From Candidatus Latescibacterota bacterium (GTDB taxonomy: Bacteria; Latescibacterota; UBA2968; UBA8231), in contig CBDFJF010000002.1 of the NCBI GenBank assembly GCA_965248265.1, positions 3,648,001 through 3,712,000 on the forward strand: a stretch of DNA of 64,000 nt. Reading direction: 5' to 3'. Made by a program: the position numbers and the translations under genes. How positions within the stretch are numbered: position 1 is the first letter of the stretch; every line of letters starts with the position of its first letter. Under the pieces are notes generated by a model. That model worked only from the letters and a program-made list of their open reading frames with translations, had not been told where the DNA came from and did no database searches. Shown piece after piece: positions 1-64,000 of this stretch.

Positions 1-1195
1 TACCGTTGATGATTCCCACCCTGTCCGAGGTCCGGTAGCGCTTGCCGCCCTGTGGCATGACCAGGAACGTATCCCCGAGCAAGACGTCGAGCAGGTAACC
101 GTCGAGCAGTCGGTCGGCCAGTCCCTGGCGTTGAATCTCCTGCACCAGCGGCAGAAACCAGAACTGGTGGCAGTGAACATTACCGTCGCTGATCTCGAAT
201 CCATCGTGTAGCGTCGCAGCGTCGTCGGTTGCCAGTGGATCGAAGGCGTGCCAGGCGGCATCATGTCGTTCACACAGCTGCCGAGCGTAGCGTGCCTCCC
301 TCTCGTACCAGCTGCAATGCACGACGGGCAGTCCGGGTTGATTCTGCGAGGCCGCCGCAAGGAGAGTACGGGAATCCAAACCACCACTGAGCGGCACGCC
401 GATCTTCTCGACGCCATCCATGCAACGGTCGACTGCCCCCTGCAGCAAACTTCCCCCCTCTTCCAGCAGTTGATCCCTGGGCGTATCACTCGATGAAACG
501 AAATCAAAGTGATAGTCCCAGTACTGACGTTGCTGAAATCCGTTCGGCGACACCTCGATCACGCTGGCGTTGCCGACAAGGGTGATCCCTTCGAACAGTG
601 ACCGTGTGCCACTGACATAGGCGAAATTGAACAGGTCGCACAAGGCGATGCGGTCCGCCCGAATCACGTACCCCTCGGTCGCGACCAGGGCTTTGACCTC
701 GGTAGCAAAGGCCAGCATGTCATCCGTGCGCCGGATGTAGAGATGCCGGGCACCGTTGCGGCAGTTGAACAGCTTCAGCAACCTGCTGTCTTCATCATAG
801 AGACAAATGTTGAACAGCCCCTTGAGCTCAGAGACCAGGTCATCGCTCCGGCTTTGGTAGGACGCACGCACCAGCTCCTCATCACGCCAGGAGCCGTCGA
901 CAGAACCAGAACTCCCAAGTCGTGCAGCGATCTCCCGGCCATTGGTCAGGTACCCGTCGATGACGACCCTTATTCGCTCCGAGCCAGCGGACCTGTCACC
1001 GTCTGTGGTCTTGGCTTGACAGCATTCCGTCGTCGGTGCAAAGCGATAGTGGGTCACGCCAAAATGCTCGTCGGCGAAGGAAGTGCTGGTGTGCGGGTGA
1101 CGTACCTGGATGGTCGCGGTCATGGCCCCGACCGCCTCGCCGACGCGCTCCACGCTCCTGGGTGAGTGAAAATAGCAGCCGTAAAGTCCAGGCAT
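1..1195 (-). CDS. Asparagine synthase-like (AsnB-family) ATP pyrophosphatase lacking the N-terminal Cys; 3' end runs off the window
   Basis: Not in the ORF track; translated by hand from ATG 1195: MPGLYGCYFHS...LKGLFNICLYDE...LAFATEVKAL...QYWD...GVPLSGGLDSRTLLA. Open to the window edge; starts 2 nt after the stop of the M55 gene. Confidence 0.85.
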   Translation of the reverse strand, partial: MPGLYGCYFHSPRSVERVGEAVGAMTATIQVRHPHTSTSFADEHFGVTHYRFAPTTECCQAKTTDGDRSAGSERIRVVIDGYLTNGREIAARLGSSGSVDGSWRDEELVRASYQSRSDDLVSELKGLFNICLYDEDSRLLKLFNCRNGARHLYIRRTDDMLAFATEVKALVATEGYVIRADRIALCDLFNFAYVSGTRSLFEGITLVGNASVIEVSPNGFQQRQYWDYHFDFVSSSDTPRDQLLEEGGSLLQGAVDRCMDGVEKIGVPLSGGLDSRTLLAAASQNQPGLPVVHCSWYEREARYARQLCERHDAAWHAFDPLATDDAATLHDGFEISDGNVHCHQFWFLPLVQEIQRQGLADRLLDGYLLDVLLGDTFLVMPQGGKRYRTSDRVGIING

Positions 1196-1197
1196 CC

Positions 1198-2028
1198 TCA
1201 TCCGGCTCCGATGAACTCATTCCACAGCGATGCCAGATCAGCTCCGCTCAGAACCGTTCTCCTGAGTCCGCGCACTCGTACCTGCCGTCGGCGTCGGCGG
1301 CGCAGCAAGCGCTTGAGAGGAACGCGCCAGGAGTATCTGAAGTAGTATTCCACTTCGAGAACAACGGGAGTGCTCAACGACAGGGCACTGATTTCTCCGA
1401 TTCTTCCCAGGCTCTGGCGCACTCCGCTCTCGATCGCGGTGCAGGCTTCAGTCGCCGGCATGCTCAGGCAGGACTGGCGTGACAGCCCCTGCTTGACCGC
1501 GACCGTCGTGACCTGCGGCAGCCAGTCTTCGGCCTCTGCCACGGCGGCATCGTCGCCGCTGACGAAAACTGAGGGAACGCCGAAACTGGATGCCATGCCC
1601 GCAACCAGCGCGATCTCCCCTGCATCGCGGCCATTGATCGCAACCCGCTTGATACGCTGCCGGCTGTAGGTGTGACACAGGTGACCTGCTGGCGTGGCCA
1701 CCATCGCATGCTGCCCGACCATGACTACGGCCGCGAAGCCATCATCCAACATCGGCAACCACGAAGTCCGGCCTTTGCCATGGATGACGCGTGCCGGAGG
1801 ATCCAACAGATCCATGGGGAGCGATTCTCCACTGCTGTGATTGTCCAGTACGACGACCTCCTCGGCTCCGGCGCTCACGGCGCCGCGCACGGCCGCATTC
1901 ACCTCACCTGCCCACAAGCGCAGAAAACGATTCCGGCGCTCAACATCCCCTGGAATGTCAGGAGAGAACACGTCGAAACCGCTGACACCGCTGACGCCTT
2001 CGAGATCGGCTACGACATAGACCTTCAC
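1198..2028 (-). CDS. Peptidase M55 family (DppA-like D-aminopeptidase)
   Basis: MKVYVVADLEGVSGV, DNH, GQHA, LCHT, GEIAL, VSGDDA motifs match M55 zinc ligands and fold; GTGA overlap with upstream gene. Confidence 0.9.
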   Translation of the reverse strand: MKVYVVADLEGVSGVSGFDVFSPDIPGDVERRNRFLRLWAGEVNAAVRGAVSAGAEEVVVLDNHSSGESLPMDLLDPPARVIHGKGRTSWLPMLDDGFAAVVMVGQHAMVATPAGHLCHTYSRQRIKRVAINGRDAGEIALVAGMASSFGVPSVFVSGDDAAVAEAEDWLPQVTTVAVKQGLSRQSCLSMPATEACTAIESGVRQSLGRIGEISALSLSTPVVLEVEYYFRYSWRVPLKRLLRRRRRRQVRVRGLRRTVLSGADLASLWNEFIGAG

Positions 2029-2999
2029 GACGACGCCGGCTCGCCTTCAGGAGGATAGGTGTGTCCGTACCATTCCGTGAACTGGGAATAGGTCGGAGAC
2101 CAGCAATCGTCGCTCAGTTCAGCGACGAAGGAGATGAAACGTTCGAACTGGATCGGTTCGATATCCTTGGGGTCGAGGTAAATGTTGGTGATGGCACCAA
2201 ATTCCACAGCGCGGAGGAGCCGGTCCTGCAACAGGTCGAAAAAATCGTCGCGGTGCCAACCTCCTCTGGCATACTTTGCGTGCCAGGTGTCGAGGGAGGC
2301 AAAGGGATGCTGCGGACAGGTGGTAACGGGAATCTCCAGGACTCCCCCTTTCCATACAGGCAGTCCGAATTGCTCACCCCGGGCCGCCAACATGGAAGTA
2401 GAATATTTCAGTTGCTCGGATTCGAGAATGTCGTACAGATCCGCTGGATCAACGTTGCCGAAGTGGGGGGCACGAAACCCGCGAGCCTGTTGTCCAAGCA
2501 CTTCGAGGATGACGCGCTGACATTCAACCACCTCGTGTGCTTTCTCCTCCAGCGTCAACTCGCTCCAGCGTCTCTCTGTCAGATCATCTCGCACTGACAC
2601 GAACCGACCTGGGGCATTGACCAACTCCGGATGCGAGAACGAGTGGTTGAGTATCTCCTGATCATGTTCGAGTATCACACGATGTTCATCCGGATAGTCC
2701 GCCACCCACCTGCCGATACAGGCAAAACTGCCGCCTACCTCGTAGTCATGCATTAGTTCCAGCAGAGCGGGTAAAGCGAACACGTCTTCCGGAAAGTCGC
2801 AGTCGAATGACAGCAGCAGGCAGGAAGCACGGCCGTTCCAGCTGATACCGCTGTCCCGAAATGCACGATCCATCGTCGTGGCGAGCGGCCTGGCGACGAC
2901 CTGCCCCAGGAGTTGTACCGGGCGCGAACGCGATGCGAGCACTCTGTGCAGGATACGATCGATTACCATGCGACCGGGCTCACGCTCCTCGCTCTTCAA
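2025..2999 (-). CDS. Polysaccharide deacetylase (NodB/CE4-like)
   Basis: LSFDCD, EILNHSFSHP, GFRAP, LEIPVT motifs. Confidence 0.85.
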   Translation of the reverse strand: MKSEEREPGRMVIDRILHRVLASRSRPVQLLGQVVARPLATTMDRAFRDSGISWNGRASCLLLSFDCDFPEDVFALPALLELMHDYEVGGSFACIGRWVADYPDEHRVILEHDQEILNHSFSHPELVNAPGRFVSVRDDLTERRWSELTLEEKAHEVVECQRVILEVLGQQARGFRAPHFGNVDPADLYDILESEQLKYSTSMLAARGEQFGLPVWKGGVLEIPVTTCPQHPFASLDTWHAKYARGGWHRDDFFDLLQDRLLRAVEFGAITNIYLDPKDIEPIQFERFISFVAELSDDCWSPTYSQFTEWYGHTYPPEGEPASS

Positions 3000-4909
3000 T
3001 CCACTTCACTCAGAGGAGTGTCTGGCTGAAGTGGATCTCCATCGTCTAGGTACATACGGCACCACAACTCAAGACACATCAAACTCCAGACCTGTTGCGC
3101 CTGTCGCGATCCGAAATGTTTCCAGTGTTCCAGCAAGCCGGACACGTACGCCGGCTCGAACCACCCACGGTGGCGCACACTCTGCGGGGACAGAATGCGT
3201 CGGATATCGTCTTCGATTCCAGAACGGGTCCAGTAGGCGAACGGAACAGCCAGGCCCTGCTTGGTCCGCGACACGATCTGCTGCGGGACATATTTGCCCA
3301 GTGCCCGCTTCAACAGCCACTTCTCGTTGCCGCCTCGAATTTTCAATCGATGACTGACCGACAAGGCGAGCTCTGAAACCCGATGATCAAGAAAGGGTGT
3401 GCGCCCCTCCAGCGATACGGCCATCGTCATGCGATCTGTGCGGGCCAACATGCACTCTGGGAGTCGCAGCTTGGCATCGCACAGGAGCATCCTGTCCATG
3501 TCGCTGCCATTGCCTCGTCCGGCAACACGAGAATACAGTTCGACAGCTGCCCCGGACCTGCTCAAATCGCGAAACTCGGCTGCGTACAGGCGCTCTCGTT
3601 CCCCATCATCGAACGAACTCACCCAGCGAACCAGTCGTTCGGGAAAGCTGACCTGCCCCATCTCACTGGCTCGAAGGAAGTTCTCTCCGAGCAGGCGCTG
3701 CGGCAGCATCGCTGTGACGGAGTGTGCAAACCGGCGGATAGACAACGGCACCTTCGCGTATCGCTGGAAATAGCGATCGGTGCGAAACCGGGTGTATCCG
3801 CCGAACAGCTCATCAGCCCCTTCGCCCGTCAGCACGACCTTCACGTGACGGCGGGCCAGTTGGGAAACCTCGTAGGTCGGCACGATAATGGGATCGGCAA
3901 AGGGTTCGTCGAAATGGTGCAGCAGACGTGGCAACGCCTGGACACTGCTCGCCGTGCAATCCACTTCGTAGTGCTCGGTGTCGTGAGCTTCAGCGACCTG
4001 GCGCGCGAACCCTGTCTCATCTACCCGCTCCTCCTCGCTGAAGCCGATAGAGAACGTCTTCACTGGTTGCTCAGAGACGCTGCGCATCAGTCCGACGATC
4101 GCACTCGAATCCAGGCCGCCACTCAGAAACGCTCCCAGGGGAACTTCGCTCATCAACCGCATGCGCACGGCATCCCTGAGAAGATCTTGCAGTTGCGCCT
4201 CGATCTCATCAGTGGAACCGAGATCTTGTGGTTGCGGCTGCCAGTACTCGTCGATCACCGGGGCATCGCCGCTCAGAGAGAACCTCAAACGATGTCCCGG
4301 AAGAAGCTTTCCAATCCCCTCGAACATGGTCGTATCGGCCGGCAGATATCTCAGACTGAGGAAGAGGTCGAGTCCGCGGGTGTTCAGCTTCTTCGGAATC
4401 ATGTCCACGGCAAGTATCGATTTGAGCTCCGAGCCGAATATCAGCGTGCCCTCGTGAATCCCGTAGTACAACGGCTTGATTCCCATCCGGTCCCGCGCCA
4501 GCATGGCAATCTGCGCCCGTCGATCCCAGATCGCGAACGCAAACATGCCGTTGAGATGATCCACACAGGCCTCTCCGTACTCTTCATACAGATGAGCAAT
4601 GACCTCGGTGTCGGACGAAGTGCTGAAGGAGTGTCCTCGCTGTTCCAGACCTGATCTCAACTCCGAGTGGTTGTAGATCTCGCCGTTGAAAACGACGCCG
4701 ACAGATCCGTCCTCGTTGTAGATCGGCTGGTGGCCACCTGCCAGGTCGATAATGCTGAGACGGACGTTGAACAACCCGACTCCCGCCTCAACATGGTACC
4801 CCACGTCGTCGGGTCCTCGGTGACGCAGGACATGGGCCATGCGCTCAAGGAGATCCCTACCGCTTTCGGGTGCTATGTGCGCGCCGATGATGCCGCCGAT
4901 TCCACACAT
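2996..4909 (-). CDS. asnB: Asparagine synthase (glutamine-hydrolysing)-type amidotransferase
   Basis: Start set at MCGIGG (ATG 4909); HRGPDD, FNGEIYN, LSGGLDSS, GEGADELFGGY, SLEGRTPFLD. Confidence 0.93.
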   Translation of the reverse strand: MCGIGGIIGAHIAPESGRDLLERMAHVLRHRGPDDVGYHVEAGVGLFNVRLSIIDLAGGHQPIYNEDGSVGVVFNGEIYNHSELRSGLEQRGHSFSTSSDTEVIAHLYEEYGEACVDHLNGMFAFAIWDRRAQIAMLARDRMGIKPLYYGIHEGTLIFGSELKSILAVDMIPKKLNTRGLDLFLSLRYLPADTTMFEGIGKLLPGHRLRFSLSGDAPVIDEYWQPQPQDLGSTDEIEAQLQDLLRDAVRMRLMSEVPLGAFLSGGLDSSAIVGLMRSVSEQPVKTFSIGFSEEERVDETGFARQVAEAHDTEHYEVDCTASSVQALPRLLHHFDEPFADPIIVPTYEVSQLARRHVKVVLTGEGADELFGGYTRFRTDRYFQRYAKVPLSIRRFAHSVTAMLPQRLLGENFLRASEMGQVSFPERLVRWVSSFDDGERERLYAAEFRDLSRSGAAVELYSRVAGRGNGSDMDRMLLCDAKLRLPECMLARTDRMTMAVSLEGRTPFLDHRVSELALSVSHRLKIRGGNEKWLLKRALGKYVPQQIVSRTKQGLAVPFAYWTRSGIEDDIRRILSPQSVRHRGWFEPAYVSGLLEHWKHFGSRQAQQVWSLMCLELWCRMYLDDGDPLQPDTPLSEVD

Positions 4910-4963
4910 GCTATGAGACCCTTTCACTGTGGCCGGAATTGGCGCCTGCCATGCACGTGGTGC

Positions 4964-6841
4964 TCACGCGTCGCCACGCTTGCGCAGCGAAAACAAGGCA
5001 TAGTAGCGGTCGTGGTACTCCAATTTGAGGAATCGCTTCCTGAACTCTTCGTGCAGAGGATCCTGGAAGTACTGCGGGTATCCGAGCCGTTGTCGGGACC
5101 CAGGGATATTGATCATCCGGGCGATGTGAGTGATCTCCAATTCTTGCAAATTGAGAAAGAGGCTCTGGGCATCCTGCCCGTCATAGGAGAGAACCGATTG
5201 ATGAGGGTGATCCCATAAGTATTCCCGATCGCAATAGTAGCCCTTGACGATCCCCTGAAGGAGCACGGTGGCGGTTTCGGGCAGGTTGTTGTTGATGTGC
5301 TGAAAAAGGCGGTAGTTGCTCTCATTGGTGCTGAGGAAATCATCTCTTGACTGAGAGCCAAAGACGACATCCGAAAACGCACTCGCGTGCAGATAACTCC
5401 CTGTCATATTCAAGACACACGAGGCCACGAATACAACCTTGAACAGGGCGCCCACGACTCGGATCCTATGGGAGGCCAGATGCTCTGCCACCAGGCCGCA
5501 CAAAACAGCCGCAAAGGCCAGCAGAGCGATACCATATCGAGGATTCATGTGCAGGAAGCGAATCAGAATCAGGTAATAGACGCAACAGAAACCGAGGAGG
5601 ACCATGACCCTTCTATCACGAGCGCACAGCACCAGGCCTGGTAATAGAGCCAGGAAGTAGCCCCCTACCGCGCGCTGAAGCGATGGCGGCTCGAAGGTCC
5701 ATCTCCACAGAGACAGAGAATGCCAATGTGATTGGAGCCATTCTACCGGCAGGAAGAGCGCGGAGAGGTAGTTCCCGACCGTAGATTGTTTCGGCCCGCC
5801 TGCCAGTAACCTGGGCGCGGTTCTGAACGGCTCCCCGTCGAAAAAACCATTCGCGAGGGGCCACACCGGATTGCTGGCAAAATAGAGTGCCCTCGCGTAC
5901 CACGGGGCGATCAGCAAACACGACAGACCCGTATACACACCAAGATCGACCATGCCTTGGCGAACGCCGTGCGTGCGGATGCCGACGAATCCGACCACGG
6001 CTGCACCCATCATCAAGGTTACCAGCCCCTGATGCTTGACCCCCATCGCCAACCCAGTCAGGATGGCAGCCAGCACGAGAGCACCGTGGGTCCGCGAACG
6101 CGTCCAGCGCAGGACCGCCCACAGGGCACAGAACTGAAAAAAACACAATCCCAGATCGACGTAGGCCTGCCTTCCGAATCCCACGACCAACGGAACGAAA
6201 CTGAAGATGGAGGCCGCCCACACACCCGCCTTCGCGCAAAAGAAGCTGCGGCCGAACCCAACGATGGCGACGCATGTCAGAACGGCCATCGTCAGGTGTA
6301 TCGTCTGCGCCACGGTGCCGTTGCCGAGGGCGATAGCGACTGCGTAGAGCAAGCCCATGTTGTTAGGATAGAGCGTGCCGTTGACAGTCGGCGCGAAACT
6401 CAATGCGTGCTCACGCAGGAAAATCTTCGGCAACGCGAGGTGGTACGCCAGCGGGTCCGTGGCGCCATGCGGGGGCGCCAATGCACCAACCCAATTCAGA
6501 ATCATCGCCAACATGGCGACGACGATGACCCAGAAATAGACAGAGGACGAAAAGACAGGCTGGGTCTTCAGCCAGGAAATGAACTCCAGCAAGGCTCGAT
6601 AGAATACCGGGACTCCGGTTACAAACCAGAGAATCGTCGCGGCGGCCACGACCTGCGGGTACAACAGCGACGACAACCCCAACATCAATATGATGAGGAT
6701 CAGCGCCCCGAATCCTAGAGCCACTGAGAAACAACCGGCTTCCAATCGATCACTGCTGCCCTTGTCGATCAAGCCCAGCAGACGCGAACCTGCGCCAAAG
6801 GCGCCGACCACCAGCAACAGTGTGATAATGGTCTCCGTCAC
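4964..6841 (-). CDS. Multi-pass GT-C glycosyltransferase (ArnT/PMT-like)
   Basis: Many hydrophobic helices; D-x-L-x-YHL-x-LP loop motif (TDPLAYHLALPK), YVDL, PWY, NPVWP, RY; GTG 6841 follows a G/A-rich RBS. Confidence 0.8.
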   Translation of the reverse strand: MTETIITLLLVVGAFGAGSRLLGLIDKGSSDRLEAGCFSVALGFGALILIILMLGLSSLLYPQVVAAATILWFVTGVPVFYRALLEFISWLKTQPVFSSSVYFWVIVVAMLAMILNWVGALAPPHGATDPLAYHLALPKIFLREHALSFAPTVNGTLYPNNMGLLYAVAIALGNGTVAQTIHLTMAVLTCVAIVGFGRSFFCAKAGVWAASIFSFVPLVVGFGRQAYVDLGLCFFQFCALWAVLRWTRSRTHGALVLAAILTGLAMGVKHQGLVTLMMGAAVVGFVGIRTHGVRQGMVDLGVYTGLSCLLIAPWYARALYFASNPVWPLANGFFDGEPFRTAPRLLAGGPKQSTVGNYLSALFLPVEWLQSHWHSLSLWRWTFEPPSLQRAVGGYFLALLPGLVLCARDRRVMVLLGFCCVYYLILIRFLHMNPRYGIALLAFAAVLCGLVAEHLASHRIRVVGALFKVVFVASCVLNMTGSYLHASAFSDVVFGSQSRDDFLSTNESNYRLFQHINNNLPETATVLLQGIVKGYYCDREYLWDHPHQSVLSYDGQDAQSLFLNLQELEITHIARMINIPGSRQRLGYPQYFQDPLHEEFRKRFLKLEYHDRYYALFSLRKRGDA

Positions 6842-6990
6842 GCTTCCCCTCCCCTCACCCAACTCCAGATCAACGCGAAAAACCCCATCTCTGCGTAGAA
6901 CAGATACAGAATAGCGATGCTCCAAAGCAAGACGGTGACGCTGGCTGTAAAACTCGCCATCTGGCGACCCGACGGAGGCATACTTGTCAC
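6838..6990 (-). CDS. Small (50 aa) membrane protein
   Basis: GTG 6990 overlaps the asnB TGA (GTGA) and its own TGA overlaps the GT-C GTG (GTGA); hydrophobic ASVTVLLWSIAILYLFY...FFALIWSW. Confidence 0.65.
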   Translation of the reverse strand: MTSMPPSGRQMASFTASVTVLLWSIAILYLFYAEMGFFALIWSWVRGGEA

Positions 6991-8870
6991 CCCTTGTCCG
7001 TCTGCTGGAGCCACATCTCCAGCACCAGCAACGCCCACAGCTGTTGGCTGTAGTCCCGTTTACCCGACATATGTCCGCTCACCATCATGGCTACGTATGC
7101 AGGGTTGAAAAGTCCCCTCTCCTTGAAGGTCTGTCCCAGAAGCAGATCTTCCATCCAGGGTCGCAACTCGTTCTTCAACCAGCTAGCAACGGGGACTGCA
7201 AACCCGTGCTTTCGGCGGTCGACGATGCTATCGGGCAGGTATCGGCGAGCAACGCTTCGCAACAGGTTCTTTCCACTCAAGCCGGTGAATTTTCGCTTGC
7301 GCGGAATTGTTGACATGAATTCAACCACGTCCTTATCCAGGAATGGCGCTCGCACTTCCAGGGAACACGCCATGCTCATGCGATCGACCTTGGTGAGGAT
7401 GTCATCGGGCAGGTAGGTCATCAGATCCAGCCACAGCATCGCTTGCGACCCGGCATGCTGTTGGCGCTCGTAGTAATCCTGGTAACTCGGCTTGAGATCC
7501 ACGCTCAACGAGGATCGGAATCCCGCATCGTAAAGCTGGCTCTTCTCATCTTCGGTGAAAAAGAAGGCCCAGCTTGTCGAAGGACTCTCACCCACCTTCT
7601 GCGCGAACTCCATGAAGCGGCGGACCTTCTTCCTCTTGCTGGCCCCGTAATACCCTGCTGGTTCGCCGATATGGCCCATGACAGACTCGAAACAGCGACG
7701 CCCCAGCCACGGCGGCCAACCGTTGTACAGGTTGACCCATTGTCGTGCCCGATAACGCCGGTATCCCCCGAACACTTCGTCTGCCCCATCGCCGCTTAGC
7801 GCGACCGTGACATGCTCTCGGGTCACTTTCGAAAGCTGGTACATCGGAATCGCTGAGGAATCCGCGAACGGTTCCCCGAAATGCCGGAGCATGGAGGGCA
7901 ATACCTGCTGGGCATCGTAGGTCACCCTCACCTCCGAGTGCTCCGTGTCGAGTTGATCCGCCACCTGGCGCGCGTACTGCAGCTCGTCGTACGAGGAGTC
8001 TTCGAAGCCAACGGACACGGTGCGAATGCGCTCGCCAGACATCTTCCTCATCAGCGCGACAACGAGGCTGGAATCGAGACCACCGCTGAGAAAAGCCCCC
8101 AACGGTACGTCAGCCACCAATCGCTTCTCCACGGCTTGCTGCAGCAATGCGTCGACGGCGTCCTCGGCATCTCCCCCATCCATTTCCCGTGGGACATACT
8201 CGACAGACCAGTAGCGAGTGCTCTCCAACCGGCCATTGCGATACAACGCCCAAGATCCAGCAGGGAGCTTTTTTGCTCCTTGATAAATTGTTCTTGGATG
8301 TGGGACGAACAAATAAGAGAGGTACTCGTCGATCGCGTTGTGATCGAGCGTGTCATCGACTGCTGGATCGCACAGCAAGGCTTGCAGCTCAGACCCGAAC
8401 GTCAACCCCTCGCCGGTCACAGCATAATACAGCGGCTTCTTGCCAACGGGGTCGCGGGCGAGGAAGAGTGTGCGCTCCCGGGTATTCCAGATGGCCACCG
8501 CAAACATACCCTGTAGCTGCCCTAGACACTTCGCACCCATTTCTTCAAAAAGATGGAGAACAACCTCTGTGTCGGAGGCGCTCTCAAGAGTGTGCCCACG
8601 ACTCAACAGTTGCTTGCGTAGCTCGCGATAGTTGTAAATCTCACCGTTGAAGACAATCCACAGGGTTCGGTCTTCATTGCACATCGGTTGATGCCCGCCG
8701 GCCAAATCGATGACTTTGAGCCGCCGCATACAGAGTCCCGCCTGACCCGAGGCAAAAAATCCCTCATCGTCGGGGCCCCGGTGAGCGATGCTCGCACACA
8801 TGCTCCGCAGCAACGCCTCGTCGACTTCGCACTCGGCGTTCGAATGAACCTTCCCAGCAATGCCACACAC
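6987..8870 (-). CDS. asnB: Asparagine synthase (glutamine-hydrolysing)-type amidotransferase
   Basis: GTG 8870 gives MCGIAG with AAGGAGG upstream; HRGPDD, FNGEIYN, LSGGLDSS, GDGADEVFGGY, SLEVRAPFLD. Confidence 0.93.
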   Translation of the reverse strand: MCGIAGKVHSNAECEVDEALLRSMCASIAHRGPDDEGFFASGQAGLCMRRLKVIDLAGGHQPMCNEDRTLWIVFNGEIYNYRELRKQLLSRGHTLESASDTEVVLHLFEEMGAKCLGQLQGMFAVAIWNTRERTLFLARDPVGKKPLYYAVTGEGLTFGSELQALLCDPAVDDTLDHNAIDEYLSYLFVPHPRTIYQGAKKLPAGSWALYRNGRLESTRYWSVEYVPREMDGGDAEDAVDALLQQAVEKRLVADVPLGAFLSGGLDSSLVVALMRKMSGERIRTVSVGFEDSSYDELQYARQVADQLDTEHSEVRVTYDAQQVLPSMLRHFGEPFADSSAIPMYQLSKVTREHVTVALSGDGADEVFGGYRRYRARQWVNLYNGWPPWLGRRCFESVMGHIGEPAGYYGASKRKKVRRFMEFAQKVGESPSTSWAFFFTEDEKSQLYDAGFRSSLSVDLKPSYQDYYERQQHAGSQAMLWLDLMTYLPDDILTKVDRMSMACSLEVRAPFLDKDVVEFMSTIPRKRKFTGLSGKNLLRSVARRYLPDSIVDRRKHGFAVPVASWLKNELRPWMEDLLLGQTFKERGLFNPAYVAMMVSGHMSGKRDYSQQLWALLVLEMWLQQTDKG

Positions 8871-8886
8871 CGCCGACGCAGCCTCC

Positions 8887-10104
8887 TTAAACCCTGGCCG
8901 TGACTTCGGCGTAGATACGGTCGGTCGCCTCTGCGGCAGCCTCCCATGTCCATCCCGATGTCTCGACACGCTCGCGCGCCGCCTTACCCATAGCCAGGAG
9001 CCGGTCTTTATCTCCCATCAGATCACGAATGGCCTCGGACAACCCGGCGCTGTCACCGGCGGCGACCAGGCGTCCGGTGATGCCGTCGGTGACGAGTTCA
9101 GGCACCCCTCCGACGCGGGAGGCGATTACGGGTCGCCCGCACGCCATAGCTTCAAGTACCACATTCGGACGCCCCTCGGAATGACTGGGCAGCACCAGCA
9201 GATCAGCCGCGTTAAGCCAATCAACCATCTCTTCACGAGGGCGTTGTCCGGCAAAGTGGACTCTTCTCAAGATCCCCCTTTCCCGAACCTGTTGCTCCAG
9301 CGACTCGCGCAGTGGGCCACCCCCGACCAGTACACACAACAGTTCCGGATCCTCTATCGTCTCGACCGCATTTAGCAGATTATCAACCCCCTTTACGGGG
9401 GCCAGCAAACCCAGAAACAGCACGATGAATCGGGCCTCCGGCAGGTCGAGCTTCAACCTCGCAGCCTCCTTCTCAAGCGGTCGGAATTCCTCTCCGACCC
9501 CATTGTAAACGACTCGAATCTTGGTGCTTTCGACCCCATGGGATTCCAACACACGCGCCAGGTCCTCGCTGACCGCAATGATGACATCCATCGAGCGCCA
9601 GATTCTACGACTTACCATCCCCATCAAACCACTGCTGAACAAGTGCACATCGCTGCCACGCACACTCAACACCACTGGCCGGCGGCAAACACGCGTCGCC
9701 AAGTATCCAATCAGCCCACAGATGGTCCAGTGACAATGGACGATCTGGGAGCGGCCAATTATCCGCAACGCGCGCAATAGGAAGCCCATCAGAAAGAACG
9801 GCACCAGTATTCGTGCCCAGAGACTGGATTTCAGATTGCTTGGGATACCGCCACCATATGCAAGGAGTTCGAGCCGGGCCGGCATTGCGTAGCGGAAACG
9901 CCGCACGACCACATCTCCCATCTGCTCCTGCACCGCCACTCCACTCGCGTGCGGCGCGATTACTTCCACTCCGAGACCACGCCGCGTGAGGTGTACGGCG
10001 AGGTCGAATATGAAACTGCCGAAAAGGTCGCCCCTGTAACGGGGAAACCCGGACGTCAACATGCACACCTTCAACCCGGCGTCGCCGACCTTGGGCATCG
10101 CCAC
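8887..10104 (-). CDS. Glycosyltransferase family 4 (GT-B)
   Basis: IVHCHW, AVSE, VYNGV, KGVD, PSHSEGRPNVVLEAMACGRPVIASRVGGVPE. Confidence 0.92.
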   Translation of the reverse strand: MAMPKVGDAGLKVCMLTSGFPRYRGDLFGSFIFDLAVHLTRRGLGVEVIAPHASGVAVQEQMGDVVVRRFRYAMPARLELLAYGGGIPSNLKSSLWARILVPFFLMGFLLRALRIIGRSQIVHCHWTICGLIGYLATRVCRRPVVLSVRGSDVHLFSSGLMGMVSRRIWRSMDVIIAVSEDLARVLESHGVESTKIRVVYNGVGEEFRPLEKEAARLKLDLPEARFIVLFLGLLAPVKGVDNLLNAVETIEDPELLCVLVGGGPLRESLEQQVRERGILRRVHFAGQRPREEMVDWLNAADLLVLPSHSEGRPNVVLEAMACGRPVIASRVGGVPELVTDGITGRLVAAGDSAGLSEAIRDLMGDKDRLLAMGKAARERVETSGWTWEAAAEATDRIYAEVTARV

Positions 10105-10106
10105 TC

Positions 10107-11051
10107 TTACTCGCTCTCCTGCATGTCATACAGTATGGCGAACAGAAGGAACTGAAGCCCCATCATTATCATCAGCGCGCAGACAACGGACCGTGGGCCG
10201 GAAACCCCGACACCCGTCCACTGCTGATAGATCAGGAAGCCGCCAAATATCACGCCCAACGGCAGAAAAATCAGGCCGAACAAATAGAAGAAATACAGAG
10301 GGTGAAAATCTCGCACCAGGTACTTCAGGTGGAGACGCCAGAAAAACCCCCTGATCATCATCGGGCTGACCCGAATGGCATAACGGAGTCCCTTGATCTG
10401 AGACTGCCGCTCCCCCTCGAGATAGATGGCCCGTCGCGGGATGTCCCTGACCCGCATTCCGTAGGCATTCAAGCGCACGAGGAAATCCATGGGATAACCA
10501 TATCCCTTCCAAGCGCTGTCCCAATCCACGAGATCGATGGCGCGTTTGGAGATGGCCGTGAACCCATCGACGACGTCGTAGATTTTGTAGAACCCGGACG
10601 CGACCTTCGTCATCAGCGAGATCAAGGCGTTGCCGAAAAACCGAGTCCAGGGCATGTCATCCAGACCCGTGTCAGGCATCAAAAAGCGGTTCCCCTTGGT
10701 GTAATCAGCCTGGCCGTCGATGACCGGGTCGACCAGATCGGCGATCGCCTCCAATGGCATCTGGTGATCGCCCCCGGCAACGACGGTGACATCGCAATTC
10801 TCTTTACTCGCCTGGCGATAACCAGTGATGATGGCCTGCCCGACTCCGCGATTGGTACCGTGTTCGATCAACTCAATGCGCGCGTCTATCCTGGCAAGTC
10901 CTCTGACAACATCACACGTGGTGTCGCTGCTGCCGTCATCGACAACGAAGATGCGGTCCACGTAGTCGGGCACCGATTCCAGCGTCGGCGTGATCAGGCG
11001 CTCTTCGTTGTGAGCGGGAATGGCCAGGGCGATTTTCTTGTCTCGGTACAC
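10107..11051 (-). CDS. GT2 DPM1-like polyprenol-phosphate glycosyltransferase with two C-terminal TM helices
   Basis: AIPAHNEE, VVDDGSSD, NRGVG, KGNRF, GFTAI; DxD position reads AGGDHQ; start set at GTG 11051. Confidence 0.88.
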   Translation of the reverse strand: MYRDKKIALAIPAHNEERLITPTLESVPDYVDRIFVVDDGSSDTTCDVVRGLARIDARIELIEHGTNRGVGQAIITGYRQASKENCDVTVVAGGDHQMPLEAIADLVDPVIDGQADYTKGNRFLMPDTGLDDMPWTRFFGNALISLMTKVASGFYKIYDVVDGFTAISKRAIDLVDWDSAWKGYGYPMDFLVRLNAYGMRVRDIPRRAIYLEGERQSQIKGLRYAIRVSPMMIRGFFWRLHLKYLVRDFHPLYFFYLFGLIFLPLGVIFGGFLIYQQWTGVGVSGPRSVVCALMIMMGLQFLLFAILYDMQESE

Positions 11052-11104
11052 GTATTCGATCCTTGTTTCTGTGGTGTGGAGATAAATACTCCGCTCTCTT
11101 CTCC

Positions 11105-12130
11105 CTACACTTCCACGCTCTCGCCGCCTTGTTTCAGCGACTGACTGGCAGCCTCCAGCACCCGCACGACGCGCAACCCATTCTCGCCATCGGTGGTGGC
11201 TCGTTCTCCGCTCCCAACACAGCGGATGAAATGATCGCACTCACGCCTCAACGGCTCGCGGAAATCGATCCTCGGAATCAACACGTCGCCAGCTCGTTGC
11301 GTCAGCTGGAACTTGCCAAATGAATCGAACTCTCCCAACGAACCATCGATGTGCTCCCGGTCGATACCTTTGTCGAAGATCTGGATCTTGGCTTCAGTGC
11401 TGACATCGTCATACACGATCATCTTGCTGCTGCCGACGACGGTGGTGCGGCGAACCTTGCTCGGGTCCAGCCAGCTGACATGGATGTGAACGGTTACCCC
11501 GTCGGCAAACTCGAGCGTCAAGTAGACGACATCCTCGATGCCTTCCTGCAAATAGGTGTACCCGCGCGCGTTGACGGCGCGAGGCATCTGCTTCAACCAG
11601 CGCAGGGCGATCGAAACATCGTGAGGGGCCAGGTTCCACATGGCGTTCACATCCTGCCGTACCACTCCCAGATTGAGCCGCTGACTGTAGATGTAGTAGA
11701 CCTCTCCGAGCGCGCTTTCCTCGATCATGGTTTCGACGTACTCGACAGCGGCATTGAATTCGAAGGTATGGCCGACCATCAACACCAAATCCTGCCGCTG
11801 CGCCAGATCGATAAGCGCCTGACACTCTGACACCGTGCGGGCAAGCGGCTTCTCCACGAAGGCGCTCTTACCACCCTGCAGACATGCGCTTGCCAATTCG
11901 TAGTGGCTACCCGCGGGTGTTGCTATCGCTATGGCGTCGATATCGTCGTTACGCAGCAGGTCCTCCACTCGATTGACGCGCTTCGCCAGCGGATAACCAC
12001 GCTCGATTACGGCCAATCTCTCCTGTGACTGATCGCACACGGCAACCAATGAGCAGTCATCGGCGGCAGCGAAGTTGCGAATCAGATTAGGACCCCAGTA
12101 GCCTGCACCTATGACGCCGATGCCAATCAT
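11105..12130 (-). CDS. Gfo/Idh/MocA oxidoreductase (probable NDP-sugar dehydrogenase)
   Basis: GVIGAGYWGPNLIRNF, FVEKPLA, LMVGH, LAPHD; start ATG 12130. Confidence 0.9.
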   Translation of the reverse strand: MIGIGVIGAGYWGPNLIRNFAAADDCSLVAVCDQSQERLAVIERGYPLAKRVNRVEDLLRNDDIDAIAIATPAGSHYELASACLQGGKSAFVEKPLARTVSECQALIDLAQRQDLVLMVGHTFEFNAAVEYVETMIEESALGEVYYIYSQRLNLGVVRQDVNAMWNLAPHDVSIALRWLKQMPRAVNARGYTYLQEGIEDVVYLTLEFADGVTVHIHVSWLDPSKVRRTTVVGSSKMIVYDDVSTEAKIQIFDKGIDREHIDGSLGEFDSFGKFQLTQRAGDVLIPRIDFREPLRRECDHFIRCVGSGERATTDGENGLRVVRVLEAASQSLKQGGESVEV

Positions 12131-12158
12131 GAACGATCTCCCGAGTTCATATGTCGCT

Positions 12159-13229
12159 CTACCGCTTCCCAAGAGCCCGCCAACCGATCCCATCACGGCT
12201 GACGATCTCGACTCCCTGCAGATCAGCTGCGCGGAACCACTCTTCGACGTCATCACACGAAAAGTACGCCGTCAGGGGCACCGAAAGCCGGTCAAACCAG
12301 TCGGCGTGTCCTACACGCAATGGCAGGTCGGCGTAGCGCGTGAACGGTAGCTCTCGAGCAACGCTCCCCAGGCCGGGAATCGCCCGCAGGATCTTGTACG
12401 GTAGCGAAAAAACCAAATGACAAAGCAGATTCAGCACGTAGGTGGCACGGTACAGAATTCCCATCGGAGTCCGCGTGGTGATGTGACGCATTGCATCGAC
12501 AAGGCGATACAGCCCCTGTCGCTTGCCATACACCCATACGAACAACTCGCCGGCCTCGTTCAATAACGTCGACAGTGAACGAAAGCTGGCTGCAGGGTCC
12601 GGGGTATGCTGGATAACGCCGACACAGTAGATGAGGTCGAAGGCAGGACGCAGAGGAGGGCTGTAGAGATCACCCTGTATTACGTGCACATCCTCGAGCT
12701 TGCGGGTGTTGGTGAAGGCGGCGTTCACTGCTTCACTCAGATCCATCGCGACAACCTCGGCACCGAACTTCTCTGAATAGTAGGCGTGCCGGCCGAAGCC
12801 ACAGCCAGCGTCCAACACGAGACGGCCACGAAACTCGGTGGGCTCGATCAAGGGCTCGAAATAACTGCGGAAGTTGTCTTCCCAATGGGTGTACATCTCT
12901 GAAAACGTGTTCCACTGAAAACTGAAGCTGCTCAGTGTTCTCTTTTTCGCATCCCCCACGGTTTCAACGATTTCAGCGCCTGCCTGCTGCAAACGGGAGG
13001 CGTAGCGGTCGTAGACCTCTGGGTGGTAGTCACGCAGTGCCTGTGAGAGCAATTGCGGCAACAACAGCCGGGGCACTCCACAGATGATGGGATAGAAATG
13101 GCCCTTGTCACAGGCGAGCTCGCCGTCGATGATCTCACCATCCTCATCCTGCACCACACACTCTGGCACCAGAGTCACGGCATGCTTGCAAGCAGGGCAC
13201 GCGAGAATGTCCAGCAAGCGGTGCTTCAT
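12159..13229 (-). CDS. Trm112-like domain fused to class I SAM methyltransferase
   Basis: LLDILACPACK...YPIICGVPRLL then VLDAGCGFGRH; ATGA overlap at 13226-13229. Confidence 0.88.
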   Translation of the reverse strand: MKHRLLDILACPACKHAVTLVPECVVQDEDGEIIDGELACDKGHFYPIICGVPRLLLPQLLSQALRDYHPEVYDRYASRLQQAGAEIVETVGDAKKRTLSSFSFQWNTFSEMYTHWEDNFRSYFEPLIEPTEFRGRLVLDAGCGFGRHAYYSEKFGAEVVAMDLSEAVNAAFTNTRKLEDVHVIQGDLYSPPLRPAFDLIYCVGVIQHTPDPAASFRSLSTLLNEAGELFVWVYGKRQGLYRLVDAMRHITTRTPMGILYRATYVLNLLCHLVFSLPYKILRAIPGLGSVARELPFTRYADLPLRVGHADWFDRLSVPLTAYFSCDDVEEWFRAADLQGVEIVSRDGIGWRALGKR

Positions 13230-14008
13230 CGTCGTCGAGCGCTGATGATGACGCCCCTCCCCCATGACCACCTCGAGAACAGTTCATCGAACCGCAACAC
13301 ACACGCAACGGTTTCAACCAGAGCCCGATTTCCAGCAGCCCTGGTATCCAACCCGCCGTCCACTGCTGCCTTGTCCTTTGATGAGGCCCGATGGATCCAC
13401 GGGGCGAAGAGGAAACGGTGATAGAGCCGCCCCAGCGGGAACCCCCACGTGGTTACTTGATCTACATCGAAACCGTTGCTCTCGAACAAGCCGACAAACT
13501 CCTCACGCCGATAGCGCTTCACATGGCCGGCCCATTCATCGCTGGCATCCCACAGCTTTGGGTTCAACGGCACGCTGGCAACGCAGGCGGCACCGGGACG
13601 CAATACTCTATGAAGCTCTCTCACTGCCATCACGTCACCGCCATGGTCTTCGGTGACATGCTCGAGGACCTCGCCAGAGACTCCGCCGTCGAAGCTCTCA
13701 TCTTCAAACGGCAACTCCGTGACCGAGCTTTGCTGTACGGTGAGCCGACTCTCGTTGCCGAAGCGCGATATTTTGTGGTTGACCAATTCGACGAAGGCCT
13801 CCGACAGTTCGACTGCATGCACGCGATATCCGGCTTTGCACATATCGAAAGAGAAACTGCCACTGCCGCAACCGGCGTCGACGACGACGCCCGTCTCCAA
13901 CTTGGGCCGCAGCAACCGCATCATGATGCGCTCGCGAAACAGATGCACCGGGCCCCGGATCTCACGCTCGCCCCAGGGTGTCGGGTTGATGACAGTGGCC
14001 TGGCTCAC
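13226..14008 (-). CDS. Class I SAM-dependent methyltransferase
   Basis: VVDAGCGSG, LPFEDESFD, EVLEHV, RVLRPG, GHVKRY; GTGA overlap at 14005-14008. Confidence 0.88.
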   Translation of the reverse strand: MSQATVINPTPWGEREIRGPVHLFRERIMMRLLRPKLETGVVVDAGCGSGSFSFDMCKAGYRVHAVELSEAFVELVNHKISRFGNESRLTVQQSSVTELPFEDESFDGGVSGEVLEHVTEDHGGDVMAVRELHRVLRPGAACVASVPLNPKLWDASDEWAGHVKRYRREEFVGLFESNGFDVDQVTTWGFPLGRLYHRFLFAPWIHRASSKDKAAVDGGLDTRAAGNRALVETVACVLRFDELFSRWSWGRGVIISARRR

Positions 14009-15174
14009 GCGGCAGCCACTTCCAGCGAATTCGCCAGCGTGCGACCGACCGCCTCCGGGCTTCCGTGTTGCCGATAGCATTCATACCCATTGTCGGCAAG
14101 CCTCGACGCCAGGCCGGACTCATCTCTCAGCCGCAGCAAGGCGCCAGCGAGTGACTGCCCCTCGGGGGCGCACAACAGCGCCGACTCATCATGCACGAGC
14201 AACTCGCGCACGGCTGGGGAATCCCGCGTGATGACAGGCTTCCGCATGGCCAGCGCATCGAACACCTTGTATGGGATAACCCGGGCAGCCTTCGGAGTGC
14301 TTCCAAAGATTCCAAGGCACACCTGTGCGCGTTCGATGTGGGCGATCAGCTCATCGGTCGCCACCCAGCGATCGATGAAGACGACGTTGTTGACGTCCCG
14401 GCGCTTCGCATCCTGTCTGATCTGCGGAAACAGTTGACCGGTGCCGATCAGGGTAATACTGATATCCTTCTCCTGTGAAAGCAGATCGGCGGCGTCCACG
14501 ATCACCTCGATTCCATGTAGGGGCACATAGGTGCCGAAGAAGAGCGCTTCGAATGCAGGCAGGTCAGCTCCCGCCTCGGCAAGGCCCCTCGGCTTGAACT
14601 CATCGTCATCTTCGCCCACGAAGGAGCGGACGAACTTGTGTCTGGGCAGTCCGAACAGCTCCGCATAGTGTTTGCCATGCGCATCGGTATCGACGAGGAC
14701 GACATCCGCGGCCGCGAAGGAGATCCGGTCCAGCGCTTTGAGCAGTTTCCCCTTCCAGGATGAGGCAGACGCCTGGGCACGATCAAGGACCGCCGTGTCA
14801 TACAGCGAGATGAATGCCACGAGAGCGATACGCCGGCGACGACGCCAGTTCAATGCGCGCGCGACCAGGACGTCGACGTAGCCGGGATATCCCACGGCAA
14901 CCCACTGATGGTCCTTCGCAAGCAAATACTTGATCAGCAGGCGTCCGTAGCACCACGGCAACCGCCAGCACAACGACAACAGCGCGCTCAGCTTGAGATG
15001 GGTGAACAGCTCGTGTAGAAATCCTCCCCACAATTCCTGACGGCACTCGTCGACGGCGATCCCGGCACGCTGCAACCCCTTCAGGATGACCCGGTTTACC
15101 GGATATCCTTGTGCCGTCGTATAGGTGCCGAAGAAACAGATCCGCCTTGCCCGAACTCGATCGCCCATGCTCAC
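14005..15174 (-). CDS. Glycosyltransferase family 4
   Basis: LFFGTYVPLHG, LGIFG...KAARVIPYKVFDALAMRKPVIT. Confidence 0.88.
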   Translation of the reverse strand: MSMGDRVRARRICFFGTYTTAQGYPVNRVILKGLQRAGIAVDECRQELWGGFLHELFTHLKLSALLSLCWRLPWCYGRLLIKYLLAKDHQWVAVGYPGYVDVLVARALNWRRRRRIALVAFISLYDTAVLDRAQASASSWKGKLLKALDRISFAAADVVLVDTDAHGKHYAELFGLPRHKFVRSFVGEDDDEFKPRGLAEAGADLPAFEALFFGTYVPLHGIEVIVDAADLLSQEKDISITLIGTGQLFPQIRQDAKRRDVNNVVFIDRWVATDELIAHIERAQVCLGIFGSTPKAARVIPYKVFDALAMRKPVITRDSPAVRELLVHDESALLCAPEGQSLAGALLRLRDESGLASRLADNGYECYRQHGSPEAVGRTLANSLEVAAA

Positions 15175-16143
15175 TCAGACGTCTTCGGTGCGCTCGAAAC
15201 GCATTTGCGCAATTTGCTCGGCCACCAGGCCCATCATGAACACGATCACGGCAGTCGTGAACAGGAGCATGGACATGTTGGTGAAACGGTGTGCGGTGGT
15301 GAAGGTGTAGATGTAGTAGCCCATCCCCATCAATGAGAGGTACACACTCACGGGCAGGAAAATCTTGAACGGTGAAAACAGCATACAAATCTTCATGATC
15401 ACGAGGAGAAACTTGGCGCCATCGGAGAACAGACTGATCTTGCTCTTGCCTGCTCTGGGAGCAACCTCGATAGGCATGTAGTGGACGCTGTAGCCACCCC
15501 GCATCAGGCACAGCGTGGACGTCGTTGGATAGGAAAACCCATTCGGGAGCAGCCCTGCAAAACGGCGCACGACATCTCTCCTGAAGGCTCTGAAGCCGGA
15601 AGTCAGATCACCGACCGAGCGCCCGGTGACGTAGCTGGCAAACTGATTGTAGACCCAGTTCGCCATGCGGCGGTGGAGTCCAGCCTGCGACTGGCCGCTG
15701 CGTGCACCGACCACCATATCATAGCGCTGACAGGCCTTCAGGAATTGCGGGATGTAGGCGGGGTCATGCTGGCCATCAGCGTCCATCATCACCAGCACCT
15801 CACCACGGGCATGGCGGATTCCCGTTTTGATGGAAGCGCCGTTTCCCATGTTGTACGGGTGTTGCCTCAGCGTCACCGGGAGCTGGGCCGACGCAATGGC
15901 TTCGGCGATGAAATCGGCGATGACATCGGCCGTGGCATCGGTGGAACCGTCATCGACGACGATGACCTCGTAGCGATCTCGCAAGTCGACGATCTGCTCG
16001 AGTTGCTCGAAAAGGCGCTCCAATACCTGCCGGATCGATTCAGCTTCGTTGTACACCGGAATGATCACACTCAGCGCAGTGGCCTGCTCGCCTGCGCCAG
16101 CTGAAGATTCTTCCTGTGCTTCCGCAACCAATTCAGTTGCCAC
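15175..16143 (-). CDS. GT2 DPM1-like glycosyltransferase with C-terminal TM helices
   Basis: SVIIPVYNEA, VVDDGSTD, DADGQHDP, DLTSGFRA; start set at GTG 16143, 10 nt after GGAGG. Confidence 0.9.
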   Translation of the reverse strand: MATELVAEAQEESSAGAGEQATALSVIIPVYNEAESIRQVLERLFEQLEQIVDLRDRYEVIVVDDGSTDATADVIADFIAEAIASAQLPVTLRQHPYNMGNGASIKTGIRHARGEVLVMMDADGQHDPAYIPQFLKACQRYDMVVGARSGQSQAGLHRRMANWVYNQFASYVTGRSVGDLTSGFRAFRRDVVRRFAGLLPNGFSYPTTSTLCLMRGGYSVHYMPIEVAPRAGKSKISLFSDGAKFLLVIMKICMLFSPFKIFLPVSVYLSLMGMGYYIYTFTTAHRFTNMSMLLFTTAVIVFMMGLVAEQIAQMRFERTEDV

Positions 16144-16777
16144 CCAGTACCTGCCTCCTGTCATCCCCGTGATCAGCGGGATCCCCGCCATCGGCGTGAT
16201 GCTCATGAGTGGATTCGATGTCTGCGAACAACGGTAGATCCCTCCGCAGCTGTGCTTCCACCTGACCGTGACAGGAAGGGCAGACGGAGACCAGGTAATC
16301 CAGTCTGTTGGCCTCGATGTTTGATTTGAAGCGGGTGTATGGAATGGTGTGATGGACGTGCAGTCTCTTACCGAGCTCTTCTTCCGTGACGCCGCAGACT
16401 CGGCAGGTATAACGATCACGCTCCCTGGCAGCTTTCGACTGTACACCCCAATTTGCCCCGCGCTGGCGCCAGCTCGCCGCCTTCGTGCTCACGAGCGTAC
16501 GGCGTTTGTCACCCTGCACATCCTCCCTCGCCCACTCGCGCCTGCACTCAGCGTTGCAGTAGTAGTTCTCAAGCTCCTGGGCAAGAAGCCATTGCGGCAC
16601 CTTCACGGGCGCTCCACAGTGGCGACAACGCGGCGCGGTTGCGACTGAAGAACCCGATGACCTGCGCCCCCGCTTCTTGCGGGACGCAGCAATACCTCTG
16701 AGCGCAGCCGATCCCCTATCCCCACTGAGCGGCAGACACAGCTGTGACCCCGCAGGATCATGTTGGGTGATGTCCAT
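16133..16777 (-). CDS. HNH endonuclease-family protein with N-terminal Cys4 zinc finger
   Basis: CRHCG...YCNAEC; RERDRYTCRVCG...LHVHH...N...CPSCH. Confidence 0.8.
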   Translation of the reverse strand: MDITQHDPAGSQLCLPLSGDRGSAALRGIAASRKKRGRRSSGSSVATAPRCRHCGAPVKVPQWLLAQELENYYCNAECRREWAREDVQGDKRRTLVSTKAASWRQRGANWGVQSKAARERDRYTCRVCGVTEEELGKRLHVHHTIPYTRFKSNIEANRLDYLVSVCPSCHGQVEAQLRRDLPLFADIESTHEHHADGGDPADHGDDRRQVLGGN

Positions 16778-16913
16778 TATATAGATCCTGCCAGACACCG
16801 GAATCTCGAACAGGCGCTGGCACTACTTTGTATTAGGGAGTAACTCGTCGAGACCCTGTAACGGTGGGCTATAGGCTCATCGGGAGGGGAAATCGGTGGG
16901 AGGAATGTTTCCT

Positions 16914-16943
16914 AATGTACTGATTATCCAACGCATTAGGCAA
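16914..16943 (-). promoter_or_regulatory. Putative sigma70 promoter of the glycan operon with overlapping inverted repeat
   Basis: Minus strand TTGCCT-N18-TACATT; CCTAATG (16911-16917) and CATTAGG (16934-16940) form an inverted repeat. Confidence 0.45.
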
Positions 16944-16947
16944 GTTT

Positions 16948-17349
16948 TCATTGCTGGTCGGAAAGGATAAAGTCGACCTCAAGGGTGTCCCTGATGGCGA
17001 TCGCCTGCGCGATAATCTGGGCCCTTCTGGGACGGCCGTCTCCCGGGCTGGTCAGCAGGGCGACAGCCAGACCGTCCTGGGTCTCCTTGGAGTCCTCGAT
17101 CGTGCCAACGGTCGTAGCGAAAACGACGCGGGTGCTGTCAGCAACCGGCTGTCCCCCTCGTTTGATGGTCGCCCAGACCTCGGCGGTTGCCGTGCTGTCT
17201 TCGATGGAGATGCGATCTGGAAAAGCGGACAGTTCCAACGTCAGCAGTGACTCGTCGTCGGAAGACGAGGTTACCGAGAAGGCGCAACTCCAGGCCCATG
17301 TCAGGGCTGCCAGAGCGGCCATTGATGTCATGGAGAATCGGGTCATCAC
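16948..17349 (-). CDS. Exported Ig-like (Big_1/invasin-type) protein, possible lipoprotein
   Basis: Signal peptide ending WAWSC; GQPVADSTRVVFATTVGTI...TQDGLAVALLTS resembles Big_1 domains. Confidence 0.7.
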   Translation of the reverse strand: MMTRFSMTSMAALAALTWAWSCAFSVTSSSDDESLLTLELSAFPDRISIEDSTATAEVWATIKRGGQPVADSTRVVFATTVGTIEDSKETQDGLAVALLTSPGDGRPRRAQIIAQAIAIRDTLEVDFILSDQQ

Positions 17350-17359
17350 TCACACACCA

Positions 17360-18883
17360 TTATTCACGGGCAAAATCCGGCGGAATCCAGGTAAACTGAG
17401 TCGCCATGGAAGCCAGTAGATTGCCAACCAGATTGTCCAGGGCCTTTTCGTGTACAGACTCTATTTCTGCCGCGGAGCGCCGTACCGTGATGTCGGGACG
17501 ATCCGCAGGCAACAACCTCATCCTTTTGCGGGCGTGCCCGGCAGCCGATACCTGTTGGGTAAAGGCTTCCATTTCGGTCTTGGTCGGGCTCGTGAACCAC
17601 ATCACCCGATAGCGCATCTCCAGAGACACGGCGGTCTCCGGAATCTCGAGGATATAGGGGATCTTGATCCCAGCAAACCTGTCAGTGTTGTAGCGTGACA
17701 CTTCTCCGGAAATGACCACGTCAACGCCGAGCTTGCGGCCCAGTTCGATGGCCTCTGGCGGGGAAAGCATGCCGTGGGTCCGCACCCCACTGAACAACTT
17801 CGGATCGACCACCTCGAGGCTGTCGTGTGGCGCCAGCAGGGTCTTTATCCTGTCGGTCAGTCGTTCACCGGCCCGATAATCCTCGAACCCTTCGAAATCC
17901 AGGATGGCAATCCTCAGGACCTGCTCGGGCTCGTATATGCGTTTGGGCTTTGGCACGGGCTGGTACAGGCTCATTCGGCTCTCCAAGCGGCGCCGACCGG
18001 TCAAATAGCCATGCATGCGGATTCCAAGGGTCGTGGCCGAATTGGTCGGATAATCTTGAAAGCCGAATTCCCTATTCATCTCCAATTCCAGGCCGCGGTA
18101 GATCTGCACCCGGGTGCCCAGCTTGAAAACGGTTTCCGCGCTCGACTGTTCGGACGTCACGACCCGCGTTTCGTACTCCGCATTCAGACTGTACCAGCGA
18201 TTGCGACGACCGTGTTCGAGTCCTATTCCGTAGACCAACTGCGACGGGACGTCAAGGTTGCCGGAGCGGAACAGACCACCGTTGAGGTACACCGAGACGG
18301 GCGAAAAGTGAAGGTCCATCAAAAACAGCAACCCGATATCGACCGCCTCGTTACTGAACGGCCTCACGCCGCCGACCTTGTCGATGCCGGTCTCCCCTTT
18401 GTACCCCAAAGGCAAACCGATGGACATCTGAAACGCCCGGTACACGCCTGACGGAATCTTCGACGGCGTCGCATACTTTATAGCCACCACTGGATCACTG
18501 GTCCCATACTTCGACAGGCCCGCCACCGAGTCCAGGAAAAACGGCACGGTCAAGCCGATATCGATGCTATTCGAAAACCCGTAGCCCAGACCGTACAGAC
18601 CGGTATAGGTACTGCCGTCGCCCAGCTCTGGAACAGAAATCCGCTGTGTTCGATTAACCGCCCGCAAACGGAAGCGCGACTTGCCCAGGGGCTCGGCACT
18701 GTGGACGAAATTCAGTCCCTGGCCGGCTGGCATGGCAAACGCCGAGTTCCTCGGTTGCTGAAGCAGACTCAGATCCTGAGCCTGGGTCCCCCCGGCAAGG
18801 CAACCGAGGGCGACGATGATCAGCAGCGGCACTGAACCGTAGCGCATTCGTTGGGCCGATTGGATGAGATCGGATAGACGCAT
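17360..18883 (-). CDS. Putative outer-membrane beta-barrel fused to a CsgG/TolB-N-like alpha/beta domain
   Basis: Signal peptide, amphipathic strands (GLGYGFSNSIDIGLTVPF, VYLNGG), then RIAILDFEG...ELGRKLGVDVVISGEV. Confidence 0.55.
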   Translation of the reverse strand: MRLSDLIQSAQRMRYGSVPLLIIVALGCLAGGTQAQDLSLLQQPRNSAFAMPAGQGLNFVHSAEPLGKSRFRLRAVNRTQRISVPELGDGSTYTGLYGLGYGFSNSIDIGLTVPFFLDSVAGLSKYGTSDPVVAIKYATPSKIPSGVYRAFQMSIGLPLGYKGETGIDKVGGVRPFSNEAVDIGLLFLMDLHFSPVSVYLNGGLFRSGNLDVPSQLVYGIGLEHGRRNRWYSLNAEYETRVVTSEQSSAETVFKLGTRVQIYRGLELEMNREFGFQDYPTNSATTLGIRMHGYLTGRRRLESRMSLYQPVPKPKRIYEPEQVLRIAILDFEGFEDYRAGERLTDRIKTLLAPHDSLEVVDPKLFSGVRTHGMLSPPEAIELGRKLGVDVVISGEVSRYNTDRFAGIKIPYILEIPETAVSLEMRYRVMWFTSPTKTEMEAFTQQVSAAGHARKRMRLLPADRPDITVRRSAAEIESVHEKALDNLVGNLLASMATQFTWIPPDFARE

Positions 18884-18890
18884 GGCAAGA

Positions 18891-19619
18891 TTACAATCCG
18901 CTCGAAACGGTCTCCTGCAAGTTGATCGAGGCGACACTCAAGCTGTCCAACAACTGCCCCGGGTTCGAAAACTTGTAGTTCCTGTTGACCAGGCGCAGTT
19001 GAGCAGCCGAGTTGTTCGGGTCCGGTCGATCGACGGCACTGTAGCGCCCCAGATGAAAGTAGGCCTCCGACAACATCAACCTGACATGCCTGTCGTCGAG
19101 GTTGTCATGGCCGAGTTGGCGGCCTTGAGAATCAAGACGTGTGGCCGAGTCGTAGTCAGGCTCCGCCTCCAAGGCGTCGATGGAGTACTGCACCACATCA
19201 CCGAAATCGCCCTGTGCCAGCGAAACACCTGCCCGTCCGACCCAGGCATCGGCGTTGCGACGATCCAGGGTGGTCGCGATGTCGAATGCAAGCTCTGCAG
19301 CATCGAGATTCTGCATGGTCATGAACGACCAGCCAATTCCGTTCTGGGCCTCTGACTTCACCTCATTCTTGACGGCATCGACACCCTCAAGACCGTCGGC
19401 CTCATCAAGTGTGGCCGTGAAAAAGTCGATGGCCCCTTCCAGGTCGCCATCGTTGTACTGGGTCCAGTCGATGGGCAATCGATCCTTCAGCCGCTCCTCA
19501 CGCTTCTGTATTTCTCCGGGCCCGATCCCACTACCACCACCACAGGAGAGCAGAAACGCGCCTGCCAGGCACGCTACTCCCGATCGGATCACTGTCTTTT
19601 TTAGAATCTTCTTCTGCAT
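18891..19619 (-). CDS. TPR lipoprotein
   Basis: Basic N-terminus, lipobox LLSC; TPR helices (EAQNGIGWSF, DAWVGRAGV). Confidence 0.8.
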   Translation of the reverse strand: MQKKILKKTVIRSGVACLAGAFLLSCGGGSGIGPGEIQKREERLKDRLPIDWTQYNDGDLEGAIDFFTATLDEADGLEGVDAVKNEVKSEAQNGIGWSFMTMQNLDAAELAFDIATTLDRRNADAWVGRAGVSLAQGDFGDVVQYSIDALEAEPDYDSATRLDSQGRQLGHDNLDDRHVRLMLSEAYFHLGRYSAVDRPDPNNSAAQLRLVNRNYKFSNPGQLLDSLSVASINLQETVSSGL

Positions 19620-19653
19620 CCCGCTTTCCTCCAGCTCCTGTTTCGGTCTTCTA

Positions 19654-22600
19654 CTACTTCAACAACGTCATCCTCTTCGTGATTCCAGCACCAGCGCCTC
19701 CTTCTACCCGGTACAGATAGACACCACTGGCCGCCTTTCTGCCATCTGCATCGCGCCCGTCCCATAGGACTTCGTGGCTGCCGGAGCGCACCTCCTGATC
19801 ATCAAGCAAGAGTCGGACCATCTGGCCTGCCGTGTTGTAGATGGCGAGTCGTATCCGCGCACCGGAGGCGCTGCCCTCACCGGACTCAAACAGATTCCAG
19901 TCAGGAACAATGAACGGTATGGTGGTCTCTGGGTTGAATGGATTCGGGTAGTTGTTTCCCAGTTCCAGCATCGTGGGGAGGGTGTTTCCTCCTCCCTCTA
20001 CTTTGATCCCATGCGTCGTCCTGTTCGCCGCCCGATCCTGAACGGTGATCTCCAGGTAGTGATCGCCTGCGCCTACCGGGTCCGTCGGAGTCCATTCCAA
20101 CAGGCCGCCATCGATCGTCACGTCACCGACCCGCACGCCATCCAGGCTTACGGATATCGTTTCCAGGTCGACGCCACTGCCTCCATCCGTCAGCATCGCC
20201 TGCAACATCGAGCGTTGTGCGGTCGGTGCACTGATAATCTGGATCTCGGGACCGCGACCATCTCGCATGATGGCATAGCGGCCAAAGCGACTGAAACTCA
20301 TGACCTCGGTGGACCCGGCCACGTAGACCCACTTGCCACTCTCCTGCCGGTACAAGCCGTCTGCAGCGTCGTACTTTGCCGAGACCAACCTGAGGGCCGC
20401 CGCTTGCTTGAGATCTAGCTGTACGGGAAACAGATTCACGGCGGCACGCATGGTGAGTTCGGGGTGCAGTCCATCATTCGACCCGCCAGCCCCGCTCACC
20501 ACCATCTGCTGGTCTGAAACTCTCTCACTGTCCCGCTGCAACAGAACCTTGGTATCGCGCTCGACCGCACCAGCAGGTACCGTTACTTCGACATCACCCT
20601 GGCGGAGTGCAATCGCTTTGCCGGCAGTCGCCGTGCCAATGACGACGGAGGCAGAAGCCTGAACGTCAGTTCCTAGTTGGGTCTTGGCCTGCGCGGAAAC
20701 CGTCACTTCGCCTGCCTGGCCGGGCGGAATGACTGCACGGCCCGACCAGATCAGAATGCCCCTGCTTTCCAGTTGGGTCTCAATCTGAGTCACCGCAACG
20801 GTCGTATCGGTTGTGCCAAAGGAGAACACGACCGATGGAATACTCGCCAGTTCAGCCCTCGACATCACGAACAGGTTGAGGAACTCGACGTTGGTGGCAT
20901 TCGGTATGACGCGGACGGAGAACGAGATCTCGTCGGGCGACTCCACGACACGAACGACCATGTCCCCGAGCGCCCGGAATCCTCCACCCAGCTCAACGGA
21001 GAACGACAGCGTGTCCGAGCCTATTCGGTTGCCGAGAGCCGTGAGCGTGAGCTTGTGAGGCGGTAGCGGATCTATGAACGGTATCGTTATGGTCTGTCCT
21101 GACACCGACCAGATTGCCGTATTGGCCTCAGTGCCGTCCGGAAGGAAATCATTCAATGTGATGGTGCTGTCGGCGTCCCCCGCTGCAATGACAATCTCAG
21201 TAAACTCCTTCAGCGGCAGCGTGGCCAGTGATGGGTCTTGAGCGATGACGTTGATCGTGTCTCGGCCGGTCACGCCGATGGCAGTGTTCGTGGCGATGAA
21301 GACGACCTCCGTCTTCAAAGTATCAGATGAGAAGGCGGTTACCGTGTTGTCATCATTCACTTTGATGAAGAGGCCCTGTCCATCACCGACGATTTTTGCG
21401 CTCCATTCGATAACCGAATCCGGATGGGCTTCCGAGTCAAAGATGAAATCATTCAGCTGGAGACCACTGAATGCACCGCCGGCGATAAAGGATATGTCTG
21501 GTATGGAACGCAACGTAAGAATGTCACTCAGCCCAAAGTAGCGGACGGTCGTACTCGCTTTCTCAGTGCGCCCGAGGGAATCCGTGGCGACGAATTCCAC
21601 CGTATCAGTACCGGCGCTGTCGCTGAACGCGATCACCTTGGTGTCCCCACTCAGCAGGATGAAACCGACAGAGCCCGGCCTGGTGATATTCCACGTTATG
21701 CTGCTGCGAGAAATCAGCGGGGAAATCGTCAGATGATCATCCAGATCCAGTATTTCCGTCGGGATCAACCCCACCTCCGCCTGCAATGGCCCGATAGCGG
21801 GCTTGATCTCGAACAACCCCTCGCCCCCCTTCCCACCAGACTTAACGGTCACCAGCACCGTATCCTGCCAGGAGCGCCCACCGGGATCGATTACCTGAAA
21901 AATCACCGTTTCAGTCCGAAAAATAGCGCTTTCGGGGGCAAAAAAGGTCACCAGATTCGACAGCGGCGCGACACCAACCTGAAGATTGTCGCGATCGAAG
22001 TCACCGAGCACCTGCCAGGTCAACTCCTGCGGAGTATTGTCCGCGTCATGCGAGTAGTCGTCGAGGTCTATGTCCTTGTTCTGGTCGCCCCGATCCAGGA
22101 CGATATCCGGAATGCCGCCGACGACAGGACGGCCATCGGAGGAGTAAATCCGCAGCGTCAATTTGTCCGTCTGGTTACCCGGATCGGATACCGTCAGATC
22201 GACGGACTCGTAGCCGACGAAATCGGGAGGCGACTGTACGCTTAGCTGGCGTGCCTCATTGACGCTGATGTCCGTCGTATGCAACGGCGGGACAGCCCAT
22301 CCCAGCTCATTGTCAGCGTTGTCGGGGTCCTCGACGAAATCGTCCAGGTTCTGCAGGTCGCGCCCGCCTCCGGAAGAGAGCCGAATTGGAAAATCACTCG
22401 GAAAGACATCTGGAGGCAGGGCCTCGGCTGCCTCGAAAAAGATGATCATCGTGTCCTTGAGACTGTCGGGATCGGCTACTTCGAAGCTGACGCGACCATC
22501 GCCGACGAAAAGGGCGTCGCCCGTAACCTGCACGAGCTTGCTACCGTCTCCGCTGCGCGTCGTGTCGGCGAAAAAATGTCCTTCAGGGTCATCTACCCAT

Positions 22601-24075
22601 CTGAAAACGAGGCTGTCCAGCGGTGTGTCTACATCCCTGACGATCTCGTCGAAGCGGAAATTCCTGGTGCTGCCCCGGCTGATACGCGGATTGCGCTCGC
22701 TTTCGGGCAGAATGAACTCGGGCGCATCGGCCACACCTTCGACCTCGACGATGACTCGCAGCGTATCTCGCCCACGGGCTTCATCCTGAACCAGCACCCG
22801 CAACGAGTCCACGCCGGAAAAATCCGGCAGCGCCCACACCAGCAACTGGTGCGTAAGCTGATCGTCATCCCCTCTGATTCGCGCGTTCGTAGCGTTGGTC
22901 CCAACCGGGAGCGAGACCGCGTACACAAGGCCGTCATCCGGGTCCGCCAAATCCGGATCATCGACCATCCTGTCGAGATCGACTCCCTTGAACGCTATTC
23001 GTGCATCGAGTGAAAAACCTTCGGCGATAAAGGTGTGCTCGTCTTCCCTGAAGCGCACAGTGTCTCGTTTGACCCCGTCCGGTCCTCTTTCCAACGGACG
23101 ACCCAGAAAATCTCGGACAAATACAGGCGGATTATTGACGATTATATCAGAGAACTCGAACGAAGAAGGCACCGGTCCGGGAAAACGAACTCCGGCAATC
23201 GAATCCTGTGCTGTCCATATGACTCGTGTCCGTCCCGACCAACCCAGAAGAGGACGCACCTTGACGATGTTGCCATTGGGATCGATTTCGATCTCGAGGC
23301 TGTCAGTGGAGACCGGCGGTGTCAGTGAAAAGCTCCACTTCAGAGAGTCGATCGGTGACAGAACATTCGAGACGTAGGTGTTGAGTGAACCGATCTGTAC
23401 CGAGTCGGCCTCGCCAGGAAGCAGGATTACGTCTGGTATGTCAAAGAGTTCGAGGCCAAGGATATTGATCTCCATCCCCTGCGGAGCCGATCGAAACTGC
23501 CGCTCGCCCCCATCTGCAAGGATGACGCGTGTTTCGCTGATGGGATTTGAGTGGATACGTATTTGTGAGTTTTCCGCCGGCCGAATGGCTCGGAGTTGAA
23601 ACGTAGCGACCACGCCCTGGCCCGAACGACTTCGCTGTGCACCCACGCCTGGCCCCAACACGACCCGGTAATCGAGCAACATCAGATCGTCAGTGACCCC
23701 AAGGGCGTCATCGGACGAAACGAGCAGGTTGCGCTGCTCACCAGCTCCTTCAAACAACGGCCCGGGCACGAACGGCTGGTGCCCGGCGTTCGCCTGTCTC
23801 GATGTGTCGGCACCAGCGGTTATGTCGACGGGCCTCTGATCGGTTACAATGAAATTGTCCCTGGGAACGGTGACGAAGACGGCGATGCCGGAGGCTTCGA
23901 TGTTGCCCAGATCAGCCAGAATCTCAATGGTAACCGACTGGCCTATCTGGAGCTGGACCTGATCCCTGTTGGTGCCAGCCTCTCGCAAGCGGATGCTGTT
24001 CTGAGCGGTCGCCTGACTGGCGCCAATGACGACGAAGCACAGAACGACAAGGCATAATGTTCCGGCTACTTTCAT
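19654..24075 (-). CDS. Large secreted protein: cohesin-like N-domain, ~8 tandem cadherin/Ig-like repeats, C-terminal FlgD-Ig/T9SS-type sorting domain
   Basis: Signal peptide from ATG 24075; repeats of the IPD(I/V)...LDD(Y/F)xxDxD...L(T/K)W type; C-terminal NYPNPFNPETTIPF...WDGRD...ASGVYLY. Confidence 0.85.
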   Translation of the reverse strand: MKVAGTLCLVVLCFVVIGASQATAQNSIRLREAGTNRDQVQLQIGQSVTIEILADLGNIEASGIAVFVTVPRDNFIVTDQRPVDITAGADTSRQANAGHQPFVPGPLFEGAGEQRNLLVSSDDALGVTDDLMLLDYRVVLGPGVGAQRSRSGQGVVATFQLRAIRPAENSQIRIHSNPISETRVILADGGERQFRSAPQGMEINILGLELFDIPDVILLPGEADSVQIGSLNTYVSNVLSPIDSLKWSFSLTPPVSTDSLEIEIDPNGNIVKVRPLLGWSGRTRVIWTAQDSIAGVRFPGPVPSSFEFSDIIVNNPPVFVRDFLGRPLERGPDGVKRDTVRFREDEHTFIAEGFSLDARIAFKGVDLDRMVDDPDLADPDDGLVYAVSLPVGTNATNARIRGDDDQLTHQLLVWALPDFSGVDSLRVLVQDEARGRDTLRVIVEVEGVADAPEFILPESERNPRISRGSTRNFRFDEIVRDVDTPLDSLVFRWVDDPEGHFFADTTRSGDGSKLVQVTGDALFVGDGRVSFEVADPDSLKDTMIIFFEAAEALPPDVFPSDFPIRLSSGGGRDLQNLDDFVEDPDNADNELGWAVPPLHTTDISVNEARQLSVQSPPDFVGYESVDLTVSDPGNQTDKLTLRIYSSDGRPVVGGIPDIVLDRGDQNKDIDLDDYSHDADNTPQELTWQVLGDFDRDNLQVGVAPLSNLVTFFAPESAIFRTETVIFQVIDPGGRSWQDTVLVTVKSGGKGGEGLFEIKPAIGPLQAEVGLIPTEILDLDDHLTISPLISRSSITWNITRPGSVGFILLSGDTKVIAFSDSAGTDTVEFVATDSLGRTEKASTTVRYFGLSDILTLRSIPDISFIAGGAFSGLQLNDFIFDSEAHPDSVIEWSAKIVGDGQGLFIKVNDDNTVTAFSSDTLKTEVVFIATNTAIGVTGRDTINVIAQDPSLATLPLKEFTEIVIAAGDADSTITLNDFLPDGTEANTAIWSVSGQTITIPFIDPLPPHKLTLTALGNRIGSDTLSFSVELGGGFRALGDMVVRVVESPDEISFSVRVIPNATNVEFLNLFVMSRAELASIPSVVFSFGTTDTTVAVTQIETQLESRGILIWSGRAVIPPGQAGEVTVSAQAKTQLGTDVQASASVVIGTATAGKAIALRQGDVEVTVPAGAVERDTKVLLQRDSERVSDQQMVVSGAGGSNDGLHPELTMRAAVNLFPVQLDLKQAAALRLVSAKYDAADGLYRQESGKWVYVAGSTEVMSFSRFGRYAIMRDGRGPEIQIISAPTAQRSMLQAMLTDGGSGVDLETISVSLDGVRVGDVTIDGGLLEWTPTDPVGAGDHYLEITVQDRAANRTTHGIKVEGGGNTLPTMLELGNNYPNPFNPETTIPFIVPDWNLFESGEGSASGARIRLAIYNTAGQMVRLLLDDQEVRSGSHEVLWDGRDADGRKAASGVYLYRVEGGAGAGITKRMTLLK

Positions 24076-24133
24076 TTTTCCCCTAAAAAACTCCGCAAAA
24101 TACACATGATGGACCCCTTCACACGGTTAAAGG

Positions 24134-24148
24134 GCAAAATGCGTGCCT
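24134..24148 (-). promoter_or_regulatory. Putative sigma54 (-24/-12) promoter
   Basis: Minus strand AGGCACGCATTTTGC (GG-N10-GC; one mismatch to TGGCACGNNNNTTGC), about 60 nt upstream of ATG 24075. Confidence 0.65.
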
Positions 24149-24279
24149 GCGGACGAACGTCGATTCCATCGACGTTTTATGCCTTAGCGCTCTGCTGTAT
24201 TCGACCTCCTTTTCGCTATCAATAAATATAACAGTCTGGTGATCGAGCGGTTCCCTGGCCGCCATGGTGGGTGTTACGC

Positions 24280-24326
24280 AAAAAAAAGAGAGGCGCACCC
24301 GGGACAATCCCGAGTACGCCTCTTTT
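24280..24326 (-). terminator. Rho-independent terminator after the 2135-aa gene
   Basis: Minus strand AGAGGCGTACTCGGGA-ttg-TCCCGGGTGCGCCTCT stem followed by an 8-T tract. Confidence 0.85.
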
Positions 24327-24358
24327 CAACTACTACCTCATGTAGTCGCCCAAGGCGG

Positions 24359-27300
24359 CTACTTGACCAGCATCATCTTGCGGATCTGCGAGAATTCACC
24401 GGCTTCCAGGTTGTAGAAGTAGACGCCGCTGGCGACGGCCCTACCCTGGGTGTCGGCACCATCCCACTTGAGGTTGTAGGTCCCCGCCTTCATCCTGTTG
24501 TCCACCAGCGTGCGAACGGTCTGTCCGAGCTGGTTGTAGATGCGCAGCTTGACGTCCCTTGCCGTGGGGATGTCGAACTTGATCTCCGTGGACGGATTGA
24601 AGGGGTTCGGGTAGTTCTGGTGCAGAGCCGCTATCGTGGGCAGTGCCGGTGCGCTGTCAACCTGCATCTGCACGCCTTGATAGTTGCTGTTCACCAGGTT
24701 ACCCGAGGCGATGTCGATGACACCGGGCTCATCGCCGAGCGTTACGAAATGCACGGTAACGAGATCAGCATCACCCCTCGCCGACCAACCCCGGCCGATA
24801 CGTGAACCAGTAACCTCGATCACGCCCGGCTGGACCCGCTGGAAGAAGAGCGAGCCGGCGGAGTTCTCGTCGAAGATGTCGCCCTGCTCCACGGCCTGAT
24901 CGGCTTCCAACGGCCTGACTAACTCAGGATCGTAGGTCATCGTCATACCGTAAGCAGTGACATCGTTCATACCCTCGACCGTCGCCGTCAGCTCGAAGAC
25001 CTTACCAGGCCACCAGGCTTCGACGTCTTCCATGCCCTCTACGCGGGCGATGGCACCGGCATTGTCTCCACCCACCACCGGCTTGAAGACCGGAGGTGCG
25101 CCGAACTTGTTGAAGTTCGTTGAGACGAACCCGATGTCGAGGGAGTTGATCACTCCGTCATTGTTGATGTCGGCGTCGCGGACGAAACCCGCATCAGCCG
25201 GTGTGAGGTTCCACACCGCGAAGATCTGGTTGGCGTCGGCGATGTCGACCTGATTGTCGCCTGTGGCGTCACCACCGAGCAGGAAGCCCAATGGGGTCGC
25301 CGGTGACAGGTCGCCGAGGGCGTCAGAGCCAAACGTCGGCTCGATAGCCTGCGTCAACCCGTTGAACAGGTTCAGCGTGTCGGTGCGACCCGTGACATAG
25401 CCAGGAGCCTTCACCGTCAACTCATAGATTCCTGGTGGAATCTGGATGAGCTGGAAGGTGCCGAAGCTGCTCGTGGGCACGTTGACGGAGTCCTCGAGGA
25501 CGCCGCCACCCAGATCCACTGGCGTACTGTCGTTGGATGCGATGTAGGCCTGGTCGGTGACGTCCTTGGTGCTACCGACCTCGCGCAAATGCACATCCAT
25601 CGTGTCAGCGTAATCCGAACGACCCTCCAACGGTACCGTCACCAGCAGGCGAGCCCGCGGTGTCAATATAACATTGGCGTCACGTGTCGGAGCTGCCAGT
25701 TGATTGATACCTCGATACAGCGCGGTGGTGCGCCCACTCTCCGTCGACCACTGCAACAGCGTGTCGAGCGGGGCGCCGCCGTCGAACTGCTTGACCAGCA
25801 GTCGTAGCGTCGCCGACACCTGAGAGCTGTCGAACGGCGTCGTCACGCGGCCGATAACCTCACCGGTCACGGAGAACTCGACGAAGTTCAGTTTCAGGAA
25901 CTGGGCATCACCCGTTGAGGTGTCGTTCTGGGCGATCGTGCTCGGCGCCTGGAAGGCCCCGACCGAGTCCACAAACGGCTGCACACCGGCTGTCACCGTG
26001 TCCTGATCGATCACCTCGAAGTACCTACGTGGCACGTCGAGATGAAGGGCGAACAGGTCAGTACTGCTACCCTGGGAGTTGATGAGGATGTCGAAGTCCA
26101 GGGTATCTCCGGAACTGGCAGTCAGCGCAGCCGGACCCATCTCAATGCTGTAGAGCGGATCCGTGCCGACCACGGACAGCGTTCCAGGTGCTTTCGACAG
26201 CACGGCTCTCTGTGCCTGCGAGCCGATACCGGTCGCGACCGAGTCGATCACTTCACTGATGTAGATATTCTCACCAAACCGTGGATTCGAACTGCCAGCG
26301 ATGAAAATATCGAACGTGGAGCCGCCCGCCAGCGCCGGGAACGAGGTCGTCTTCGTGTCCCAGTTGAAGAACTTGGGATCGCTCTCACGAATCGTCTGGA
26401 CGTGCGCGTTGGTCGTATCCGCACCAGTGATACTGTTGATGAGCAGCACGTCGGCATTACCGGTGCCGAGGCCGTTCATGTTACCTTCCAGCTGCGTCAG
26501 CGTGGAGTACTTGTTCGCTGGCGCGGCGTAGAGACGCAGGTAGGCATCGTCGGTGCCGGTGCCGTCATCGATCAGGAAAGCATCGTATTCCAGACGAATG
26601 ACATCACCGTTGATGAGGGTCTGTCCACCCGACGGCGGCGTCTTCATCGTCACCTTCGGTGCGCTGGAGGCGGGGCTCTCCTGTGTGCCGACCAGGAGCA
26701 CAGCGCCGCCCAACGATACACGGACGTTACCTGAGGAGCCGTCGTTGACGACCGCGTAGACCCACGCGGTATCAGTCGTGGCACCAACCTGGTAGGCGAA
26801 CGGGTTGGCCGAGTTGCCCGGCAAAGCAGCAACCGGAGCTGGGTTCTGCCGGAACACCTTCGGCAGGACACCCGGAGGATTGGCAAGATCCCAGACGAAC
26901 TGGTCTCCGCCCCCTTCGTCGTCCTCGGACAAACCGCTGATGATGAGCACGGCAGCACCCGAGTCAGTCCCCGTCGTAGCTACCAGGTCGGTCGAGTCCG
27001 TGCCAGAGAAGTCCTTGACGGCCGGATCGAGACCTGTGTAGTAGAGGGAGATCGTGGCGTTGTCATCGATGTCGACATCGGATCGACCACGCTGCCACTG
27101 GAACGTGTACTGCGTCTGCCCCTGCGTTGTGTTGATCTTGCGAGTTTCACCCGCGAGTGGTGCCGTGAATTCGAAGGCCGGCGAGTGGCGGATTGCGAGC
27201 GTCTGGGTAGACTTGCCCACTATCGTGCTGTCGCCGTCGGTCACCACAGCGTAGATGAAATAATTGCCCTGGGCAATCACCGAATCACCGGCGGCGCCCT

Positions 27301-30300
27301 GCGCGGTGACATCGAAGTCGAACTCGAAGTCGTCGTCCGTGCGCAGAGAGTCGGACAGCTGGACCGGTGTAGCACCAGCCAGTTCCAACGTCGCGTTCGG
27401 GAATATGCCGGCAGATATCGACGCATTGCTGTCGACCAAAGCGCTGGAGGTCGAAACAAAGAGCCGCACCTGGGCGTTGTCGTTGAAGTCGACGATCGTG
27501 AACAAGACCTTGAACGGATTCGTCTTCGACAGATCATCGAACTCACCGGTGTCGACGGTGTCGGTACCGGTCGGCGTGATCTGCTTGACCAGCGGAATAT
27601 GCCGGATGGTCAAGGGACCTTCACTGACGTCGAACACCGGGGGGTTGGCCCCGTCGTCGGCGACAGCGTAGATGAAGAAGGTTCCGTCCAGGATCTTGGT
27701 GATCGACTGGAAACCGTAGGCCGTCTGCAAGGTCAGGCCCGGGTTGTCCCAGGAGTAATCCTGGATATTGGTGTTGGATGTGCTTTCGGTCAGATCACCA
27801 CTACCGTCGGCGGCCAGTGATCCACTGGTAAAACCGGCGGTAAAGGCGTCGTTCTCATCGACGATGAGATTGCCGAAGGTGCGGATGTCGAGGACGCTCG
27901 TCAGACCGTTGTCCGGATAAGCGTACAGCTCCATCTGCAGTGAGTCGGCTCCCGTCGGACCTGTGGTAGCACCGACGTCGTCGTCATCGTCAAAGATCAC
28001 GTAACGGATCGTGAACGACTCATTGGCGAAACCGCTTGTGCTCGCACTCGGCGCCACAACTCGGACCACCGGTGCCACGTTGGCAGCGACGATGGCGATG
28101 TTGGCACCCATCTGGAAATAACTGCCAACCGGTGCCTCGCGTTCATCGCCTTGAGCCGCGTTCACGCCGACGTCGGCGACACCCGGGCGGGCGGCATCCA
28201 CACGGACCCCCTTGACGTAGGTGCCTGCGTGAGAACCTGCCGCGACGGCTCCGGGCCTTAGACTAATGCTCTGCGACACGCTCTGTTGCCCCGTGCCGCT
28301 AGGTCGCGCAGCCGAGCTCTGACTGATCACGAACAGGTTGTCAGCGGAGTCGGATGCCAGCACGTTGAGCTTGACCAGCAAGCCCACCTTGTCGGTATCG
28401 TCACCCCACTCGCCAAGGCCGACAGAGCCATCCTCGTCGTTCTGGCCCTGCCACACACCGTTGTCGTTCGTCGCCTCGACATCGTTGGCGATGCCTTTAG
28501 CGACGAAGGTGAGCGGAAAGTTTGCCGGGTCCAGGCTAGCAACGCCCATCGATGAGAACTGGATACTACGCCACTGCCCGGTCAGGAACCCACCCGGCGC
28601 ACTTGACGTCGACGGCGTTGTCGCACCGATACCAGCCCCGTTGGCGTTGTCGCCGACGGTGATGTGGACCAGGTTTCTGGACGACGTGGCCTGCGGGTTC
28701 ACAGGATTATAAACCAGGTTGTAGGCGAACCCGCCGACTGGCGTGGACTTGTCCTCATCCGTGATCACACGGCCGAGGATCTTGAAGTACGGAAGCGGAG
28801 CGATATTAGAATTGCTCAGCGCTGCCGAACCGCGTCCAGCCTGGTCCTGTCCCTGTGCAACTGCCAGGGGTCCCGTAGCGAGACCGGCGGCTATCGGCGA
28901 CCCACCCACGAAGGTCAGGTAAACGTTCGAATCCCCGGAAATCATGGCGATGTCGGGCTCGAACAGTTCCGGGTGCTTCTCGAGCACGCCGTCGTCATGG
29001 ATTGCCCCGTTGTTGGCAGCCGAGGCCACCACCTGAGGCAACTCCCACTCCTGCCCGTTGAAGCGGCTGTACAAGATTTTGACAGCCTGGCCGGTACCCC
29101 CAGTTACATCTCTCGAAACAGCGTCATTGCTGCCGGCGCCGGAGAAGACGATGTGCAGATCTCCCTGGTCGGCGCGGCGGTCGTCGACGACGGCTCCGAT
29201 GCGGTCAGAGAAAGCCCAGTGGTTCTCTATCTGGTAGCCACGCATGTTCTGGAACAGCGGGGCCGGATTACCCGTGGTGTATGTTGCAGCGGCGGCCACG
29301 TTGGTCGGGAACGCCTGGGTGGGCGTGCCGTCGAACGAGCCAGGACCGATGCCACCGTCGTAGCTGTAGAAATCGTAGTTGATGTTCTCGTCGTTGCCGT
29401 CAGTACCGGCGGCGGCGTCCGTGTGTTTCCACAGCACGTAGATCCGGTCCGGACTGCGCTGCCTGTCGACGACGACGGTGGAAAAGATATGTACTGCGCT
29501 ATTGCCCACAGCTTGCGCTGCAAAGGTGCGGTCACTCGATAGTCCGCCACCAGCAGTATTGGCTGCAATTATAGCAGCCGTGGGCCCCAAGCCGAGGTTG
29601 GCGGGCTCGTCATCGAGTGACCCGACGACATCTCCGCCCACACCTTGGTTCCAACCCGCCGCGGACACGTCATCCCACACGCTGGCTGGAACGGTCTTGT
29701 GCACGATAGACTCTACACCGGCTCCGTTTTCGTCATACCAGGAAACGTGAAGAACATCGTCATCCCCCACGGCGATGTCCGGAGCCCGACCACTGGATCC
29801 GTCTAGATCGACGCGCACGCCACCGCGACTGGCCGTATTGCCGGTCGAACCGATCTGCACGGCTTGCGCGCTGCCACCCGTGAGGCTGTCAGCGTCCATC
29901 TTGGCCACGATGACATCCTCAAAATTGGCCGTAGCGTTATTGAGCTGCCGCTCGTAGACGATGAAACAGTCGTCCGTCAAGGTGATGGCCATACGCGGGA
30001 ACGCATTGCTGCGCCCCTGGACAGTGGCCGTGTCGTTGACGACAACCGCATCGTTCGCCGGCAACCAGGAACTGCCGCCGTCATTGGAGTAGTTGAAGTA
30101 GATATTGTCGTACCCCTTACGGTCATTACCGGTACCAGTGGTAGTCTGGTTTTCGGTTATGCCTCCGGTCACGCCATCCGGAGAATGGTCCATCGCGTAC
30201 ACCACACGCGGATTTCCTCTGCCGTCAACGACGATATCGACGGTCGAGAAACCAGAGTCCATCGTCATGCTGGAGGTGATCAGATCAAAGCGCAGAGTTC

Positions 30301-30766
30301 CAGATACGGAGACCGTATCCAGAAAACTCTCGCCGCCATTCACGCTCTTGGCGTACACGACGCCATAAACCGGTGTAGCGAAAGCGCCATTGTCGGTGTT
30401 GATGGTTCCGCGCTGCTGGACCCAGGCCCGGTGAATGAAACCGAACTGGTCAATGCTAATGGCCTGGGACATGTAGGCAGCGTTCCCGGCCTGCGCGGCG
30501 GGAAAGAACGGAACACTCTTTTCGAGCTTCTGGAAATTCCCGATGACGGGAAAATCCGCATTGGCCGCCTCGTTCAAGTCGACTCGCACCGTCACGTCCT
30601 TGTCCGTTACGAACGTGCTGGTGGTCGAACTGTCAGCGGCATTGAATCCAACAGGCGTCTGGTTCTCAAACACCGGCTGGGCATCGGCATCACCGCCGAA
30701 CCCGAAGCCAGCTATCAGAACCGCGACAGCCGTTCGGAAAATTTCACGCCTAAGACTCATAATCAA
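24359..30766 (-). CDS. Giant secreted surface protein: Asp-box propeller region, 4 Ig-like repeats, cohesin-like, dockerin-like, cohesin-like, FlgD-Ig/T9SS-type sorting domain
   Basis: Signal peptide (ADA-Q); SVNGGESF and SNDGGSSW Asp-boxes; GDATGDNQVDIAD...ADINNDGVINSLD dockerin loops; QNYPNPFNPSTEIKF...WDG...ASGVYFY; AAGGAG RBS. Confidence 0.9.
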   Translation of the reverse strand: MIMSLRREIFRTAVAVLIAGFGFGGDADAQPVFENQTPVGFNAADSSTTSTFVTDKDVTVRVDLNEAANADFPVIGNFQKLEKSVPFFPAAQAGNAAYMSQAISIDQFGFIHRAWVQQRGTINTDNGAFATPVYGVVYAKSVNGGESFLDTVSVSGTLRFDLITSSMTMDSGFSTVDIVVDGRGNPRVVYAMDHSPDGVTGGITENQTTTGTGNDRKGYDNIYFNYSNDGGSSWLPANDAVVVNDTATVQGRSNAFPRMAITLTDDCFIVYERQLNNATANFEDVIVAKMDADSLTGGSAQAVQIGSTGNTASRGGVRVDLDGSSGRAPDIAVGDDDVLHVSWYDENGAGVESIVHKTVPASVWDDVSAAGWNQGVGGDVVGSLDDEPANLGLGPTAAIIAANTAGGGLSSDRTFAAQAVGNSAVHIFSTVVVDRQRSPDRIYVLWKHTDAAAGTDGNDENINYDFYSYDGGIGPGSFDGTPTQAFPTNVAAAATYTTGNPAPLFQNMRGYQIENHWAFSDRIGAVVDDRRADQGDLHIVFSGAGSNDAVSRDVTGGTGQAVKILYSRFNGQEWELPQVVASAANNGAIHDDGVLEKHPELFEPDIAMISGDSNVYLTFVGGSPIAAGLATGPLAVAQGQDQAGRGSAALSNSNIAPLPYFKILGRVITDEDKSTPVGGFAYNLVYNPVNPQATSSRNLVHITVGDNANGAGIGATTPSTSSAPGGFLTGQWRSIQFSSMGVASLDPANFPLTFVAKGIANDVEATNDNGVWQGQNDEDGSVGLGEWGDDTDKVGLLVKLNVLASDSADNLFVISQSSAARPSGTGQQSVSQSISLRPGAVAAGSHAGTYVKGVRVDAARPGVADVGVNAAQGDEREAPVGSYFQMGANIAIVAANVAPVVRVVAPSASTSGFANESFTIRYVIFDDDDDVGATTGPTGADSLQMELYAYPDNGLTSVLDIRTFGNLIVDENDAFTAGFTSGSLAADGSGDLTESTSNTNIQDYSWDNPGLTLQTAYGFQSITKILDGTFFIYAVADDGANPPVFDVSEGPLTIRHIPLVKQITPTGTDTVDTGEFDDLSKTNPFKVLFTIVDFNDNAQVRLFVSTSSALVDSNASISAGIFPNATLELAGATPVQLSDSLRTDDDFEFDFDVTAQGAAGDSVIAQGNYFIYAVVTDGDSTIVGKSTQTLAIRHSPAFEFTAPLAGETRKINTTQGQTQYTFQWQRGRSDVDIDDNATISLYYTGLDPAVKDFSGTDSTDLVATTGTDSGAAVLIISGLSEDDEGGGDQFVWDLANPPGVLPKVFRQNPAPVAALPGNSANPFAYQVGATTDTAWVYAVVNDGSSGNVRVSLGGAVLLVGTQESPASSAPKVTMKTPPSGGQTLINGDVIRLEYDAFLIDDGTGTDDAYLRLYAAPANKYSTLTQLEGNMNGLGTGNADVLLINSITGADTTNAHVQTIRESDPKFFNWDTKTTSFPALAGGSTFDIFIAGSSNPRFGENIYISEVIDSVATGIGSQAQRAVLSKAPGTLSVVGTDPLYSIEMGPAALTASSGDTLDFDILINSQGSSTDLFALHLDVPRRYFEVIDQDTVTAGVQPFVDSVGAFQAPSTIAQNDTSTGDAQFLKLNFVEFSVTGEVIGRVTTPFDSSQVSATLRLLVKQFDGGAPLDTLLQWSTESGRTTALYRGINQLAAPTRDANVILTPRARLLVTVPLEGRSDYADTMDVHLREVGSTKDVTDQAYIASNDSTPVDLGGGVLEDSVNVPTSSFGTFQLIQIPPGIYELTVKAPGYVTGRTDTLNLFNGLTQAIEPTFGSDALGDLSPATPLGFLLGGDATGDNQVDIADANQIFAVWNLTPADAGFVRDADINNDGVINSLDIGFVSTNFNKFGAPPVFKPVVGGDNAGAIARVEGMEDVEAWWPGKVFELTATVEGMNDVTAYGMTMTYDPELVRPLEADQAVEQGDIFDENSAGSLFFQRVQPGVIEVTGSRIGRGWSARGDADLVTVHFVTLGDEPGVIDIASGNLVNSNYQGVQMQVDSAPALPTIAALHQNYPNPFNPSTEIKFDIPTARDVKLRIYNQLGQTVRTLVDNRMKAGTYNLKWDGADTQGRAVASGVYFYNLEAGEFSQIRKMMLVK

Positions 30767-31053
30767 ACACTCCTTCCATGGACACAGCTATTTTGCTGAA
30801 AGCGAACTAGCGCGATTGGCCGCAACCCATTTCCCTATGGACCGCCTACCAACCTCAAACAGACCTGAGGTCCGCCCCCACGGGCCTTCAGTCTGACGGT
30901 TGAGCTTAAGTGTTCAGTGAATCTGATGGTTGTTCTCTCCTTAACGTTCCTCGTGCGTTTCATGCGTTGCTAGTGCTGGTACATCTGTTCATGCTTCCAC
31001 TTCTTTGGATCTTACTGCCTACAGCTTTGCTCGATCGAAACTGTTGGGGAACA

Positions 31054-31218
31054 GTACGCGGAACTACGGACACCCCTACATAGAAAGTCCCCGGGTTCCT
31101 TACCCCGTTTATCGGCATCTGCAGTACGAACTTCAGGATATTTTTCATCAGGGTAGTAGTCGACGAACCCGGAGGCACTCCCTACGTTGCGCGTTGCCCG
31201 GTGAATTCGGCCGCGTAC
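31054..31218 (-). ncRNA. Candidate rod-shaped structured RNA (sRNA or 5' leader), family unassigned
   Basis: Five nested helices found by hand, with G-U pairs only in the minus-strand transcript; TATAAT at 31227-31222 just upstream. Confidence 0.5.
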
Positions 31219-31548
31219 ATTATTATATAGACGCTTACCAGCATCCCCCCTTCCCCTAAAAGGACCAGGAGTGAGTGGCACATCCACAGGCGCCAGAAGC
31301 ATAGTGCTCAAAAGTTCACCAATACTTGTCTTGCTCAGGCCAGATCCTTGCCTGTTCGAGTTTGCCCCCATATATTCGAAAGCCAGGGAGCCGGCCCATC
31401 GGTGAGGACGGGCGGCTCCGCTTCGCTTTCAGACAAAGCTGTGCCCCTTATGGTTAGGATCGGCCTCCGTCAGCACTTGCAGATGTGGGGGAGCTCGCGC
31501 TGAAGCGAGGGCACGGTATGGGACATAAACTTTGGTCAGTCCCAGTTA

Positions 31549-31564
31549 AGCAAGTGCCATGCCA
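31549..31564 (-). promoter_or_regulatory. Putative sigma54 (-24/-12) promoter pointing toward the giant surface-protein gene
   Basis: Minus strand TGGCATGGCACTTGCT, matching TGGCA-N6-TTGCW. Confidence 0.65.
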
Positions 31565-31602
31565 TCACCTAATCAGGTTCGTCTGACGATTGTATCATGC
31601 AC

Positions 31603-31630
31603 TTGCACAAACAGTAACGTCCTCTATTTA
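31603..31630 (+). promoter_or_regulatory. Putative sigma70 promoter for rpsT
   Basis: TTGCAC-N16-TATTTA. Confidence 0.35.
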
Positions 31631-31715
31631 AGCGGACTAGTCAGGGTCTGCTGAGGAAGTTTTTACCTAGACGAACGGTTCATCGCGACGTGGCTTGAAT
31701 GTAGGAGAAGACCTT

Positions 31716-31970
31716 TTGCCGAAGCCCAGATCATCAAAGAAGCGATTGAAACAATCCCTTGTACGGCGCGACCGCAATCGTGCCGTTATGTCGACGATGC
31801 GGACTGCTGTCAAAGCCGTGCGGCAGGCAGCTGACAAGGAAAGTGCGACTGCCGCCCTGGCCACGGCGATCGGAACAATCGATCACACGGCTCAAAAGGG
31901 TGTGATCCACCCCAACAAAGCCGCTCGCTACAAATCCCGTCTTACCAGGCAGGTACAGGCTCTTAACTGA
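31716..31970 (+). CDS. rpsT: 30S ribosomal protein S20
   Basis: TTG start after AGGAG; SSKKRLKQS...RNRAVMSTMRTAVK...KGVIHPNKAARYKSRL. Confidence 0.97.
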   Translation: MPKPRSSKKRLKQSLVRRDRNRAVMSTMRTAVKAVRQAADKESATAALATAIGTIDHTAQKGVIHPNKAARYKSRLTRQVQALN

Positions 31971-32003
31971 ATCTGGCCTCACACTGAAGCAACTACGATC
32001 GAG

Positions 32004-32038
32004 GCCTGTTGCTCCCAACCAGGAGCAACAGGCTTTTT
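32004..32038 (+). terminator. Rho-independent terminator of rpsT
   Basis: GCCTGTTGCTCC-caacca-GGAGCAACAGGC-TTTTT, perfect 12-bp stem. Confidence 0.9.
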
Positions 32039-32062
32039 CTGTTCATTTCCCTACATTTAGAG

Positions 32063-33769
32063 ATGCCCATGACGCTCTCTCGCCGGTCGCCTGGCGTCTC
32101 TTATGCTGTCCTAGTCGCCATCTGCACGCTCGCCGTCCACCTGATTGTACTCGGCAATGGCTTCCATTACGACGACGGCCACTCCATCGTTCGCAATCCA
32201 CACATCCGCGACTTGGGCAACCTGGGAGAATTCTTTACCGATCCAGCCATGTACTCGGAGAATCCGGCGTACGGCATGTTCCGCCCGCTGGTTCTTGTGT
32301 CCACGGCAATCAATTACCGTGTTTCCCACCTTGTTTCAGGTGAATCGGAAGACGGCTACGACCCATCCGGCTACCTGGCGCTGAATCTGGCTGTTCATCT
32401 GGCCAACTCGTTGCTGGTTCTGTCCATACTATCTCAATTGATTGTCCCTCAATCTATTAGGATCTTTGGAGCCGTTGCATTTGCGCTCCATCCACTTCAC
32501 GCCGAAGTCATCAACTACGCCAGTGCCCGGTCAGAATCCCTGGTCGCCTTTTTTTACCTTGGCGCCGTGTATGGCTATCTCCGTTGGCGATCCCTGGAAA
32601 AACGTTCAGCCATGTGGTTGGGGGTGTCCTCTGCCCTGTTTACATGCGCCCTGTTGACGAAGGAAATTGCAGTTACCCTGCCCCTCGCCCTGCTCGCTGT
32701 GGAGTACTATAGGCAGCAAGGCCTGAGGCCACGGTTGTTGCAGCTCGCATCGTTGCTCCCGAAAGTCCGCGACCTGACGATATACCTTGTCATATTATCT
32801 ATTTATTTGGTTGTATATCAACAGGTTACTGGATCCGAGTCTATCTCACCCATAGGCACAGAGGGTGCCATCAGATCGTGGAACAGCCAACTGGCAACGC
32901 AGGCTAAGGCCATCGTCCATTACATCCTTGGTGCCGTTCTCCCAGTCAGGATGAGTGTCTATCCGCAATTCCAGGAGTCCCCGTCCCTCATCGGGACAAT
33001 TCCCCTGGTGAGCGTCCTGATGACGTCATCTCTCTGCCTCGTTGCCTGGAGGCTGCGCTGGGCAGTACCTGCCCTCACCTTTGGTGTCAGCTGGTTCCTG
33101 ATTGCCCTGATTCCGACCAGCATCATTCCACTGCACATTCTGGTCAACGATCACCGTCCATACCTCTCGCTCGTCGGCTTCACACTGGCTTTCTGGACGC
33201 TTGCGACGCGCTTCAAGCACCGCTGGATTCTATGGACCTTGTGCGGCCTCTTGGGGTTGCTGGCCCATCAGAGAGACGCCGTGTGGAGAGACGAGATAGC
33301 TCTTTGGCAGGATGCGGCGCAGAGAGGTCCCATGATGCCGGAGGCCCATTTCAATCTTGGCCATGCCTATCACATGATGGGAAATCTGTCTGGAGCCGTG
33401 GGTGCGTACGAAAGAGCGGTGGAACTGAGTCCGCGATACGCTCGAGCCCAGATAAATCTGGGGGCCCTTTACCGGGAACAGGGACGAACTGAGGAGGCCA
33501 TGAAAGCGTTTCAGCATGCCCTGGAAGGCACGCCAACATCGGTGGAAGCCCTTAATAATTTAGGACTTACGCACGCCACCCAGGGCGCTGACGAGATCGC
33601 AATCGGGCTTTACAAACAAGCGCTCGCGCTTGAGCCGGACAAAGCAGAGCTATGGTTGAATCTGGGCCTTTCTCTAAGGAACGCTGGCAACAGGAAAGAG
33701 GCGATCCGGGCATTGAAACGAGCTCTCGAGTTGGACCCGCAGATCAAACACCGTTTTCCAGCCCGATAG
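32063..33769 (+). CDS. TMTC-like GT-C glycosyltransferase with C-terminal TPRs (paralog 1)
   Basis: NGFHYDD..SIVRNPHI, MFRPL, FALHP..AEVINY..ARSE, LLTKE, VNDHRPYL, W.DEIALW.DA, several TPRs. Confidence 0.88.
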   Translation: MPMTLSRRSPGVSYAVLVAICTLAVHLIVLGNGFHYDDGHSIVRNPHIRDLGNLGEFFTDPAMYSENPAYGMFRPLVLVSTAINYRVSHLVSGESEDGYDPSGYLALNLAVHLANSLLVLSILSQLIVPQSIRIFGAVAFALHPLHAEVINYASARSESLVAFFYLGAVYGYLRWRSLEKRSAMWLGVSSALFTCALLTKEIAVTLPLALLAVEYYRQQGLRPRLLQLASLLPKVRDLTIYLVILSIYLVVYQQVTGSESISPIGTEGAIRSWNSQLATQAKAIVHYILGAVLPVRMSVYPQFQESPSLIGTIPLVSVLMTSSLCLVAWRLRWAVPALTFGVSWFLIALIPTSIIPLHILVNDHRPYLSLVGFTLAFWTLATRFKHRWILWTLCGLLGLLAHQRDAVWRDEIALWQDAAQRGPMMPEAHFNLGHAYHMMGNLSGAVGAYERAVELSPRYARAQINLGALYREQGRTEEAMKAFQHALEGTPTSVEALNNLGLTHATQGADEIAIGLYKQALALEPDKAELWLNLGLSLRNAGNRKEAIRALKRALELDPQIKHRFPAR

Positions 33770-35831
33770 GATTCGACGACTGACTCTCTGGTTCTAAGGA
33801 CAGGAAATACAGAGCAAAGTCCCCGAAACTCTGCTGAGCCAGCCCACTGCTGAAGACGTATAGCCCATAGTGTCGCCGGGCGCTCACTTGAGCCAGGTAC
33901 AGCTCCGCGAAAGGCCTTTCAACTGTACCCTCCAACTCAATCGTTTGAGTCAGTGGTTTGGCCATCTGAACAACCTGCAGATCCTCCAGGCCGGCGGCTG
34001 ACCCAGCCTGATACAGAGAGACAAAAGCCCCTTCGGCCGCTGATTTTGTATAGGCCAGCAGAAGCAACCCATCGGCACGAGGATGGTAGCGAAAGCTGGA
34101 GTGCAGGACAAAGGTTGCCTGGTCCGTACTGGAGAGCCCTAGTTGCGAGCTCCCAGCAGCATCGACAGCGACCGAAATCCTTGTCGTCTTCGGGTGGCTC
34201 TCGTAATAGACCCGCCAGGTATCAGCTGCCAGGCTCCGCGGGCCGTCAATGACCGCGCTCGGCGCCTGCAATGACTCGAACAGGCGTAGATTGCCAGTTT
34301 CACGGACAACACGGAATGCTTTCGCGGGGAGTTCATATTTCCTGGATCGATCAGTGTGGCCGGTTTTCGCGGTGGTGAAGTTAGTCGTCAACATGTAATC
34401 GCCGAGCGAGTACCGGGGACCGTCACCTTGTCGGGCCGCCAAGAGAAGCCTTTTCAAACTCCCGGATAGGACAACCTCGCTGACACGCTGTAGCAGTAGA
34501 TCATCCGTGTAGTAGCCAAGAGAGCTGTCCATGATGTAGGGTGCGACCACCATATCGCCATGGCGTGCCTCCTCAGCGATCATCCGACCGAACTGCCGAT
34601 ACCGGGTATCGGTCGGTCCATCAAAGCTGTCGGGTAAAAAGCTGGCGACTGCGATACCGGTTGTTGCGACCAGAGGCATCGAGCGCCTAAAACCCGATCC
34701 CCAATCAGGTCTCAAGCGTTGAATCAACTCGGGAGCCGCTGTCACACCTTTAGCAACCAAGAGCATGAGGAATGGTGTAGCAAAAACATACACTCTGCTG
34801 GGTCCAGCAACGCCCATTAGCAGATTGAGCGCGAATGGGACAGTCATGACCAGAAGGACCAGGGCCATTGTCCGCCTGTGCTCGAAAGCCAGCACGACCA
34901 TTCCCAGCAACCCGAATGCAAGGCTCAACAACGGCCAGCGTGATGGGCCCGCCTGTGCCAGAACGCCGAGCCATATATCCACGAGGGCACGCGGATCTTG
35001 TGCCAGGGGAATCCCCCACTGACGGCTCAGCAGCTCCAGTTGTTCGCGCATCGGCAGGTAGACGGCGGCGATCATCACCAACATGATTGTCCCTGCAGCA
35101 ACGAACGGCCATATCAGCTTCAACGAGCGGGAAACTGGACCGTCGGCTAACCAGGTGGCGCGCAACAGACACCCCCCAGCCCATACCAGTACGGCAGACA
35201 CCAGATAAATCCCACTGGGGACCGTGAGTACGGCCAGGAAACCGCCAACGGCACAACCACCCCACCAACACAGGCCGCTTATTGATTTGGTGGAGTCCAC
35301 TGCTCTCAACGCGAAGTACGCGTGGAGCGTGGACATCAATACCAACAGGGTATACCCCCTGGCCTGAATGGATGCGGAGACCTGACCCGGGCACAGTGCC
35401 ATCAGCAGCGCAGCCACGAGCGCAGTCAGAAGTGACCCTGTGAGCACTCTCGCCAGGAAGAAGGAAGCGGCAACTGTGGCAATTCCCGCGGTAGCGGCGG
35501 GCAAACGAATCGCCCAGTCGCTGTTGCCAAACAGTGTGGCGCTCAACTTCACGCACAGGGTATGGAAGATGTGATTGTTCGGAGCTTCGTACGATGAAGG
35601 GATCGCTGTCCAGGGTTTCGACGCGAATGTGACCCAGGTGAAGACCTCGTCGTGACCGAGGGAACGGTCGATTCCCTGCAGGCGGAGCCAGGCACCAACC
35701 GCTAGCGCTAAACCCAGAATTACCCAAACGGCCGCGGATGAAATGCCGTCTGACTTAGATTGCCCCGTCGAAACGCTCATTTGCTGAAGATCGCCAGATC
35801 TCTTCGATCCGTGAGCCTCATGATCACTCAC
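33744..35831 (-). CDS. GT-C glycosyltransferase (PMT/GT39-like) with extracytoplasmic C-terminal domain
   Basis: RL..I.RSLGHDEVFT, PNNHIFHT, AIRLP, QARGY; many TM helices; GTGA overlap with cysK stop. Confidence 0.82.
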   Translation of the reverse strand: MSDHEAHGSKRSGDLQQMSVSTGQSKSDGISSAAVWVILGLALAVGAWLRLQGIDRSLGHDEVFTWVTFASKPWTAIPSSYEAPNNHIFHTLCVKLSATLFGNSDWAIRLPAATAGIATVAASFFLARVLTGSLLTALVAALLMALCPGQVSASIQARGYTLLVLMSTLHAYFALRAVDSTKSISGLCWWGGCAVGGFLAVLTVPSGIYLVSAVLVWAGGCLLRATWLADGPVSRSLKLIWPFVAAGTIMLVMIAAVYLPMREQLELLSRQWGIPLAQDPRALVDIWLGVLAQAGPSRWPLLSLAFGLLGMVVLAFEHRRTMALVLLVMTVPFALNLLMGVAGPSRVYVFATPFLMLLVAKGVTAAPELIQRLRPDWGSGFRRSMPLVATTGIAVASFLPDSFDGPTDTRYRQFGRMIAEEARHGDMVVAPYIMDSSLGYYTDDLLLQRVSEVVLSGSLKRLLLAARQGDGPRYSLGDYMLTTNFTTAKTGHTDRSRKYELPAKAFRVVRETGNLRLFESLQAPSAVIDGPRSLAADTWRVYYESHPKTTRISVAVDAAGSSQLGLSSTDQATFVLHSSFRYHPRADGLLLLAYTKSAAEGAFVSLYQAGSAAGLEDLQVVQMAKPLTQTIELEGTVERPFAELYLAQVSARRHYGLYVFSSGLAQQSFGDFALYFLSLEPESQSSNPIGLENGV

Positions 35832-36745
35832 TCATACACGCCCGTGCTCAGATAGCGCATACCACTGTCGCACAGAATAGTCACGACACTCTGATCAGAC
35901 GCCATCTCGGCCGCAACCTCAGCCGCGGCGAGAGCATTCGCCCCTGCTGATATGCCGACGAGGACACCCTCTTCGCGCGCGAGTCGACGCGACATCAGAT
36001 AGGCATCGTCGTCGCTGACCGTCCTCACCTCATCTAGCACATCGCGGTTGAGGACGTCCGGCACGAAGCCGGCCCCAATCCCCTCGATGTAGCTCAATCC
36101 AGGAGCACCGCCCGACAGGACCGCGGAGCCTTCGGGCTCAACGGCAATGACGCGCACGTCAGGAAGCTCCGCCTTCAGAATCTCACCGATACCGGTTATC
36201 GAACCCCCCGTGCCAACCCCGGCGACGACGGCGGCGATGCCTTCCGGCATCTGTGCCAGGATTTCCCTCGCCGTGGTTTCGCGGTGTATCTGCGGATTCG
36301 CCAGATTGGCGAACTGCTGCGGCAGAAAGTATCCCGGATTCTGACGCGTCAGTTCCAGCGCCCGTTCGATGGCTCCACGCATGCCCTCGGAGGCCGGTGT
36401 CAACAGCACCTCAGCGCCGTACGCCTGCATCTGTTGCCGGCGTTCCTTACTGGCCGTATCGAACATGGTCAGGATCAACCGGTAGCCCTTCACCGCCGCT
36501 ACCATGGCGAGGCCGATCCCGGTGTTGCCGCTGGTCGGCTCGACGATGGTTCCACCGGGCTTCAGGTCGCCGGCCTCTTCGGCTGCCTCGATCATGGCCA
36601 GTGCAATCCGGTCCTTGACGCTGCCACCTGGGTTGGCGGACTCCAGCTTGGCCCATACCTGAGCACCGTCTTCGTTTACCACACGGTTCAACCGCAGCAT
36701 CGGCGTGGCGCCTATGAGCTCGAGGACATCGTTTGCGCGTTTCAT
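35828..36745 (-). CDS. cysK: Cysteine synthase A (PLP)
   Basis: KLESANPGGSVKDRIA, EPTSGNTGIGLA, QQFAN, GVGTGGS, IEGIGAGFVP, GISAGA; ATG 36745. Confidence 0.93.
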   Translation of the reverse strand: MKRANDVLELIGATPMLRLNRVVNEDGAQVWAKLESANPGGSVKDRIALAMIEAAEEAGDLKPGGTIVEPTSGNTGIGLAMVAAVKGYRLILTMFDTASKERRQQMQAYGAEVLLTPASEGMRGAIERALELTRQNPGYFLPQQFANLANPQIHRETTAREILAQMPEGIAAVVAGVGTGGSITGIGEILKAELPDVRVIAVEPEGSAVLSGGAPGLSYIEGIGAGFVPDVLNRDVLDEVRTVSDDDAYLMSRRLAREEGVLVGISAGANALAAAEVAAEMASDQSVVTILCDSGMRYLSTGVYE

Positions 36746-36768
36746 CGTACTGACTCCGATGTTGTCAT

Positions 36769-38850
36769 CTATTGTGTGGTCTCCAATGTCGTGATCCGCT
36801 TGCTGATGGATTCTCCCAAGGCGGCGTTCGGTGCGTGGGGTAGGAACTTGCGGTAGTTGCCAACGGCAGCGCTTCTCATTCCCAGGTTTTCCTGCGCTCT
36901 GGCCAGAGCATAGTGCAACTTGACCCTCTCGGGCCACCGGCGCAGGCCGTGTGCACTCAGTGCTTGCGCCTCCTGAAATCGTCCCAGGCGCAGGTACACG
37001 AGGGCGAGATTGTAGCGAGCATCGTGCATCTTCTCATCAATGGATATGGCCACCTGGTAATGGTGGATGGCCGCTTCCAGTTTGTTCTGGTCGAAATGCA
37101 GATTCCCAAGACTGTAATGCGTCACGGCAGAGGCCGGCGCGAGGACAAGCGCTCTTTTTAGCGCGCTCTCCGCCGCCGCAATCTGACCTCGGTCTTTGTA
37201 GAGCAGTCCTAGTGCTCGCCATACATCAGGATTACTCGGCTCCAGCGTGCGCGCCTGTTCCATCAAGGCGATGGACTCGTCCGGTCGTACCTGGCGCAAC
37301 AGCGTCGAGAGGTTCACCAATGCGGGCACGAAGGTGTCCCCACTCGCCTGCAGACTTACCCGGTACGCCTGCTCAGCCACGACGGGGCGGTCCAGCATCC
37401 TGAGCGCGTTGCCCTTGTTGTAATGGACCTCCGGGACCTGGGGTGCCAGCATCGATGCGGTCTCATAACGCCTCAGTGCCTCATTGAAATCCCCTCGAGA
37501 TTCATGGACACCACCCAGTTCCTGATGTGCCCGGAACATCAAGGGTCCCTTGCTGACCGCATCCGACCAGATCGTGAAATTGCTTTTCCATGCATGATTG
37601 CGCTCATGAGATACCAGCGCGAACGACAACACGCACATGCAAAGGATGATCCGGATCGTCCAAACCCGATTTGACCGAGCGCCCTTCTCTACAACGGCGA
37701 TCAATCCGGCGAGTGCGATCGCGCCGAAGGCCATAGGCAGATAGAGACGGTGTTCATTCACCAGGACATTGAGCGGAACGATGACCGTTGGTAGTAAACT
37801 CAAGCCTGACCAGACCGCCGGTAGCAGCAGCGCCCAAACCACTATCGCGCGACTGCGTATGAGCAGGACGACGAGACTCACCATCAAGGCAGTGGCGACG
37901 ACGACGGCCGCTGATGCCAGCGATTCGCTGGCCAAGAACTGATGATCGATACTGAGCTTGATCGGCATGACGGTCAGCATTGCGTAGTAAGCGAGCGCCT
38001 TTGCCTGCGTGAACAATTGCGTGTCCAGTGAACGTACGGGCGTGGTCAGCGCTGTCGTGGCGAACTCTCTGACGACGATGATGTACCCGGCTGCGACAAT
38101 CCACAGTTGTAGATGTACTCGCAACAACCGGGCTACATCCGTGCCTGCATCCATCCGCGCGTCGGTCTCGACGTGGCCGCCTCGTCTTCTCCACCAGTCG
38201 AAGAACAAGATGGCCGCTGGCAGCGTTGCTACGATGGATTTGGCCAGCAGGCCAACGACCAGGGCAGCAACCGCAACCGAATAGAGCCACTTGCAGCTCG
38301 CCTTCTGGCCAACCGGCAAAATTCGAAATCGCACGAATGCGACCAGGCCAAGCAGGTACCCCAGCGCAGCCAGTGACTCCGAGCGGCTGCTGATGTAGTT
38401 GACGGTTTCCGCTTGTACGGGATGGAGTGCGAATACCAGGCTGGCGAATCCACTCCACATGGGTTTGAGACCGAGCCCACGGGCGAGTGCAAAAACCAAC
38501 ACTGCGCACACGGCGTGCACGCCCAGGTTCACCAGTCGATAGCCGTGGGCGCGGTATTGACCGAAATGGTGGTTGAGCGCGTAGGAAGTCAGCACCAGCG
38601 GGCGAAACATGGCGCGCTGGGTGAGCATGGAGAAGGTCTGTGGATCGGTGAAGAACTGTGGAATGTTGGTGAGACTGCGAATGTGGCGATTCTGGACGAT
38701 TGAGTGGTAATCGTCGTAGTGAAAGTCGTTGTCGAGGGAGTTCGCGTAGGTGAGGAAAAGGAGTACGACGACCAGGCCGAGCCCGATGCCTACGGGTACC
38801 GATGCCGCCGATTTCTCAACTGGGGGAGCTTTGGGTTGACGTTTGTTCAA
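36769..38850 (-). CDS. TMTC-like GT-C glycosyltransferase with C-terminal TPRs (paralog 2)
   Basis: NDFHYDDYHSIVQNRHI, MFRPL, FALHPVQAETVNYISSRSE, VNEHRLYLP, W.SNFTIWSDA, several TPRs. Confidence 0.88.
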   Translation of the reverse strand: MNKRQPKAPPVEKSAASVPVGIGLGLVVVLLFLTYANSLDNDFHYDDYHSIVQNRHIRSLTNIPQFFTDPQTFSMLTQRAMFRPLVLTSYALNHHFGQYRAHGYRLVNLGVHAVCAVLVFALARGLGLKPMWSGFASLVFALHPVQAETVNYISSRSESLAALGYLLGLVAFVRFRILPVGQKASCKWLYSVAVAALVVGLLAKSIVATLPAAILFFDWWRRRGGHVETDARMDAGTDVARLLRVHLQLWIVAAGYIIVVREFATTALTTPVRSLDTQLFTQAKALAYYAMLTVMPIKLSIDHQFLASESLASAAVVVATALMVSLVVLLIRSRAIVVWALLLPAVWSGLSLLPTVIVPLNVLVNEHRLYLPMAFGAIALAGLIAVVEKGARSNRVWTIRIILCMCVLSFALVSHERNHAWKSNFTIWSDAVSKGPLMFRAHQELGGVHESRGDFNEALRRYETASMLAPQVPEVHYNKGNALRMLDRPVVAEQAYRVSLQASGDTFVPALVNLSTLLRQVRPDESIALMEQARTLEPSNPDVWRALGLLYKDRGQIAAAESALKRALVLAPASAVTHYSLGNLHFDQNKLEAAIHHYQVAISIDEKMHDARYNLALVYLRLGRFQEAQALSAHGLRRWPERVKLHYALARAQENLGMRSAAVGNYRKFLPHAPNAALGESISKRITTLETTQ

Positions 38851-38939
38851 TCGACCACCTCAGCACGGCGGCTGGGGAGGTCGCACGCGTGTGGAACTGC
38901 AGCAGGACCCGTAACGCGGGAGAGTATTCCGGAAGACTC

Positions 38940-39215
38940 TTATCCCCCCGCTATCGCAGGCACGATGGAAACGACGTCACCATCGCTCAGAGCCGTGTCC
39001 TTGCCGTCCAGAAAACGGATGTCTTCGTCATTGATGTAGATGTTGACGTAACGCCTGATGTCACCGGACTCGTCCGTCAGCTTTTCCTTGATGCCCGCAT
39101 ACGCCTCTTCCAGATTTTCGACCAACTCCCCAACCGATGCTGCCTCTAGTTCAACCTCGGCCTGGTTATTGGTCAATTTCCGCAGGGGTGTCGGTATGTT
39201 GATGGTTACGGCCAT
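38940..39215 (-). CDS. MoaD/ThiS/CysO-family ubiquitin-like sulfur carrier
   Basis: MAVTINIPTPLR...RRYVNIYINDEDIRFLDG.DT.L.DGD.VSIVPAIAGG; C-terminal Gly-Gly; AGGAG RBS. Confidence 0.93.
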   Translation of the reverse strand: MAVTINIPTPLRKLTNNQAEVELEAASVGELVENLEEAYAGIKEKLTDESGDIRRYVNIYINDEDIRFLDGKDTALSDGDVVSIVPAIAGG

Positions 39216-39336
39216 AAATCGTTCGCTCCTGTTTCGTCGTTCTGGAGGTCGCTCACCCACCGCGCACACCAGCCAGTTTGGTTTCCTACCAGTAAAAAAC
39301 GTAATCCATGGCATTATCCGCAAAGTCGGCAACGCC

Positions 39337-41235
39337 TCATTGTTTCTCGAGACGCGCAATCTGCTCGTTCGCCCTTGCTGCCAAGGCGCCATTTGGCTCA
39401 ATCTCGAGCACTCGGCGAAAGGCGTTGATGGCATCTGAGGGACGCATCAGGTCCCGGAGCACGTTGCCCAGATTGAACCACCCGTCGACAGAGTTTTCGT
39501 CTGCCACCAGCGCTTGCCTGTAGGAGCGCTCGGCCTCCGAGAACTGCCCCAGAGCACGATGAGCCGCTCCTTTCCCCACCAGGAACCTGCTGCGATCTGA
39601 GCTTCCGGCCAGGGCAATGGCCTGCTTGTAGTGATCAAGTGCGTGCGCCGGATCTGCCTCGTGTTGCAGCGCTATATATCCCAAACGTCCATGGGCGACG
39701 CCGTCGGTGTCCTCGTAGCGAACAACAGCCTCATACTCATCTTTGGCCAGACGCCACCTTCCCTGCCGTAGAAGCAGACTCGCCAGGTTCAACCGGACTG
39801 GAATCGAATCGGGCGAATAACTCAGCAAGACGCGGAACTGCTCTTCTGCTTCTCTGGAACGACCCGCCCTCATCAACAGGTGGCCGAGGTTGTTGCGCGA
39901 GCTGACATGGGCAGGCCTCAATTTGATCGCCCTGCGGTAGGATTGCTCAGCCTCGTCGGGAGCTCCGGTTTTCTCCAGGGCGTCGGCCAGTCGCAGGTGC
40001 GGTTTTACCATCAAAGGCGCTTTCACAGTCGCATCGAGCCACAGCGACACCTCGTCCTTCCAGACTTCCCCACGCGCGACTGTAAGGCTTATGGCGACAG
40101 CCACCCAAACGGAAACGATGGCCATCGTCACCGCGCGCCGAGAGTGCATGCGGCCGAGACAACCGGCGATGACGATGGCGGCCCCTGCCGAGGCCAGGTA
40201 GCATCGGTGCTCGTTGACGAGAACGATCAACGGCACAATCGCCGACGGCAGGAGCGTAATGGCCGCCCACGAAACTCCAAAGCGCACCCAGGTGGCAGCG
40301 GAATGAATCGTACGATTTCCGACGAGCAACACAACAGCCAGGCTGATCAACAGTAAGCCGGCGACTAACACAGGCTCATCCACCACGCTTCGCGACACGG
40401 CAAACTGCCGCTCGACGCTGAGGTGGACCGGAAAAGGCAGCATGGTCAGGTAATAGGCCCAGGCTTTGGCTTGAGTCCACAACTGAACATCGAGATCCCT
40501 GATCGGACTCAGCATGGCCTTGCCGATTAGGCTGCGGCTATAGACGAGGTACACGGCGACGATGCCGAGCATGACCAGATGATGCATTCGTCGCTCATTC
40601 CAGGCTGACCGCCAGGAACCGGTGGATAGCCAATCGCACAAAAGCCACAACGGCACGGTGATGACAGCTACGGACTTGGTCAGAATACCCAGCGTCGCAC
40701 TCGCCAGCGAGATGAAAAACCAGACCCCCCTATGAAACTCGGCTTTGGTAGAACGCACGTAACACAGACAACTCGCCAACAGAAAAGACCCCATCAGCAA
40801 CTCGGAACGGCTACTGACATAGTTGACAGCTTCGGAATTCAGCGGCGTGACTGCGAACATCAAGCCGGCGACGAGGGCCGGCGCCGACGGCATCCCCAAC
40901 GCCAGCAGCAAACCGTACAGGAGCGCGACGTTGACCCCGTGCAGGAGCACGTTGCCGGCGTGGTACCAGGTGGGATCGAGCTCGCCAACCAGGTAGTTGA
41001 AGGCGTATGAGGTCAACAGAACCGGCCTGTACATGGCGCTTTCCGGGTTCTGCGAAAACAGACTCGGATCGACAAAAAAATCCCCGACCCGCTCCAGCGA
41101 GCGCACATGGGGATTGTTGACGATTGAATGAAAATCGTCGTAGTGGAAACCGTTGCCTAGAGCCGGCAAGTAGAGGACGACGGCAAGTGCAAACAGACCA
41201 CCCGCAAGCAGGCGCTCCCTCCCGATTCGCGCCAT
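39337..41235 (-). CDS. TMTC-like GT-C glycosyltransferase with C-terminal TPRs (paralog 3)
   Basis: NGFHYDDFHSIVNNPHV, MYRPV, EAVNYVSSRSE, VNEHRCYL, WKDEVSLW.DA, several TPRs. Confidence 0.88.
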   Translation of the reverse strand: MARIGRERLLAGGLFALAVVLYLPALGNGFHYDDFHSIVNNPHVRSLERVGDFFVDPSLFSQNPESAMYRPVLLTSYAFNYLVGELDPTWYHAGNVLLHGVNVALLYGLLLALGMPSAPALVAGLMFAVTPLNSEAVNYVSSRSELLMGSFLLASCLCYVRSTKAEFHRGVWFFISLASATLGILTKSVAVITVPLWLLCDWLSTGSWRSAWNERRMHHLVMLGIVAVYLVYSRSLIGKAMLSPIRDLDVQLWTQAKAWAYYLTMLPFPVHLSVERQFAVSRSVVDEPVLVAGLLLISLAVVLLVGNRTIHSAATWVRFGVSWAAITLLPSAIVPLIVLVNEHRCYLASAGAAIVIAGCLGRMHSRRAVTMAIVSVWVAVAISLTVARGEVWKDEVSLWLDATVKAPLMVKPHLRLADALEKTGAPDEAEQSYRRAIKLRPAHVSSRNNLGHLLMRAGRSREAEEQFRVLLSYSPDSIPVRLNLASLLLRQGRWRLAKDEYEAVVRYEDTDGVAHGRLGYIALQHEADPAHALDHYKQAIALAGSSDRSRFLVGKGAAHRALGQFSEAERSYRQALVADENSVDGWFNLGNVLRDLMRPSDAINAFRRVLEIEPNGALAARANEQIARLEKQ

Positions 41236-41247
41236 GGTGTTCCCTGC

Positions 41248-41721
41248 TCACTCCCCTTCGTCGATGTCGATCTGCACTTCTTCGAAATCCGCAGCCTCAC
41301 CATTCCATGCGAAAGCCTTGTGTCCCTTAACCTCGTCGTCGAAGACCGAGACAACGAGGTGAATCGCATCTGGATAGGCCGGTTCATCCCAGGTCAGGGC
41401 GCGCTCCTTATCTTCGTCCGAGAAGTACGCATCGCAGTCGATGTGCGAGTGGTAGAATCCGGAAACAGCACCGCCTCCCCGTTCGGCCTGGGTGATTACG
41501 GTTAGCAACTCCTTCGGATCGATGAAGTAGGCGATGCGGGCCTCACGAGGATACTGCTGCGGATCCTCCGCATGCAGACGATCCTGGATATTGACGCAGG
41601 GATGGGCGGTAGAGGGTCCCCCCTCCGGGCCGACGGTGAGCAAGCCGCAACACTCGGCCGGGTGTTCGTCGCGCGCCTGGGCGTAGATCTTGGCCAACTG
41701 TGTTCGGGATATCTTGAGCAT
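41248..41721 (-). CDS. Mec-like JAB/MPN (M67) metallopeptidase
   Basis: HPAECCGLL and JAMM motif FYHSHIDCDAYFSDED; start ATG 41721. Confidence 0.9.
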   Translation of the reverse strand: MLKISRTQLAKIYAQARDEHPAECCGLLTVGPEGGPSTAHPCVNIQDRLHAEDPQQYPREARIAYFIDPKELLTVITQAERGGGAVSGFYHSHIDCDAYFSDEDKERALTWDEPAYPDAIHLVVSVFDDEVKGHKAFAWNGEAADFEEVQIDIDEGE

Positions 41722-41726
41722 ATCTC

Positions 41727-42674
41727 TCAGTTGTCTCGTCGTCTCTCCGGCAACGTGACGGCCCCTTCCAGGGCCTGCCTCCACATTGGCGTGGTCATGT
41801 ATTTGTCACCGCCATCACAGAATACGGTTACGACGACGCCTTCATGCAGCTGCATGGCGATCTCGCGAGCTGCCCAGTAAGCGGCGCCTGCGGACTGGCC
41901 GACCAGGACACCCTTTTCTCGCGAGAGCTTGACCGTCATGTCGTAGGCGATTTCGGTGTCGAGTCCGATAACGTCGTCCAGCGCGCTTCGATCATATATC
42001 CCCGGCACGATGGAGCTGTCCATGTGCTTGAGCCCTTCAATACCGTGGAAAGACTCCGCCGGCTCTGCTCCGATAACCCGAATACCCGGATTCAGTGCTT
42101 TCAAACCCCGCCCAGTACCCATCACGGTACCACTCGTCCCCATGGTAGCTACAAAGTGTGTCACGCGGCCATCGGTCTGCTCCCAGATCTCGGGCGCTGT
42201 CGTGTCCCGGTGGGCTTTCCAGTTCGACGGATTGTTGTACTGGTCTGGCTTGTAGTACCGATCGGGATCTTCCTCCAGCAGACGGCGCGCCAGCAGGATG
42301 GCGCCGTCAGAGCCTTCTCCGGGATCACTGAAGACGACTTCTGCCCCGTAGGCAGCCAGGATCGCCTTGCGCTCGGCAGTGACATTCGAGGGCATCGCCA
42401 GCCGCACGTGATATCCCAGTGCAGCCCCGATCATGGCGTAGGCGATACCCGTGTTCCCCGAGGTAGAATCGAGGATGATTTTGTCCGGCGTCAACTGACC
42501 ACTGCTCTGGCCATCCACGATCATCCGCAAGGCTGGGCGATCTTTGACAGAGCCGGCGGGATTGAAGAATTCGAGCTTGGCGTATAGCTCAACATTCGGG
42601 GGCAGATCAGGATCCTTCAGTCGCAACAGCGGGGTATTGCCAATGGCATCAACGACGGAGCCGGGCGCCAGCAT
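41727..42674 (-). CDS. cysM: PLP-dependent cysteine synthase B / CysM-like
   Basis: IGNTPL, KLEFFNPAGSVKDRPA, DSTSGNTGIA, DQYNNP, GTSGT, IEGLK; adjacent to mec. Confidence 0.8.
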   Translation of the reverse strand: MLAPGSVVDAIGNTPLLRLKDPDLPPNVELYAKLEFFNPAGSVKDRPALRMIVDGQSSGQLTPDKIILDSTSGNTGIAYAMIGAALGYHVRLAMPSNVTAERKAILAAYGAEVVFSDPGEGSDGAILLARRLLEEDPDRYYKPDQYNNPSNWKAHRDTTAPEIWEQTDGRVTHFVATMGTSGTVMGTGRGLKALNPGIRVIGAEPAESFHGIEGLKHMDSSIVPGIYDRSALDDVIGLDTEIAYDMTVKLSREKGVLVGQSAGAAYWAAREIAMQLHEGVVVTVFCDGGDKYMTTPMWRQALEGAVTLPERRRDN

Positions 42675-43213
42675 TACTCCTCACCCGCTCCCACCGAACC
42701 ATGGAGGGTTTTGGTCTCCTGCTGCATGCTCTCCAGCTTCGCTTCAAGCGCGGCCAGTTCTGCATGTGCGGCTGCATTCTGATCGGCTCCGTCCAGACGC
42801 CGTTGATGCAGAACGCGAATGATGTTGCGGCTGACACTGCGGTTGATACCGGCGTTCTGCCTCATCAAGCGCTCGAAGGCAACCTTCTTCATGACCAGCA
42901 GGTTGGAATCGGCTGAAGAGCGAACGGTGGCCGAGCGCGGTTGGCCGGTGAACAACCCCATTTCCCCAACCGGGCTCACGGGAGCGACCCTGGCGATCTC
43001 GACTCCAGTCTCATCGTGGACCGTGAGCTCACCACTGAGCAGGATGGACAGATCGTCACTGGGTTGGCGGATCAGGCACAGCGTCTCCCCTTTTTTTACA
43101 GACTTGAACTCACATGCCTGCAGAATCGACGCCGCATCCTGCCGCGAGAGGTCCCCGAACATGGGGATCTTGTCCACGACCTGCAGCAGCGCTTTCAGCT
43201 TGTCGGCGTCCAT
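42674..43213 (-). CDS. Cyclic-nucleotide-binding domain protein with C-terminal coiled coil (no HTH)
   Basis: IPMFGDL...ILLSGEL...GEMGLFTGQPRSATVRS; TAATG overlap with cysM. Confidence 0.85.
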   Translation of the reverse strand: MDADKLKALLQVVDKIPMFGDLSRQDAASILQACEFKSVKKGETLCLIRQPSDDLSILLSGELTVHDETGVEIARVAPVSPVGEMGLFTGQPRSATVRSSADSNLLVMKKVAFERLMRQNAGINRSVSRNIIRVLHQRRLDGADQNAAAHAELAALEAKLESMQQETKTLHGSVGAGEE

Positions 43214-43352
43214 GGCATCACGTTTTGGTTTGGTTCCAGCCGGCCAAAACAGGACCTCGGCCGGAGTATCGGATCGTTTTTTGGAATATAGCGGACAGCG
43301 TGGGTACGCGCGAAAGAATTCTCTATAACATACACAGGATGCGTGACTTACC

Positions 43353-43382
43353 TTGACATCATCCTTTTTAGCCCCTTAGTTT
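43353..43382 (+). promoter_or_regulatory. sigma70 promoter of aspS
   Basis: TTGACA-N18-TAGTTT. Confidence 0.55.
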
Positions 43383-43430
43383 TTTGTCTCCGTTCAATCC
43401 CACTTTCCCGTTGCCAAAACCGCCCTTCAA

Positions 43431-45215
43431 ATGTCGAGTTCGATAGAGCCTCTCAGTGGTTGGAAGCGCACGCACGATTGCGGCAGTCTTGGCCTGGAAA
43501 ATCTGGGCGAGCAAGTTATCCTGATGGGCTGGGTCGCAACACGCCGCGACCACGGTGGGGTCATCTTCATCGACCTCCGAGACCGCTACGGGGTATCTCA
43601 GGCGGTCTTCAACCCGCAACACAGCGAAGCGGCCCACGCCAAAGCCGATCAAGTTCGCAATGAATATGTGGTTGCGGTACGTGGAGTCGTAGAGCAGCGT
43701 CCAGAAGGAATGGTCAATCCCCGCCTTGGAACGGGCGCCATCGAGATCAACTGCGACAACCTTCGCATCCTGAACGCGTCCCGACCCTCCCCCTTTCCGC
43801 TGGATGAATCCGTCGAGGTGGGCGAGGAGACCAGACTGCGCTATCGCTATCTCGATCTGCGTCGGACCCCGATGCAGAACAATCTAATGATCCGTCATCG
43901 GTGCTATCAGGAAACTCGCCGCATCCTCGTGGAGAAGGATTTTATCGAGGTCGAAACGCCCTTTCTCATTCGGAGCACACCGGAAGGAGCTCGCGACTAT
44001 CTCGTCCCCAGCCGCGTCAATCCAGGGCAGTTCTTCGCCCTGCCGCAATCGCCTCAGACCTACAAGCAACTGCTCATGATCGCCGGCATGGATCGCTATT
44101 TCCAAATCGTTAAGTGCTTCCGCGACGAAGACTTACGGGCAGACCGCCAGCCGGAATTCACGCAGATCGATATCGAGATGTCGTTCATTGACGAGGAAGA
44201 CATCATGGGGGTCGCCGAGGACATCACCAGGGGGCTTTTCAGGAAGATTCTGGATGTCCAGTTACCGGACCCCTTGCCCCGCCTGACCTACCATGAAGCG
44301 ATGGATCGCTTTGGTTCCGACAGCCCGGACCTGCGCTTTGGGCTCGAGTTCAAGAATGCCGCAGAGGCCGGACTGGCATCGGAATACAAGATATTCCGCT
44401 CCGTCCTTGATAGTGAAGGTGAAGTAAAGGGAATCAATGTAAAGGGCCGCAGTGACTTACCTAGAAATCAAATAGATCAGCTCATAGCCTTCGCGAAAGA
44501 GGCTGGTGCCGGCGGACTCAGCTGGATCAAGCACACGGACGCCGGGCTCGAGTCGTCGATCACCAAGTTTTTTCCCGACAAGGCCCAGAGTCTGCTGATC
44601 GAGGCACTGGAGTCCGAGCCGGGTGATCTATTGTTGCTCGTGGCAGACAAGCCGGGAAAGGTCGCAAAGGTTCTCAGCGCCTTGCGCCTGGAGTTGGCGG
44701 CCCGTCTCAATCTGATCCCCGAAGGCTCCTGGAGCCCTCTCTGGGTGACCGAATTCCCCCTGCTCGAGGATGACCCTGAAGGTGGCCGCTATGCCGCCGT
44801 GCATCATCCTTTCACCTCGCCTGCTGAGGATGATCTCGCATCACTCGAGGATGACCCGCTCGGGGTACGTGCTCGCGCCTATGACCTGGTCCTCAACGGC
44901 ACCGAAGTAGCAGGGGGCAGCATCAGGATTTTTCAGAGTGAGATCCAGAGTAAGGTGTTCGAGTTGCTCGACATCTCTGTCGAGGAGGCGAACAGCAAAT
45001 TCGGCTTCCTCCTCGAGGCACTCCAGAGCGGAGCGCCACCGCACGGCGGCATCGCCTTCGGTTTCGACCGCCTGGTGGCCATGTTGGCTGGCGAGGAGTC
45101 TATCCGTGACGTGATCGCCTTTCCCAAGACCAATAGGGCCTTCGGGCTCATGGAGAGTGCCCCGGGTCTGGTAGACGATCAGCAACTGCGAGAACTAGGT
45201 ATCCGCTTGCGCTGA
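43431..45215 (+). CDS. aspS: Aspartate--tRNA ligase
   Basis: RTHDCG, RRDHGGVIFIDLRD, TPEGARDY, CFRDEDLRADRQPEFTQIDIE, PPHGGIAFGFDR. Confidence 0.98.
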   Translation: MSSSIEPLSGWKRTHDCGSLGLENLGEQVILMGWVATRRDHGGVIFIDLRDRYGVSQAVFNPQHSEAAHAKADQVRNEYVVAVRGVVEQRPEGMVNPRLGTGAIEINCDNLRILNASRPSPFPLDESVEVGEETRLRYRYLDLRRTPMQNNLMIRHRCYQETRRILVEKDFIEVETPFLIRSTPEGARDYLVPSRVNPGQFFALPQSPQTYKQLLMIAGMDRYFQIVKCFRDEDLRADRQPEFTQIDIEMSFIDEEDIMGVAEDITRGLFRKILDVQLPDPLPRLTYHEAMDRFGSDSPDLRFGLEFKNAAEAGLASEYKIFRSVLDSEGEVKGINVKGRSDLPRNQIDQLIAFAKEAGAGGLSWIKHTDAGLESSITKFFPDKAQSLLIEALESEPGDLLLLVADKPGKVAKVLSALRLELAARLNLIPEGSWSPLWVTEFPLLEDDPEGGRYAAVHHPFTSPAEDDLASLEDDPLGVRARAYDLVLNGTEVAGGSIRIFQSEIQSKVFELLDISVEEANSKFGFLLEALQSGAPPHGGIAFGFDRLVAMLAGEESIRDVIAFPKTNRAFGLMESAPGLVDDQQLRELGIRLR

Positions 45216-45319
45216 AGTGGGATGTCGCGATCACCGACAGGCCTGCTTCGCGGGTTGGTCAAGGCTCCAGATTGATCGACCAAAAACTTCGTAAATCTTG
45301 TAACGACAGTAAGTTTACC

Positions 45320-45348
45320 TTGACATCCCAATTGGGCAGCCTTACTTT
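45320..45348 (+). promoter_or_regulatory. sigma70 promoter of lipoprotein-LysM pair
   Basis: TTGACA-N17-TACTTT; CCCAATTGGG palindrome in the spacer. Confidence 0.6.
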
Positions 45349-45432
45349 TCCCGGCGTACAATTTATAGGGTTCAGCCGTCTCGGTTTGAGCTTGGATTTC
45401 GACTGTTACACAGAGAAATTGGAGGGGTTTGA

Positions 45433-45717
45433 ATGCGCCTTCTTCGCAAGGTCGATAGTGGGAAACGATGGCTGATAGCGGCTTCCTTGTGCACGGCTTT
45501 ACTGGCCGCGTGTGCAGGTGGTCCTTCCCAGAAGGAGATGAGCCTTCTGGATGAGCAGATGAAAGCCGCTGAATCAGCGGAGAGCACGGTGGCCGCCAAG
45601 AAAGCGGAAAAGGCTCGACTTGAGAGCCTGGTAGCCAAGAAGAAAGCAGCCAAGAGCGATCTGGAGACGAAAAAAGCAGAAACACTTCGGAATCTGTCTG
45701 ACATGTCAGCAGAGTAA
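45433..45717 (+). CDS. Small coiled-coil lipoprotein
   Basis: GGAGG RBS; lipobox LAAC; Lys/Ala/Glu-rich helix. Confidence 0.8.
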   Translation: MRLLRKVDSGKRWLIAASLCTALLAACAGGPSQKEMSLLDEQMKAAESAESTVAAKKAEKARLESLVAKKKAAKSDLETKKAETLRNLSDMSAE

Positions 45718-45762
45718 ACCCCCTACCGCAGGATGCAGAGGATAAAGGGTGAGGACGGAATA

Positions 45763-46599
45763 ATGAATCACAAGTTTGCAGTGGTCGGAGTTATTGCGGC
45801 ACTTCTGCTGGGAGTTAGCGGCTCAGCTACCGCCGCCGAAAAGAAGATGACCCGCGACGAGTACAAGGCCAAGCTCGCCGAATACGTGGACCGCGAAGCC
45901 AATGCCAAGGCAGAAATCGAAAAGTGCGATGCCAAGATCGCATCTCTCAACAGCCAACTCGACGCTCTCAACTCCGCTATCGCACAACTCGACAAAGACA
46001 TCCTCGATGCCGTTGGCGCGACAGATGCACAGGTGCGCGCCTACGGGAGGAAACTGGACAGCCTCATCGCCCAGTTGAAGGGACTTGCGGCGCTGCCGCC
46101 AGAGGAGTTGATACGCCATGGTGGCGAACTGAGCGACATCGCGAGCGCACTCGACGAGTTGAAACAATCGAAGCTTGCCGCGCTACCCGAAATGGCAGCA
46201 AAGATCTCACGCATCGAGGCTATGCTCGCAGACCAACAAGACAGGCGTTCACGGTCCGTCTCCATCACCTACGAGGTGATGAAGGGTGATCATCTGTGGG
46301 GTATCGCCAGCAAAGAGTCCGTTTATGCGGACCCCTACATGTGGCCGCGAATATATCGCGCCAACCGCGACGCTATCGACGATCCCGATCTCATCTACCC
46401 TGAGCAGGAGTTGACAGTGCCGTTTGGTGTCGGGGAGAATCAGTACCTGGTCACCAGTGGTGATTTCCTCACCAAGATCGCCTCGGCCGTCTACGACGAC
46501 CCGACGATGTGGCGCAAAATCTATATGGCCAATCAGGAGCAGATCGTCGAGCCCAGCTTGATTTTCCCGGCACAGGTGCTCGAAGTACCCGTCGATTGA
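45763..46599 (+). CDS. Exported coiled-coil protein with two C-terminal LysM domains
   Basis: Signal peptide; YEVMKGDHLWGIA...WPRIYRAN...DPDLIYP and YLVTSGDFLTKIA...WRKIYMAN...LIFP. Confidence 0.9.
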   Translation: MNHKFAVVGVIAALLLGVSGSATAAEKKMTRDEYKAKLAEYVDREANAKAEIEKCDAKIASLNSQLDALNSAIAQLDKDILDAVGATDAQVRAYGRKLDSLIAQLKGLAALPPEELIRHGGELSDIASALDELKQSKLAALPEMAAKISRIEAMLADQQDRRSRSVSITYEVMKGDHLWGIASKESVYADPYMWPRIYRANRDAIDDPDLIYPEQELTVPFGVGENQYLVTSGDFLTKIASAVYDDPTMWRKIYMANQEQIVEPSLIFPAQVLEVPVD

Positions 46600-46638
46600 G
46601 GAACCTGGCTCAGGTTTCGCTCACAGGTGTTTGAAACA

Positions 46639-46688
46639 AAAGGGGTTTGGGTACCAGCGGCTCAATGCCGTTGTTCCCGGACCCCTTT
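46639..46688 (+). terminator. Long hairpin, probable terminator after the LysM gene
   Basis: AAAGGGGTTTGGG...CCCGGACCCCTTT stem; short T tract. Confidence 0.55.
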
Positions 46689-46744
46689 GCTTATTCTGGC
46701 ATCCCCCTTTCTCTCATTCCATCAACTACCCTCCGATTAGCTCC

Positions 46745-47713
46745 ATGACCAGTATTTCGATTTCAGAGATCGATCCCGTAGCCTTGTGTGGCAGTAATGA
46801 CCGGAACCTGGCCTCCCTAGAGCGCTCCTGCGGCGTTACTCTGGTCGCGCGGGGTGATCGTCTGTTGCTTGACGGCCCACCCGAATCCGTGGCACAGGCA
46901 TCCTTGTTGCTCAAAAGCGTGATCGATGCCATACGGAGAAACCCAGGGTACGGTGAGGAAGACGTGCGAGCGGTTCTCGAGTCGGAGCGGGCTGAACCTC
47001 TGCCAGTGAAAGGTCTGGATCAAACTGAGATCCAGACCTACAAGGACACCGTGCGCGCGCGCAGTGCGGGTCAGGTCGCGTACCTCAAGGCGATCGACAA
47101 ACACGATATCGTTTTTTCCATCGGACCTGCAGGTACCGGCAAGACTTATCTCGCCGTGGCTAACGCCGTTGCCGCCCTACGCACGAAGCAGGTTTCTCGA
47201 ATCGTCCTGGCGCGTCCAGCAGTCGAAGCTGGTGAGAGTCTGGGATTCCTTCCCGGCGCCCTCGAAGACAAGGTGGATCCCTACCTGCGCCCGCTGTACG
47301 ATGCCCTGCACGATTTGCTGGAGCCCGAACGCCTGGGACGCTACCAGTCGATGAAAATAGTCGAGGTCGTGCCACTGGCTTTCATGCGCGGTCGTACCTT
47401 GAATGATGCCTTCATCATCCTGGATGAAGCGCAGAACACGACCCCGGCCCAGATGAAGATGTTCCTGACTCGACTCGGAGCACGGTCCAAAGCAGTCGTC
47501 ACCGGCGACATCACGCAAACCGACCTTCCCAGCACCCAGTCCTCAGGACTGGTTGAAGTGAGTGCCATCCTTCGTGGTATCGAGGGCATCGCTTTCATCC
47601 ATCTCACGGAGCGAGACGTCGTCCGCAATCCACTCGTACAACGCATCGTCAAAGCCTACGAGCATCAACAACAGGCCTGTGGTGAGGTGCCACCGGAATC
47701 GCGAGCGCGATGA
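46745..47713 (+). CDS. phoH: PhoH-family ATPase (YbeZ-like)
   Basis: GPAGTGKTYLAVA, RPAVEAGESLGFLPG, AFMRGRTL, LDEAQN, TGDITQTDLP. Confidence 0.95.
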   Translation: MTSISISEIDPVALCGSNDRNLASLERSCGVTLVARGDRLLLDGPPESVAQASLLLKSVIDAIRRNPGYGEEDVRAVLESERAEPLPVKGLDQTEIQTYKDTVRARSAGQVAYLKAIDKHDIVFSIGPAGTGKTYLAVANAVAALRTKQVSRIVLARPAVEAGESLGFLPGALEDKVDPYLRPLYDALHDLLEPERLGRYQSMKIVEVVPLAFMRGRTLNDAFIILDEAQNTTPAQMKMFLTRLGARSKAVVTGDITQTDLPSTQSSGLVEVSAILRGIEGIAFIHLTERDVVRNPLVQRIVKAYEHQQQACGEVPPESRAR

Positions 47714-50010
47714 AAGCGCTCGCCTCGCTGGCTCAACGCATTTCTACCAATCTCTCCGCTCCCCCCAGCCGCGGGGGCGGACAGCAACGCCCGAGGATTG
47801 GAAAGACCGGGCTCACCTTGGTAAGAATCTTCCTCGGCCTGATCGCCGTTGCATTGCTGACCTACTTCTCCCCGTTTCAACGGCCATCGAGTGTTACCCA
47901 ATTGCGAGTTGGCAGCATTGCTCCCGAACGCATCAACGCCGTCGTCCCCTTTTTCATCCGCAAAAGTGAAGAGGAACTCAAGCGCGAACGCACAGCAGTA
48001 GCGAGTGCTGTTCCTGCCATTCTGCGCTATGATCCGAACATCAAGAGCGTGCAGCTTGCCAACCTCGATTCCGTCTTCGTTGTCCTCGTTCCGAACGTGA
48101 AGATGGAGATGGCTGATTCGCTGAAACAGAACCGTTTGAGAAGAGATCTTCCCGAGATCATAGCCTCTCTGTCGGAAGCAGCGCTTCAGGATCTGATGGG
48201 TACCCTGGCCGCCGCCCCCCTGGATTCATTGCGTGTGTTCGAAGATGCCGCACGCCAGCTTGTGGCGGATCTGTATTCAACCGGAATCGTCGAATCCACG
48301 AATGACGCGCACGTCAGGATCAACGACAAAGTCAGTATTGATGGTGAGCTTGTCCCCGTCAACGGCCTCTACGATATGCCTGCGTTGCGTGGAGACGGCC
48401 TGCTGGCCCTGGTTGAAGGCTACGGGCCGATCGTGCGCCTGGGCGCTACCGCTGCCGTGCGGGAGTTGTTGAGCCTTTTCGTCGCTCCCAACCTCCACGT
48501 CGACGTGGAGGAAACACAACGCCTTCGAGACAAGGCTGCTGGCCGCGTGGCGATGATCGAAGGGCGCTATTTGCAGGACGAAATGATCATCGACAAAAAT
48601 GCCAAGGTGGAACACAAGCACGTCGAGGCACTCGAGGCATTGGCCAACCACCTGGCAGAAGAGGATCTCAAGGATCCGACCACACGGTACCTGCAGATCG
48701 CGGCCGCCGCTACTATCGCCGCCATGATCATCATCGTCTTCAGCTTCTACCTGGCCACGAGGGAGCGGGGCGTATACGATAGCGCCGGTCACTTGCTATT
48801 GCTGGCCTTGATCACGCTGTCGACTGCAGGAGTCGCCTCCTACATCAAGAGCAACGGTATTCAGATCTACTACGTCCCTACCCCGCTCGCCGCCATGCTG
48901 TTGACGATTCTGATGAGCCCTCAGCTGGCGCTGATCCTGTCCTTCCTGCTGGCCCTGTTCATCGGCAGTTTGTTCGGCGACTTCTACGTTGCCTTGATAT
49001 GCGCCCTGACATCGGCGATTGCCATCTACGCCGTCCGTCAGGTCCGCCATCGCAATCAGTTCTATCGGGCGATGATCCTGCTTCCTCTGTCCTACACCAT
49101 CCTTATCGCCGCCACCGACCTGCTGCGATTCGTCCCAGCTGAAGAGATCTACAGTCACATCCTTCCGGGTGTGTTCACCGGCGTAGCCACGGCCATCGTC
49201 ATTCAGGGCCTGTTGCCCATATTCGAGAGCCTGTTCAATATTACGACCGATATCACCCTGCTCGAGCTATCCGACCTCAACCGACCACTCTTGCGCGAGC
49301 TGGCCATTCGTGCTCCGGGCACCTACACACACAGCTTGATCATGGCCAACCTGTCGGAGGCGGCGGGGCAGGCAATTGGCGCCAATGCTCTGCTTGCCCG
49401 CGTCGGTTGCTACTACCACGACATTGGCAAGATGCTCAAGCCCGAGTACTTCACTGAGAACCAGGGCCTCAGAGGCGGTCGCAATCCGCACGACCATCTG
49501 ACCCCGAGCATGAGCGTGTTGATCATCGACTCACACGTGAAGGACGGCATCGAGCTTGCTGACGAGAACGGCCTGCCGAAATCCATCATCGACTTGATCC
49601 CGCAGCACCACGGCACGACCGTCATCGAGTACTTCTACAATCGCGCCATCGAACTCGGCGTCGAGAACGTGCGCAAGGACGACTTTCGCTACGATGGTCC
49701 CAAGCCCCAAACGAAGGAGGCCGGCATCATGATGCTGGCTGATTCGGTGGAATCGGCGGCACGAACGCTAAGCGACCGCAGCCCGGACCGTGTGCGGCAG
49801 CTGGTGCGGCGGATCATTCAGCAGAAATTCACGGCCGGTGAGTTGGATGAATGTCCACTGACACTGAGGGATCTGCACAATATCGAAGAGAGCTTCATCC
49901 CCATTCTGATGGGCACGCTGCACGACCGTGCCGAGTACCCATGGCAGCAGCAGAAAAAAGAGGAGCGCAAAGATCGCAAGGAAATTGCACATGGTTTGCC
50001 ACCCCGCTGA
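47710..50010 (+). CDS. 7TM-HD (HDIG) phosphohydrolase, PgpH-like
   Basis: Extracytoplasmic domain, 7 TM helices, APGTYTHS, YYHDIGK, QHHGT, MLADSVE. Confidence 0.9.
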   Translation: MKALASLAQRISTNLSAPPSRGGGQQRPRIGKTGLTLVRIFLGLIAVALLTYFSPFQRPSSVTQLRVGSIAPERINAVVPFFIRKSEEELKRERTAVASAVPAILRYDPNIKSVQLANLDSVFVVLVPNVKMEMADSLKQNRLRRDLPEIIASLSEAALQDLMGTLAAAPLDSLRVFEDAARQLVADLYSTGIVESTNDAHVRINDKVSIDGELVPVNGLYDMPALRGDGLLALVEGYGPIVRLGATAAVRELLSLFVAPNLHVDVEETQRLRDKAAGRVAMIEGRYLQDEMIIDKNAKVEHKHVEALEALANHLAEEDLKDPTTRYLQIAAAATIAAMIIIVFSFYLATRERGVYDSAGHLLLLALITLSTAGVASYIKSNGIQIYYVPTPLAAMLLTILMSPQLALILSFLLALFIGSLFGDFYVALICALTSAIAIYAVRQVRHRNQFYRAMILLPLSYTILIAATDLLRFVPAEEIYSHILPGVFTGVATAIVIQGLLPIFESLFNITTDITLLELSDLNRPLLRELAIRAPGTYTHSLIMANLSEAAGQAIGANALLARVGCYYHDIGKMLKPEYFTENQGLRGGRNPHDHLTPSMSVLIIDSHVKDGIELADENGLPKSIIDLIPQHHGTTVIEYFYNRAIELGVENVRKDDFRYDGPKPQTKEAGIMMLADSVESAARTLSDRSPDRVRQLVRRIIQQKFTAGELDECPLTLRDLHNIEESFIPILMGTLHDRAEYPWQQQKKEERKDRKEIAHGLPPR

Positions 50011-50482
50011 ACGCGAGCTGCCAGCTGGCGCACGCGACGGATTGGGCCGACTCGCCGAGCGAGTGCTGGCCGCGCATCCGCTGGATGGGGGTAGGGTCCA
50101 GGCCGTGTTTACGACCGACGAGCATATGACACACATGAACGAGCAATTTCGGGGCAAGGCCATGACCACGGACGTGCTTTCCTTCGACTATGGCCTGTCC
50201 GAAAGCGCGGGGCCTGACGACCTTGTGAACGAGTGGACCCGTGGAGAGATCTTCATCAGTGTTGATCGGGCCACCGAGCAAGCGAGAGATCGGGGAGTCG
50301 CGATAACATGTGAAATCGCAAGATTGCTGGTTCATGGACTGCTCCACCTCTCTGGATATGATCATCAGACGGCGGAAGAGCTACAGGAAATGGAGTCGCT
50401 GACCGATTTATTCATAGAAACCTCTGGTTTCTGCAAAACCTCTGGTTTCTGCGAGGCCTCGGAGTTCAAAGAAACTCGGTGA
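49991..50482 (+). CDS. ybeY: rRNA maturation endoribonuclease YbeY
   Basis: N.QFRGK..TTDVLSF, GEIFIS, HGLLHLSGYDH. Confidence 0.93.
   Translation: MVCHPAERELPAGARDGLGRLAERVLAAHPLDGGRVQAVFTTDEHMTHMNEQFRGKAMTTDVLSFDYGLSESAGPDDLVNEWTRGEIFISVDRATEQARDRGVAITCEIARLLVHGLLHLSGYDHQTAEELQEMESLTDLFIETSGFCKTSGFCEASEFKETR
50418..50452 (+). repeat. Tandem duplication (period 18) in ybeY 3' end
   Basis: AAACCTCTGGTTTCTGC twice, encoding TSGFC twice. Confidence 0.9.
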
Positions 50483-50582
50483 CCTGTTCCCACTTCATGG
50501 CTCTACGCCTGGCCGTGATTCGCTGTTCCGACTCGTGCCGCCCTGGCAGGCGGCGTTACATGAAAGGAGTTCAGTACCTTTT

Positions 50583-51911
50583 TTGGAACCTCCAAGTTTA
50601 GCCCAAGTAGCCATCTTCTTCATCGCTTCTGCGTTCGAGTTCGCACTCGCCAGCTACGAAGCAACCTTCGCTTTTTTGTCTCGATCATCTCTCGAGCGCC
50701 TGCGGGACGCAAGCGTGTCTAGAGCCGAGCCCATGTTGGGTATTCATGAACCGCGGCACCGACTGCACTCAATGGCCAGAATAGGTCAGATTCTCGGCGC
50801 CGTCGTCATGACGCTTTCATTCCTCTTCCTGATCCAACCCTTCCTCCAATCGTCACTCCAAGCCGTGCTCGCGACGTTCGGTACGTGCACGGTCGTCCTC
50901 TTCGCATCCACATCCCTGGCTCGCCGGATTCGTTTCGAGGAAGAAGGCGAGGATGACCATATTCCGGCCCTTACGCTCGCCTACGTGCCCGTGCATACCC
51001 TGCTGGTGCCCTTGACCAATTTGTACGAACGGATCACGCGGGGTGAATCGTCTGACGCGGACATCAAAGCGTCGAAGGAAGAGGAGCTGCGCAGCATGGT
51101 CGATGCCGAGGGCGAAACTGGCGTGTTGGAGGAAGGCGAGCGCGATATGATCCAGTCGGTCTTCGGTTTTCATGATCGCGTGGTCAGAGAAGTCATGGCT
51201 CCGCGCGTGGACATCGTTGCCGTTGAGCAGAACGCAACGCTGGAAGATTTACTCCGAGTAGCCAAGGAATCTGGTCATTCCCGGTTTCCACTGTACGAGG
51301 ACTCACTCGACCAGATTCGCGGCATCGTCTACACCAAGGATCTCCTTCACTTGATCGTGCAGTACCGAAACCTTGACCTCAATACTCCGCTGGTCGATTT
51401 CATGAAGAAACCGGGTGCGGACGGCGACGCCCTTTCCTTCGTCCACGAGCCCTATTACGTGCCGGAGACAAAAAAGGTGGACGAGTTGCTAACCGACCTG
51501 CGCAGCGCTCGCACCCGAATCGCCATCGTCGTCGACGAGTACGGCGGGACGGCCGGCCTGATCTCGACGGAGGATCTGGTAGAAGAGATTGTCGGAGAGT
51601 TGCAAGACGAGTACGACGAGGAAGAAGCGCTCTACCAGTGGCGCAAACAGGATGAAGTCCTCGTCGTCAACCCGAGAATCAACATCGATGAACTGAATGA
51701 GTTGATGGAGACTGATCTGCCAGCTGACGGCTTCGACACACTGGGTGGATTTATCTACCACCGCCTCGGGCAGGTACCTGAAATTGGCGAACACCTCCAA
51801 GCTCCGGGGTTGGAAATAGAGATCCTCCACGTCGAAGGGCAACGCATCGCCAAGGTGCTGATGACGAGAGTGCCTATCGAACACGAATCAGAGCAGAATC
51901 AGCTCAGATGA
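50583..51911 (+). CDS. HlyC/CorC (CNNM-CBS-CorC_HlyC) family protein
   Basis: TM region, VREVMAPR, GHSRFPLY, VVDEYGGTAGL, EDLVEEIVGE, DTLGGF; TTG start after AAGGAG (start uncertain). Confidence 0.9.
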   Translation: MEPPSLAQVAIFFIASAFEFALASYEATFAFLSRSSLERLRDASVSRAEPMLGIHEPRHRLHSMARIGQILGAVVMTLSFLFLIQPFLQSSLQAVLATFGTCTVVLFASTSLARRIRFEEEGEDDHIPALTLAYVPVHTLLVPLTNLYERITRGESSDADIKASKEEELRSMVDAEGETGVLEEGERDMIQSVFGFHDRVVREVMAPRVDIVAVEQNATLEDLLRVAKESGHSRFPLYEDSLDQIRGIVYTKDLLHLIVQYRNLDLNTPLVDFMKKPGADGDALSFVHEPYYVPETKKVDELLTDLRSARTRIAIVVDEYGGTAGLISTEDLVEEIVGELQDEYDEEEALYQWRKQDEVLVVNPRINIDELNELMETDLPADGFDTLGGFIYHRLGQVPEIGEHLQAPGLEIEILHVEGQRIAKVLMTRVPIEHESEQNQLR

Positions 51912-51936
51912 CCCAGCTCAGATGGAACGGCGTAGC

Positions 51937-51965
51937 TTGCCTCAGCCCTGGCAAGGAACTATATT
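51937..51965 (+). promoter_or_regulatory. sigma70 promoter of tRNA-fMet
   Basis: TTGCCT-N17-TATATT, 11 nt before the tRNA. Confidence 0.65.
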
Positions 51966-51976
51966 GATTCTTACGA

Positions 51977-52053
<77 letters not shown>

Positions 52054-52061
52054 ACATTTCG

Positions 52062-52097
52062 ATCAGGGAACCGGTTGCTTTGGTTCCCTGATTTTTT
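52062..52097 (+). terminator. Rho-independent terminator after tRNA-fMet
   Basis: ATCAGGGAACC...GGTTCCCTGAT followed by a T tract. Confidence 0.85.
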
Positions 52098-52143
52098 GTA
52101 TCCCTCTCTCTGTTATCTCTCTATATAGAGGTATTGACGATCT

Positions 52144-52470
52144 ATGCCACCCTTCGATCGAGTATCGGAATCGCCCGAGACGGATGTCCCCACAACGAGG
52201 GCCCGTCTGGACGAACGCTTCCTGGCCACGATCATCGGTGAAACTCCGCTGGACAGAGTCGAAGGGCAGGAACTGCGCCAGGTATTCCTGGCCGCTTTGG
52301 AGCAGTTGACCGCTGACGAGCTGAGGGTCATCGAGCTCCGTTTTCAACGCAAAAAATCGCCTGGACAGGTCGCCTCTCAACTGCGTATCGACAAAGAGGA
52401 AGTCAAGGCCCGGGAGAAGCGGGCGCTGGATAAACTCCGCGGTCCGATCTCGGAATACCTGGAGCCCTGA
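52144..52470 (+). CDS. Stand-alone sigma70 region-4 HTH protein
   Basis: LEQLTADELRVIELRF...SPGQVASQLRIDKEEVKAREKRALDKLR. Confidence 0.75.
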   Translation: MPPFDRVSESPETDVPTTRARLDERFLATIIGETPLDRVEGQELRQVFLAALEQLTADELRVIELRFQRKKSPGQVASQLRIDKEEVKAREKRALDKLRGPISEYLEP

Positions 52471-52474
52471 AGCC

Positions 52475-54106
52475 GTGACAGAGCGGCGACCCCTCGGAGT
52501 CCAGCGCTTTGTCACCGTTGGGCTGGGCGGGTTGTCTGGTCTGCTGTACGCCCTCTCCATTCCCCGAGCTGATCTGGGCTGGCTGGCCTGGATCTGCCTG
52601 ACCCCCTGCTTCTACGCTGTCCATATTGCGAGCGATCATCGCTTCTCGCTGGGATTCAGCTGGATCGGCCGCGCAGCACAACTCGGTTTGGCATTCGGCA
52701 TCGTCTCCGGGATAGGACGTGTCTACTGGATCGCCGAGACGCTGACCAATTACGGAGCCCTGACCTCGAGCGAAGCGATCCTGACGACGGCGGCCCTGAT
52801 TCTCTACCTGGCCCTTTACCCGATCGGCTTCTTCCTGGTGATCAGCAGGCTGCTCCGTTTCGGTACGCCGAGCTTTGCCTGGCTTTCGGCTTGTGTCTGG
52901 GTAGTGCTGGAATGGGCCCAGAGCTGGATCATTACGGGATTTCCGTGGGAACTGCTCGGCTATAGCCAATACCGCTATCTACCACTTATACAGATCGTCT
53001 CTGTTACCGGCATTTACGGAGTCAGTTTCCTTCTCGCCGTGTTCAACGCCGGCCTCAGCCAGGCATTGATATTCCGGGCACGGCAGCTAACCTACATCAG
53101 CCCACCGCTGTTCCTGCTTGCCCTGGCGGCGACCCTGGGATACATCCGTTTGCAGGAACTCGACGCGTCATCAGACAGTGACGACCAAATTCAGGTCGGC
53201 ATTATCCAGGGGAATATCCAGCAGGGGGAGAAATGGAAGGAGGGCCGCTCCAAACGCTCAACTGAGAAGTACCTGGACCTGACCCGGCAGCTGGTGCAGA
53301 TAGAACGCACCACAGCTCTAGACCTGATCATCTACCCCGAAACCGCCCTGCCCTTTCCTCTCAACCACCCCGCCTATGACTCTTACCGTCAGCGCATTGT
53401 CTCACTCGCACAGGAGATCGAGGTCCCGCTGCTGGTAGGAGCACTGAAGCGTACCAGCGACAATCAGACGCTGAACAGAGCATTCCTGTTCGACGTGGAC
53501 GGCCGGGTAGTGGGCTCTTATGACAAGGTCCACCTCGTGCCCTTTGGCGAGTACCTGCCGATGCCGTGGTTGTTCCAATACATGGAAGGCCTGACTGCGG
53601 AGAGCGGTGCCTTCGCGAACGGAACAGGGTTCTCTTCCCTACCCCTGCATTTGCGAGGCGACCGGGTGCTGCCGTTCGGCGTCTTTATCTGCTTCGAATC
53701 GGTGTTTCCGGAAATTACCAGAGCGTTGGTGCAGGAAGGCGCTCAGTTCATCGTCAACACCACCAACGATGCCTGGTTCGGCCAGACAGCGGCCCCGTAT
53801 CAGCATCTGTCCATGGCTATCGTCCGTGCGGTGGAGACAGGCCGGCCGCTGCTGCGCGCCGCCAACACCGGCATATCCGCTGTCGTCGAACCGTCTGGTC
53901 AGATCCTGCAGACCACACAACTCTTCGACACCAAGGTGCTGTCTGCGTCAATCTCGCCGAGCACGGAACTGACGCCTTACGTCCGCTACGGCAACTTCTT
54001 TGTGGGGATTTGCGGGTTGGTGTTGGTTGGTTGCGCCCTGATCAAACTCAAGCGCCCACGATCGATGGCGAGCAGTCCACCCAGCGACGCTCATCAACCG
54101 CAGTGA
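52475..54106 (+). CDS. lnt: Apolipoprotein N-acyltransferase
   Basis: GFPWELLGYSQ, IQGNI, YPETA, YDKVHLVPFGEY, ICFES, TNDAWF, RAANTGIS (E-K-C triad). Confidence 0.96.
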   Translation: MTERRPLGVQRFVTVGLGGLSGLLYALSIPRADLGWLAWICLTPCFYAVHIASDHRFSLGFSWIGRAAQLGLAFGIVSGIGRVYWIAETLTNYGALTSSEAILTTAALILYLALYPIGFFLVISRLLRFGTPSFAWLSACVWVVLEWAQSWIITGFPWELLGYSQYRYLPLIQIVSVTGIYGVSFLLAVFNAGLSQALIFRARQLTYISPPLFLLALAATLGYIRLQELDASSDSDDQIQVGIIQGNIQQGEKWKEGRSKRSTEKYLDLTRQLVQIERTTALDLIIYPETALPFPLNHPAYDSYRQRIVSLAQEIEVPLLVGALKRTSDNQTLNRAFLFDVDGRVVGSYDKVHLVPFGEYLPMPWLFQYMEGLTAESGAFANGTGFSSLPLHLRGDRVLPFGVFICFESVFPEITRALVQEGAQFIVNTTNDAWFGQTAAPYQHLSMAIVRAVETGRPLLRAANTGISAVVEPSGQILQTTQLFDTKVLSASISPSTELTPYVRYGNFFVGICGLVLVGCALIKLKRPRSMASSPPSDAHQPQ

Positions 54107-55163
54107 GTATGGCGTCTGCGACGGCCTGGGCGCGTAGACCATCAGCGAAGGACGGCACACACTCCCTTTCTTCGCGGATCGCGCTGATGAACTCCCAGGC
54201 CTGGTCGTAGCGGAAGGTTTGCACGGGATCTCCGTCTCGGGGATCCCGTGGAGAGTTGGCATAGATGAGCATCTCTTCTGGCACGGAGCGAGTTTCGTAC
54301 GGCTTGCCCCTCCGGGCGAACAGAATCTCATGCGGCGTGTGCAAGTGGTATGCGGCGGAGGCTTTACTTCCATTGAGCTCGGCCAGGTCGTGATCGCCTC
54401 CCGGCCCCCTACCCTTCGTCAGCTTCCCCATCTCAAACACGGCGGTGGCGCCAGATTCGAACTCCGCAATCCAGGCCACCCAGTCCTCCACGTCCTGAGG
54501 AGGACATGTCAACCCGGCAGGTGTTCGATCTCGCGGTACGACTTGTTTGGCCGATGCACAGACCGCTTTGATCGGACCAAGAAGGCTCTCGGCATAGTCG
54601 ATTCGGTGAATACCCATGTCCCCCAGTTCCCCGGAGCCGGCTTCATCGCGGTACTGACGCCAGCCGATCGAGAACTCACCCCAATCCTGCAGGCGTTGAA
54701 AGCGGGCATGCCGGATCTCCCCGAGCTCGCCGGCTGCGAGTAGATGGTGCAGGTACCTCATCCCCGGGACAAAGCGGTAGGTAAAGGCGGTCATGTGGCG
54801 CTTCCCCGATCGTGCGGCCTCTTCGTACAACAGCCTGGTTTCTTCGAAATCGAGCGCCAACGGTTTCTCGCACAGAACGTTGCATCCGGCCTTCAACGCG
54901 GCGCTCAGCAGTGAGCGATGGAACCGGTTCGGGGTGGCGATGGCGACGGCGTCTGGTGCAGTTTCACGGAAGAAGGTCTCAATATCGGAGCTGCCTCCGT
55001 CGATACCCCAGGCTTGTTGTCGTGCGCGCACCAACCCCTCGTCAGCATCGCACAAGCCTACCAGTTCCACGCCGGGAATGCGCGAAAACCCTGGATAGTG
55101 TACCGCTTCACAGACCGCTCCCAGACCGATCAGGCCGACGCGAACAACTGATTCGTTTGCCAC
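54048..55163 (-). CDS. Gfo/Idh/MocA oxidoreductase
   Basis: VGLIGLG, IATPN..H, CEKPLA, GELGDMGIHRID. Confidence 0.9.
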   Translation of the reverse strand: MANESVVRVGLIGLGAVCEAVHYPGFSRIPGVELVGLCDADEGLVRARQQAWGIDGGSSDIETFFRETAPDAVAIATPNRFHRSLLSAALKAGCNVLCEKPLALDFEETRLLYEEAARSGKRHMTAFTYRFVPGMRYLHHLLAAGELGEIRHARFQRLQDWGEFSIGWRQYRDEAGSGELGDMGIHRIDYAESLLGPIKAVCASAKQVVPRDRTPAGLTCPPQDVEDWVAWIAEFESGATAVFEMGKLTKGRGPGGDHDLAELNGSKASAAYHLHTPHEILFARRGKPYETRSVPEEMLIYANSPRDPRDGDPVQTFRYDQAWEFISAIREERECVPSFADGLRAQAVADAILTAVDERRWVDCSPSIVGA

Positions 55164-55181
55164 GTGTATGATGTCCGCCAG

Positions 55182-56117
55182 CTAGGCCGGCTGGGCTGTT
55201 CGACTGATCAACTTACCGTTCTCCGCGAACAACAATTCCAGCATGGCTTTGAGCCTGGGCAAATCATCGGCAGCGACGTCCTCGGCAAAGGGTATCACGG
55301 GACCGCCAGCCAACCCCGCCTGGTCCATGGCCGCATGCAGCAAGGAGCCACTGTAGCGCGCAGCATTCTCACCGCGGAAGTCTTCGAAGGGGATCATGAG
55401 CTGTCGCAGTCTCTCGGCTTCGCTGCCATTTCCGCTGGCAAAGGCACGCAGTATTTCCAGGCTCATGAGCGGGACGAAATTGGCCATGCCTGAGCTGAAA
55501 CCAACGGCACCCCTGGCCAGGTAGTCCAAACAGGGATCCTCAGCCATGCCGCATATCATGGCCGCCTCCCGCGCGGCGCCTTCGGCGATACGTTCGAAGG
55601 AGGCTATGTCATCGACGGCGTACTTCAAGCCTACAACTTCATCCAATTCACACAGCTCAATCATTTGATCTACAGGCATGACATCCAGCCGTCTCTGGTA
55701 AAGGATCGTCGGCAAGGCGGTCTTCTCGGCGATCATTCGCAACCCGCTGCGTACCCCCAACTCCGATGCCGGACCCACGATCGGCATGATCATGACCCCA
55801 TCGACTCCCAGAGAACGGGCAATCTGCCCCATCTCCAGGGAGCGTCCGTAACCGGGGCCGATCCCGGGAACCACCAACATGTCGGACCCCGCGGCGGCAT
55901 CCATGAAGGCACCGACTACTGCCTCAAATTCTTCGAGGGTGGCATCGTAAACGAGGCCGGTTCCGCACATGGGCATGGCAAAATCAACTCCGTGCTCACG
56001 CAAAAACCTGACATTATTCCTGGCACCCTCCAGATCCACCGAGCCGTCGGCAGCCCTCGGGGTTATCGAGACGACGAGAACCGTCGCACATCGTTGTTGC
56101 GTCAACATGCCTGCCAT
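55182..56117 (-). CDS. DapA/NAL-superfamily aldolase/dehydratase
   Basis: CGTG, ILYQR, VVGLKYA (Schiff-base Lys), GFSSGMANF. Confidence 0.85.
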   Translation of the reverse strand: MAGMLTQQRCATVLVVSITPRAADGSVDLEGARNNVRFLREHGVDFAMPMCGTGLVYDATLEEFEAVVGAFMDAAAGSDMLVVPGIGPGYGRSLEMGQIARSLGVDGVMIMPIVGPASELGVRSGLRMIAEKTALPTILYQRRLDVMPVDQMIELCELDEVVGLKYAVDDIASFERIAEGAAREAAMICGMAEDPCLDYLARGAVGFSSGMANFVPLMSLEILRAFASGNGSEAERLRQLMIPFEDFRGENAARYSGSLLHAAMDQAGLAGGPVIPFAEDVAADDLPRLKAMLELLFAENGKLISRTAQPA

Positions 56118-56151
56118 TCCCTTTCTTGAATGTCGTCTGACTTACCCTCTC

Positions 56152-56523
56152 TCACTTCCATACAGTCGTCGTCGAGGTCTCCAGAAACTTGTTGTATTTC
56201 TCTGCGTAGTCCTCACGCGGCGGACTGAATATATCGAGCACGCGACACGGCCCTTCTAGAACTTCTCCTTCGTGAACGACGTTGGGGGGTGCGATGAAGG
56301 CATCCCCGGGGCCAGCCACCTTTTCATCGGCGCCTATGCGGAAGCGCAGCTTACCCTCCATCACCAAGCCCGCCTGCTCATGGGGATGACTGTGTTCCGG
56401 AATCTGACATCCCTCCTCCATCACCAGAAACGACAACATCAGCTCCTTGCCCTGGGCAATGCCGCTGAGCGCCTTGGGAAAGAGTTCCAGCTTGGGCAGG
56501 TCATCTGCGGTGAAAAATGCCAT
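56152..56523 (-). CDS. Cupin domain protein
   Basis: HSHPHEQ...PPNVVH...LDIFSPPRED; GGAGG RBS. Confidence 0.9.
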   Translation of the reverse strand: MAFFTADDLPKLELFPKALSGIAQGKELMLSFLVMEEGCQIPEHSHPHEQAGLVMEGKLRFRIGADEKVAGPGDAFIAPPNVVHEGEVLEGPCRVLDIFSPPREDYAEKYNKFLETSTTTVWK

Positions 56524-56571
56524 TCGATATCCTCCAGATTTCATGCTGTCAGCTCAATTTTGCCCCCGACC

Positions 56572-57917
56572 TCAAGAACGGACAAAGGTGCGCAGCCAAC
56601 GGTCGCTGCGGTAGCGCAGCAGCAGTGTCGAAAATCTCCCGAGCATGAGGCCGTCATACGCCAGCCAAACCCCGCGAAATCCCATATCAAGAAAATATGC
56701 TGTAAGGGCGAGTGGCAAGAACACACCGAAAGCGGCTACCAGCATCGAACCAAACAGGTACGCTACATCATTGGCACCGATGAGGATTCCGTCAAAAACA
56801 AACACCATGGCGTTGATCGGCTGTACCAGTGCGATCATCAGGGTAACGGACCCTATCGCCGCGAGCACCGAGGCATCCCTCGTAAACAGGGCCCCGATGG
56901 GCACGAGCCAGAAAGCGTAGACGACGCCGAAAGCGCCACCGATCCAAAGGCCCCAGATCAGCGTGCGGCGGGCCAACTGCCTCGCCCCGGTGAAATCCCC
57001 GGCGCCCAGCATGTTGCCTACCAGTACCTCGGTGGCGTGCGCAAATCCGTCGACGCCGAAGCTGACCAGAAGCCAAACCTGCCAGAGAACGGCGTGCGCA
57101 GCCAGTGGAATATCACCCAATCTCGAAACCGTAGCCAGCATCGAGAACTGCGCGAACAACAAGCACAGTGTGCGGCCGAACAGATTGAGATTCGTACCAA
57201 CCAGGTGACGCAAAGGCCCCGTATCCAACAATCGTCGTGAGGGTGCGACGATGAAGTGCCGGTATCTGACGAGAAGGATCGTCAGGCCTACGCCCAAGCC
57301 TACCGTGTTTGCCAACACGGATGCCCAGGCGGCGCCGATGACACCAAGCTCTGGAGCTCCCCATGCACCGAAAATCAAGGCGTAGTTACCAACGACATTG
57401 ACGATGCCGGCAACGACGGTCACATACAGTGGAGCCAGCGCGTTGCCGACGCCCAGAAAGAAGCCATTGAGCGCAAAGATCGACAGCACCATCGGTACTG
57501 ACAGCACGCGAACGGCGAAGTATGCCTGCGCCCACAGCTGCACCTCTTCGCTGCCACCGGCGAGCCTGAAACCCAATGGCGGGAACCAGCCACGCAGAGC
57601 CAGAACCAGGCAAGCAAGAACCAGCGCCAGAATCAGCGCCCGGTACAGGGTCTCCACACACGCACGCCGATCGCCGGCGCCGTGATACTGGGCGACCAGT
57701 GAGGTGGTACCCATGCGGAGAAAACCGATGCCCCAGAACAGGACATCGAAAAGCGTGCTCGCCGTGGCGACCGCGCCCAGAAAGGCCACGTTCTCGAGAC
57801 GGCCGATCATGGCGGTATCGGCAATGCCCACGAGGGGAACGGACAGGGCGGCTATGGCATTGGGAATGGCCAGGCACAGAATGCGTCTGTCGAGACCAGC
57901 CCCAGATGCCCCCCCAC
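56572..57917 (-). CDS. MATE (DinF-like) efflux transporter; start unresolved
   Basis: LDRRILCLAIPN...VPLVGIADTAMIGRL, FLRMGTT, DGFAHA, FVFDGILIG; no in-frame ATG/GTG/TTG upstream of the conserved N-terminus (see findings). Confidence 0.85.
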
Positions 57918-57923
57918 GCTGGA

Positions 57924-58241
57924 TTAGCTGAGCGGGCGCCAGAGGTGTCTCTTCATGTCGATGTGATCACCATCAAAACAAATCCCCTCGGCCTCCAACA
58001 TGGCTCGTTGCATGTGGTGAAAGCCACTGGCGCTGCGGGGGGACACCTGTCCTCTGGCATTTATGACCCGATGCCAGGGCAGATCAACCTCGTCTGGGAC
58101 ATGGGCGAGAGCGTACCCAACCTGTCTGGCGCGGCCGGGCTTGCCGGCGAGATCGGCAATCTGACCGTAGGTGGCGACCCGGCCCAGCGGAATGCGTGCG
58201 ACCAGCCGGTAGAACAGGTCATAGGTGCCGTTCACGACCAA
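57924..58241 (-). CDS. Alkyltransferase-like protein (ATL, YbaZ-like)
   Basis: IPLGRVATYGQIA...ARQVG...PWHRVIN (Trp replaces the catalytic Cys). Confidence 0.9.
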   Translation of the reverse strand: MVVNGTYDLFYRLVARIPLGRVATYGQIADLAGKPGRARQVGYALAHVPDEVDLPWHRVINARGQVSPRSASGFHHMQRAMLEAEGICFDGDHIDMKRHLWRPLS

Positions 58242-58247
58242 CCCTGG

Positions 58248-58487
58248 TCAGCAGCCAGGCTCAGAGGTTTCGTCACGGCCTTCCAGAAAATCCAGGGCCT
58301 TGGCGTAGCTGCGCTTTTCGAGGTAATGGCGCAACATATTCGGTGCATCGGGTCCCAGTTCCTGAGCTAGATTGTCTATGGTGGCCAGTTGCTGTGTGAT
58401 GGAGTCGGAGCTACCTCCACCGGCACCGATCGTCTCCATCATGCTGGTCAAGGCGTCGTGCAGGGACTTCGTTGCGTCCTTCATCAT
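58248..58487 (-). CDS. Small helical hypothetical protein
   Basis: ATGA overlap with the upstream gene; fills the gap exactly; LRHYLEKRSYAKALDFL. Confidence 0.7.
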   Translation of the reverse strand: MMKDATKSLHDALTSMMETIGAGGGSSDSITQQLATIDNLAQELGPDAPNMLRHYLEKRSYAKALDFLEGRDETSEPGC

Positions 58488-59215
58488 CCGGCCATTATCA
58501 GGTAGGTGACCCAGGAGTCGTGTGGGTTTTCAACCCAGTAGCTGGTACCCTGAGGCAGATGAATCATATCTCCCTCCGAGAAATCTACCCGTTCCCCCTC
58601 CACGCACAGCACCCCCTGCCCCTCGAGGCCATAGTACACATGCTCGACCTCGTCATCACAGAGTTCCACACTGCGGCCACCGGGTTGAACCGCCTCGCGA
58701 TCAATCGCCTTCATGCCTTGCAGACACCCATTGGATTCCTCGCCACTCTGTGACAGTTGATTCCACCGCATGGCTCCTTCGACATCCGTCCTCGGAGCCA
58801 CGTCTCGCCAGTTCCTGATCACCAATTCCCCTCGACCGGCGCACTCGGTGACCTCGACCTCCATGCTGATCACATGGTGCTCCAGCCAGTCCTCACTGGC
58901 GAAGTTGAACATCTGATGATAGACGTCGGGAGGGAGAAACACGGCATCGCCCGCCTCGACCGGATGGCGCCTGTCGTCGAACACGACCTCGCCAGACCCG
59001 GCGATGACATAATACACCTGCTCGATATTCTCGTGCTTGTGATAGTCTGAACCCTTGCGCCCCTGCAACAAGTGACGGGCGAAACCGTGAAGGCGATGCA
59101 GTCTGTTGCGGTCATCGTCAGAGCCATCAGACTGATGTCGCAACCCCCCCCAGTGCACGGCGCTCAGATGAGCAATGCCGGTCTTGGTGTCTCTCCAGTT
59201 CTTGATATATACCAC
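58484..59215 (-). CDS. Bicupin protein
   Basis: HKHENIEQVYYVIAGSG...YHQM and degenerate second copy VEHVYYGLEGQG; internal repeat IKNWRD/IRNWRD. Confidence 0.85.
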   Translation of the reverse strand: MVYIKNWRDTKTGIAHLSAVHWGGLRHQSDGSDDDRNRLHRLHGFARHLLQGRKGSDYHKHENIEQVYYVIAGSGEVVFDDRRHPVEAGDAVFLPPDVYHQMFNFASEDWLEHHVISMEVEVTECAGRGELVIRNWRDVAPRTDVEGAMRWNQLSQSGEESNGCLQGMKAIDREAVQPGGRSVELCDDEVEHVYYGLEGQGVLCVEGERVDFSEGDMIHLPQGTSYWVENPHDSWVTYLIMAG

Positions 59216-59367
59216 TATGTATGTTTCCCAATTAAGGTTCTAAATCGCCCACTGCTGGTTCCCTATTAGGGTACGGTTCAACATCTGGTTCGGCAACTTC
59301 AGGAAATTTACTCGTCAGCGACACTGAGTCCAGACGACCGCGACCCGCGATTCCCGAGCCGCGGACC

Positions 59368-59859
59368 TCACCCCAGCAACGGCACCATCTCCTCCAGTTG
59401 TCCCGTAAGCTCAAGGTACTGCAGACCCACTGAGAGCAATCCCAGCACAAAGCCTATGAGTGCTCGATAGACGACCAGCCGGTAGTGCCGGATACCCTGG
59501 TACAGAGCTCGTGAGCTGTAGCCGATGGCGGCGGCGGAAAGCATGAGCATCAACCAGGAAACCAAGAACAAGCCGCAGGCCAGAATACCGAGGACAAGGC
59601 CGTAGTTGGCCCCGAGGATGACCGCCTGGCCGCGGCCAGCTTCGTCCTCCTCCTCCTCCTCCTCGGCTTCGGGCTCCGGGGTTTCCTCCTGCACATTCTG
59701 GCTGTCAGTCACCGGTTGTGTTTCGTCCTCACCGTCACCGGATTCGACGTCTGCCGTTTTCGTCCCGAGCAGTCCGAGCAAACGGGCTACCCACAGGAAG
59801 GTGACGACGAGAATGGCGAACGCGACAATCAGAAGAAACAGGGCAAGGACCGAATTCAT
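59368..59859 (-). CDS. Hypothetical membrane protein with acidic linker
   Basis: N-terminal TM helix, Glu-rich loop, further TM helices. Confidence 0.7.
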   Translation of the reverse strand: MNSVLALFLLIVAFAILVVTFLWVARLLGLLGTKTADVESGDGEDETQPVTDSQNVQEETPEPEAEEEEEEDEAGRGQAVILGANYGLVLGILACGLFLVSWLMLMLSAAAIGYSSRALYQGIRHYRLVVYRALIGFVLGLLSVGLQYLELTGQLEEMVPLLG

Positions 59860-59880
59860 GGCGGGTAATGTGCCGGTGAT

Positions 59881-61011
59881 TCAGCGCAGCGCCGAAACCC
59901 CTCCGCCTTTCTGAGCCCGCGAGACCTCCTTCTCTACATCGGACTGCCTGACCATCGTCGTATCCCCCGGCGTCCCTTGAACCAGGATGCCGTGCGCAGC
60001 TCCCCACTCGACCGCTGTATCGGCTTCCTTTCCCTTGAGCAGCGCCGCCACCACACCGGAGGCGAACGAATCTCCCCCGCCGGTGCGATCCGCGATTTCG
60101 ATATTCTCGCGGACCGGCGCCTGATGGATGGTATCGGCTTCGGTGTCGAAGAGGACGGCGCCCCAGTTTATGCGGTCAGCGCTGAGCGCACCCCGCAGCT
60201 GCGTCCCTATCAACTTGACGTTGGGATAATCGGCCGCCACCTGATGAAGCATTCCCGAGTACACGGCCAGCCACTCCTCGAAAGGAGCATCCTTCGAGAC
60301 ACTCTGCGTCTCGTAGCCCAGGGCATCGGAAAAGTCGTCCTGGTTGCCGACCAGAAAATCGACATGCGGTACGATGGAGCGGTTGATGCTGCGGGCTCGC
60401 TCCTTGTCCGGCTCGACCTTCGAGCGGTAGTTGAGGTCGAACGATCGGCCGACCTCGTGCTCTCCTGCCTTCTTCATGGCCTCGAGCGCCAGATCGGCGG
60501 TCTTGGGCGATAGCAGAGTGTATATCCCGCCGGTGTTAAACCAACGGACGCCGAGATCGCCGAAGAGGGTATCCCAGTCCACGTCGCCAGGGCCGATCTC
60601 TCGAATCGGCGTATGGGCCCGGTAATACTCGGTCACCGACGGCAGGACCCCCTTACCAGCCCACGTGAAGTTTATACCATTGTGCAACGTACCCCTGGCG
60701 TCCGTACTGTAGTCGCCTTTGCTACTATTATCGAACCAGATGATGTGACTGGAATCAAGGCCAGCTTCACGTAACTGATTCTCGATGTTACGCCCGACGC
60801 CATCATCGACAAGAGCAGTCACCACGGCGGCACGCAACCCGAAGGTGTAGGACAACCCAACCGCCACATTGGTCTCTCCTCCACCCTGCCAAATCCGTGC
60901 GAAACGGGCACGCGCAGACGGCACATCACCCGGATCCAGTCGCAGCAGCACCTCCCCCAGAGACATCGCATCGTAGTGTGTGCGATCTTCCGTCTTCAGA
61001 TTCATGTTCAT
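59881..61011 (-). CDS. PfkB-family sugar kinase (KdgK-like)
   Basis: GEVLLRLDP, GGGETNVA, FDLNYRSK, DRTGGGDSFASG. Confidence 0.9.
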   Translation of the reverse strand: MNMNLKTEDRTHYDAMSLGEVLLRLDPGDVPSARARFARIWQGGGETNVAVGLSYTFGLRAAVVTALVDDGVGRNIENQLREAGLDSSHIIWFDNSSKGDYSTDARGTLHNGINFTWAGKGVLPSVTEYYRAHTPIREIGPGDVDWDTLFGDLGVRWFNTGGIYTLLSPKTADLALEAMKKAGEHEVGRSFDLNYRSKVEPDKERARSINRSIVPHVDFLVGNQDDFSDALGYETQSVSKDAPFEEWLAVYSGMLHQVAADYPNVKLIGTQLRGALSADRINWGAVLFDTEADTIHQAPVRENIEIADRTGGGDSFASGVVAALLKGKEADTAVEWGAAHGILVQGTPGDTTMVRQSDVEKEVSRAQKGGGVSALR

Positions 61012-61018
61012 GATCCGA

Positions 61019-61852
61019 TTAACCTCCGCGACTGTCGAATGGCCACAACTGTAAGGCCGTCTTGCCCAGAACCCACTCCATGTCCTCGTCTGTGATGAAC
61101 CTCATCTCGTCCCTGACCGATGGCAGAGGCTTGTCATACTCCGTGTCTGACAAGCACACGGGCCAGTCAGTCCCCCACATGATACGCCTGGGACCAAAGG
61201 CTTGATAGGTCTGCTCCACCGCGAGGTGGGTGTCCTTCCAGGGATACCGTTCTGCGGACACCGTCCACGTATGGCTGATTTTGACATAGACACGTGGATA
61301 GCGTGCCAGGCCCAGCAACCGACTAATGCTCTCCGGTCCGGCAGCGGGCACGTGCGCGTGCGCCATGTGGTCGATGACAACGTCCAGATCCGGATGTCGA
61401 TCCAGCAGCGGGACGAGGTCGTCCAGCCGGGGCGGTGTCGTCAGCAACAGCAACGGCACCCCCAGCTCCTGTGCCCGAGCGAAGAGCGGATCCATCAATG
61501 GCCCGGCGAACCAATCGCCCGGAGTGCCTTCAGCAGGGCTCAGGCGGACACCGTGGAGGCCCTGCTCCGTCCACTCACTCAGATGATCCGGAGCCTCTGG
61601 GTCCTCCGGGTTAACGCGGCCTGCCGCCATAAACTTGTCCGGGTACTTGCCCGCCGAGTGTAGGGCGTAGCTGTTGTCCCACAGGTAATGTATCGGGTGA
61701 ACGAGGACTGTCTTGTCGACACCGTTTGCTGCCATTAACTGTAGCAACATCTCGGCCGTGCGGTCTTCGGGGAAAGGGGCGGTCTGACCATCCGGCCACG
61801 GAAACTCCGGATCGTTTATCCAGACATGCGTGTGCGAATCAACTATGGTCAC
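61019..61852 (-). CDS. Amidohydrolase_2 family (possible sugar lactonase)
   Basis: IVDSHTHVW, VVIDHM, VYVKIS, RIMWGTDWP. Confidence 0.88.
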   Translation of the reverse strand: MTIVDSHTHVWINDPEFPWPDGQTAPFPEDRTAEMLLQLMAANGVDKTVLVHPIHYLWDNSYALHSAGKYPDKFMAAGRVNPEDPEAPDHLSEWTEQGLHGVRLSPAEGTPGDWFAGPLMDPLFARAQELGVPLLLLTTPPRLDDLVPLLDRHPDLDVVIDHMAHAHVPAAGPESISRLLGLARYPRVYVKISHTWTVSAERYPWKDTHLAVEQTYQAFGPRRIMWGTDWPVCLSDTEYDKPLPSVRDEMRFITDEDMEWVLGKTALQLWPFDSRGG

Positions 61853-61879
61853 TTCTCGCCCCTCCTATCGGCAACGGAC

Positions 61880-63739
61880 TCAACGAAAATCACGGATGAA
61901 CTTTGATGCGTACGAGCGTACGTAGCGTCCGTTGAGCACATGGAACCTTCGCAAGCGATCGACGGCTGCCGGCGAAAAGCGTTTGAGGGGAACGTACACG
62001 AGTTGACGCTTGAACTGACGCGCCAAACGCCGCCAGCGTTGTGATGGGGCCTGCGGCGCCACCAACACAACCCGCTTCTCACGGGAATGCAGCAACGCTC
62101 CCATCAACAGTTTCTCCTCATACGAACGCGCGCCGTTCAGGCGTGGATCTCGCCAAACATCGGGGATCTGGCGTGGGGGAAACAGAAAGAAGCACCCCCC
62201 GTACAGAGCCTGCCCCACACCGGGACCGACCATCCTTTGAGTGAAGTCCGTGGCGAAAAAGCACAGGGTCGATTCCTCCTCATGCTCGGCATACCATGTG
62301 CTGCACCACGGATATCGATGGGTGTCAACGGGCTGCTCGAAGAGAAAGACAACGATCTCGATGGAGCCGCGGGAAGGCGGTAACTCCTGGACGAAGATCT
62401 CACCGGTGTGCCAGTTCCTGAGGGTTTCGCGTAAATCCAGGCCATCCTTTAGCGAGGCCGAAAAGCGCTCGACCTTGGGTTGATGGTCACCCGTGATCTG
62501 CAGGGCCACATCTCGCACCTGGCGCTGGAATGCCTCTATGCGCTGATCTTCAGGGGGGTATGAGCAATGCCCTGCGGGATCCCAATCAAGACGCCACTGC
62601 TGTCGCTGCGGTTCGGGCGGTGTCGGCTTGAAAGCCAGATTGCGCCAGATCTTGGGGATCCCCTGCAATCGGTTCTTGCACACCACCGCGCGACCTTCAC
62701 CGTCCAACAGCTTCCCGGGGCCGAACTGGATGAGTTCGTCATCCTCCGGACCGGATTCGACCAGTCTCTGGGGCGGATACTCCCGGGATTTCTCGATGAG
62801 GGCAAGCGCGAAGTCATCACCAACAACCTGCTTCGCGGCAAGAACCAGATTATACAGATCGGGGGTCAACCTGAGATCACTGAGTGTGAGGTTGCGGACG
62901 TACTTCAGCAACACCGACAACCGGTTCGGGGTCAGCCAATGCTGCTCTCCCAGCTCCTGCTCCCGTGCCCACTGGTCACGGGCCTCCAACAGCAGGGCTT
63001 TGACGCCATCCAACGAGAGCGTCTGGTCCGTCAGCAGCTCAGCCCTCCGGTGTTCGTAGAGGAAGGTGATGTAGGGCAACTCCCCCAGCAAGAAGAACAG
63101 GCTGTCTTCATCAACCCGAGCACACCGGGGCAATTCGGCACGGGCGTGCGGTCGATACAACGATCGCTGCCGGTAGGCCTTCCTGATCCAGGGCCAGTCA
63201 GCGACGGCACAGACGAAAACGACGTGCTCGTACTCCAGCTCAAGGCAGTGAAGTTCGTAAGCCATTCGGGCGATGCGTGCAGCCCGTTGGCCGTTCTCGG
63301 GAGGCGCCGGAAGTGCCGGAATCACCGCTGCGAGAAATCGCTCTAGCCGAACTTCCTTGAGCGCGTACGGATCGGGGAGGGTAAGGTGATGTGACTCAAA
63401 CACCTCTACCTCCAGGTCGACATAGGCTCGATCGACCTGTTGGTGCATGGCCTCGCGAATGACCGCGATCAGGCCCTGGCACGGATCGACAGGGACGTAG
63501 TTACATGCTTCCTCACCGTCGGGTGAGACCTCGCCCTGGATGACGGCCGTGATCTGCGGCAAAGCGCAAATCCCCTCTTCCACGGGGGCCTCGAAGGATG
63601 GAGGCAATGCCACGGCCAGACAATCGAACGCCATGCTCTGAAGCCGACGACGGACGTCGAGGGCGAAATCAGCACTCCCGTAGAGAATCGGGAGCATGGT
63701 CAGCTTGGAGCTGAGATCAAGAACGTCGTTCACCATCAC
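61880..63739 (-). CDS. Conserved hypothetical protein (619 aa)
   Basis: Long ORF with globular composition; YVPVDPCQ, LGELPYIT, WYAEHEEESTL, RRFHVLNG. Confidence 0.75.
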   Translation of the reverse strand: MMVNDVLDLSSKLTMLPILYGSADFALDVRRRLQSMAFDCLAVALPPSFEAPVEEGICALPQITAVIQGEVSPDGEEACNYVPVDPCQGLIAVIREAMHQQVDRAYVDLEVEVFESHHLTLPDPYALKEVRLERFLAAVIPALPAPPENGQRAARIARMAYELHCLELEYEHVVFVCAVADWPWIRKAYRQRSLYRPHARAELPRCARVDEDSLFFLLGELPYITFLYEHRRAELLTDQTLSLDGVKALLLEARDQWAREQELGEQHWLTPNRLSVLLKYVRNLTLSDLRLTPDLYNLVLAAKQVVGDDFALALIEKSREYPPQRLVESGPEDDELIQFGPGKLLDGEGRAVVCKNRLQGIPKIWRNLAFKPTPPEPQRQQWRLDWDPAGHCSYPPEDQRIEAFQRQVRDVALQITGDHQPKVERFSASLKDGLDLRETLRNWHTGEIFVQELPPSRGSIEIVVFLFEQPVDTHRYPWCSTWYAEHEEESTLCFFATDFTQRMVGPGVGQALYGGCFFLFPPRQIPDVWRDPRLNGARSYEEKLLMGALLHSREKRVVLVAPQAPSQRWRRLARQFKRQLVYVPLKRFSPAAVDRLRRFHVLNGRYVRSYASKFIRDFR

Positions 63740-63797
63740 CTCGAACCGGGTTGCCCTTCCCTATGCCCTATCATGGGAGTAGGCTTGTGAAATGAGG

Positions 63798-64000
63798 CTA
63801 GCTCAGATTGCCATCATCATCTTCATCACCAGGCCGCAGCGGATCGTCTTCCTTGAAGAAGAATCCCTCGAGGTCCAACCCGGTCAGCGACTGTTCCTCT
63901 CCGAGGGCTTGCCTGCGTTCGAGCGCGATCCTGTCCAGGTCCAGGGCCTCGTCTCCGACGACGAGTTCGAGGGCCTCTCGCCAGCAGGCATCCAGCGCTA
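63798..64000 (-). CDS. C-terminal fragment of a gene entering from the right (possibly a MoxR-type AAA ATPase)
   Basis: Hand translation ALDACWREALELVVGDEALDLDRIALERRQALGEEQ...DDDGNLS, TAG at 63800-63798. Confidence 0.6.
   Translation of the reverse strand, partial: ALDACWREALELVVGDEALDLDRIALERRQALGEEQSLTGLDLEGFFFKEDDPLRPGDEDDDGNLS

Follow-up and report, generated by a model that had tools for sequence, protein, structure and literature searches.

The first 43 kb of the window (the whole stretch of DNA analyzed, 64,000 nucleotides from a Candidatus Latescibacterota bacterium) appear to form a mosaic of three parts, in which three GT-C enzymes with TPR domains (T1–T3; TPR-GT-Cs) may act in the periplasm and glycosylate exported proteins; we hold this reading tentatively, at slightly under an even chance. 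It is based on the observed gene content, fold, conserved motifs, orthology of T1–T3, synteny and motif statistics. Part (a), at 1–16.4 kb, would be a portion of a surface-glycan (EPS/LPS-type) cluster that includes two Und-P-sugar-synthase-like GT2s, and part (b) would be an operon for the giant, lineage-conserved surface proteins G2 and G1, with T9SS-type CTDs, and two exported accessory proteins. In part (c), T1–T3 would be three ancient paralogues of the GT-C+TPR type, a very large family in bacteria; one follows rpsT and the other two are interleaved with the genes of a CysM-JAB-CysO-CysK operon. The features are listed in Table 1; all of the gene classes named in an earlier note on this DNA (two GT2s, five GT-Cs, GT4s, tailoring enzymes and two giant proteins) were found in place.

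Table 1. Features of the window; coordinates are those of the longest ORFs, and the true starts of several genes are probably later
Feature	Position	Strand	Remarks
Partial surface-glycan biosynthesis cluster	2..16446	-	Pfam, NCBIfam matches; leaves window at left edge
AsnB-like amidotransferase	2-1201	-	cut by window edge
M55 peptidase	1198-2028	-	
Polysaccharide deacetylase	2025-2999	-	
AsnB-like amidotransferase	2996-4927	-	
GTC_A, PMT_2-type GT-C	4964-6925	-	PMT_2 26.0 bits, just under 26.1 cut-off; ~13 TM helices (hydropathy)
AsnB-like amidotransferase	6987-8969	-	
GT4	8887-10104	-	
GT2a	10107-11240	-	two C-terminal hydrophobic helices
GFO/IDH/MocA oxidoreductase	11105-12256	-	
Trm112-methyltransferase	12159-13271	-	
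Methyltransferase	13226-14080	-	
GT4	14005-15174	-	
GT2b	15175-16446	-	two C-terminal hydrophobic helices
525-aa signal-peptide protein	17360-18937	-	exported accessory downstream of G1
TPR lipoprotein-like protein	18891-19619	-	exported accessory downstream of G1; TPR_16
G1, 1483-aa exported protein	19654..24105	-	Ig-like (Big_9) repeats + FlgD_ig/T9SS-type C-terminal domain
G2, 2135-aa exported protein	24359..30766	-	T9SS type A sorting domain, TIGR04183 35.4 bits (cut-off 23)
rpsT (ribosomal protein S20)	31695-31970	+	between G2 and T1, directly upstream of T1; Ribosomal_S20p 90.5 bits
T1, TPR-GT-C	32063-33769	+	N-terminal GT-C domain of ~12-13 helices, DD motif (D37 D38), then ~4.5 TPRs
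GTC_B, PMT_2-type GT-C, 695 aa	33744-35831	-	PMT_2 41.6 bits; start overlaps CysK stop
CysK, cysteine synthase A	35828-36937	-	TIGR01139 413 bits, cut-off 351; true start probably near 36745
T2, TPR-GT-C, 693 aa	36769-38850	-	TPR families at 437-677; ~11 hydrophobic helices; DNDFHYDD motif
CysO/ThiS-like sulfur carrier, 91 aa	38940-39215	-	ThiS 64 bits; terminal Gly-Gly, sequence end ...AIAGG
T3, TPR-GT-C, 632 aa	39337-41235	-	multi-TM + C-terminal TPR
JAB/Mec-like metalloprotease	41248-41784	-	Prok-JAB 59 bits; JAMM motif H-x-H-x7-S-x2-D
CysM	41727-42674	-	TIGR01138 373 bits, cut-off 394
Cyclic-nucleotide-binding protein	42674..43213	-	first gene of minus-strand operon; cNMP_binding 61 bits

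We modeled T1, which is 35% identical to T2, and obtained pLDDT values of 89.5 for the full-length protein and 90.4 for the TM domain only. A fold search with the TM-only model returned significant matches exclusively to GT-C enzymes, led by C. thermophilum Pmt4 (9i5k, E 8.7e-4, TMq 0.52), with AglB, PglB, yeast Pmt4, STT3, Pmt1/2 and ArnT after it. Judged by the predicted models, the fold of T1–T3 is GT-C. Among PMT/GT39 enzymes (Pmt4 9i5k, 9e6i and 9e61; Pmt1-Pmt2 6p25), Pmt4 was the best solved structural match to T1, and identities were 11–14%; T1–T3 carry TPRs instead of a MIR domain, of which there was none among the Pfam results for the window. The residues D37, D38 and H40 after TM1 were invariant in 60/60 aligned domains, Y287 was likewise invariant in the family and P294 nearly so. 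When the TM domains of T1–T3 were compared with Pfam at E ≤ 10, no family was matched, DUF1736 included; DUF1736 was detected in 0/125 TM domains of the family, and it matched the human TMTCs at E < 1e-30. PMT_2 or PMT matches occurred in 33/125 of these domains (E ≤ 0.01), and a search of PDB sequences with the family profile found nothing. Where the earlier note spoke of three TMTC-like GT-Cs, the GT-C fold, the TPRs and the DD motif stand and the DUF1736 signature does not, and its two PMT/ArnT-like GT-Cs are borne out by the PMT_2 scores of GTC_A and GTC_B. The JGI label 'protein O-mannosyl-transferase' was attached to 5/120 homologues among the matches listed, and a eukaryotic DUF1736 cluster appeared at rank 22 (score 0.94) among 30 Atlas neighbours, the nearer ones being bacterial PMT_2 clusters. 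In the sequence tree, the T1 clade had a support of 100 and the T3 clade (18 rows) a support of 94, with T2 requiring two changes; T1–T3 are thereby supported as three putatively ancient orthologous groups. Across 63 loci of relatives (uncultured bacteria labeled Latescibacterota, Gemmatimonadota or Handelsmanbacteria), the family had at least 207 copies, and it comprised 122,179 representative clusters; the copy number in these loci argues against T1–T3 serving G1 and G2 alone.

In the mechanism that we propose, T1–T3 would each be an inner-membrane GT-C whose DD-motif loop and TPR domain face the periplasm, and would use a polyprenyl-phosphate-linked sugar to modify Ser/Thr residues in exported proteins. 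The TPR domain may bind these acceptors, by analogy with TfpW/pilin and the eukaryotic TMTC/PMT enzymes. Excerpts of the TfpW study (bioRxiv 10.1101/2020.04.19.049825) describe this P. aeruginosa enzyme as a group IV pilin D-arabinofuranosyl transferase of the GT-C+TPR type (646 aa, 11 TM, DDX, periplasmic TPR), which is needed for pilin glycosylation and whose gene directly follows pilA, the gene of its substrate; its sugar, D-Araf, is made by a dedicated DprE-type cluster. T1–T3 (568–693 aa) match it in size and architecture; however, only the Y-x6-P part of the proline-rich motif given in these excerpts is present in their family, and there is no pilin gene here. TMTC1–4, as presented in excerpts of PMC7801869, combine an N-terminal GT-C domain, whose TM1-TM2 loop bears a strictly conserved DD, with C-terminal non-cytoplasmic TPRs, and exist as several non-redundant paralogues, with prokaryotic homologues mentioned. 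T1–T3 share the GT-C domain, the DD motif, the C-terminal TPRs and the occurrence as several paralogues, but differ in the missing DUF1736 and in the expected lipid of the donor, undecaprenyl instead of dolichyl; cadherin EC acceptors belong to TMTC1–4 and are unproven for T1–T3.

We further considered G1 and G2, which cross the periplasm en route to the surface and are therefore plausible substrates of T1–T3. G1 matched Big_9 (27.3 bits, cut-off 23.6), FlgD_ig (34.6 bits) and Por_Secre_tail (21.2 bits, below cut-off), and its C-terminal 108 aa were 42% identical to the C-terminus of G2. In G2, an N-terminal region of ~1750 aa that matched no known family is followed by an X-module/dockerin (residues ~1760–1889; Dockerin_1 24.4 bits; CipA X-dockerin as PDB sequence match, E 4e-5), a cohesin-like region and the T9SS type A domain. 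The 72 homologues of G2 (~2100 aa) were 49–93% identical, with five more at 34–36%, and an Atlas search with G2 gave no usable match. The giants had been described as Ser/Thr/Asp-rich, and they are indeed enriched relative to the other window proteins in S+T (14.5% in G1 and 15.9% in G2 vs 11.0%) and D (9.0% and 8.8% vs 5.5%), but only modestly and without long S/T tracts. Of the cadherin/Ig-like repeats, the Ig-like character is retained through the one Big_9 match in G1, whereas Pfam gave no cadherin family even at E ≤ 5 and BLAST revealed no internal repeat. Among 76 G1 homologues, Big_9 was found in 54 and Cadherin_4 or Cadherin_5 in seven, all distant. Both accessory proteins possess N-terminal hydrophobic segments, and the 525-aa one matched nothing in Pfam/NCBIfam even at E ≤ 10.

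Around T1–T3, the position of rpsT was kept in 14 related loci, and the CysK homologues in the block were 69–76% identical. GTC_B lies outside the conserved block, with a homologue only as a fragment in 1/63 loci (L012), and the cyclic-nucleotide-binding gene was present in 7/63. CysO-CysM-Mec is the sulfur-carrier route of cysteine synthesis of the Mycobacterium tuberculosis type; here, too, the genes for CysM, a JAMM protease and a carrier of the ThiS fold with a terminal GG are neighbours, but two GT-C+TPR genes stand between the cys genes. No E1-like activating enzyme was found within the window. The cysteine-biosynthesis operon (35.8–42.7 kb), rpsT and the T9SS-type sorting domains on both giants had been overlooked in the earlier note.

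Alternatively, T1–T3 and their paralogues might use non-protein acceptors (LPS core/lipid A, exopolysaccharide or glycolipid), as in ArnT, Emb/Aft and Gtr-type three-component systems, with sugars added or polymerized in the periplasm, the TPRs serving complex assembly or glycan binding, and the adjacency to G1/G2 being incidental; we consider this rather unlikely. Tandem TPR-GT-C arrays of up to ~9 copies per ~20-kb locus occur in relatives with an AsnB-like amidotransferase (12/63 loci) and GT4 genes, the order methyltransferase, Polysacc_synt_3/MurJ-like (Wzx/MurJ-like) flippase, TPR-GT-C is recurrent, and Poly_export and Wzz follow the array of one locus (L055). The array and flippase contexts are as compatible with glycan assembly as with protein glycosylation. 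The window itself has three AsnB-like genes around a GT-C, and ArnT, AftB, AftD and EmbB were among the fold matches of T1 with a probability of at least 0.9. However, the top fold matches (Pmt4, AglB and PglB) are protein-modifying, by a small margin (E ~1e-3 vs 1.5e-2 to 3.6e-2 for ArnT, AftB and AftD); TfpW, the sole characterized bacterial enzyme of this architecture found in our literature searches, glycosylates a protein according to the excerpts; and T1–T3 are kept as three orthologous groups inside a housekeeping operon, not a glycan cluster.

The earlier note had proposed that the whole 1–43 kb is a dedicated pathway, in which the GT2s make the donor, three TMTC-type enzymes initiate on cadherin-like G1/G2 and the other GTs, together with the tailoring enzymes, build up the coat. 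Every component class does lie within the 43 kb, the sequon-like motif treated below is enriched and conserved in both giants, and G1 and its distant homologues carry the Big_9 and cadherin matches given above. A precedent is provided by excerpts of PMC12041528 on streptococcal GtrB/PgtC2 and S. mutans Pgf, where a GT-C uses the Und-P-sugar made by a GT2 to modify Ser/Thr of extracytoplasmic proteins, and where the Pgf cluster holds PgfS (GT2), PgfM1/PgfM2 (GT-C) and the adhesins Cnm/CnaB/CbpA. With this cluster and with tfpW beside the pilin gene, as excerpted, the statement in the note that no characterized bacterial TMTC-substrate pair is known needs qualifying. The two-step GT2 to GT-C logic is shared with our proposal, but in these excerpts the GT-Cs are of the YfhO type without TPRs and the acceptors are disordered regions rich in Ser/Thr, a kind of region missing from G1 and G2; moreover, the window GT2s lie 16–22 kb from T1–T3. 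GT2a and GT2b are GtrB/DPM1-like, and their best NCBIfam models were the polyprenyl-phosphate sugar synthases AglJ, ArnC, PgfS and PpgS, all below curated cut-offs (GT2b vs PgfS, 89.6 bits, cut-off 500).

The block G2-rpsT-T1-CysK-T2-CysO-T3-JAB-CysM-AspRS recurred in 20/63 related loci, and G2 stood beside the TPR-GT-C block in 10/10 loci reaching far enough (G1, 4/4). The linkage of TMTC-like genes to surface proteins expected in the note was seen for G2, but is unspecific: T1 was missing in four loci and T2 in two, all with G2 kept, and the collinear region goes on through rpsT, aspS, LysM, phoH, 7TM-HD, ybeY and corC, which points to collinearity of a general kind and not to a dedicated locus. 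Homologues of GT2a, GT2b, GT4b and GTC_A within 10 kb of a TPR-GT-C were found in 0/63 related loci, where the flanks of the orthologous loci stop inside G1, short of the counterpart of the 1–16 kb cluster, and Glycos_transf_2 was found in 0/59 neighbouring ORFs scanned around the TPR-GT-Cs of relatives. No flippase was matched in the window, either by the nine unassigned small ORFs (0/9) or by any larger gene. Together with the absence of DUF1736 and the size of the family, these results make a single pathway distinctly unlikely, and the evidence that the 43 kb form one pathway, or that T1–T3 act on a giant surface protein, is circumstantial.

Excerpts of PMC12871550 describe general O-glycosylation in Bacteroidota, a system that targets the sequon D-(S/T)-hydrophobic in exported proteins. 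We counted D[ST][AILVMT] and found 21 sites in G1 (7.8 expected, z 5.0) and 22 in G2 (12.7 expected, z 2.8), with enrichment in 43/43 full-length G2 orthologues (mean z 2.5) and sites retained in 70% of orthologues, compared with 13–47% for four control motifs. G1 and G2 share this motif and the T9SS-type C-terminal domains with the system and T9SS cargo as excerpted; their host is not a member of Bacteroidota, and the comparison is one of sequon and cargo domains, not of a transferase gene. It is highly improbable that the TPR-GT-C family is the periplasmic transferase of such a system, whether an initiating enzyme of the O-mannosyl type or an O-oligosaccharyltransferase working en bloc, with G1/G2 as heavily modified clients: the OSTs (AglB, PglB and STT3) and PMTs among the top fold matches, the flippase-adjacent TPR-GT-Cs in relatives and, as no more than a lead, a cluster found most often in Bacteroidota among the three nearest in the Atlas (score 0.98) agree with it, but among signal-peptide ORFs the enrichment was carried by five of G1/G2 type (89 vs 45.6), the other 34 giving 22 vs 17.4, and the motif could be structural, e.g. 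stemming from beta-strands.

We return to T1–T3 as putative enzymes acting on exported proteins. They are probably periplasmic protein glycosyltransferases of the TfpW/TMTC architecture, for which we infer the donor, the topology and the protein acceptors, and G1 and G2 would be candidate substrates, plausible but unproven.

The gene classes named in the earlier note were all recovered in the window by ORF listing, Pfam, NCBIfam and hydropathy, and the resulting inventory is summarized in the table. GT2a and GT2b, the two GT2 glycosyltransferases of the glycan cluster in the left part, each carry two C-terminal hydrophobic helices by hydropathy. Their top NCBIfam matches (AglJ, ArnC, PgfS, PpgS and Dol-P hexose transferase) all lay far under the curated cut-offs, and to call them DPM1/GtrB-like polyprenyl-phosphate sugar synthases is therefore reasonable wording and not proof. 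In the streptococcal GtrB/PgtC2 and Pgf systems, as outlined in PMC12041528, a GT2 forms the Und-P-sugar and a GT-C transfers the sugar to Ser/Thr of extracytoplasmic proteins. Of the three components of an Und-P-sugar system (GtrB-like GT2, flippase and GT-C), the GT2 feature is present here, whereas no flippase, GtrA-like or other, was found among 28 large window genes and nine unassigned ORFs (60-199 aa, 1-45.3 kb).

Features of the window in order of position
Feature	Position	Strand	Remarks
AsnB-like amidotransferase	2-1201	-	cut by window end
M55 peptidase, polysaccharide deacetylase, second AsnB-like gene		-	next genes; Pfam/NCBIfam
GTC_A, PMT_2-like GT-C	4964-6925	-	~13 TM; 26.0 bits, cut-off 26.1
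Third AsnB-like gene, then GT4		-	between GTC_A and GT2a
GT2a	10107-11240	-	Glycos_transf_2 match
GFO/IDH/MocA oxidoreductase		-	closest to UDP-GlcNAc 3-dehydrogenase, 160 bits vs cut-off 450
Two methyltransferases, second GT4		-	between oxidoreductase and GT2b
GT2b	15175-16446	-	Glycos_transf_2 match
HNH-endonuclease ORF	16133-16798	-	HNH 27 bits; weak IscB-like match 27 bits; separates glycan cluster from surface-protein operon
133-aa ORF	16948-17349	-	adjoins HNH ORF; sub-threshold Invasin_D3 (Ig-like) match
525-aa exported protein	17360-18937	-	no match in Pfam (E <= 10) or NCBIfam
TPR lipoprotein-like protein			between 525-aa protein and G1
G1	19654-24105	-	1483 aa
G2	24359-30766	-	2135 aa
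X-module/dockerin-like part of G2	25100-25489	-	residues ~1760-1889
Region upstream of G2	30767-31694		~0.9 kb; no convincing ORF
rpsT (ribosomal protein S20)	31695-31970	+	90.5 bits; between G2 and T1; same place in 14 related loci
T1	32063-33769	+	GT-C + TPR
GTC_B, PMT_2 GT-C	33744-35831	-	
CysO-type cysteine set	35828-42674	-	interrupted by T2 and T3
T2	36769-38850	-	GT-C + TPR
T3	39337-41235	-	GT-C + TPR
AspRS, LysM protein, PhoH, 7TM-HD receptor, YbeY-like ORF, CorC	43431-51911	+	
tRNA-Met	51977-52053		only Rfam match in window

We analyzed T1, T2 and T3, the three multi-TM proteins with C-terminal TPRs, which are 33-35% identical in pairwise comparison. Pfam assigned TPR families to their last ~160-250 residues and no family to their TM domains even at E <= 10. 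The motif FHYDD lies directly past the first TM helix in all three; D37 and D38 were invariant in 30/30 rows of one alignment and 60/60 rows of another, and D37, D38, H40, R74, R156, S157, K200, R271 and R365 were invariant in the alignment of 60 TM domains. The AlphaFold models of T1 were confident (pLDDT 89.5 at full length, 90.4 for the TM domain alone) and showed a bundle of TM helices leading into the TPRs, with ~12-13 helices of membrane-spanning length before the TPRs, compared with 7-11 by simple hydropathy. Compared with PDB folds, the full-length model returned TPR proteins only and nothing informative on the TM domain. The best Foldseek match of the TM-only model was C. thermophilum Pmt4 (9i5k; E 8.7e-4, TMq 0.52), with further matches to AglB (3wak), PglB (5ogl), yeast Pmt4, STT3, Pmt1/2, ArnT, AftB, AftD, DPY19 and ALG9; the Foldseek probability was 1.00 for Pmt4, AglB, PglB, STT3, Pmt1/2, ArnT, AftB and AftD and 0.99 for DPY19. 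No TMTC structure was among the PDB fold matches listed for this model. By this model, the TM bundle has a GT-C fold.

When PDB sequences were searched using T3, the TM part of T3 and the T1-T3 family profile, no GT-C came up, and all matches were to TPRs or were chance matches at E > 0.1. PMT_2 or PMT was matched in 33 of 125 family TM domains (three from the window and 122 of the 207 copies from related loci) at E <= 0.01. A homologue search yielded 229 proteins, named at source 'tetratricopeptide repeat protein' or 'protein O-mannosyl-transferase' (the latter five among the 120 listed), and precomputed PMT_2 or PMT domains were present on some of the homologues listed. In the Atlas cluster database, bacterial PMT_2 clusters were nearest to the TM domain (0.98) and a eukaryotic DUF1736 cluster stood at rank 22 (0.94), which we treat as a lead only. 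The hhalign scores of the family profile gave no support to a close kinship with the two PMT_2 GT-Cs of the window (GTC_B, E 0.0073 with a probability of only 5%; GTC_A, E 0.13).

The eukaryotic enzymes TMTC1-4 O-mannosylate Ser/Thr on the beta-strands of cadherin domains. The hallmarks of TMTC proteins, as described in PMC7801869, are 11 TMs with the N-terminus inside, a DD that is strictly conserved between TM1 and TM2, C-terminal TPRs on the lumenal side and a DUF1736 (PF08409) loop, the last lying between TM7 and TM8 and scoring E < 1e-30 in the human proteins. T1-T3 share the multi-pass, predicted GT-C domain with C-terminal TPRs and a conserved DD motif, whereas DUF1736 was detected neither in their TM domains (E <= 10) nor in any of the 125 family TM domains (E <= 0.01), and PF08409 was on none of the 120 homologues listed (precomputed Pfam). 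The designation of these proteins as TMTC-like in the earlier note thus holds for the architecture and the DD motif and fails for DUF1736. For this reason, T1-T3 are described here as proteins that would work like TMTC or TfpW, yet they are kept out of the TMTC family. TfpW of P. aeruginosa is reported to combine a GT-C carrying a DDX motif with a TPR domain in the periplasm, and its gene adjoins that of its pilin substrate (bioRxiv 10.1101/2020.04.19.049825). T1-T3 resemble TfpW in described architecture (GT-C, DD motif and C-terminal TPRs), but unlike at the TfpW locus, Pfam matched no pilin family in any window gene. Our literature search found no study of the GT-C + TPR family in these phyla, TfpW being the only studied bacterial member found.

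We tentatively read the window as a mosaic in which T1-T3 are putative protein glycosyltransferases with the architecture of TfpW/TMTC that face the periplasm and depend on polyprenyl-phosphate sugars, a reading to which we give somewhat less than an even chance. T1-T3 would transfer a sugar from a polyprenyl-phosphate donor to a protein acceptor on the periplasmic side, and the giant exported proteins G1 and G2 are their plausible, not proven, clients.

The family is large. We obtained 207 TM-domain copies in 63 related loci (1.06 Mb), and when 1.84 billion representatives were searched with a profile, 122,179 proteins passed E <= 1e-3, of which 39,341 also passed E <= 1e-30. Many copies are arrayed head to tail, with as many as about nine paralogues in ~20 kb (L003, L005, L007, L009, L010, L013, L018, L025, L030, L035, L048 and others); a typical array contains one AsnB-like amidotransferase (12/63 loci) and a GT4, and terminates at lepA, lepB and a radical-SAM gene. 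In L060, an array is joined with homologues of the deacetylase, M55 peptidase and AsnB-like gene of the window. In a second recurrent context, a methyltransferase is followed by a Polysacc_synt_3/MurJ-like flippase, a single TPR-GT-C, and homoserine dehydrogenase with other housekeeping genes (around 7700-12400 in L017, L024, L028, L044, L049, L052, L054, L056, L059 and L061). Arrays with AsnB-like and GT4 genes and flippase-adjacent copies suit glycan assembly as well as protein glycosylation, and the alternative that T1-T3 and their relatives act on non-protein acceptors therefore stays alive, although we consider it rather unlikely. Elsewhere on the 4,141,828-bp contig that contains the window lies another TPR-GT-C paralogue (604 aa, 39% identical to the TM part of T3), which brings the number in the source genome to at least four.

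We further examined gene order around T1-T3, whose genes sit outside the glycan cluster. The sample, compared by tblastn of the window proteins, comprised the 63 loci from 33 assemblies, with one genome per species; they are labelled Latescibacterota, Gemmatimonadota, Handelsmanbacteria, Planctomycetota or 'uncultured bacterium', and the best identity to T1 among them was 48%, the window's own genome lying outside the sample. T1 lies downstream of rpsT on the plus strand, and the minus-strand operon has the order cNMP-binding protein, CysM, JAB, T3, CysO, T2, CysK and GTC_B. The CysO-like ThiS-fold carrier has 91 aa and a GG end, and the JAB protein has a JAMM motif; no E1-like activating enzyme was found near this cysteine set, whose order interleaved with T2 and T3 is kept in up to 20 related loci. 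The block (G1-)G2, rpsT-T1, CysK-T2-CysO-T3-JAB-CysM(-cNMP) and AspRS was present in 20 of the 63 loci (19 assemblies), either complete or truncated where a contig ends. G2 was found in 10/10 block loci extending far enough, the other 10 ending too early to show it, and G1 in 4/4 loci reaching past G2. T1 was missing between rpsT and CysK in four loci (L023, L036, L038 and L040) and T2 in two (L023 and L038), and GTC_B had a single homologous fragment, in L012. In a tree of 210 TM domains, the nine T1 rows formed one clade (support 100), as did the 18 T3 rows (support 94), while two changes were required for the 17 T2 rows, one of these involving a row on a long branch. T1-T3 are therefore ancient paralogues that have been separately retained.

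Linkage of TPR-GT-C genes with surface proteins is thus conserved in relatives, and the lack of such linkage, which the earlier note named as refuting its proposal, was not observed. However, it is weak as evidence, because the region is broadly collinear: collinearity spans rpsT, and the order from AspRS to CorC is also the same in relatives, as far as the flanks reach (LysM 12 loci, PhoH 10, 7TM-HD 8, YbeY 6 and CorC 5). In S. mutans Pgf, adhesin substrate genes share the operon, according to PMC12041528. For GT2a, GT2b, GT4b (one of the two GT4s), GTC_A, the 525-aa protein and the TPR lipoprotein, a homologue was present in 0/63 loci, a count of little weight for the orthologous loci because their flanks stop inside G1. 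For the TPR-GT-C family as a whole, it shows that a GT2 donor is not habitually linked, and Glycos_transf_2 was matched in 0/59 neighbouring ORFs from 15 loci. The proposal that positions 1-43213 form a single dedicated pathway of donors, transferases and cadherin-like substrates retains its gene classes and its linkage with surface proteins, but it lacks GT2 linkage and a flippase in the window, and we judge it improbable.

The candidate clients are less extreme in composition than first described. G1 and G2 contain 14.5% and 15.9% S+T, compared with 11.0% in other window proteins, and about 9% D, compared with 5.5%; the enrichment in Thr and Asp is moderate, both proteins are nearly Cys-free, and neither has long Ser/Thr tracts, so that the label of Ser/Thr/Asp-rich giants survives in a milder form. 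Judged by profile matches, both proteins end in a predicted T9SS-type sorting domain: the C-terminus of G2 matched TIGR04183 (35.4 bits, cut-off 23) as well as Por_Secre_tail (27.8 bits, cut-off 27), that of G1 matched FlgD_ig (34.6 bits, cut-off 27) and Por_Secre_tail at just 21.2 bits, and over its last 108 aa G1 shares 42% identity with the C-terminus of G2. The window showed no genes for T9SS machinery.

G1 had a single above-threshold Big_9 match (27.3 bits), no match to PDB sequences and, like G2, no match to cadherin Pfam families at E <= 5. Among 76 homologues of G1, Big_9 was found in 54 and Cadherin_4 or Cadherin_5 in seven, all distant (23-30% identical). G1 may be called 'Ig-like, possibly cadherin-like' at most. 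We claim no repeat count for either protein, because BLAST self-comparison found no internal repeats at E <= 1e-3 and a hand-made repeat pattern yielded no more than five sites in G1, one inside the signal peptide. In another part of the same contig, the source genome encodes one more protein like G1 (1445 aa, 69% identical).

The first ~1750 residues of G2 matched no family, and an Atlas search with residues 30-1750 gave no usable match. The X-module/dockerin-like part resembles the X-module and dockerin of the cellulosomal scaffoldin CipA, and some G2 orthologues carry a cohesin domain, a domain combination that hints at self-assembly of the surface protein. The 72 homologues of G2 (~2100 aa) are 49-93% identical, plus five at 34-36%, and this conservation is unusually high for a surface protein. 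The gene for the 525-aa protein closes the operon-like run of G2 and G1, and its product may act with G1/G2 as a partner in the outer membrane. The region upstream of G2 gave no Rfam match and has a lower G+C (0.544 for the bin 30001-32000); it is poorly conserved in relatives except for the first ~100 nt by the G2 start and a short stretch at ~31417-31466; it may be a long leader or a regulatory region.

D[ST][AILVMT] is described as the O-glycosylation motif of Bacteroidota (PMC8550257; PMC12871550). We compared its frequency in G1 and G2 with that in shuffled sequences, and found 21 sites in G1 compared with 7.8 expected (z 5.0) and 22 in G2 compared with 12.7 (z 2.8), whereas z ranged from -1.3 to 2.1 for four control motifs. 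All 43 full-length G2 orthologues showed an excess (mean z 2.5, range 1.2-5.0), and the G2 sites were kept in 70% of orthologues on average, compared with 13-47% for control motifs. The excess may be structural in origin. Among the signal-peptide ORFs of the window and the loci, called and classed by crude heuristics, the motif count was 111 vs 68, carried by five G1/G2-type ORFs (89 vs 45.6), with 22 vs 17.4 in the other 34. The excess is thus a property of G1/G2-type proteins and demonstrates no general system, and we discarded general enrichment in this lineage's signal-peptide proteins as support. The boldest idea, that the T1-T3 family provides the periplasmic transferase still missing from a general D-(S/T)-hydrophobic O-glycosylation system, common to Bacteroidota and uncultured Latescibacterota/Gemmatimonadota-labelled relatives and with G1/G2 as the clients it modifies most heavily, would suit a 2025 review that lists the Bacteroidota OTase, ligase and core flippase among factors that 'remain undiscovered' and advises seeking homologues of the eukaryotic O-mannosylation system (PMC12871550); we judge this idea improbable.

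A GT-C joined to a TPR acceptor-binding domain was previously known in TMTC1-4 of animals and in TfpW, which belongs to one bacterial pilin system. The window supplies three anciently separated paralogues in fixed positions, together with G2, a conserved candidate client with conserved sequon-like sites, and T1-T3 with G2 are thus concrete, clonable candidate enzyme-substrate pairs. If these pairs fail, the AsnB-like arrays suggest that abundant uncultured phyla have an uncharacterised system for glycan assembly in the periplasm. If they work, bacterial TMTC-like protein glycosylation would be opened to study, and the transferase missing from Bacteroidota-type O-glycosylation might be identified. 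Should the general-sequon idea prove true, bacteria would own a true functional counterpart of TMTC/PMT O-mannosylation, and the enzyme listed as undiscovered in the 2025 review (PMC12871550) would be named.

Follow-up and report, generated by a model that had tools for sequence, protein, structure and literature searches.

The rod-shaped hairpin of 165 nt that stands between rpsT and a giant gene in this Candidatus Latescibacterota genome is best read, with a probability of about 0.55, as forming the central arm of the giant gene's long structured 5' leader, in which a conserved tip is carried on a lineage-specific stem and a clamp beside the Shine-Dalgarno sequence would act as a switch. On this reading the element as a whole is a structured leader RNA, undescribed so far and restricted in range, and the rod taken alone would be a one-genome curiosity. 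The leader is probably new and occurs in some members of a single family of uncultured marine bacteria, and its role is probably the control of translation. The first-pass annotation had offered two options, an sRNA or a leader domain; the leader domain is the better of these, and because no terminator follows the rod, a discrete sRNA of 170-200 nt is not indicated.

The rod, its setting and its conservation

The window (the whole 64,000-nt stretch analysed here) holds the rod in a spacer of 928 bp (30767-31694) between the divergently transcribed rpsT and giant gene. The features needed from the outset are the following.

31695..31970, plus strand: rpsT, encoding ribosomal protein S20 (Ribosomal_S20p, E 1.1e-25), divergent
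24359..30760, minus strand: giant gene (ORF and Pfam), encoding a secreted protein of 2133 aa, with a C-terminal sorting domain for type IX secretion
30758..30777, minus strand: Shine-Dalgarno sequence GGAAGGAG (30777-30770) and conserved giant-gene ATG (30760-30758), both invariant columns in alignment A3
31054..31218, minus strand: rod hairpin, 165 nt, supported by MFE fold, shuffles, arm alignment and window tiling
Rod positions 1-62 and 119-165, minus strand: lower stem of the rod, lineage-specific
31222..31227, minus strand: TATAAT box, 3 nt upstream of the rod, with TATAGT at the aligned place in the relative L074

The C-terminal part of the giant protein matches Por_Secre_tail, FlgD_ig and Dockerin_1 above the curated Pfam cut-offs, with further matches to CHU_C and CarboxypepD_reg below the cut-offs, and from the C-terminal matches the product is predicted to be a type IX secretion system (T9SS) cargo. 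Three small ORFs that overlap the rod (119 aa, 31012-31371; 72 aa, 30960-31178; and, on the plus strand, 84 aa, 31005-31259) were rejected as genes on the grounds that they have no Pfam match and that the region carries many indels between relatives.

On the minus strand (31218 to 31054), the rod folds into a single irregular hairpin of 59 pairs, seven of them G-U, with a minimum free energy (MFE) of -68.3 kcal/mol (z -3.78); dinucleotide shuffles average -52.8 (sd 4.1), and none of 200 is as stable. The plus strand is unremarkable, with an MFE of -50.7, a z of -0.75 and 44 of 200 shuffles equally stable. When the 5' arm is aligned with the reverse complement of the 3' arm, 37 positions are Watson-Crick, five are G-U and none is A-C, the remainder comprising five other mismatches and 15 gap positions; a G-U to A-C bias of 5:0 has a chance of about 1 in 32 and is weak evidence. 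All five of the nested helices named in the first-pass annotation are present in the minus-strand MFE fold, its claim of at least five strand-specific G-U pairs is borne out by both the fold and the arm alignment, and it was right that a large central bubble is absent, the largest internal loop measuring 8 x 8 nt and lying near the tip, with only a 26-nt terminal hairpin beyond it. The standing of the rod within the window was gauged by tiling the 64 kb in 165-nt pieces at 55-nt steps on both strands (2322 tiles). A GC-corrected MFE as low as that of the rod occurs in seven tiles, none of which is a single hairpin with at least 50 nested pairs, and the rod is therefore unusual within the window, though not uniquely stable; its raw MFE alone is unexceptional, with 92 of the tiles, mostly G+C-rich coding DNA, at -68.3 or below.

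Searches of the window with Rfam 15 at the gathering score returned tRNA only, the rod matching no family, and the interval 30700-31750 gave at E<=10 only a chance-level match to fiv_FSE (14.5 bits, E 3.3, where the gathering score is 53). Rfam likewise had no match to any family in 18 homologous loci, and the 6S model (RF00013) found nothing at E<=10 in the entire 7.32-Mb assembly, where 81 candidates were scored. The earlier label of an unclassified element thus stands at both thresholds, with no 6S RNA found in the genome. A DNA query of 201 nt matches the assembly once, showing the rod to be single-copy; with one match also for the tip-motif model R2 introduced below, the rod was rejected as a MITE or repeated hairpin element.

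Comparison with relatives shows that the rod is not a conserved unit, and its lower stem is seen in one genome only. The 201-nt DNA query matched none of 40 relatives, and a single-sequence structure model (R1) returned only short chance hairpins, both from 29 rpsT loci (best 15 bits, E 0.44) and from L074-L076 (best E 0.61). A contig search with an RpsT query reached at best 52% identity and gave no near relative; the nearest relative found, L074, came from a metagenome scan with RpsT, its own RpsT being 79% identical. The spacer of L074 aligns with the window on either side of the 5' arm of the rod and not across the arm. Its pairwise alignment keeps the tip, the 3' end of the rod (GCGUAC and the following CUGUUCCCCAACAG hairpin) and the TATA(A/G)T box, the 5' arm being unrelated, and the homologous 167 nt do not fold (-40.0 kcal/mol, z +0.67). 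In the MFE folds of 21 relatives, between 0 and 21 nested pairs surround the tip motif, against 47 here. The closest comparison is with a relative of about 90% identity (organism B, run X5), a contig of which spans 31036-31983; the indels listed for it within the rod, at 31075-31077 and at 31079, are located inside the irregular internal loop or next to it, substitutions not being among the listed differences. Immediately beyond the 3' end of the rod lies one further feature.

31041..31054, minus strand: small hairpin CUGUU-CCCC-AACAG, immediately next to the rod on its 3' side, identical in L074; by eye, UUCCCC recurs there in several genera

A family-wide DNA search picked out three islands of conservation in the spacer, of which one covers rod positions 73-141. 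The conserved tip of the rod is the following element.

31095..31140, minus strand: tip motif c, UAUCCUG-AAGUUC-(variable hairpin)-UGCCGAUAA-CGGGGUA-AGGAAC, from 23 distinct homologous sequences

The motif is about 45 nt long and takes the general form ...AAAAUAAUCCUGAAGUUC-(8-14 variable nt)-UGCCGAUAAGUAGGAGUAAGGAAC..., with 17 invariant columns among the 23 distinct sequences. Its model, R2, matches once each in 26 of 76 family genomes, representing 11 of 18 genera, and at every locus with context read the motif lies in the spacer between rpsT and the giant gene, in the orientation of the latter. A helix within it, P(c), is conserved in relatives as UAAUCCUG/UAGGAGUA and corresponds in the window to UAUCCUG (31140-31134) with CGGGGUA (31107-31101). 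RNAalifold predicted no pairs when given the tip-motif alignment made with MAFFT (A2), in which subgroups stand one column out of register, and P(c) was therefore tested by a register-optimised count combined with species permutations. After register optimisation, 145 of 184 possible standard pairs (79%) are formed, a value equalled by 1 of 5000 permutations, and on alignment A3 the helix is 68.8% paired. The rod MFE instead pairs CGGGGUA with UACCCUG, and forcing P(c) costs 5.1 kcal/mol while the lower stem is unchanged; the UACCC/GGGUA tip pairing described earlier is thus present in the MFE fold but competes with the helix that relatives conserve. Inspection had suggested that in most relatives the motif is flanked by a basal helix whose sequence is unrelated, but a permutation test gave this no support: own flanks gave -14.5 and cross-species flanks -15.3 kcal/mol, and 4367 of 5000 permutations were as stable.

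Between the upstream hairpin Hb (listed below) and motif c lies a region whose length and sequence differ greatly from one family member to another, and of which G087 has hardly any. This variability, together with the confinement of the stem to one genome, a 5' arm that cannot be aligned to L074 and the lack of any basal-helix covariation found, favours the view that the lower stem is functionless, a by-product of an old inverted duplication or of linker drift between leader modules, with only the tip motif of consequence. Weak points count against it, namely the five G-U and no A-C transition mismatches between the arms, the rod z of -3.78, and the placement of the listed X5 indels solely in or beside the irregular internal loop. 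We regard such an origin as possible, if not the favoured account. On the preferred reading as an arm of the leader, the motif in this species would be carried on a lineage-specific expansion helix, a stem of about 45 bp absent from relatives, which may have been kept foldable as RNA (five G-U, no A-C) while being dispensable for the mechanism that the relatives share.

The probable leader RNA around the rod

The tip motif is one of several elements that recur in the spacer in relatives, and the others, in 5' to 3' order on the minus strand, are as follows.

31486..31491, minus strand: CCCCCA, candidate pseudoknot partner of the Hg loop, from complementarity across sequences
31422..31446, minus strand: element b, 5' strands of helices H1 (GGGCACAGC, 31446-31438) and H2 (CUGAAAGCGAA, 31432-31422), from duplex energy and covariation
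31387..31419, minus strand: hairpin Hb (GGAGCCG...CGGCUCC), directly 3' of element b, 95.3% paired, four of eight pairs changed on both sides
30860..30895, minus strand: hairpin Hg with invariant loop UGGGGG (30880-30875), 93.3% paired, three of five pairs changed on both sides, also predicted by RNAalifold
30816..30852, minus strand: hairpin Ha with loop AGGGAA and an inner (90.8% paired) and outer (74.8% paired) helix, seven of ten pairs changed on both sides
30780..30806, minus strand: element a, 3' strands of H2 (UUCGCUUUCAG, 30806-30796) and H1 (GCUGUGUCC, 30788-30780), from duplex energy and covariation

Elements b and a are complementary over a long-range helix of about 20 bp, in which 31446-31422 pairs with 30806-30780 and which stops 2 nt short of the Shine-Dalgarno sequence. 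The duplex has a calculated energy of -29.7 to -48.3 kcal/mol in all 24 sequences, in which the two elements lie 426-671 nt apart; H1 is 98.1% and H2 95.5% paired, and four pairs are changed on both sides. Covarying complements include CAGC/GCUG, CGAC/GUCG and CAAC/GUUG, as well as GCGAA/UUCGC against GCGGAA/UUCCGC. The spacers between the two repeat halves of b and a are unrelated in both sequence and length. As judged by pattern, the order b, c, a, Shine-Dalgarno sequence is kept in 24 of 28 sequences, and the 5' end of the giant gene adjoins element a in relatives too, so that the RNA holds a fixed position and orientation upstream of orthologous genes, as a leader should.

A second long-range contact is suggested by the invariant loop of Hg, since 16 of 24 sequences carry a perfect complement of it 41-51 nt 5' of H1. 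In the four species of genus g13 the loop reads UAGGGG and the partner site UCCCU(A/G/C), the loop change of G to A being matched by a partner change of C to U. Close to the giant gene, CUUUCA (30802-30797) in element a can pair with UGGAAG (30778-30773) instead of with b, giving a local anti-Shine-Dalgarno helix that overlaps part of the Shine-Dalgarno sequence. RNAalifold on the 3'-domain alignment (A4) predicts this helix along with Hg and Ha, including the inner helix of the latter; the two strands CUUUCA and UGGAAG are invariant in 20-22 of 22 sequences, an invariance that makes covariation uninformative for this helix.

Covariation was assessed on the 24-sequence alignment A3 over 52 named pairs (H1, H2, Hb, P(c), Hg, and Ha inner and outer), with controls that overstate the support, the tested structure having been derived from the same, related sequences. 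Of the cells in these pairs, 89.2% are paired; the figure is 84.5% in shuffles and 32.6-44.6% with slid partners. A change on both sides is seen in 84 cells, compared with 33.6 +/- 6.0 in shuffles. Such changes are carried by 22 of the 52 pairs, and the observed count of changed cells is reached by none of 500 shuffles, figures that point to compensatory change in the helices and are inflated by relatedness and by the choice of structure. G-U cells far outnumber A-C cells, with 109 against 20 overall and 22 against 0 in the b/a helix, a bias that places the pairing on the sense strand of the giant gene.

The architecture is also recovered from energy alone. When the 828 nt from 31582 to 30755 are folded as one molecule, b pairs with a in cis and Hb, the intact rod, Hg and Ha all form, at -308.4 kcal/mol (z -3.57; none of 20 shuffles as stable). 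The range of the RNA is narrow: a model of the 3' domain (R3) matches 24 of 132 genomes of the class, once per genome, all of them in family f1, and gives no match in the other three families of the class (0 of 31, 0 of 3 and 0 of 22).

From these elements a mechanism can be proposed. The CUUUCA of element a would pair locally with UGGAAG and so mask the Shine-Dalgarno sequence, and pairing of b with a would remove this mask and free the ribosome-binding site, acting as an anti-anti-Shine-Dalgarno clamp. The CCCCCA/UGGGGG pseudoknot and the tip motif may receive the signal, whether a protein, a ligand or another RNA, or may instead serve to fix the fold.

Transcript boundaries and alternative explanations

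The spacer between 30500 and 32000 was scanned for promoters and terminators, and a single promoter-like site was found.

31348..31376, plus strand: sigma-70-like promoter directed toward rpsT, TTGCCT-17 nt-TATATT, the sole promoter-like site scanned in 30500-32000

By eye, its hexamer blocks (UAUAA and GGCAAG in the minus-strand reading) are conserved across the family alignment, and rpsT therefore probably has a 5' UTR of about 310 nt, starting near 31385. This 5' UTR would be antisense to the 5' domain of the leader. Upstream of element b, no convincing minus-strand promoter was found; a candidate noted by eye (TTACTG-17-TACAAT, 31617-31589) fails the criteria of the consensus scan. The -10 box reported ahead of the rod is indeed present, as TATAAT at 31227-31222, but it is matched only in L074 (as TATAGT), forms no conserved block in the family alignment outside that relative, and is accompanied by no -35 hexamer that passes the consensus scan. 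It may be an internal or alternative promoter, perhaps within a longer transcript, because conserved elements whose pairing partners lie downstream of the rod start over 200 nt upstream of it. The leader would be at least about 460 nt long if counted from the TATAAT box, and about 700-800 nt if it started upstream of element b. At the 3' end of the rod, no terminator lies next to 31054, and the only terminator-like site of the scanned interval is 30880-30866, in the 3' part of Hg.

RNA-library data take the form of contigs from relatives, strandless and carrying no read-level ends. Contigs from two studies hold the relatives' versions of 31403/31416-31565 and 30500-30898/30969, with no single contig spanning both, and contig X17 joins 30883-30907 to 31012-31094, the 3' foot of the rod. 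Depth is low, and 31095-31402 is uncovered, which is uninformative either way. In run X18 there are two adapter-tagged contig ends, near 31400 and near 30975, and one X18 contig runs into rpsT. The first of these ends fits an rpsT start near 31385, and the pair could be the 5' ends of the rpsT mRNA and the giant-gene mRNA in that relative, the rod there being untranscribed.

These data bear on an explanation that divides the element into two RNAs and that we consider rather improbable. The 5' domain (approximately 31565-31385, with CCCCCA, b and Hb) would be a separate RNA, in the sense of the giant gene and antisense to the rpsT 5' UTR, that pairs in trans with the Hg loop and element a, and the giant-gene mRNA would start at the TATAAT box, with the rod as its 5'-terminal structure. 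Pairing in trans typically uses two separated contacts, a loop and a linear stretch, which is what such an arrangement would offer. The box is kept as TATAAT in the window and TATAGT in L074 while its flanks diverge, the RNA-library contigs of both studies hold 31403/31416-31565 as a block, and the G+C-rich hairpin Hb sits at the 3' edge of that block. Set against this, Hb is followed by no canonical U tract and is not called terminator-like, the box has the shortcomings already given (no passing -35 and no family-wide conservation), the contigs are strandless and that of X18 continues into rpsT, and the 828-nt fold forms the b/a helix in cis.

A stand-alone sRNA of about 165-200 nt, possibly 6S-like and transcribed from the TATAAT promoter, is close to the first of the two earlier options and is very doubtful. 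The rod is a stable, strand-specific hairpin 3 nt behind a -10-like box, and the rest of the genome yielded no canonical 6S RNA; these points speak for it, but the rod has neither a match to the Rfam 6S model, even at E<=10, nor a central bubble, no terminator follows it, it is unconserved in L074 and invisible to model R1 in the 29 rpsT loci (15 bits, E 0.44), and its conserved tip is embedded in a larger conserved architecture. Finally, b and a could be the inverted repeats of an invertible promoter, a phase-variation switch in which they are alike through recombination and not RNA pairing, for inverted repeats of about 20 bp that lie 426-671 bp apart and flank promoter-like boxes upstream of a gene for a giant surface or secreted protein are a layout typical of Bacteroides-type invertons, but this is most improbable, since each of the 22 transition differences between the copies reads as G-U on one strand and none as A-C and the inner spacers are unrelated in sequence and length, which argues against repeats homogenised by recombination, while the pairing also extends variably at one end with compensatory changes, the contigs of four runs (which could miss them) contain no strand-switching joints, and the segment holds covarying hairpins in fixed orientation in 24 of 24 sequences.

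Relation to known RNAs and significance

The first comparison to be made is with 6S RNA, in which long closing and terminal stems are separated by a large central bubble. The rod is of similar length (165 nt) and shape, and the likeness in size had been remarked in the first-pass annotation, which rightly stopped short of calling it 6S RNA. Unlike 6S RNA (RF00013), it has no match to the covariance model and no central bubble, is unconserved as a unit and is embedded in a larger RNA. An analogy is offered by the variable peripheral helices (expansion segments) of conserved RNAs such as RNase P RNA and rRNA, where, as in the rod, a conserved motif is borne on a helix of lineage-variable length; it differs in that the basal helix here is unsupported in relatives, so that the analogy rests on this one genome.

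In mechanism, the nearest parallel is the leader of the rpoS mRNA, whose translation is activated by the sRNAs DsrA, RprA and ArcZ through anti-antisense pairing. In the E. coli rpoS leader, which these sRNAs open, as in the present one, a segment just upstream of the Shine-Dalgarno sequence can mask the ribosome-binding site and a distant complement can remove the mask. There is no relation in sequence or family between the two leaders, and in the present case the activating strand, which is encoded on the same strand at a distance of 426-671 nt upstream, may act in cis. The present leader further adds covarying hairpins and a candidate pseudoknot, and its regulatory outcome is inferred.

In scale and distribution the leader recalls the large structured RNAs of bacteria. 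GOLLD and ROOL are RNAs of this kind whose function is unknown or recently found. OLE RNA, of about 600 nt (PMC9723947), is another. The leader resembles all three in its length of several hundred nucleotides, its many covarying hairpins, its narrow range and its lack of an assigned biochemical function. Unlike them, it stands in front of one gene, ends at the Shine-Dalgarno sequence and appears to be cis-regulatory, and none of their Rfam models match it. In the texts reached by full-text literature searches, no description of such a leader was found. Median 5' UTR lengths of 24 nt for Flavobacterium psychrophilum and 32 nt for Bacteroides thetaiotaomicron have been reported (PMC9723704). The present leader, which precedes a 6.4-kb gene for a T9SS-secreted protein, would be far longer than these values of tens of nucleotides, which come from species that may not be close kin of this genome.

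To our knowledge, it is rare for a large structured RNA with clear covariation to be newly found in bacteria, and every such find has led to new biology. The present case illustrates that a striking hairpin in a single genome can point to a larger conserved RNA without being the conserved unit itself. Beside the Shine-Dalgarno sequence, the b/a clamp and the local helix that competes with it constitute a directly testable switch. More tentatively, and as a bolder proposal than we would defend outright, the leader may represent a new class of regulatory RNA of about 0.7-0.8 kb, with a 5'-3' clamp that closes it beside the ribosome-binding site and a pseudoknot between a loop and the 5' end that stitches it together, in which the 'UGAAGUUC...UGCCGAUAAGUAGGAGUAAGG' module would sense a protein or small-molecule signal and switch translation of the giant protein, the 5' domain would be antisense to the rpsT 5' UTR, and the rod would be an expansion of the sensing arm. 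If this is true, the antisense overlap with the rpsT 5' UTR could couple the expression of a ribosomal protein to that of a surface protein.

Conserved blocks and terminator-like hairpin in the spacer

In the spacer between rpsT and the divergently transcribed giant gene, the sole terminator-like call is hairpin Hg (30860-30895, minus strand), which is followed by a U-rich run in the window and in several relatives. Hg could be an attenuator, its loop being captured by the candidate pseudoknot. The window and its relatives share additional conserved blocks upstream of element b, which is the 5' partner in the long-range pairing with element a:

31486-31560, minus strand: conserved blocks in the order CUUGCU...GACAAGUC...GUCCC, then a hairpin, then CCCCCA

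Conserved RNA or DNA therefore reaches about 31555, and the match to contigs from the RNA-library runs X17 and X18 ends at 31565, coinciding with this limit.

Repetition of motif c and the g18 loci

The (G)CCGAUA(A/U)A...UAG string of motif c, the family-conserved tip of the rod-shaped hairpin, has a second, upstream copy in many genera:

Roughly 100-150 nt upstream of motif c, columns ~250-345 of the 24-sequence alignment A3: second copy of the string (e.g., L141, L142, L143, L146, and L147)

Because the window reads GCUGGUAAGCG...UAUAUAAUAAUG at the matching place, the TATAAT box noted by the first-pass annotation may be a remnant of this repeated string. In two loci of genus g18, L150 (genome G083) and L152 (G086), element b, hairpin Hb, and motif c are retained, and element a and the Shine-Dalgarno/giant-gene start are absent within 700 nt; the locus seems to be rearranged in these genomes.

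Neighboring genes, translation start, and sigma-70-like promoter towards rpsT

Other features of the window
51977-52050, plus strand: tRNA gene (Rfam, 63.7 bits), the single Rfam match in the whole window
19654-24105, minus strand: gene for a 1483-aa protein, directly downstream of the giant gene
30616-30780, minus strand: hairpin tile spanning the giant gene's Shine-Dalgarno sequence, its ATG, and its initial ~145 nt
31348-31376, plus strand: sigma-70-like promoter, TTGCCT-17-TATATT, ~320 nt upstream of rpsT and directed at it

The C-terminal ~120 residues of the 1483-aa protein are weakly PorU-like (T9SS sortase), far below cut-off, and the protein also carries a tandem-95 repeat resemblance. 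When window tiles were folded, 30616-30780 gave a single extended hairpin with 57 nested pairs, a free energy of -66.0 kcal/mol, and a GC-corrected residual of -17.7, near that of the rod (about -18.3); a long stem may thus enclose the giant gene's translation start itself. Both promoter hexamers appear to be conserved family-wide, and initiation from this promoter would give rpsT an unusually long 5' UTR, overlapping in antisense the 5' domain of the giant-gene leader.

Follow-up and report, generated by a model that had tools for sequence, protein, structure and literature searches.

TMTC-like GT-C genes inside a CysO-type cysteine operon of one Latescibacterota family: probable ancient insertion and co-inheritance

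The window analysed here is a stretch of 64,000 nt from the genome of a Candidatus Latescibacterota bacterium (G000). Eight genes follow one another on its minus strand, from a cNMP-binding gene through cysM, mec, TMTCa, cysO, TMTCb and cysK to a PMT_2-type GT-C gene, the order described in an earlier note on this DNA. The successive gaps given there (-1, 5, 12, 121, 89, 23 and -4 nt) were reproduced when computed from homology-supported starts (mec ATG 41721, cysO ATG 39215, cysK ATG 36745). The cNMP-binding and cysM genes share 1 nt (stop and start codon, respectively), and cysK and the PMT_2 gene share 4 nt in the same way. The string and its neighbours are as follows.

43431..45215, plus strand: aspartyl-tRNA synthetase (AspRS; tRNA-synt_2 401 bits), divergent neighbour
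42674..43213, minus strand: stand-alone cNMP-binding protein of 179 aa (PF00027 61 bits), heading the string
41727..42674, minus strand: CysM-like PLP-dependent cysteine synthase of 315 aa (PALP 230 bits; TIGR01138 373 bits, just below the 394 cut-off)
41248..41721, minus strand: Mec-type JAMM metalloprotease of 157 aa (Prok-JAB 59 bits)
39337..41235, minus strand: TMTCa, a GT-C membrane domain with C-terminal TPRs, 632 aa, between mec and cysO
38940..39215, minus strand: CysO-type sulfur-carrier protein of 91 aa with a Gly-Gly end (ThiS, PF02597, 63 bits)
36769..38850, minus strand: TMTCb, second GT-C/TPR paralogue, 693 aa, between cysO and cysK
35828..36745, minus strand: CysK, O-acetylserine sulfhydrylase-type cysteine synthase A, 305 aa (TIGR01139 413 bits against a cut-off of 351)
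33744..35831, minus strand: PMT_2-type GT-C protein of 695 aa (PF13231 41.6 bits)
32009..33769, plus strand: TMTCc, third GT-C/TPR paralogue with TPR matches, convergent on the operon's 3' end; its real start is likely ~32069

AspRS is outside the system and served as a synteny marker for the family. Between the genes of the window, no promoter-like or terminator-like sites were found. In relatives, the spacing is -14 to 13 nt from mec to TMTCa and -4 to 15 nt from TMTCb to cysK, with a single outlier of 754 nt attributed to a truncated ORF. Because of this tight spacing and the overlapping stop and start codons in relatives, the cys genes and the inserted TMTCa and TMTCb are probably carried on one transcript. 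The arrangement also exceeds chance, as positional orthologues reproduce the order in many related genomes.

In the mycobacterial pathway, a rhodanese-ThiF E1 activates CysO, CysM joins the CysO thiocarboxylate to activated serine, and Mec frees cysteine; the CysO, CysM and Mec families are cytoplasmic proteins. As in M. tuberculosis mec-cysO-cysM (Rv1334-Rv1336), a JAMM protease, a Gly-Gly ThiS/MoaD carrier and a CysM-type PLP enzyme are encoded in one string. Mec residues E23, H91-S92-H93, S101 and D104, which form the JAMM E...HxH...S..D motif, and the CysO C-terminus PAIAGG are each invariant in nine orthologues, and CysO scores 52 bits with the TIGR01687 MoaD-family profile (cut-off 49.5). 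The earlier note had remarked that no MoeZ/MoeB activator lies in the window, and indeed no ThiF/MoeZ gene is present there. The sole rhodanese+ThiF gene of the genome (L001:1414-2679) lies outside the window, ~79 kb from cysO and beside a class-V aminotransferase gene; it encodes 421 aa with rhodanese and ThiF matches of 63 and 281 bits. The activator MoeZR of M. tuberculosis is likewise encoded elsewhere in the genome, but in the protein found here the rhodanese domain is N-terminal to ThiF. The locus further differs from M. tuberculosis in its order, cysM-mec-cysO-cysK, in having cysK as part of the operon, in the two GT-C genes that split the operon in this Latescibacterota family, and in CysM, which scores higher against its best solved relative, the E. 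coli/Salmonella enzyme (2bht, 237 bits), than against M. tuberculosis CysM (3dwg, 187 bits). No CysE above its cut-off was found in the whole genome, which would fit an O-phosphoserine route but is no proof of one. In sister families cysK is the last gene of the same order, and cysM, mec and cysO in the window keep the order and strand of contiguous relatives but are split by TMTCa. The locus appears to be an ordinary CysO-type cysteine operon, cysM-mec-cysO-cysK.

Among NCBIfam profiles, CysO scores best with archaeal SAMP1 (53 bits) and Mec with desampylase (62 bits), a pairing of a beta-grasp Gly-Gly protein with a JAMM protease that recalls SAMP1/HvJAMM1. CysO could be imagined as a ubiquitin-like modifier of the SAMP/Urm1 kind, for which Mec would be the isopeptidase and the TMTC-like proteins would be targets or partners. 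However, both scores fall under their cut-offs (60 and 130 bits), and the cysM-mec-cysO-cysK context is a signature of the cysteine pathway; we consider this reading highly improbable.

TMTCa and TMTCb each consist of a membrane domain of ~400 aa (approximately residues 1-400 in TMTCa) followed by TPRs (TPR_1/2/11/16 matches at residues 413-616 and 441-667, respectively); they are 34% identical and have their invariant motifs in common. AF2 models of TMTCa reached a pLDDT of 91.2 for the full length, where a TPR superhelix is visible, and 85.7 for the N-domain. A Foldseek search with the N-domain model gave Pmt4 (9i5k, E 5.6e-4, TMq 0.52) as best match. Among the matches listed, nearly all were GT-C enzymes or GPI-transamidase subunits (TMq 0.35-0.54), including Pmt4, AglB, STT3, AftA, Pmt1/2, ArnT, DPY19 and PglB, and three low-probability transporter matches stood near the bottom. 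According to PMC7801869, eukaryotic TMTC1-4 are O-mannosyltransferases of the GT-C/PMT clan, with which the proteins here share a multi-span GT-C N-domain, a DD in the first outward loop and C-terminal TPRs. The DD motif (D33-D34) is invariant across 24 paralogues and orthologues. Conserved motifs resemble M1 (DD), M2 (YRP), M3 (R-x-E/D), M4 (K) and M7 (E-x-R-x-Y) as given in PMC7801869, although M2-M7 are matched in part only and a conserved VEHQF stretch stands in place of the M5 'DW' described there. A Pfam search with the three N-domains (E<=5) gave no match of any kind, and hence, unlike in eukaryotic TMTCs, no DUF1736 (PF08409) at any threshold. The label 'TMTC' used in the earlier note calls for qualification: the GT-C fold, the DD motif and the TPRs agree with it, but DUF1736 is lacking. 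In the Atlas feature search, a eukaryotic TMTC_DUF1736 cluster did appear at rank 18 (score 0.92), whereas the nearest clusters are bacterial PMT_2-like proteins. Also unlike eukaryotic TMTCs, 14 close paralogues occur in this one bacterial genome, 13 of them within ~65 kb, in a region that adjoins a glycan island. The sequence features suggest that the GT-C active site and the TPRs face the periplasm; we infer this membrane topology, as well as the donor and acceptor of the transferase.

Comparison with relatives showed TMTC genes inside the operon in 20 of the 30 family genomes with mec (G000 counted) and a contiguous cys operon in the other 10. Recurrence of the interleaved order in distant genomes, which the earlier note had suggested checking, was not seen: the order is confined to the window's own family, and no TMTC-like gene lies within 10 kb of mec at any of 59 mec loci outside it, 20 of which are labelled Nitrospirota or Thermodesulfovibrionia. 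In the outgroup of three sister families, cysM-mec-cysO(-cysK) is contiguous in 14/14 loci. A contiguous cys operon with TMTC genes elsewhere, which that note had named as what would refute its idea, is the arrangement of the sister families and of a third of the same-family genomes. A same-strand TMTC gene follows cysK in G005 and G019, and the PMT_2 gene, for which tblastn (E<=1e-8) gave no match in the loci of 33 relatives, is an addition seen only in G000. AspRS is adjacent in 29/30 family loci, and 27/30 retain the unrelated PhoH/7TM-HD/AspRS block, two of the three misses being at contig ends. The flanking unrelated genes are therefore equally syntenic, and the synteny baseline of the family is high. 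The internal junctions of the operon are permissive for insertions: in sister families, the mec/cysO junction holds an FAD-oxidoreductase gene (10 loci) or a sugar epimerase/dehydratase gene with a cupin gene (2 loci), and in one family an Rrf2 regulator gene lies between cysO and cysK.

In the protein tree, TMTCs at position a formed one clade (14/14, SH-aLRT 99), as did 9 of 11 at position b (SH-aLRT 93) and the six convergent proteins at position c (SH-aLRT 98). No deep clade of the family is without interleaved genomes, and the tree requires at least five state changes. Contiguous family genomes are not monophyletic (AU p 4.5e-49, for a grouping chosen after the first tree was seen), and a decaying TMTC remnant persists in G001. 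As the position-a TMTCs make one clade, the TMTC insertion appears to have happened once, in the family ancestor, with at least eight genera inheriting it and at least four later losses. The earlier note had offered, as an alternative, insertion of the transferases by chance into an active operon; the insertion itself stands, but this apparent single, ancient event speaks against a recent accident.

The two gene sets also occur apart. Among contiguous-operon genomes, G017, G010 and G015 gave no TMTC-like match genome-wide at E<=1e-20, and G018 and G002 gave one each, at 31% identity. G006 and G004 hold 14 and 13 TMTC matches; neither mec (E<=1e-10) nor a cysO orthologue was found in them, their best ThiS-like matches being 28% and 35% identical. 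In G006, all cys genes are gone and TMTCa immediately adjoins AspRS, so that TMTCs are kept there without a CysO orthologue, a further point against a modifier role. In G020, cysM and mec are deleted and cNMP-TMTCa-cysO-TMTCb is kept in tight order. CysO is retained in both G020 and G009, with mec and cysM not found nearby and mec not found genome-wide, which speaks for the modifier reading. The genomes behind these absences are 85-93% complete, and kin among them are non-independent samples. Together, the losses suggest that the cys and TMTC modules are separately dispensable. Since either set of genes persists where the other is absent, the losses point to co-transcription by inheritance and not to a novel sulfur-sugar pathway.

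The earlier note had proposed a channelling of sulfur into the glycoprotein pathway, as a thiosugar or S-linkage. In such a scheme, the CysO thiocarboxylate would donate sulfur for a lipid-carried thio-sugar or an S-linked glycan, which the TMTC-like GT-C enzymes would then transfer. The genes are physically interleaved and probably co-transcribed, and borrowing of such carriers has a precedent: in the BE-7585A producer, BexX reportedly makes a 2-thiosugar with CysO/MoeZ, sulfur carriers of primary metabolism that are said to be encoded outside the sugar cluster. The CysO-type carrier and single MoeZ-type E1 found here would in principle be usable for other acceptors, and the epimerase and cupin genes at the mec/cysO junction of sister families would also suit such a pathway. 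However, the defining ThiG-like synthase of the BE-7585A system is missing at the locus and not convincing genome-wide: a genome-wide PF05690 search found no ThiG/BexX-like enzyme in the window and one partial match of 28.5 bits on the other contig. Profile searches found no sugar-activating or sugar-modifying gene in the operon. By the predicted topology, the TPRs and the active site of the GT-C domain would be periplasmic. TMTC-rich genomes occur without detected CysO, Mec or CysM orthologues and vice versa, and the arrangement did not recur in the 59 mec loci outside the family. These results argue against the proposal, to which we give very little credence.

Overall, we favour as the probable explanation an ordinary cys operon with anciently inserted GT-C genes, co-transcribed by descent and without sulfur-to-glycan chemistry. 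In the family ancestor, an expanding TMTC-like GT-C/TPR family would have supplied the operon with two paralogues, one at each of two internal junctions. The operon is headed by the cNMP-binding gene, and its tail faces a third, convergent paralogue. Expression of TMTCa and TMTCb would ride on the cys promoter via the same transcript. The two modules are probably separated by the membrane, with sulfur transfer in the cytoplasm and periplasm-facing transfer of lipid-linked sugars onto secreted proteins. Neither module would need the other, and the gene order may persist by vertical inheritance in a high-synteny region; sulfur would not flow into glycans, an absence of chemical link that we infer.

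Some observations sit less easily with this explanation. At least four separate arrivals of GT-C genes in or on this operon can be counted (TMTCa, TMTCb, the post-cysK TMTC of G005/G019 and PMT_2 of G000), which exceeds what a single neutral accident predicts. The cNMP-binding orthologue is present at 13 of 22 TMTC-bearing family loci versus 0 of 10 contiguous loci, hinting at a module with its own regulator, and the gene set kept in G020 could reflect a role of CysO alongside the TMTCs. Such repeated additions, together with tight, partly overlapping junctions kept across genera, the restriction of the cNMP gene and the retention in G020 of its string without cysM and mec, would also be expected if a single stress or growth-state regulon comprised the cysteine genes, the cNMP protein and the TMTC-like transferases, for example for envelope glycoprotein remodelling and thiol supply. 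Selection for joint expression, not inertia, would then hold the transcript together, with no shared chemistry. We regard selected co-regulation as unlikely, though worth weighing: several lineages lost one module and kept the other, unrelated neighbours are just as syntenic, and the arrangement is limited to one family. Cysteine is scarce in the giant secreted proteins encoded nearby (0.05-0.13% versus 1.23% genome-wide), so no cysteine-demand link is visible. Inheritance of an ancient insertion thus remains the explanation that we prefer. A further counterpoint to the reading without shared chemistry is the sugar epimerase/dehydratase gene at the mec/cysO junction of two loci from sister families.

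The string at 33744-43213 comprises eight minus-strand genes, and ORF calling with Pfam/NCBIfam assignment returned them in exactly the order described in the earlier note, with gaps of -1, 5, 12, 121, 89, 23 and -4 nt reproduced from homology-supported starts. TMTC-like proteins, which combine a GT-C membrane domain with C-terminal TPRs, occupy two positions within the string (a and b) and one convergent on its 3' end (c).

Genes of the string, from its head, and the genes flanking it
42674-43213, minus: stand-alone cNMP-binding protein (Pfam), head of the operon
minus: CysM-like PLP enzyme (TIGR01138, 373 bits; cut-off 394)
minus: mec, Prok-JAB/JAMM protein (Pfam/NCBIfam)
minus: TMTCa, 632-aa membrane protein with C-terminal TPRs (Pfam/NCBIfam)
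38940-39215, minus: cysO, ThiS/MoaD protein with C-terminus AIAGG
minus: TMTCb, 693 aa, paralogue of the TMTCa membrane/TPR protein (Pfam/NCBIfam)
minus: CysK (TIGR01139, 413 bits; cut-off 351)
minus: PMT_2 GT-C protein, last of the string (Pfam/NCBIfam)
32009-33769, plus: TMTCc, third membrane/TPR paralogue, converging on the string
43431-45215: AspRS, diverging from the head of the string

Spacing in relatives is tight, at -14 to 13 nt between mec and TMTCa, mostly 2-43 nt between TMTCa and cysO, and -4 to 15 nt between TMTCb and cysK, where one further value of 754 nt is attributed to a truncated ORF. A promoter and terminator scan found nothing in the gaps of the window; one promoter-like site lay inside TMTCb and all 14 terminator-like sites fell within coding sequence. 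Rfam had no match anywhere in 31000-46000 (E≤0.1), so no riboswitch or leader was found. Pfam detected no DNA-binding domain in the cNMP-binding protein. The 7 sequencing runs listed, from 3 studies, include none of RNA. From the spacing alone we infer that the cys and TMTC genes are co-transcribed.

The ~400-aa membrane domains of the TMTC-like proteins had no Pfam match even at E≤5, hence no DUF1736, and a sequence search of the PDB with TMTCa returned TPR proteins only, leaving the membrane domain unmatched. Across 24 aligned paralogues and orthologues, D33-D34 (first loop), M68-x-R70-P71, R143-S144, K187 and N341-x-H343-R344-x-Y346 are invariant. These residues resemble M1, M2, M3, M4 and M7 of the TMTC motif table in PMC7801869; M5 (DW) is absent. 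Foldseek with the full-length TMTCa model returned TPR proteins only; once the N-domain was folded alone (AlphaFold, pLDDT 85.7), matches were almost exclusively GT-C enzymes, those listed including Pmt4, AglB, STT3, AftA, Pmt1/2, ArnT, DPY19 and PglB (TMq 0.35-0.54, best E 5.6e-4). An Atlas feature search ranked bacterial PMT_2-like clusters first and a eukaryotic TMTC_DUF1736 cluster 18th. Together, the motifs, the fold matches and the missing DUF1736 indicate that these are GT-C/TPR enzymes built like TMTCs, whose membership of the eukaryotic TMTC family is not demonstrated. The N-E-H-R-x-Y catalytic-side loop is followed by two hydrophobic segments with a short basic loop between them, which would leave both the DD loop and the TPRs facing the periplasm, the arrangement found in TMTCs.

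The window spans G000:C2:3648001-3712000, and its genome, G000, holds 14 such close paralogues at 35-40% identity: ten in tandem just upstream of the window, three inside it and one elsewhere. Three related genomes (G004, G006 and G020) have 12-14 TMTC matches each, several in arrays. As far as our searches show, this large bacterial expansion of TMTC-like GT-C/TPR enzymes is undescribed in the literature searched.

Glycan-related and secreted-protein genes around the operon
G000:C2:3623470-3644201, beginning 25 kb and ending 4 kb before the window: about ten TMTC-like GT-C/TPR paralogues in tandem on one strand, sharing 35-40% identity with TMTCa
1-16446: glycan-biosynthesis island with D-aminopeptidase, polysaccharide deacetylase, two AsnB-type amidotransferases (asparagine synthases), two GT4-type (Glycos_transf_1) and two GT2 genes, a GFO/IDH/MocA oxidoreductase and two methyltransferases
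19654-24105, minus: giant protein, 1483 aa, FlgD_ig/Por_Secre_tail (T9SS-type) C-terminus
24359-30766, minus: giant protein, 2135 aa, FlgD_ig/Por_Secre_tail (T9SS-type) C-terminus

With the glycan island filling the left half of the window, the cys operon stands where a glycosylation region ends. Both giant secreted proteins are poor in Cys (0.05-0.13%; 1.23% genome-wide) and somewhat rich in Ser/Thr (14.5-16%; 11.3%). On that composition, the idea of a demand for cysteine from Cys-rich substrates next door was rejected. Animal TMTCs act on cadherin domains, and by analogy the two T9SS-tailed proteins are plausible candidate substrates of the TMTC-like enzymes; the expansion beside them, in one Latescibacterota family, may be the bacterial equivalent of O-mannosylation directed at particular protein domains. 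Tblastn matches to the larger giant protein, possibly reflecting just the shared C-terminal domain, adjoin the convergent TMTCc in many relatives.

To assess recurrence (INTERLEAVING), we used mec as the anchor. Counting G000, it was detected in 36 of the 41 related genomes, and up to 20 kb (~4-20 kb depending on the contig) was examined around 33 of them; two loci (G026 and G038) were omitted for short contigs, and that of G000 was taken from the genome directly. Nineteen family genomes besides G000 were sorted by gene order.

Gene order at the mec locus in 19 family genomes
cysM-mec-TMTCa-cysO-TMTCb(-cysK): 11 (G005, G011, G019, G021, G012, G008, G023, G024, G013, G022, and G016, whose contig ends in TMTCb)
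contig ending in TMTCa: 1 (G003)
TMTCa alone: 1 (G014)
TMTC fragments alone: 1 (G001)
contiguous operon: 5 (G017, G010, G018, G015, G002)

In three sister families the operon is contiguous in 14/14 loci, and their genomes carry 0-5 distant TMTC-like genes (≤34% identity), megabases from their own cys operon. A collection scan with the Mec alignment gave 80 loci, of which 20 were labelled Nitrospirota, Nitrospirae or Thermodesulfovibrionia and 1 Verrucomicrobiales; the others were labelled Candidatus Latescibacterota (some Gemmatimonadetes). Twenty had the family AspRS marker, with a TMTC gene after mec in 13 and a contiguous operon in 7; ten of these were contigs already examined and ten were new, five per state. 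One short contig was uninformative, and none of the 59 remaining loci had a TMTC-like gene within 10 kb. Counting unique family genomes with mec, TMTC genes are in the operon in 20 of 30 (G000 included) and absent from it in 10. The order thus recurs over at least 8 genera of the family but not in distant genomes, where the earlier note had proposed to look for it; the arrangement the note had set against its own reading, contiguous cys genes with TMTC genes elsewhere, is that of the sister families and, as to the operon, of one third of the family. CysO-type cysteine operons are common in the Latescibacterota and Nitrospirota-labelled genomes sampled. Full-text literature searches listed no account of TMTC-like genes in cys operons or of this locus in Latescibacterota.

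A membrane-domain tree placed 14/14 position-a proteins in one clade (SH-aLRT 99), 9/11 position-b proteins in another (SH-aLRT 93) and six convergent position-c proteins in a third (SH-aLRT 98). The species trees, built from five genes, have interleaved genomes in all deep clades of the family and contiguous ones in at least four separate groups, with a minimum of 5 state changes; the two trees, both quick ones, disagree on deep nodes and share only the at least four contiguous groups. A single contiguous clade was rejected by the AU test (p 4.5e-49, for a group chosen after the first tree was seen). One genome, G001, retains a decaying TMTC remnant, the only one found at E≤1 when the widened gaps between mec and cysO in contiguous genomes of the family were searched. 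The simplest history would have each paralogue inserted once in the family ancestor and then deleted repeatedly. The interleaved arrangement is real, old and heritable, and the earlier suggestion that transferases had inserted into an active operon by chance is supported as to the insertion, with the correction that it was ancient and no recent accident.

Conserved order at this depth is expected from descent alone, as a neighbouring unrelated block (PhoH/7TM-HD/AspRS) is syntenic in 27/30 family loci (PERMISSIVENESS and baseline), two of the three misses being contig ends. The junctions also tolerate insertions. In other Latescibacterota families, that between mec and cysO holds a ~340-aa FAD-dependent oxidoreductase in 10 loci (for example, L106:10510-11544, L100:10727-11740 and L156:10453-11469); in two (L108:10439-12623; L110:10453-13681) it holds two genes, one for an NAD-dependent sugar epimerase/dehydratase and one for a cupin-domain protein. 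Between cysO and cysK, the junction that TMTCb occupies in the family of the window, one sister family has a regulator of the Rrf2 family (119 bits, L057:10542-10973).

The two modules also occur apart (INDEPENDENCE). Among contiguous-operon genomes, G017, G010 and G015 have no TMTC-like gene genome-wide at E≤1e-20, and G018 and G002 have one match each at 31% identity. Conversely, G006 and G004, with 14 and 13 TMTC matches, yielded no mec at E≤1e-10 and no cysO orthologue; in G006, AspRS is directly adjoined by TMTCa and all cys genes are gone. G020 keeps cNMP-TMTCa-cysO-TMTCb, with cysM and mec deleted, and G009 keeps cysO alone. As the genomes are 85-93% complete, such absences mean 'not found' and are not proven.

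Overall, these data best support a model, which we consider probable, where expanding GT-C paralogues hitch-hiked inside an ancestral CysO-type cysteine operon and would share transcription with the cys genes, not chemistry. The main rival, selected co-regulation, is a distinctly weaker candidate. Several observations leave room for some functional tie: the operon gained GT-C genes on at least four occasions (TMTCa, TMTCb, PMT_2 in G000 and, in G005/G019, a TMTC that follows cysK on the same strand), the cNMP gene occurs only with TMTCs (13/22 TMTC-bearing family loci against 0/10 contiguous ones), and cysO is kept between TMTCs in G020.

The strongest form of such a tie, in which a distant rhodanese-ThiF enzyme would activate the CysO thiocarboxylate and sulfur would pass to a thio-modified lipid-linked sugar, or CysO would act jointly with the GT-C enzymes in another way, is highly improbable. 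It would explain the repeated GT-C joinings and the cysO of G020 without cysM and mec, and would predict sulfur-containing O-glycans on the giant secreted surface proteins. The window has no ThiF-family gene, in agreement with the earlier note, which saw no MoeZ/MoeB activator in it. The sole rhodanese+ThiF (MoeZ-like) gene of the genome (L001:1414-2679, G000:C2) is ~79 kb off, ~54 kb past the window end, directly following a class-V aminotransferase (cysteine-desulfurase-like) gene. Its rhodanese domain is N-terminal to ThiF, opposite to mycobacterial MoeZR, where ThiF precedes rhodanese. Sulfur transfer into glycans, the channelling proposed in the earlier note, is itself very unlikely: no ThiG/BexX-like gene lies in or near the locus, the operon has no sugar-activating gene, the predicted topology would put the two chemistries on separate sides of the membrane, and the neighbouring giant proteins are cysteine-poor. 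Under hitch-hiking, the locus is a worked case of misleading operon membership, with genes of an expanding family inherited family-long in an essential biosynthetic operon without shared chemistry; annotating it by guilt by association would lead, wrongly, to a sulfur-glycan pathway.

Two features concern the cysteine pathway itself. No serine acetyltransferase (TIGR01172) exceeded the cut-off in the whole G000 genome (best 73 bits against 210), so CysK may be without its usual partner; the serine donor may be O-phosphoserine. Gly-Gly is the exact CysO end in G000, G020 and G009 (L079:6131-6406, L081:9954-10229), and six other aligned orthologues have one extra residue past it. As no mec was found in G020 and G009, a CysO ending at Gly-Gly there would need no processing protease.
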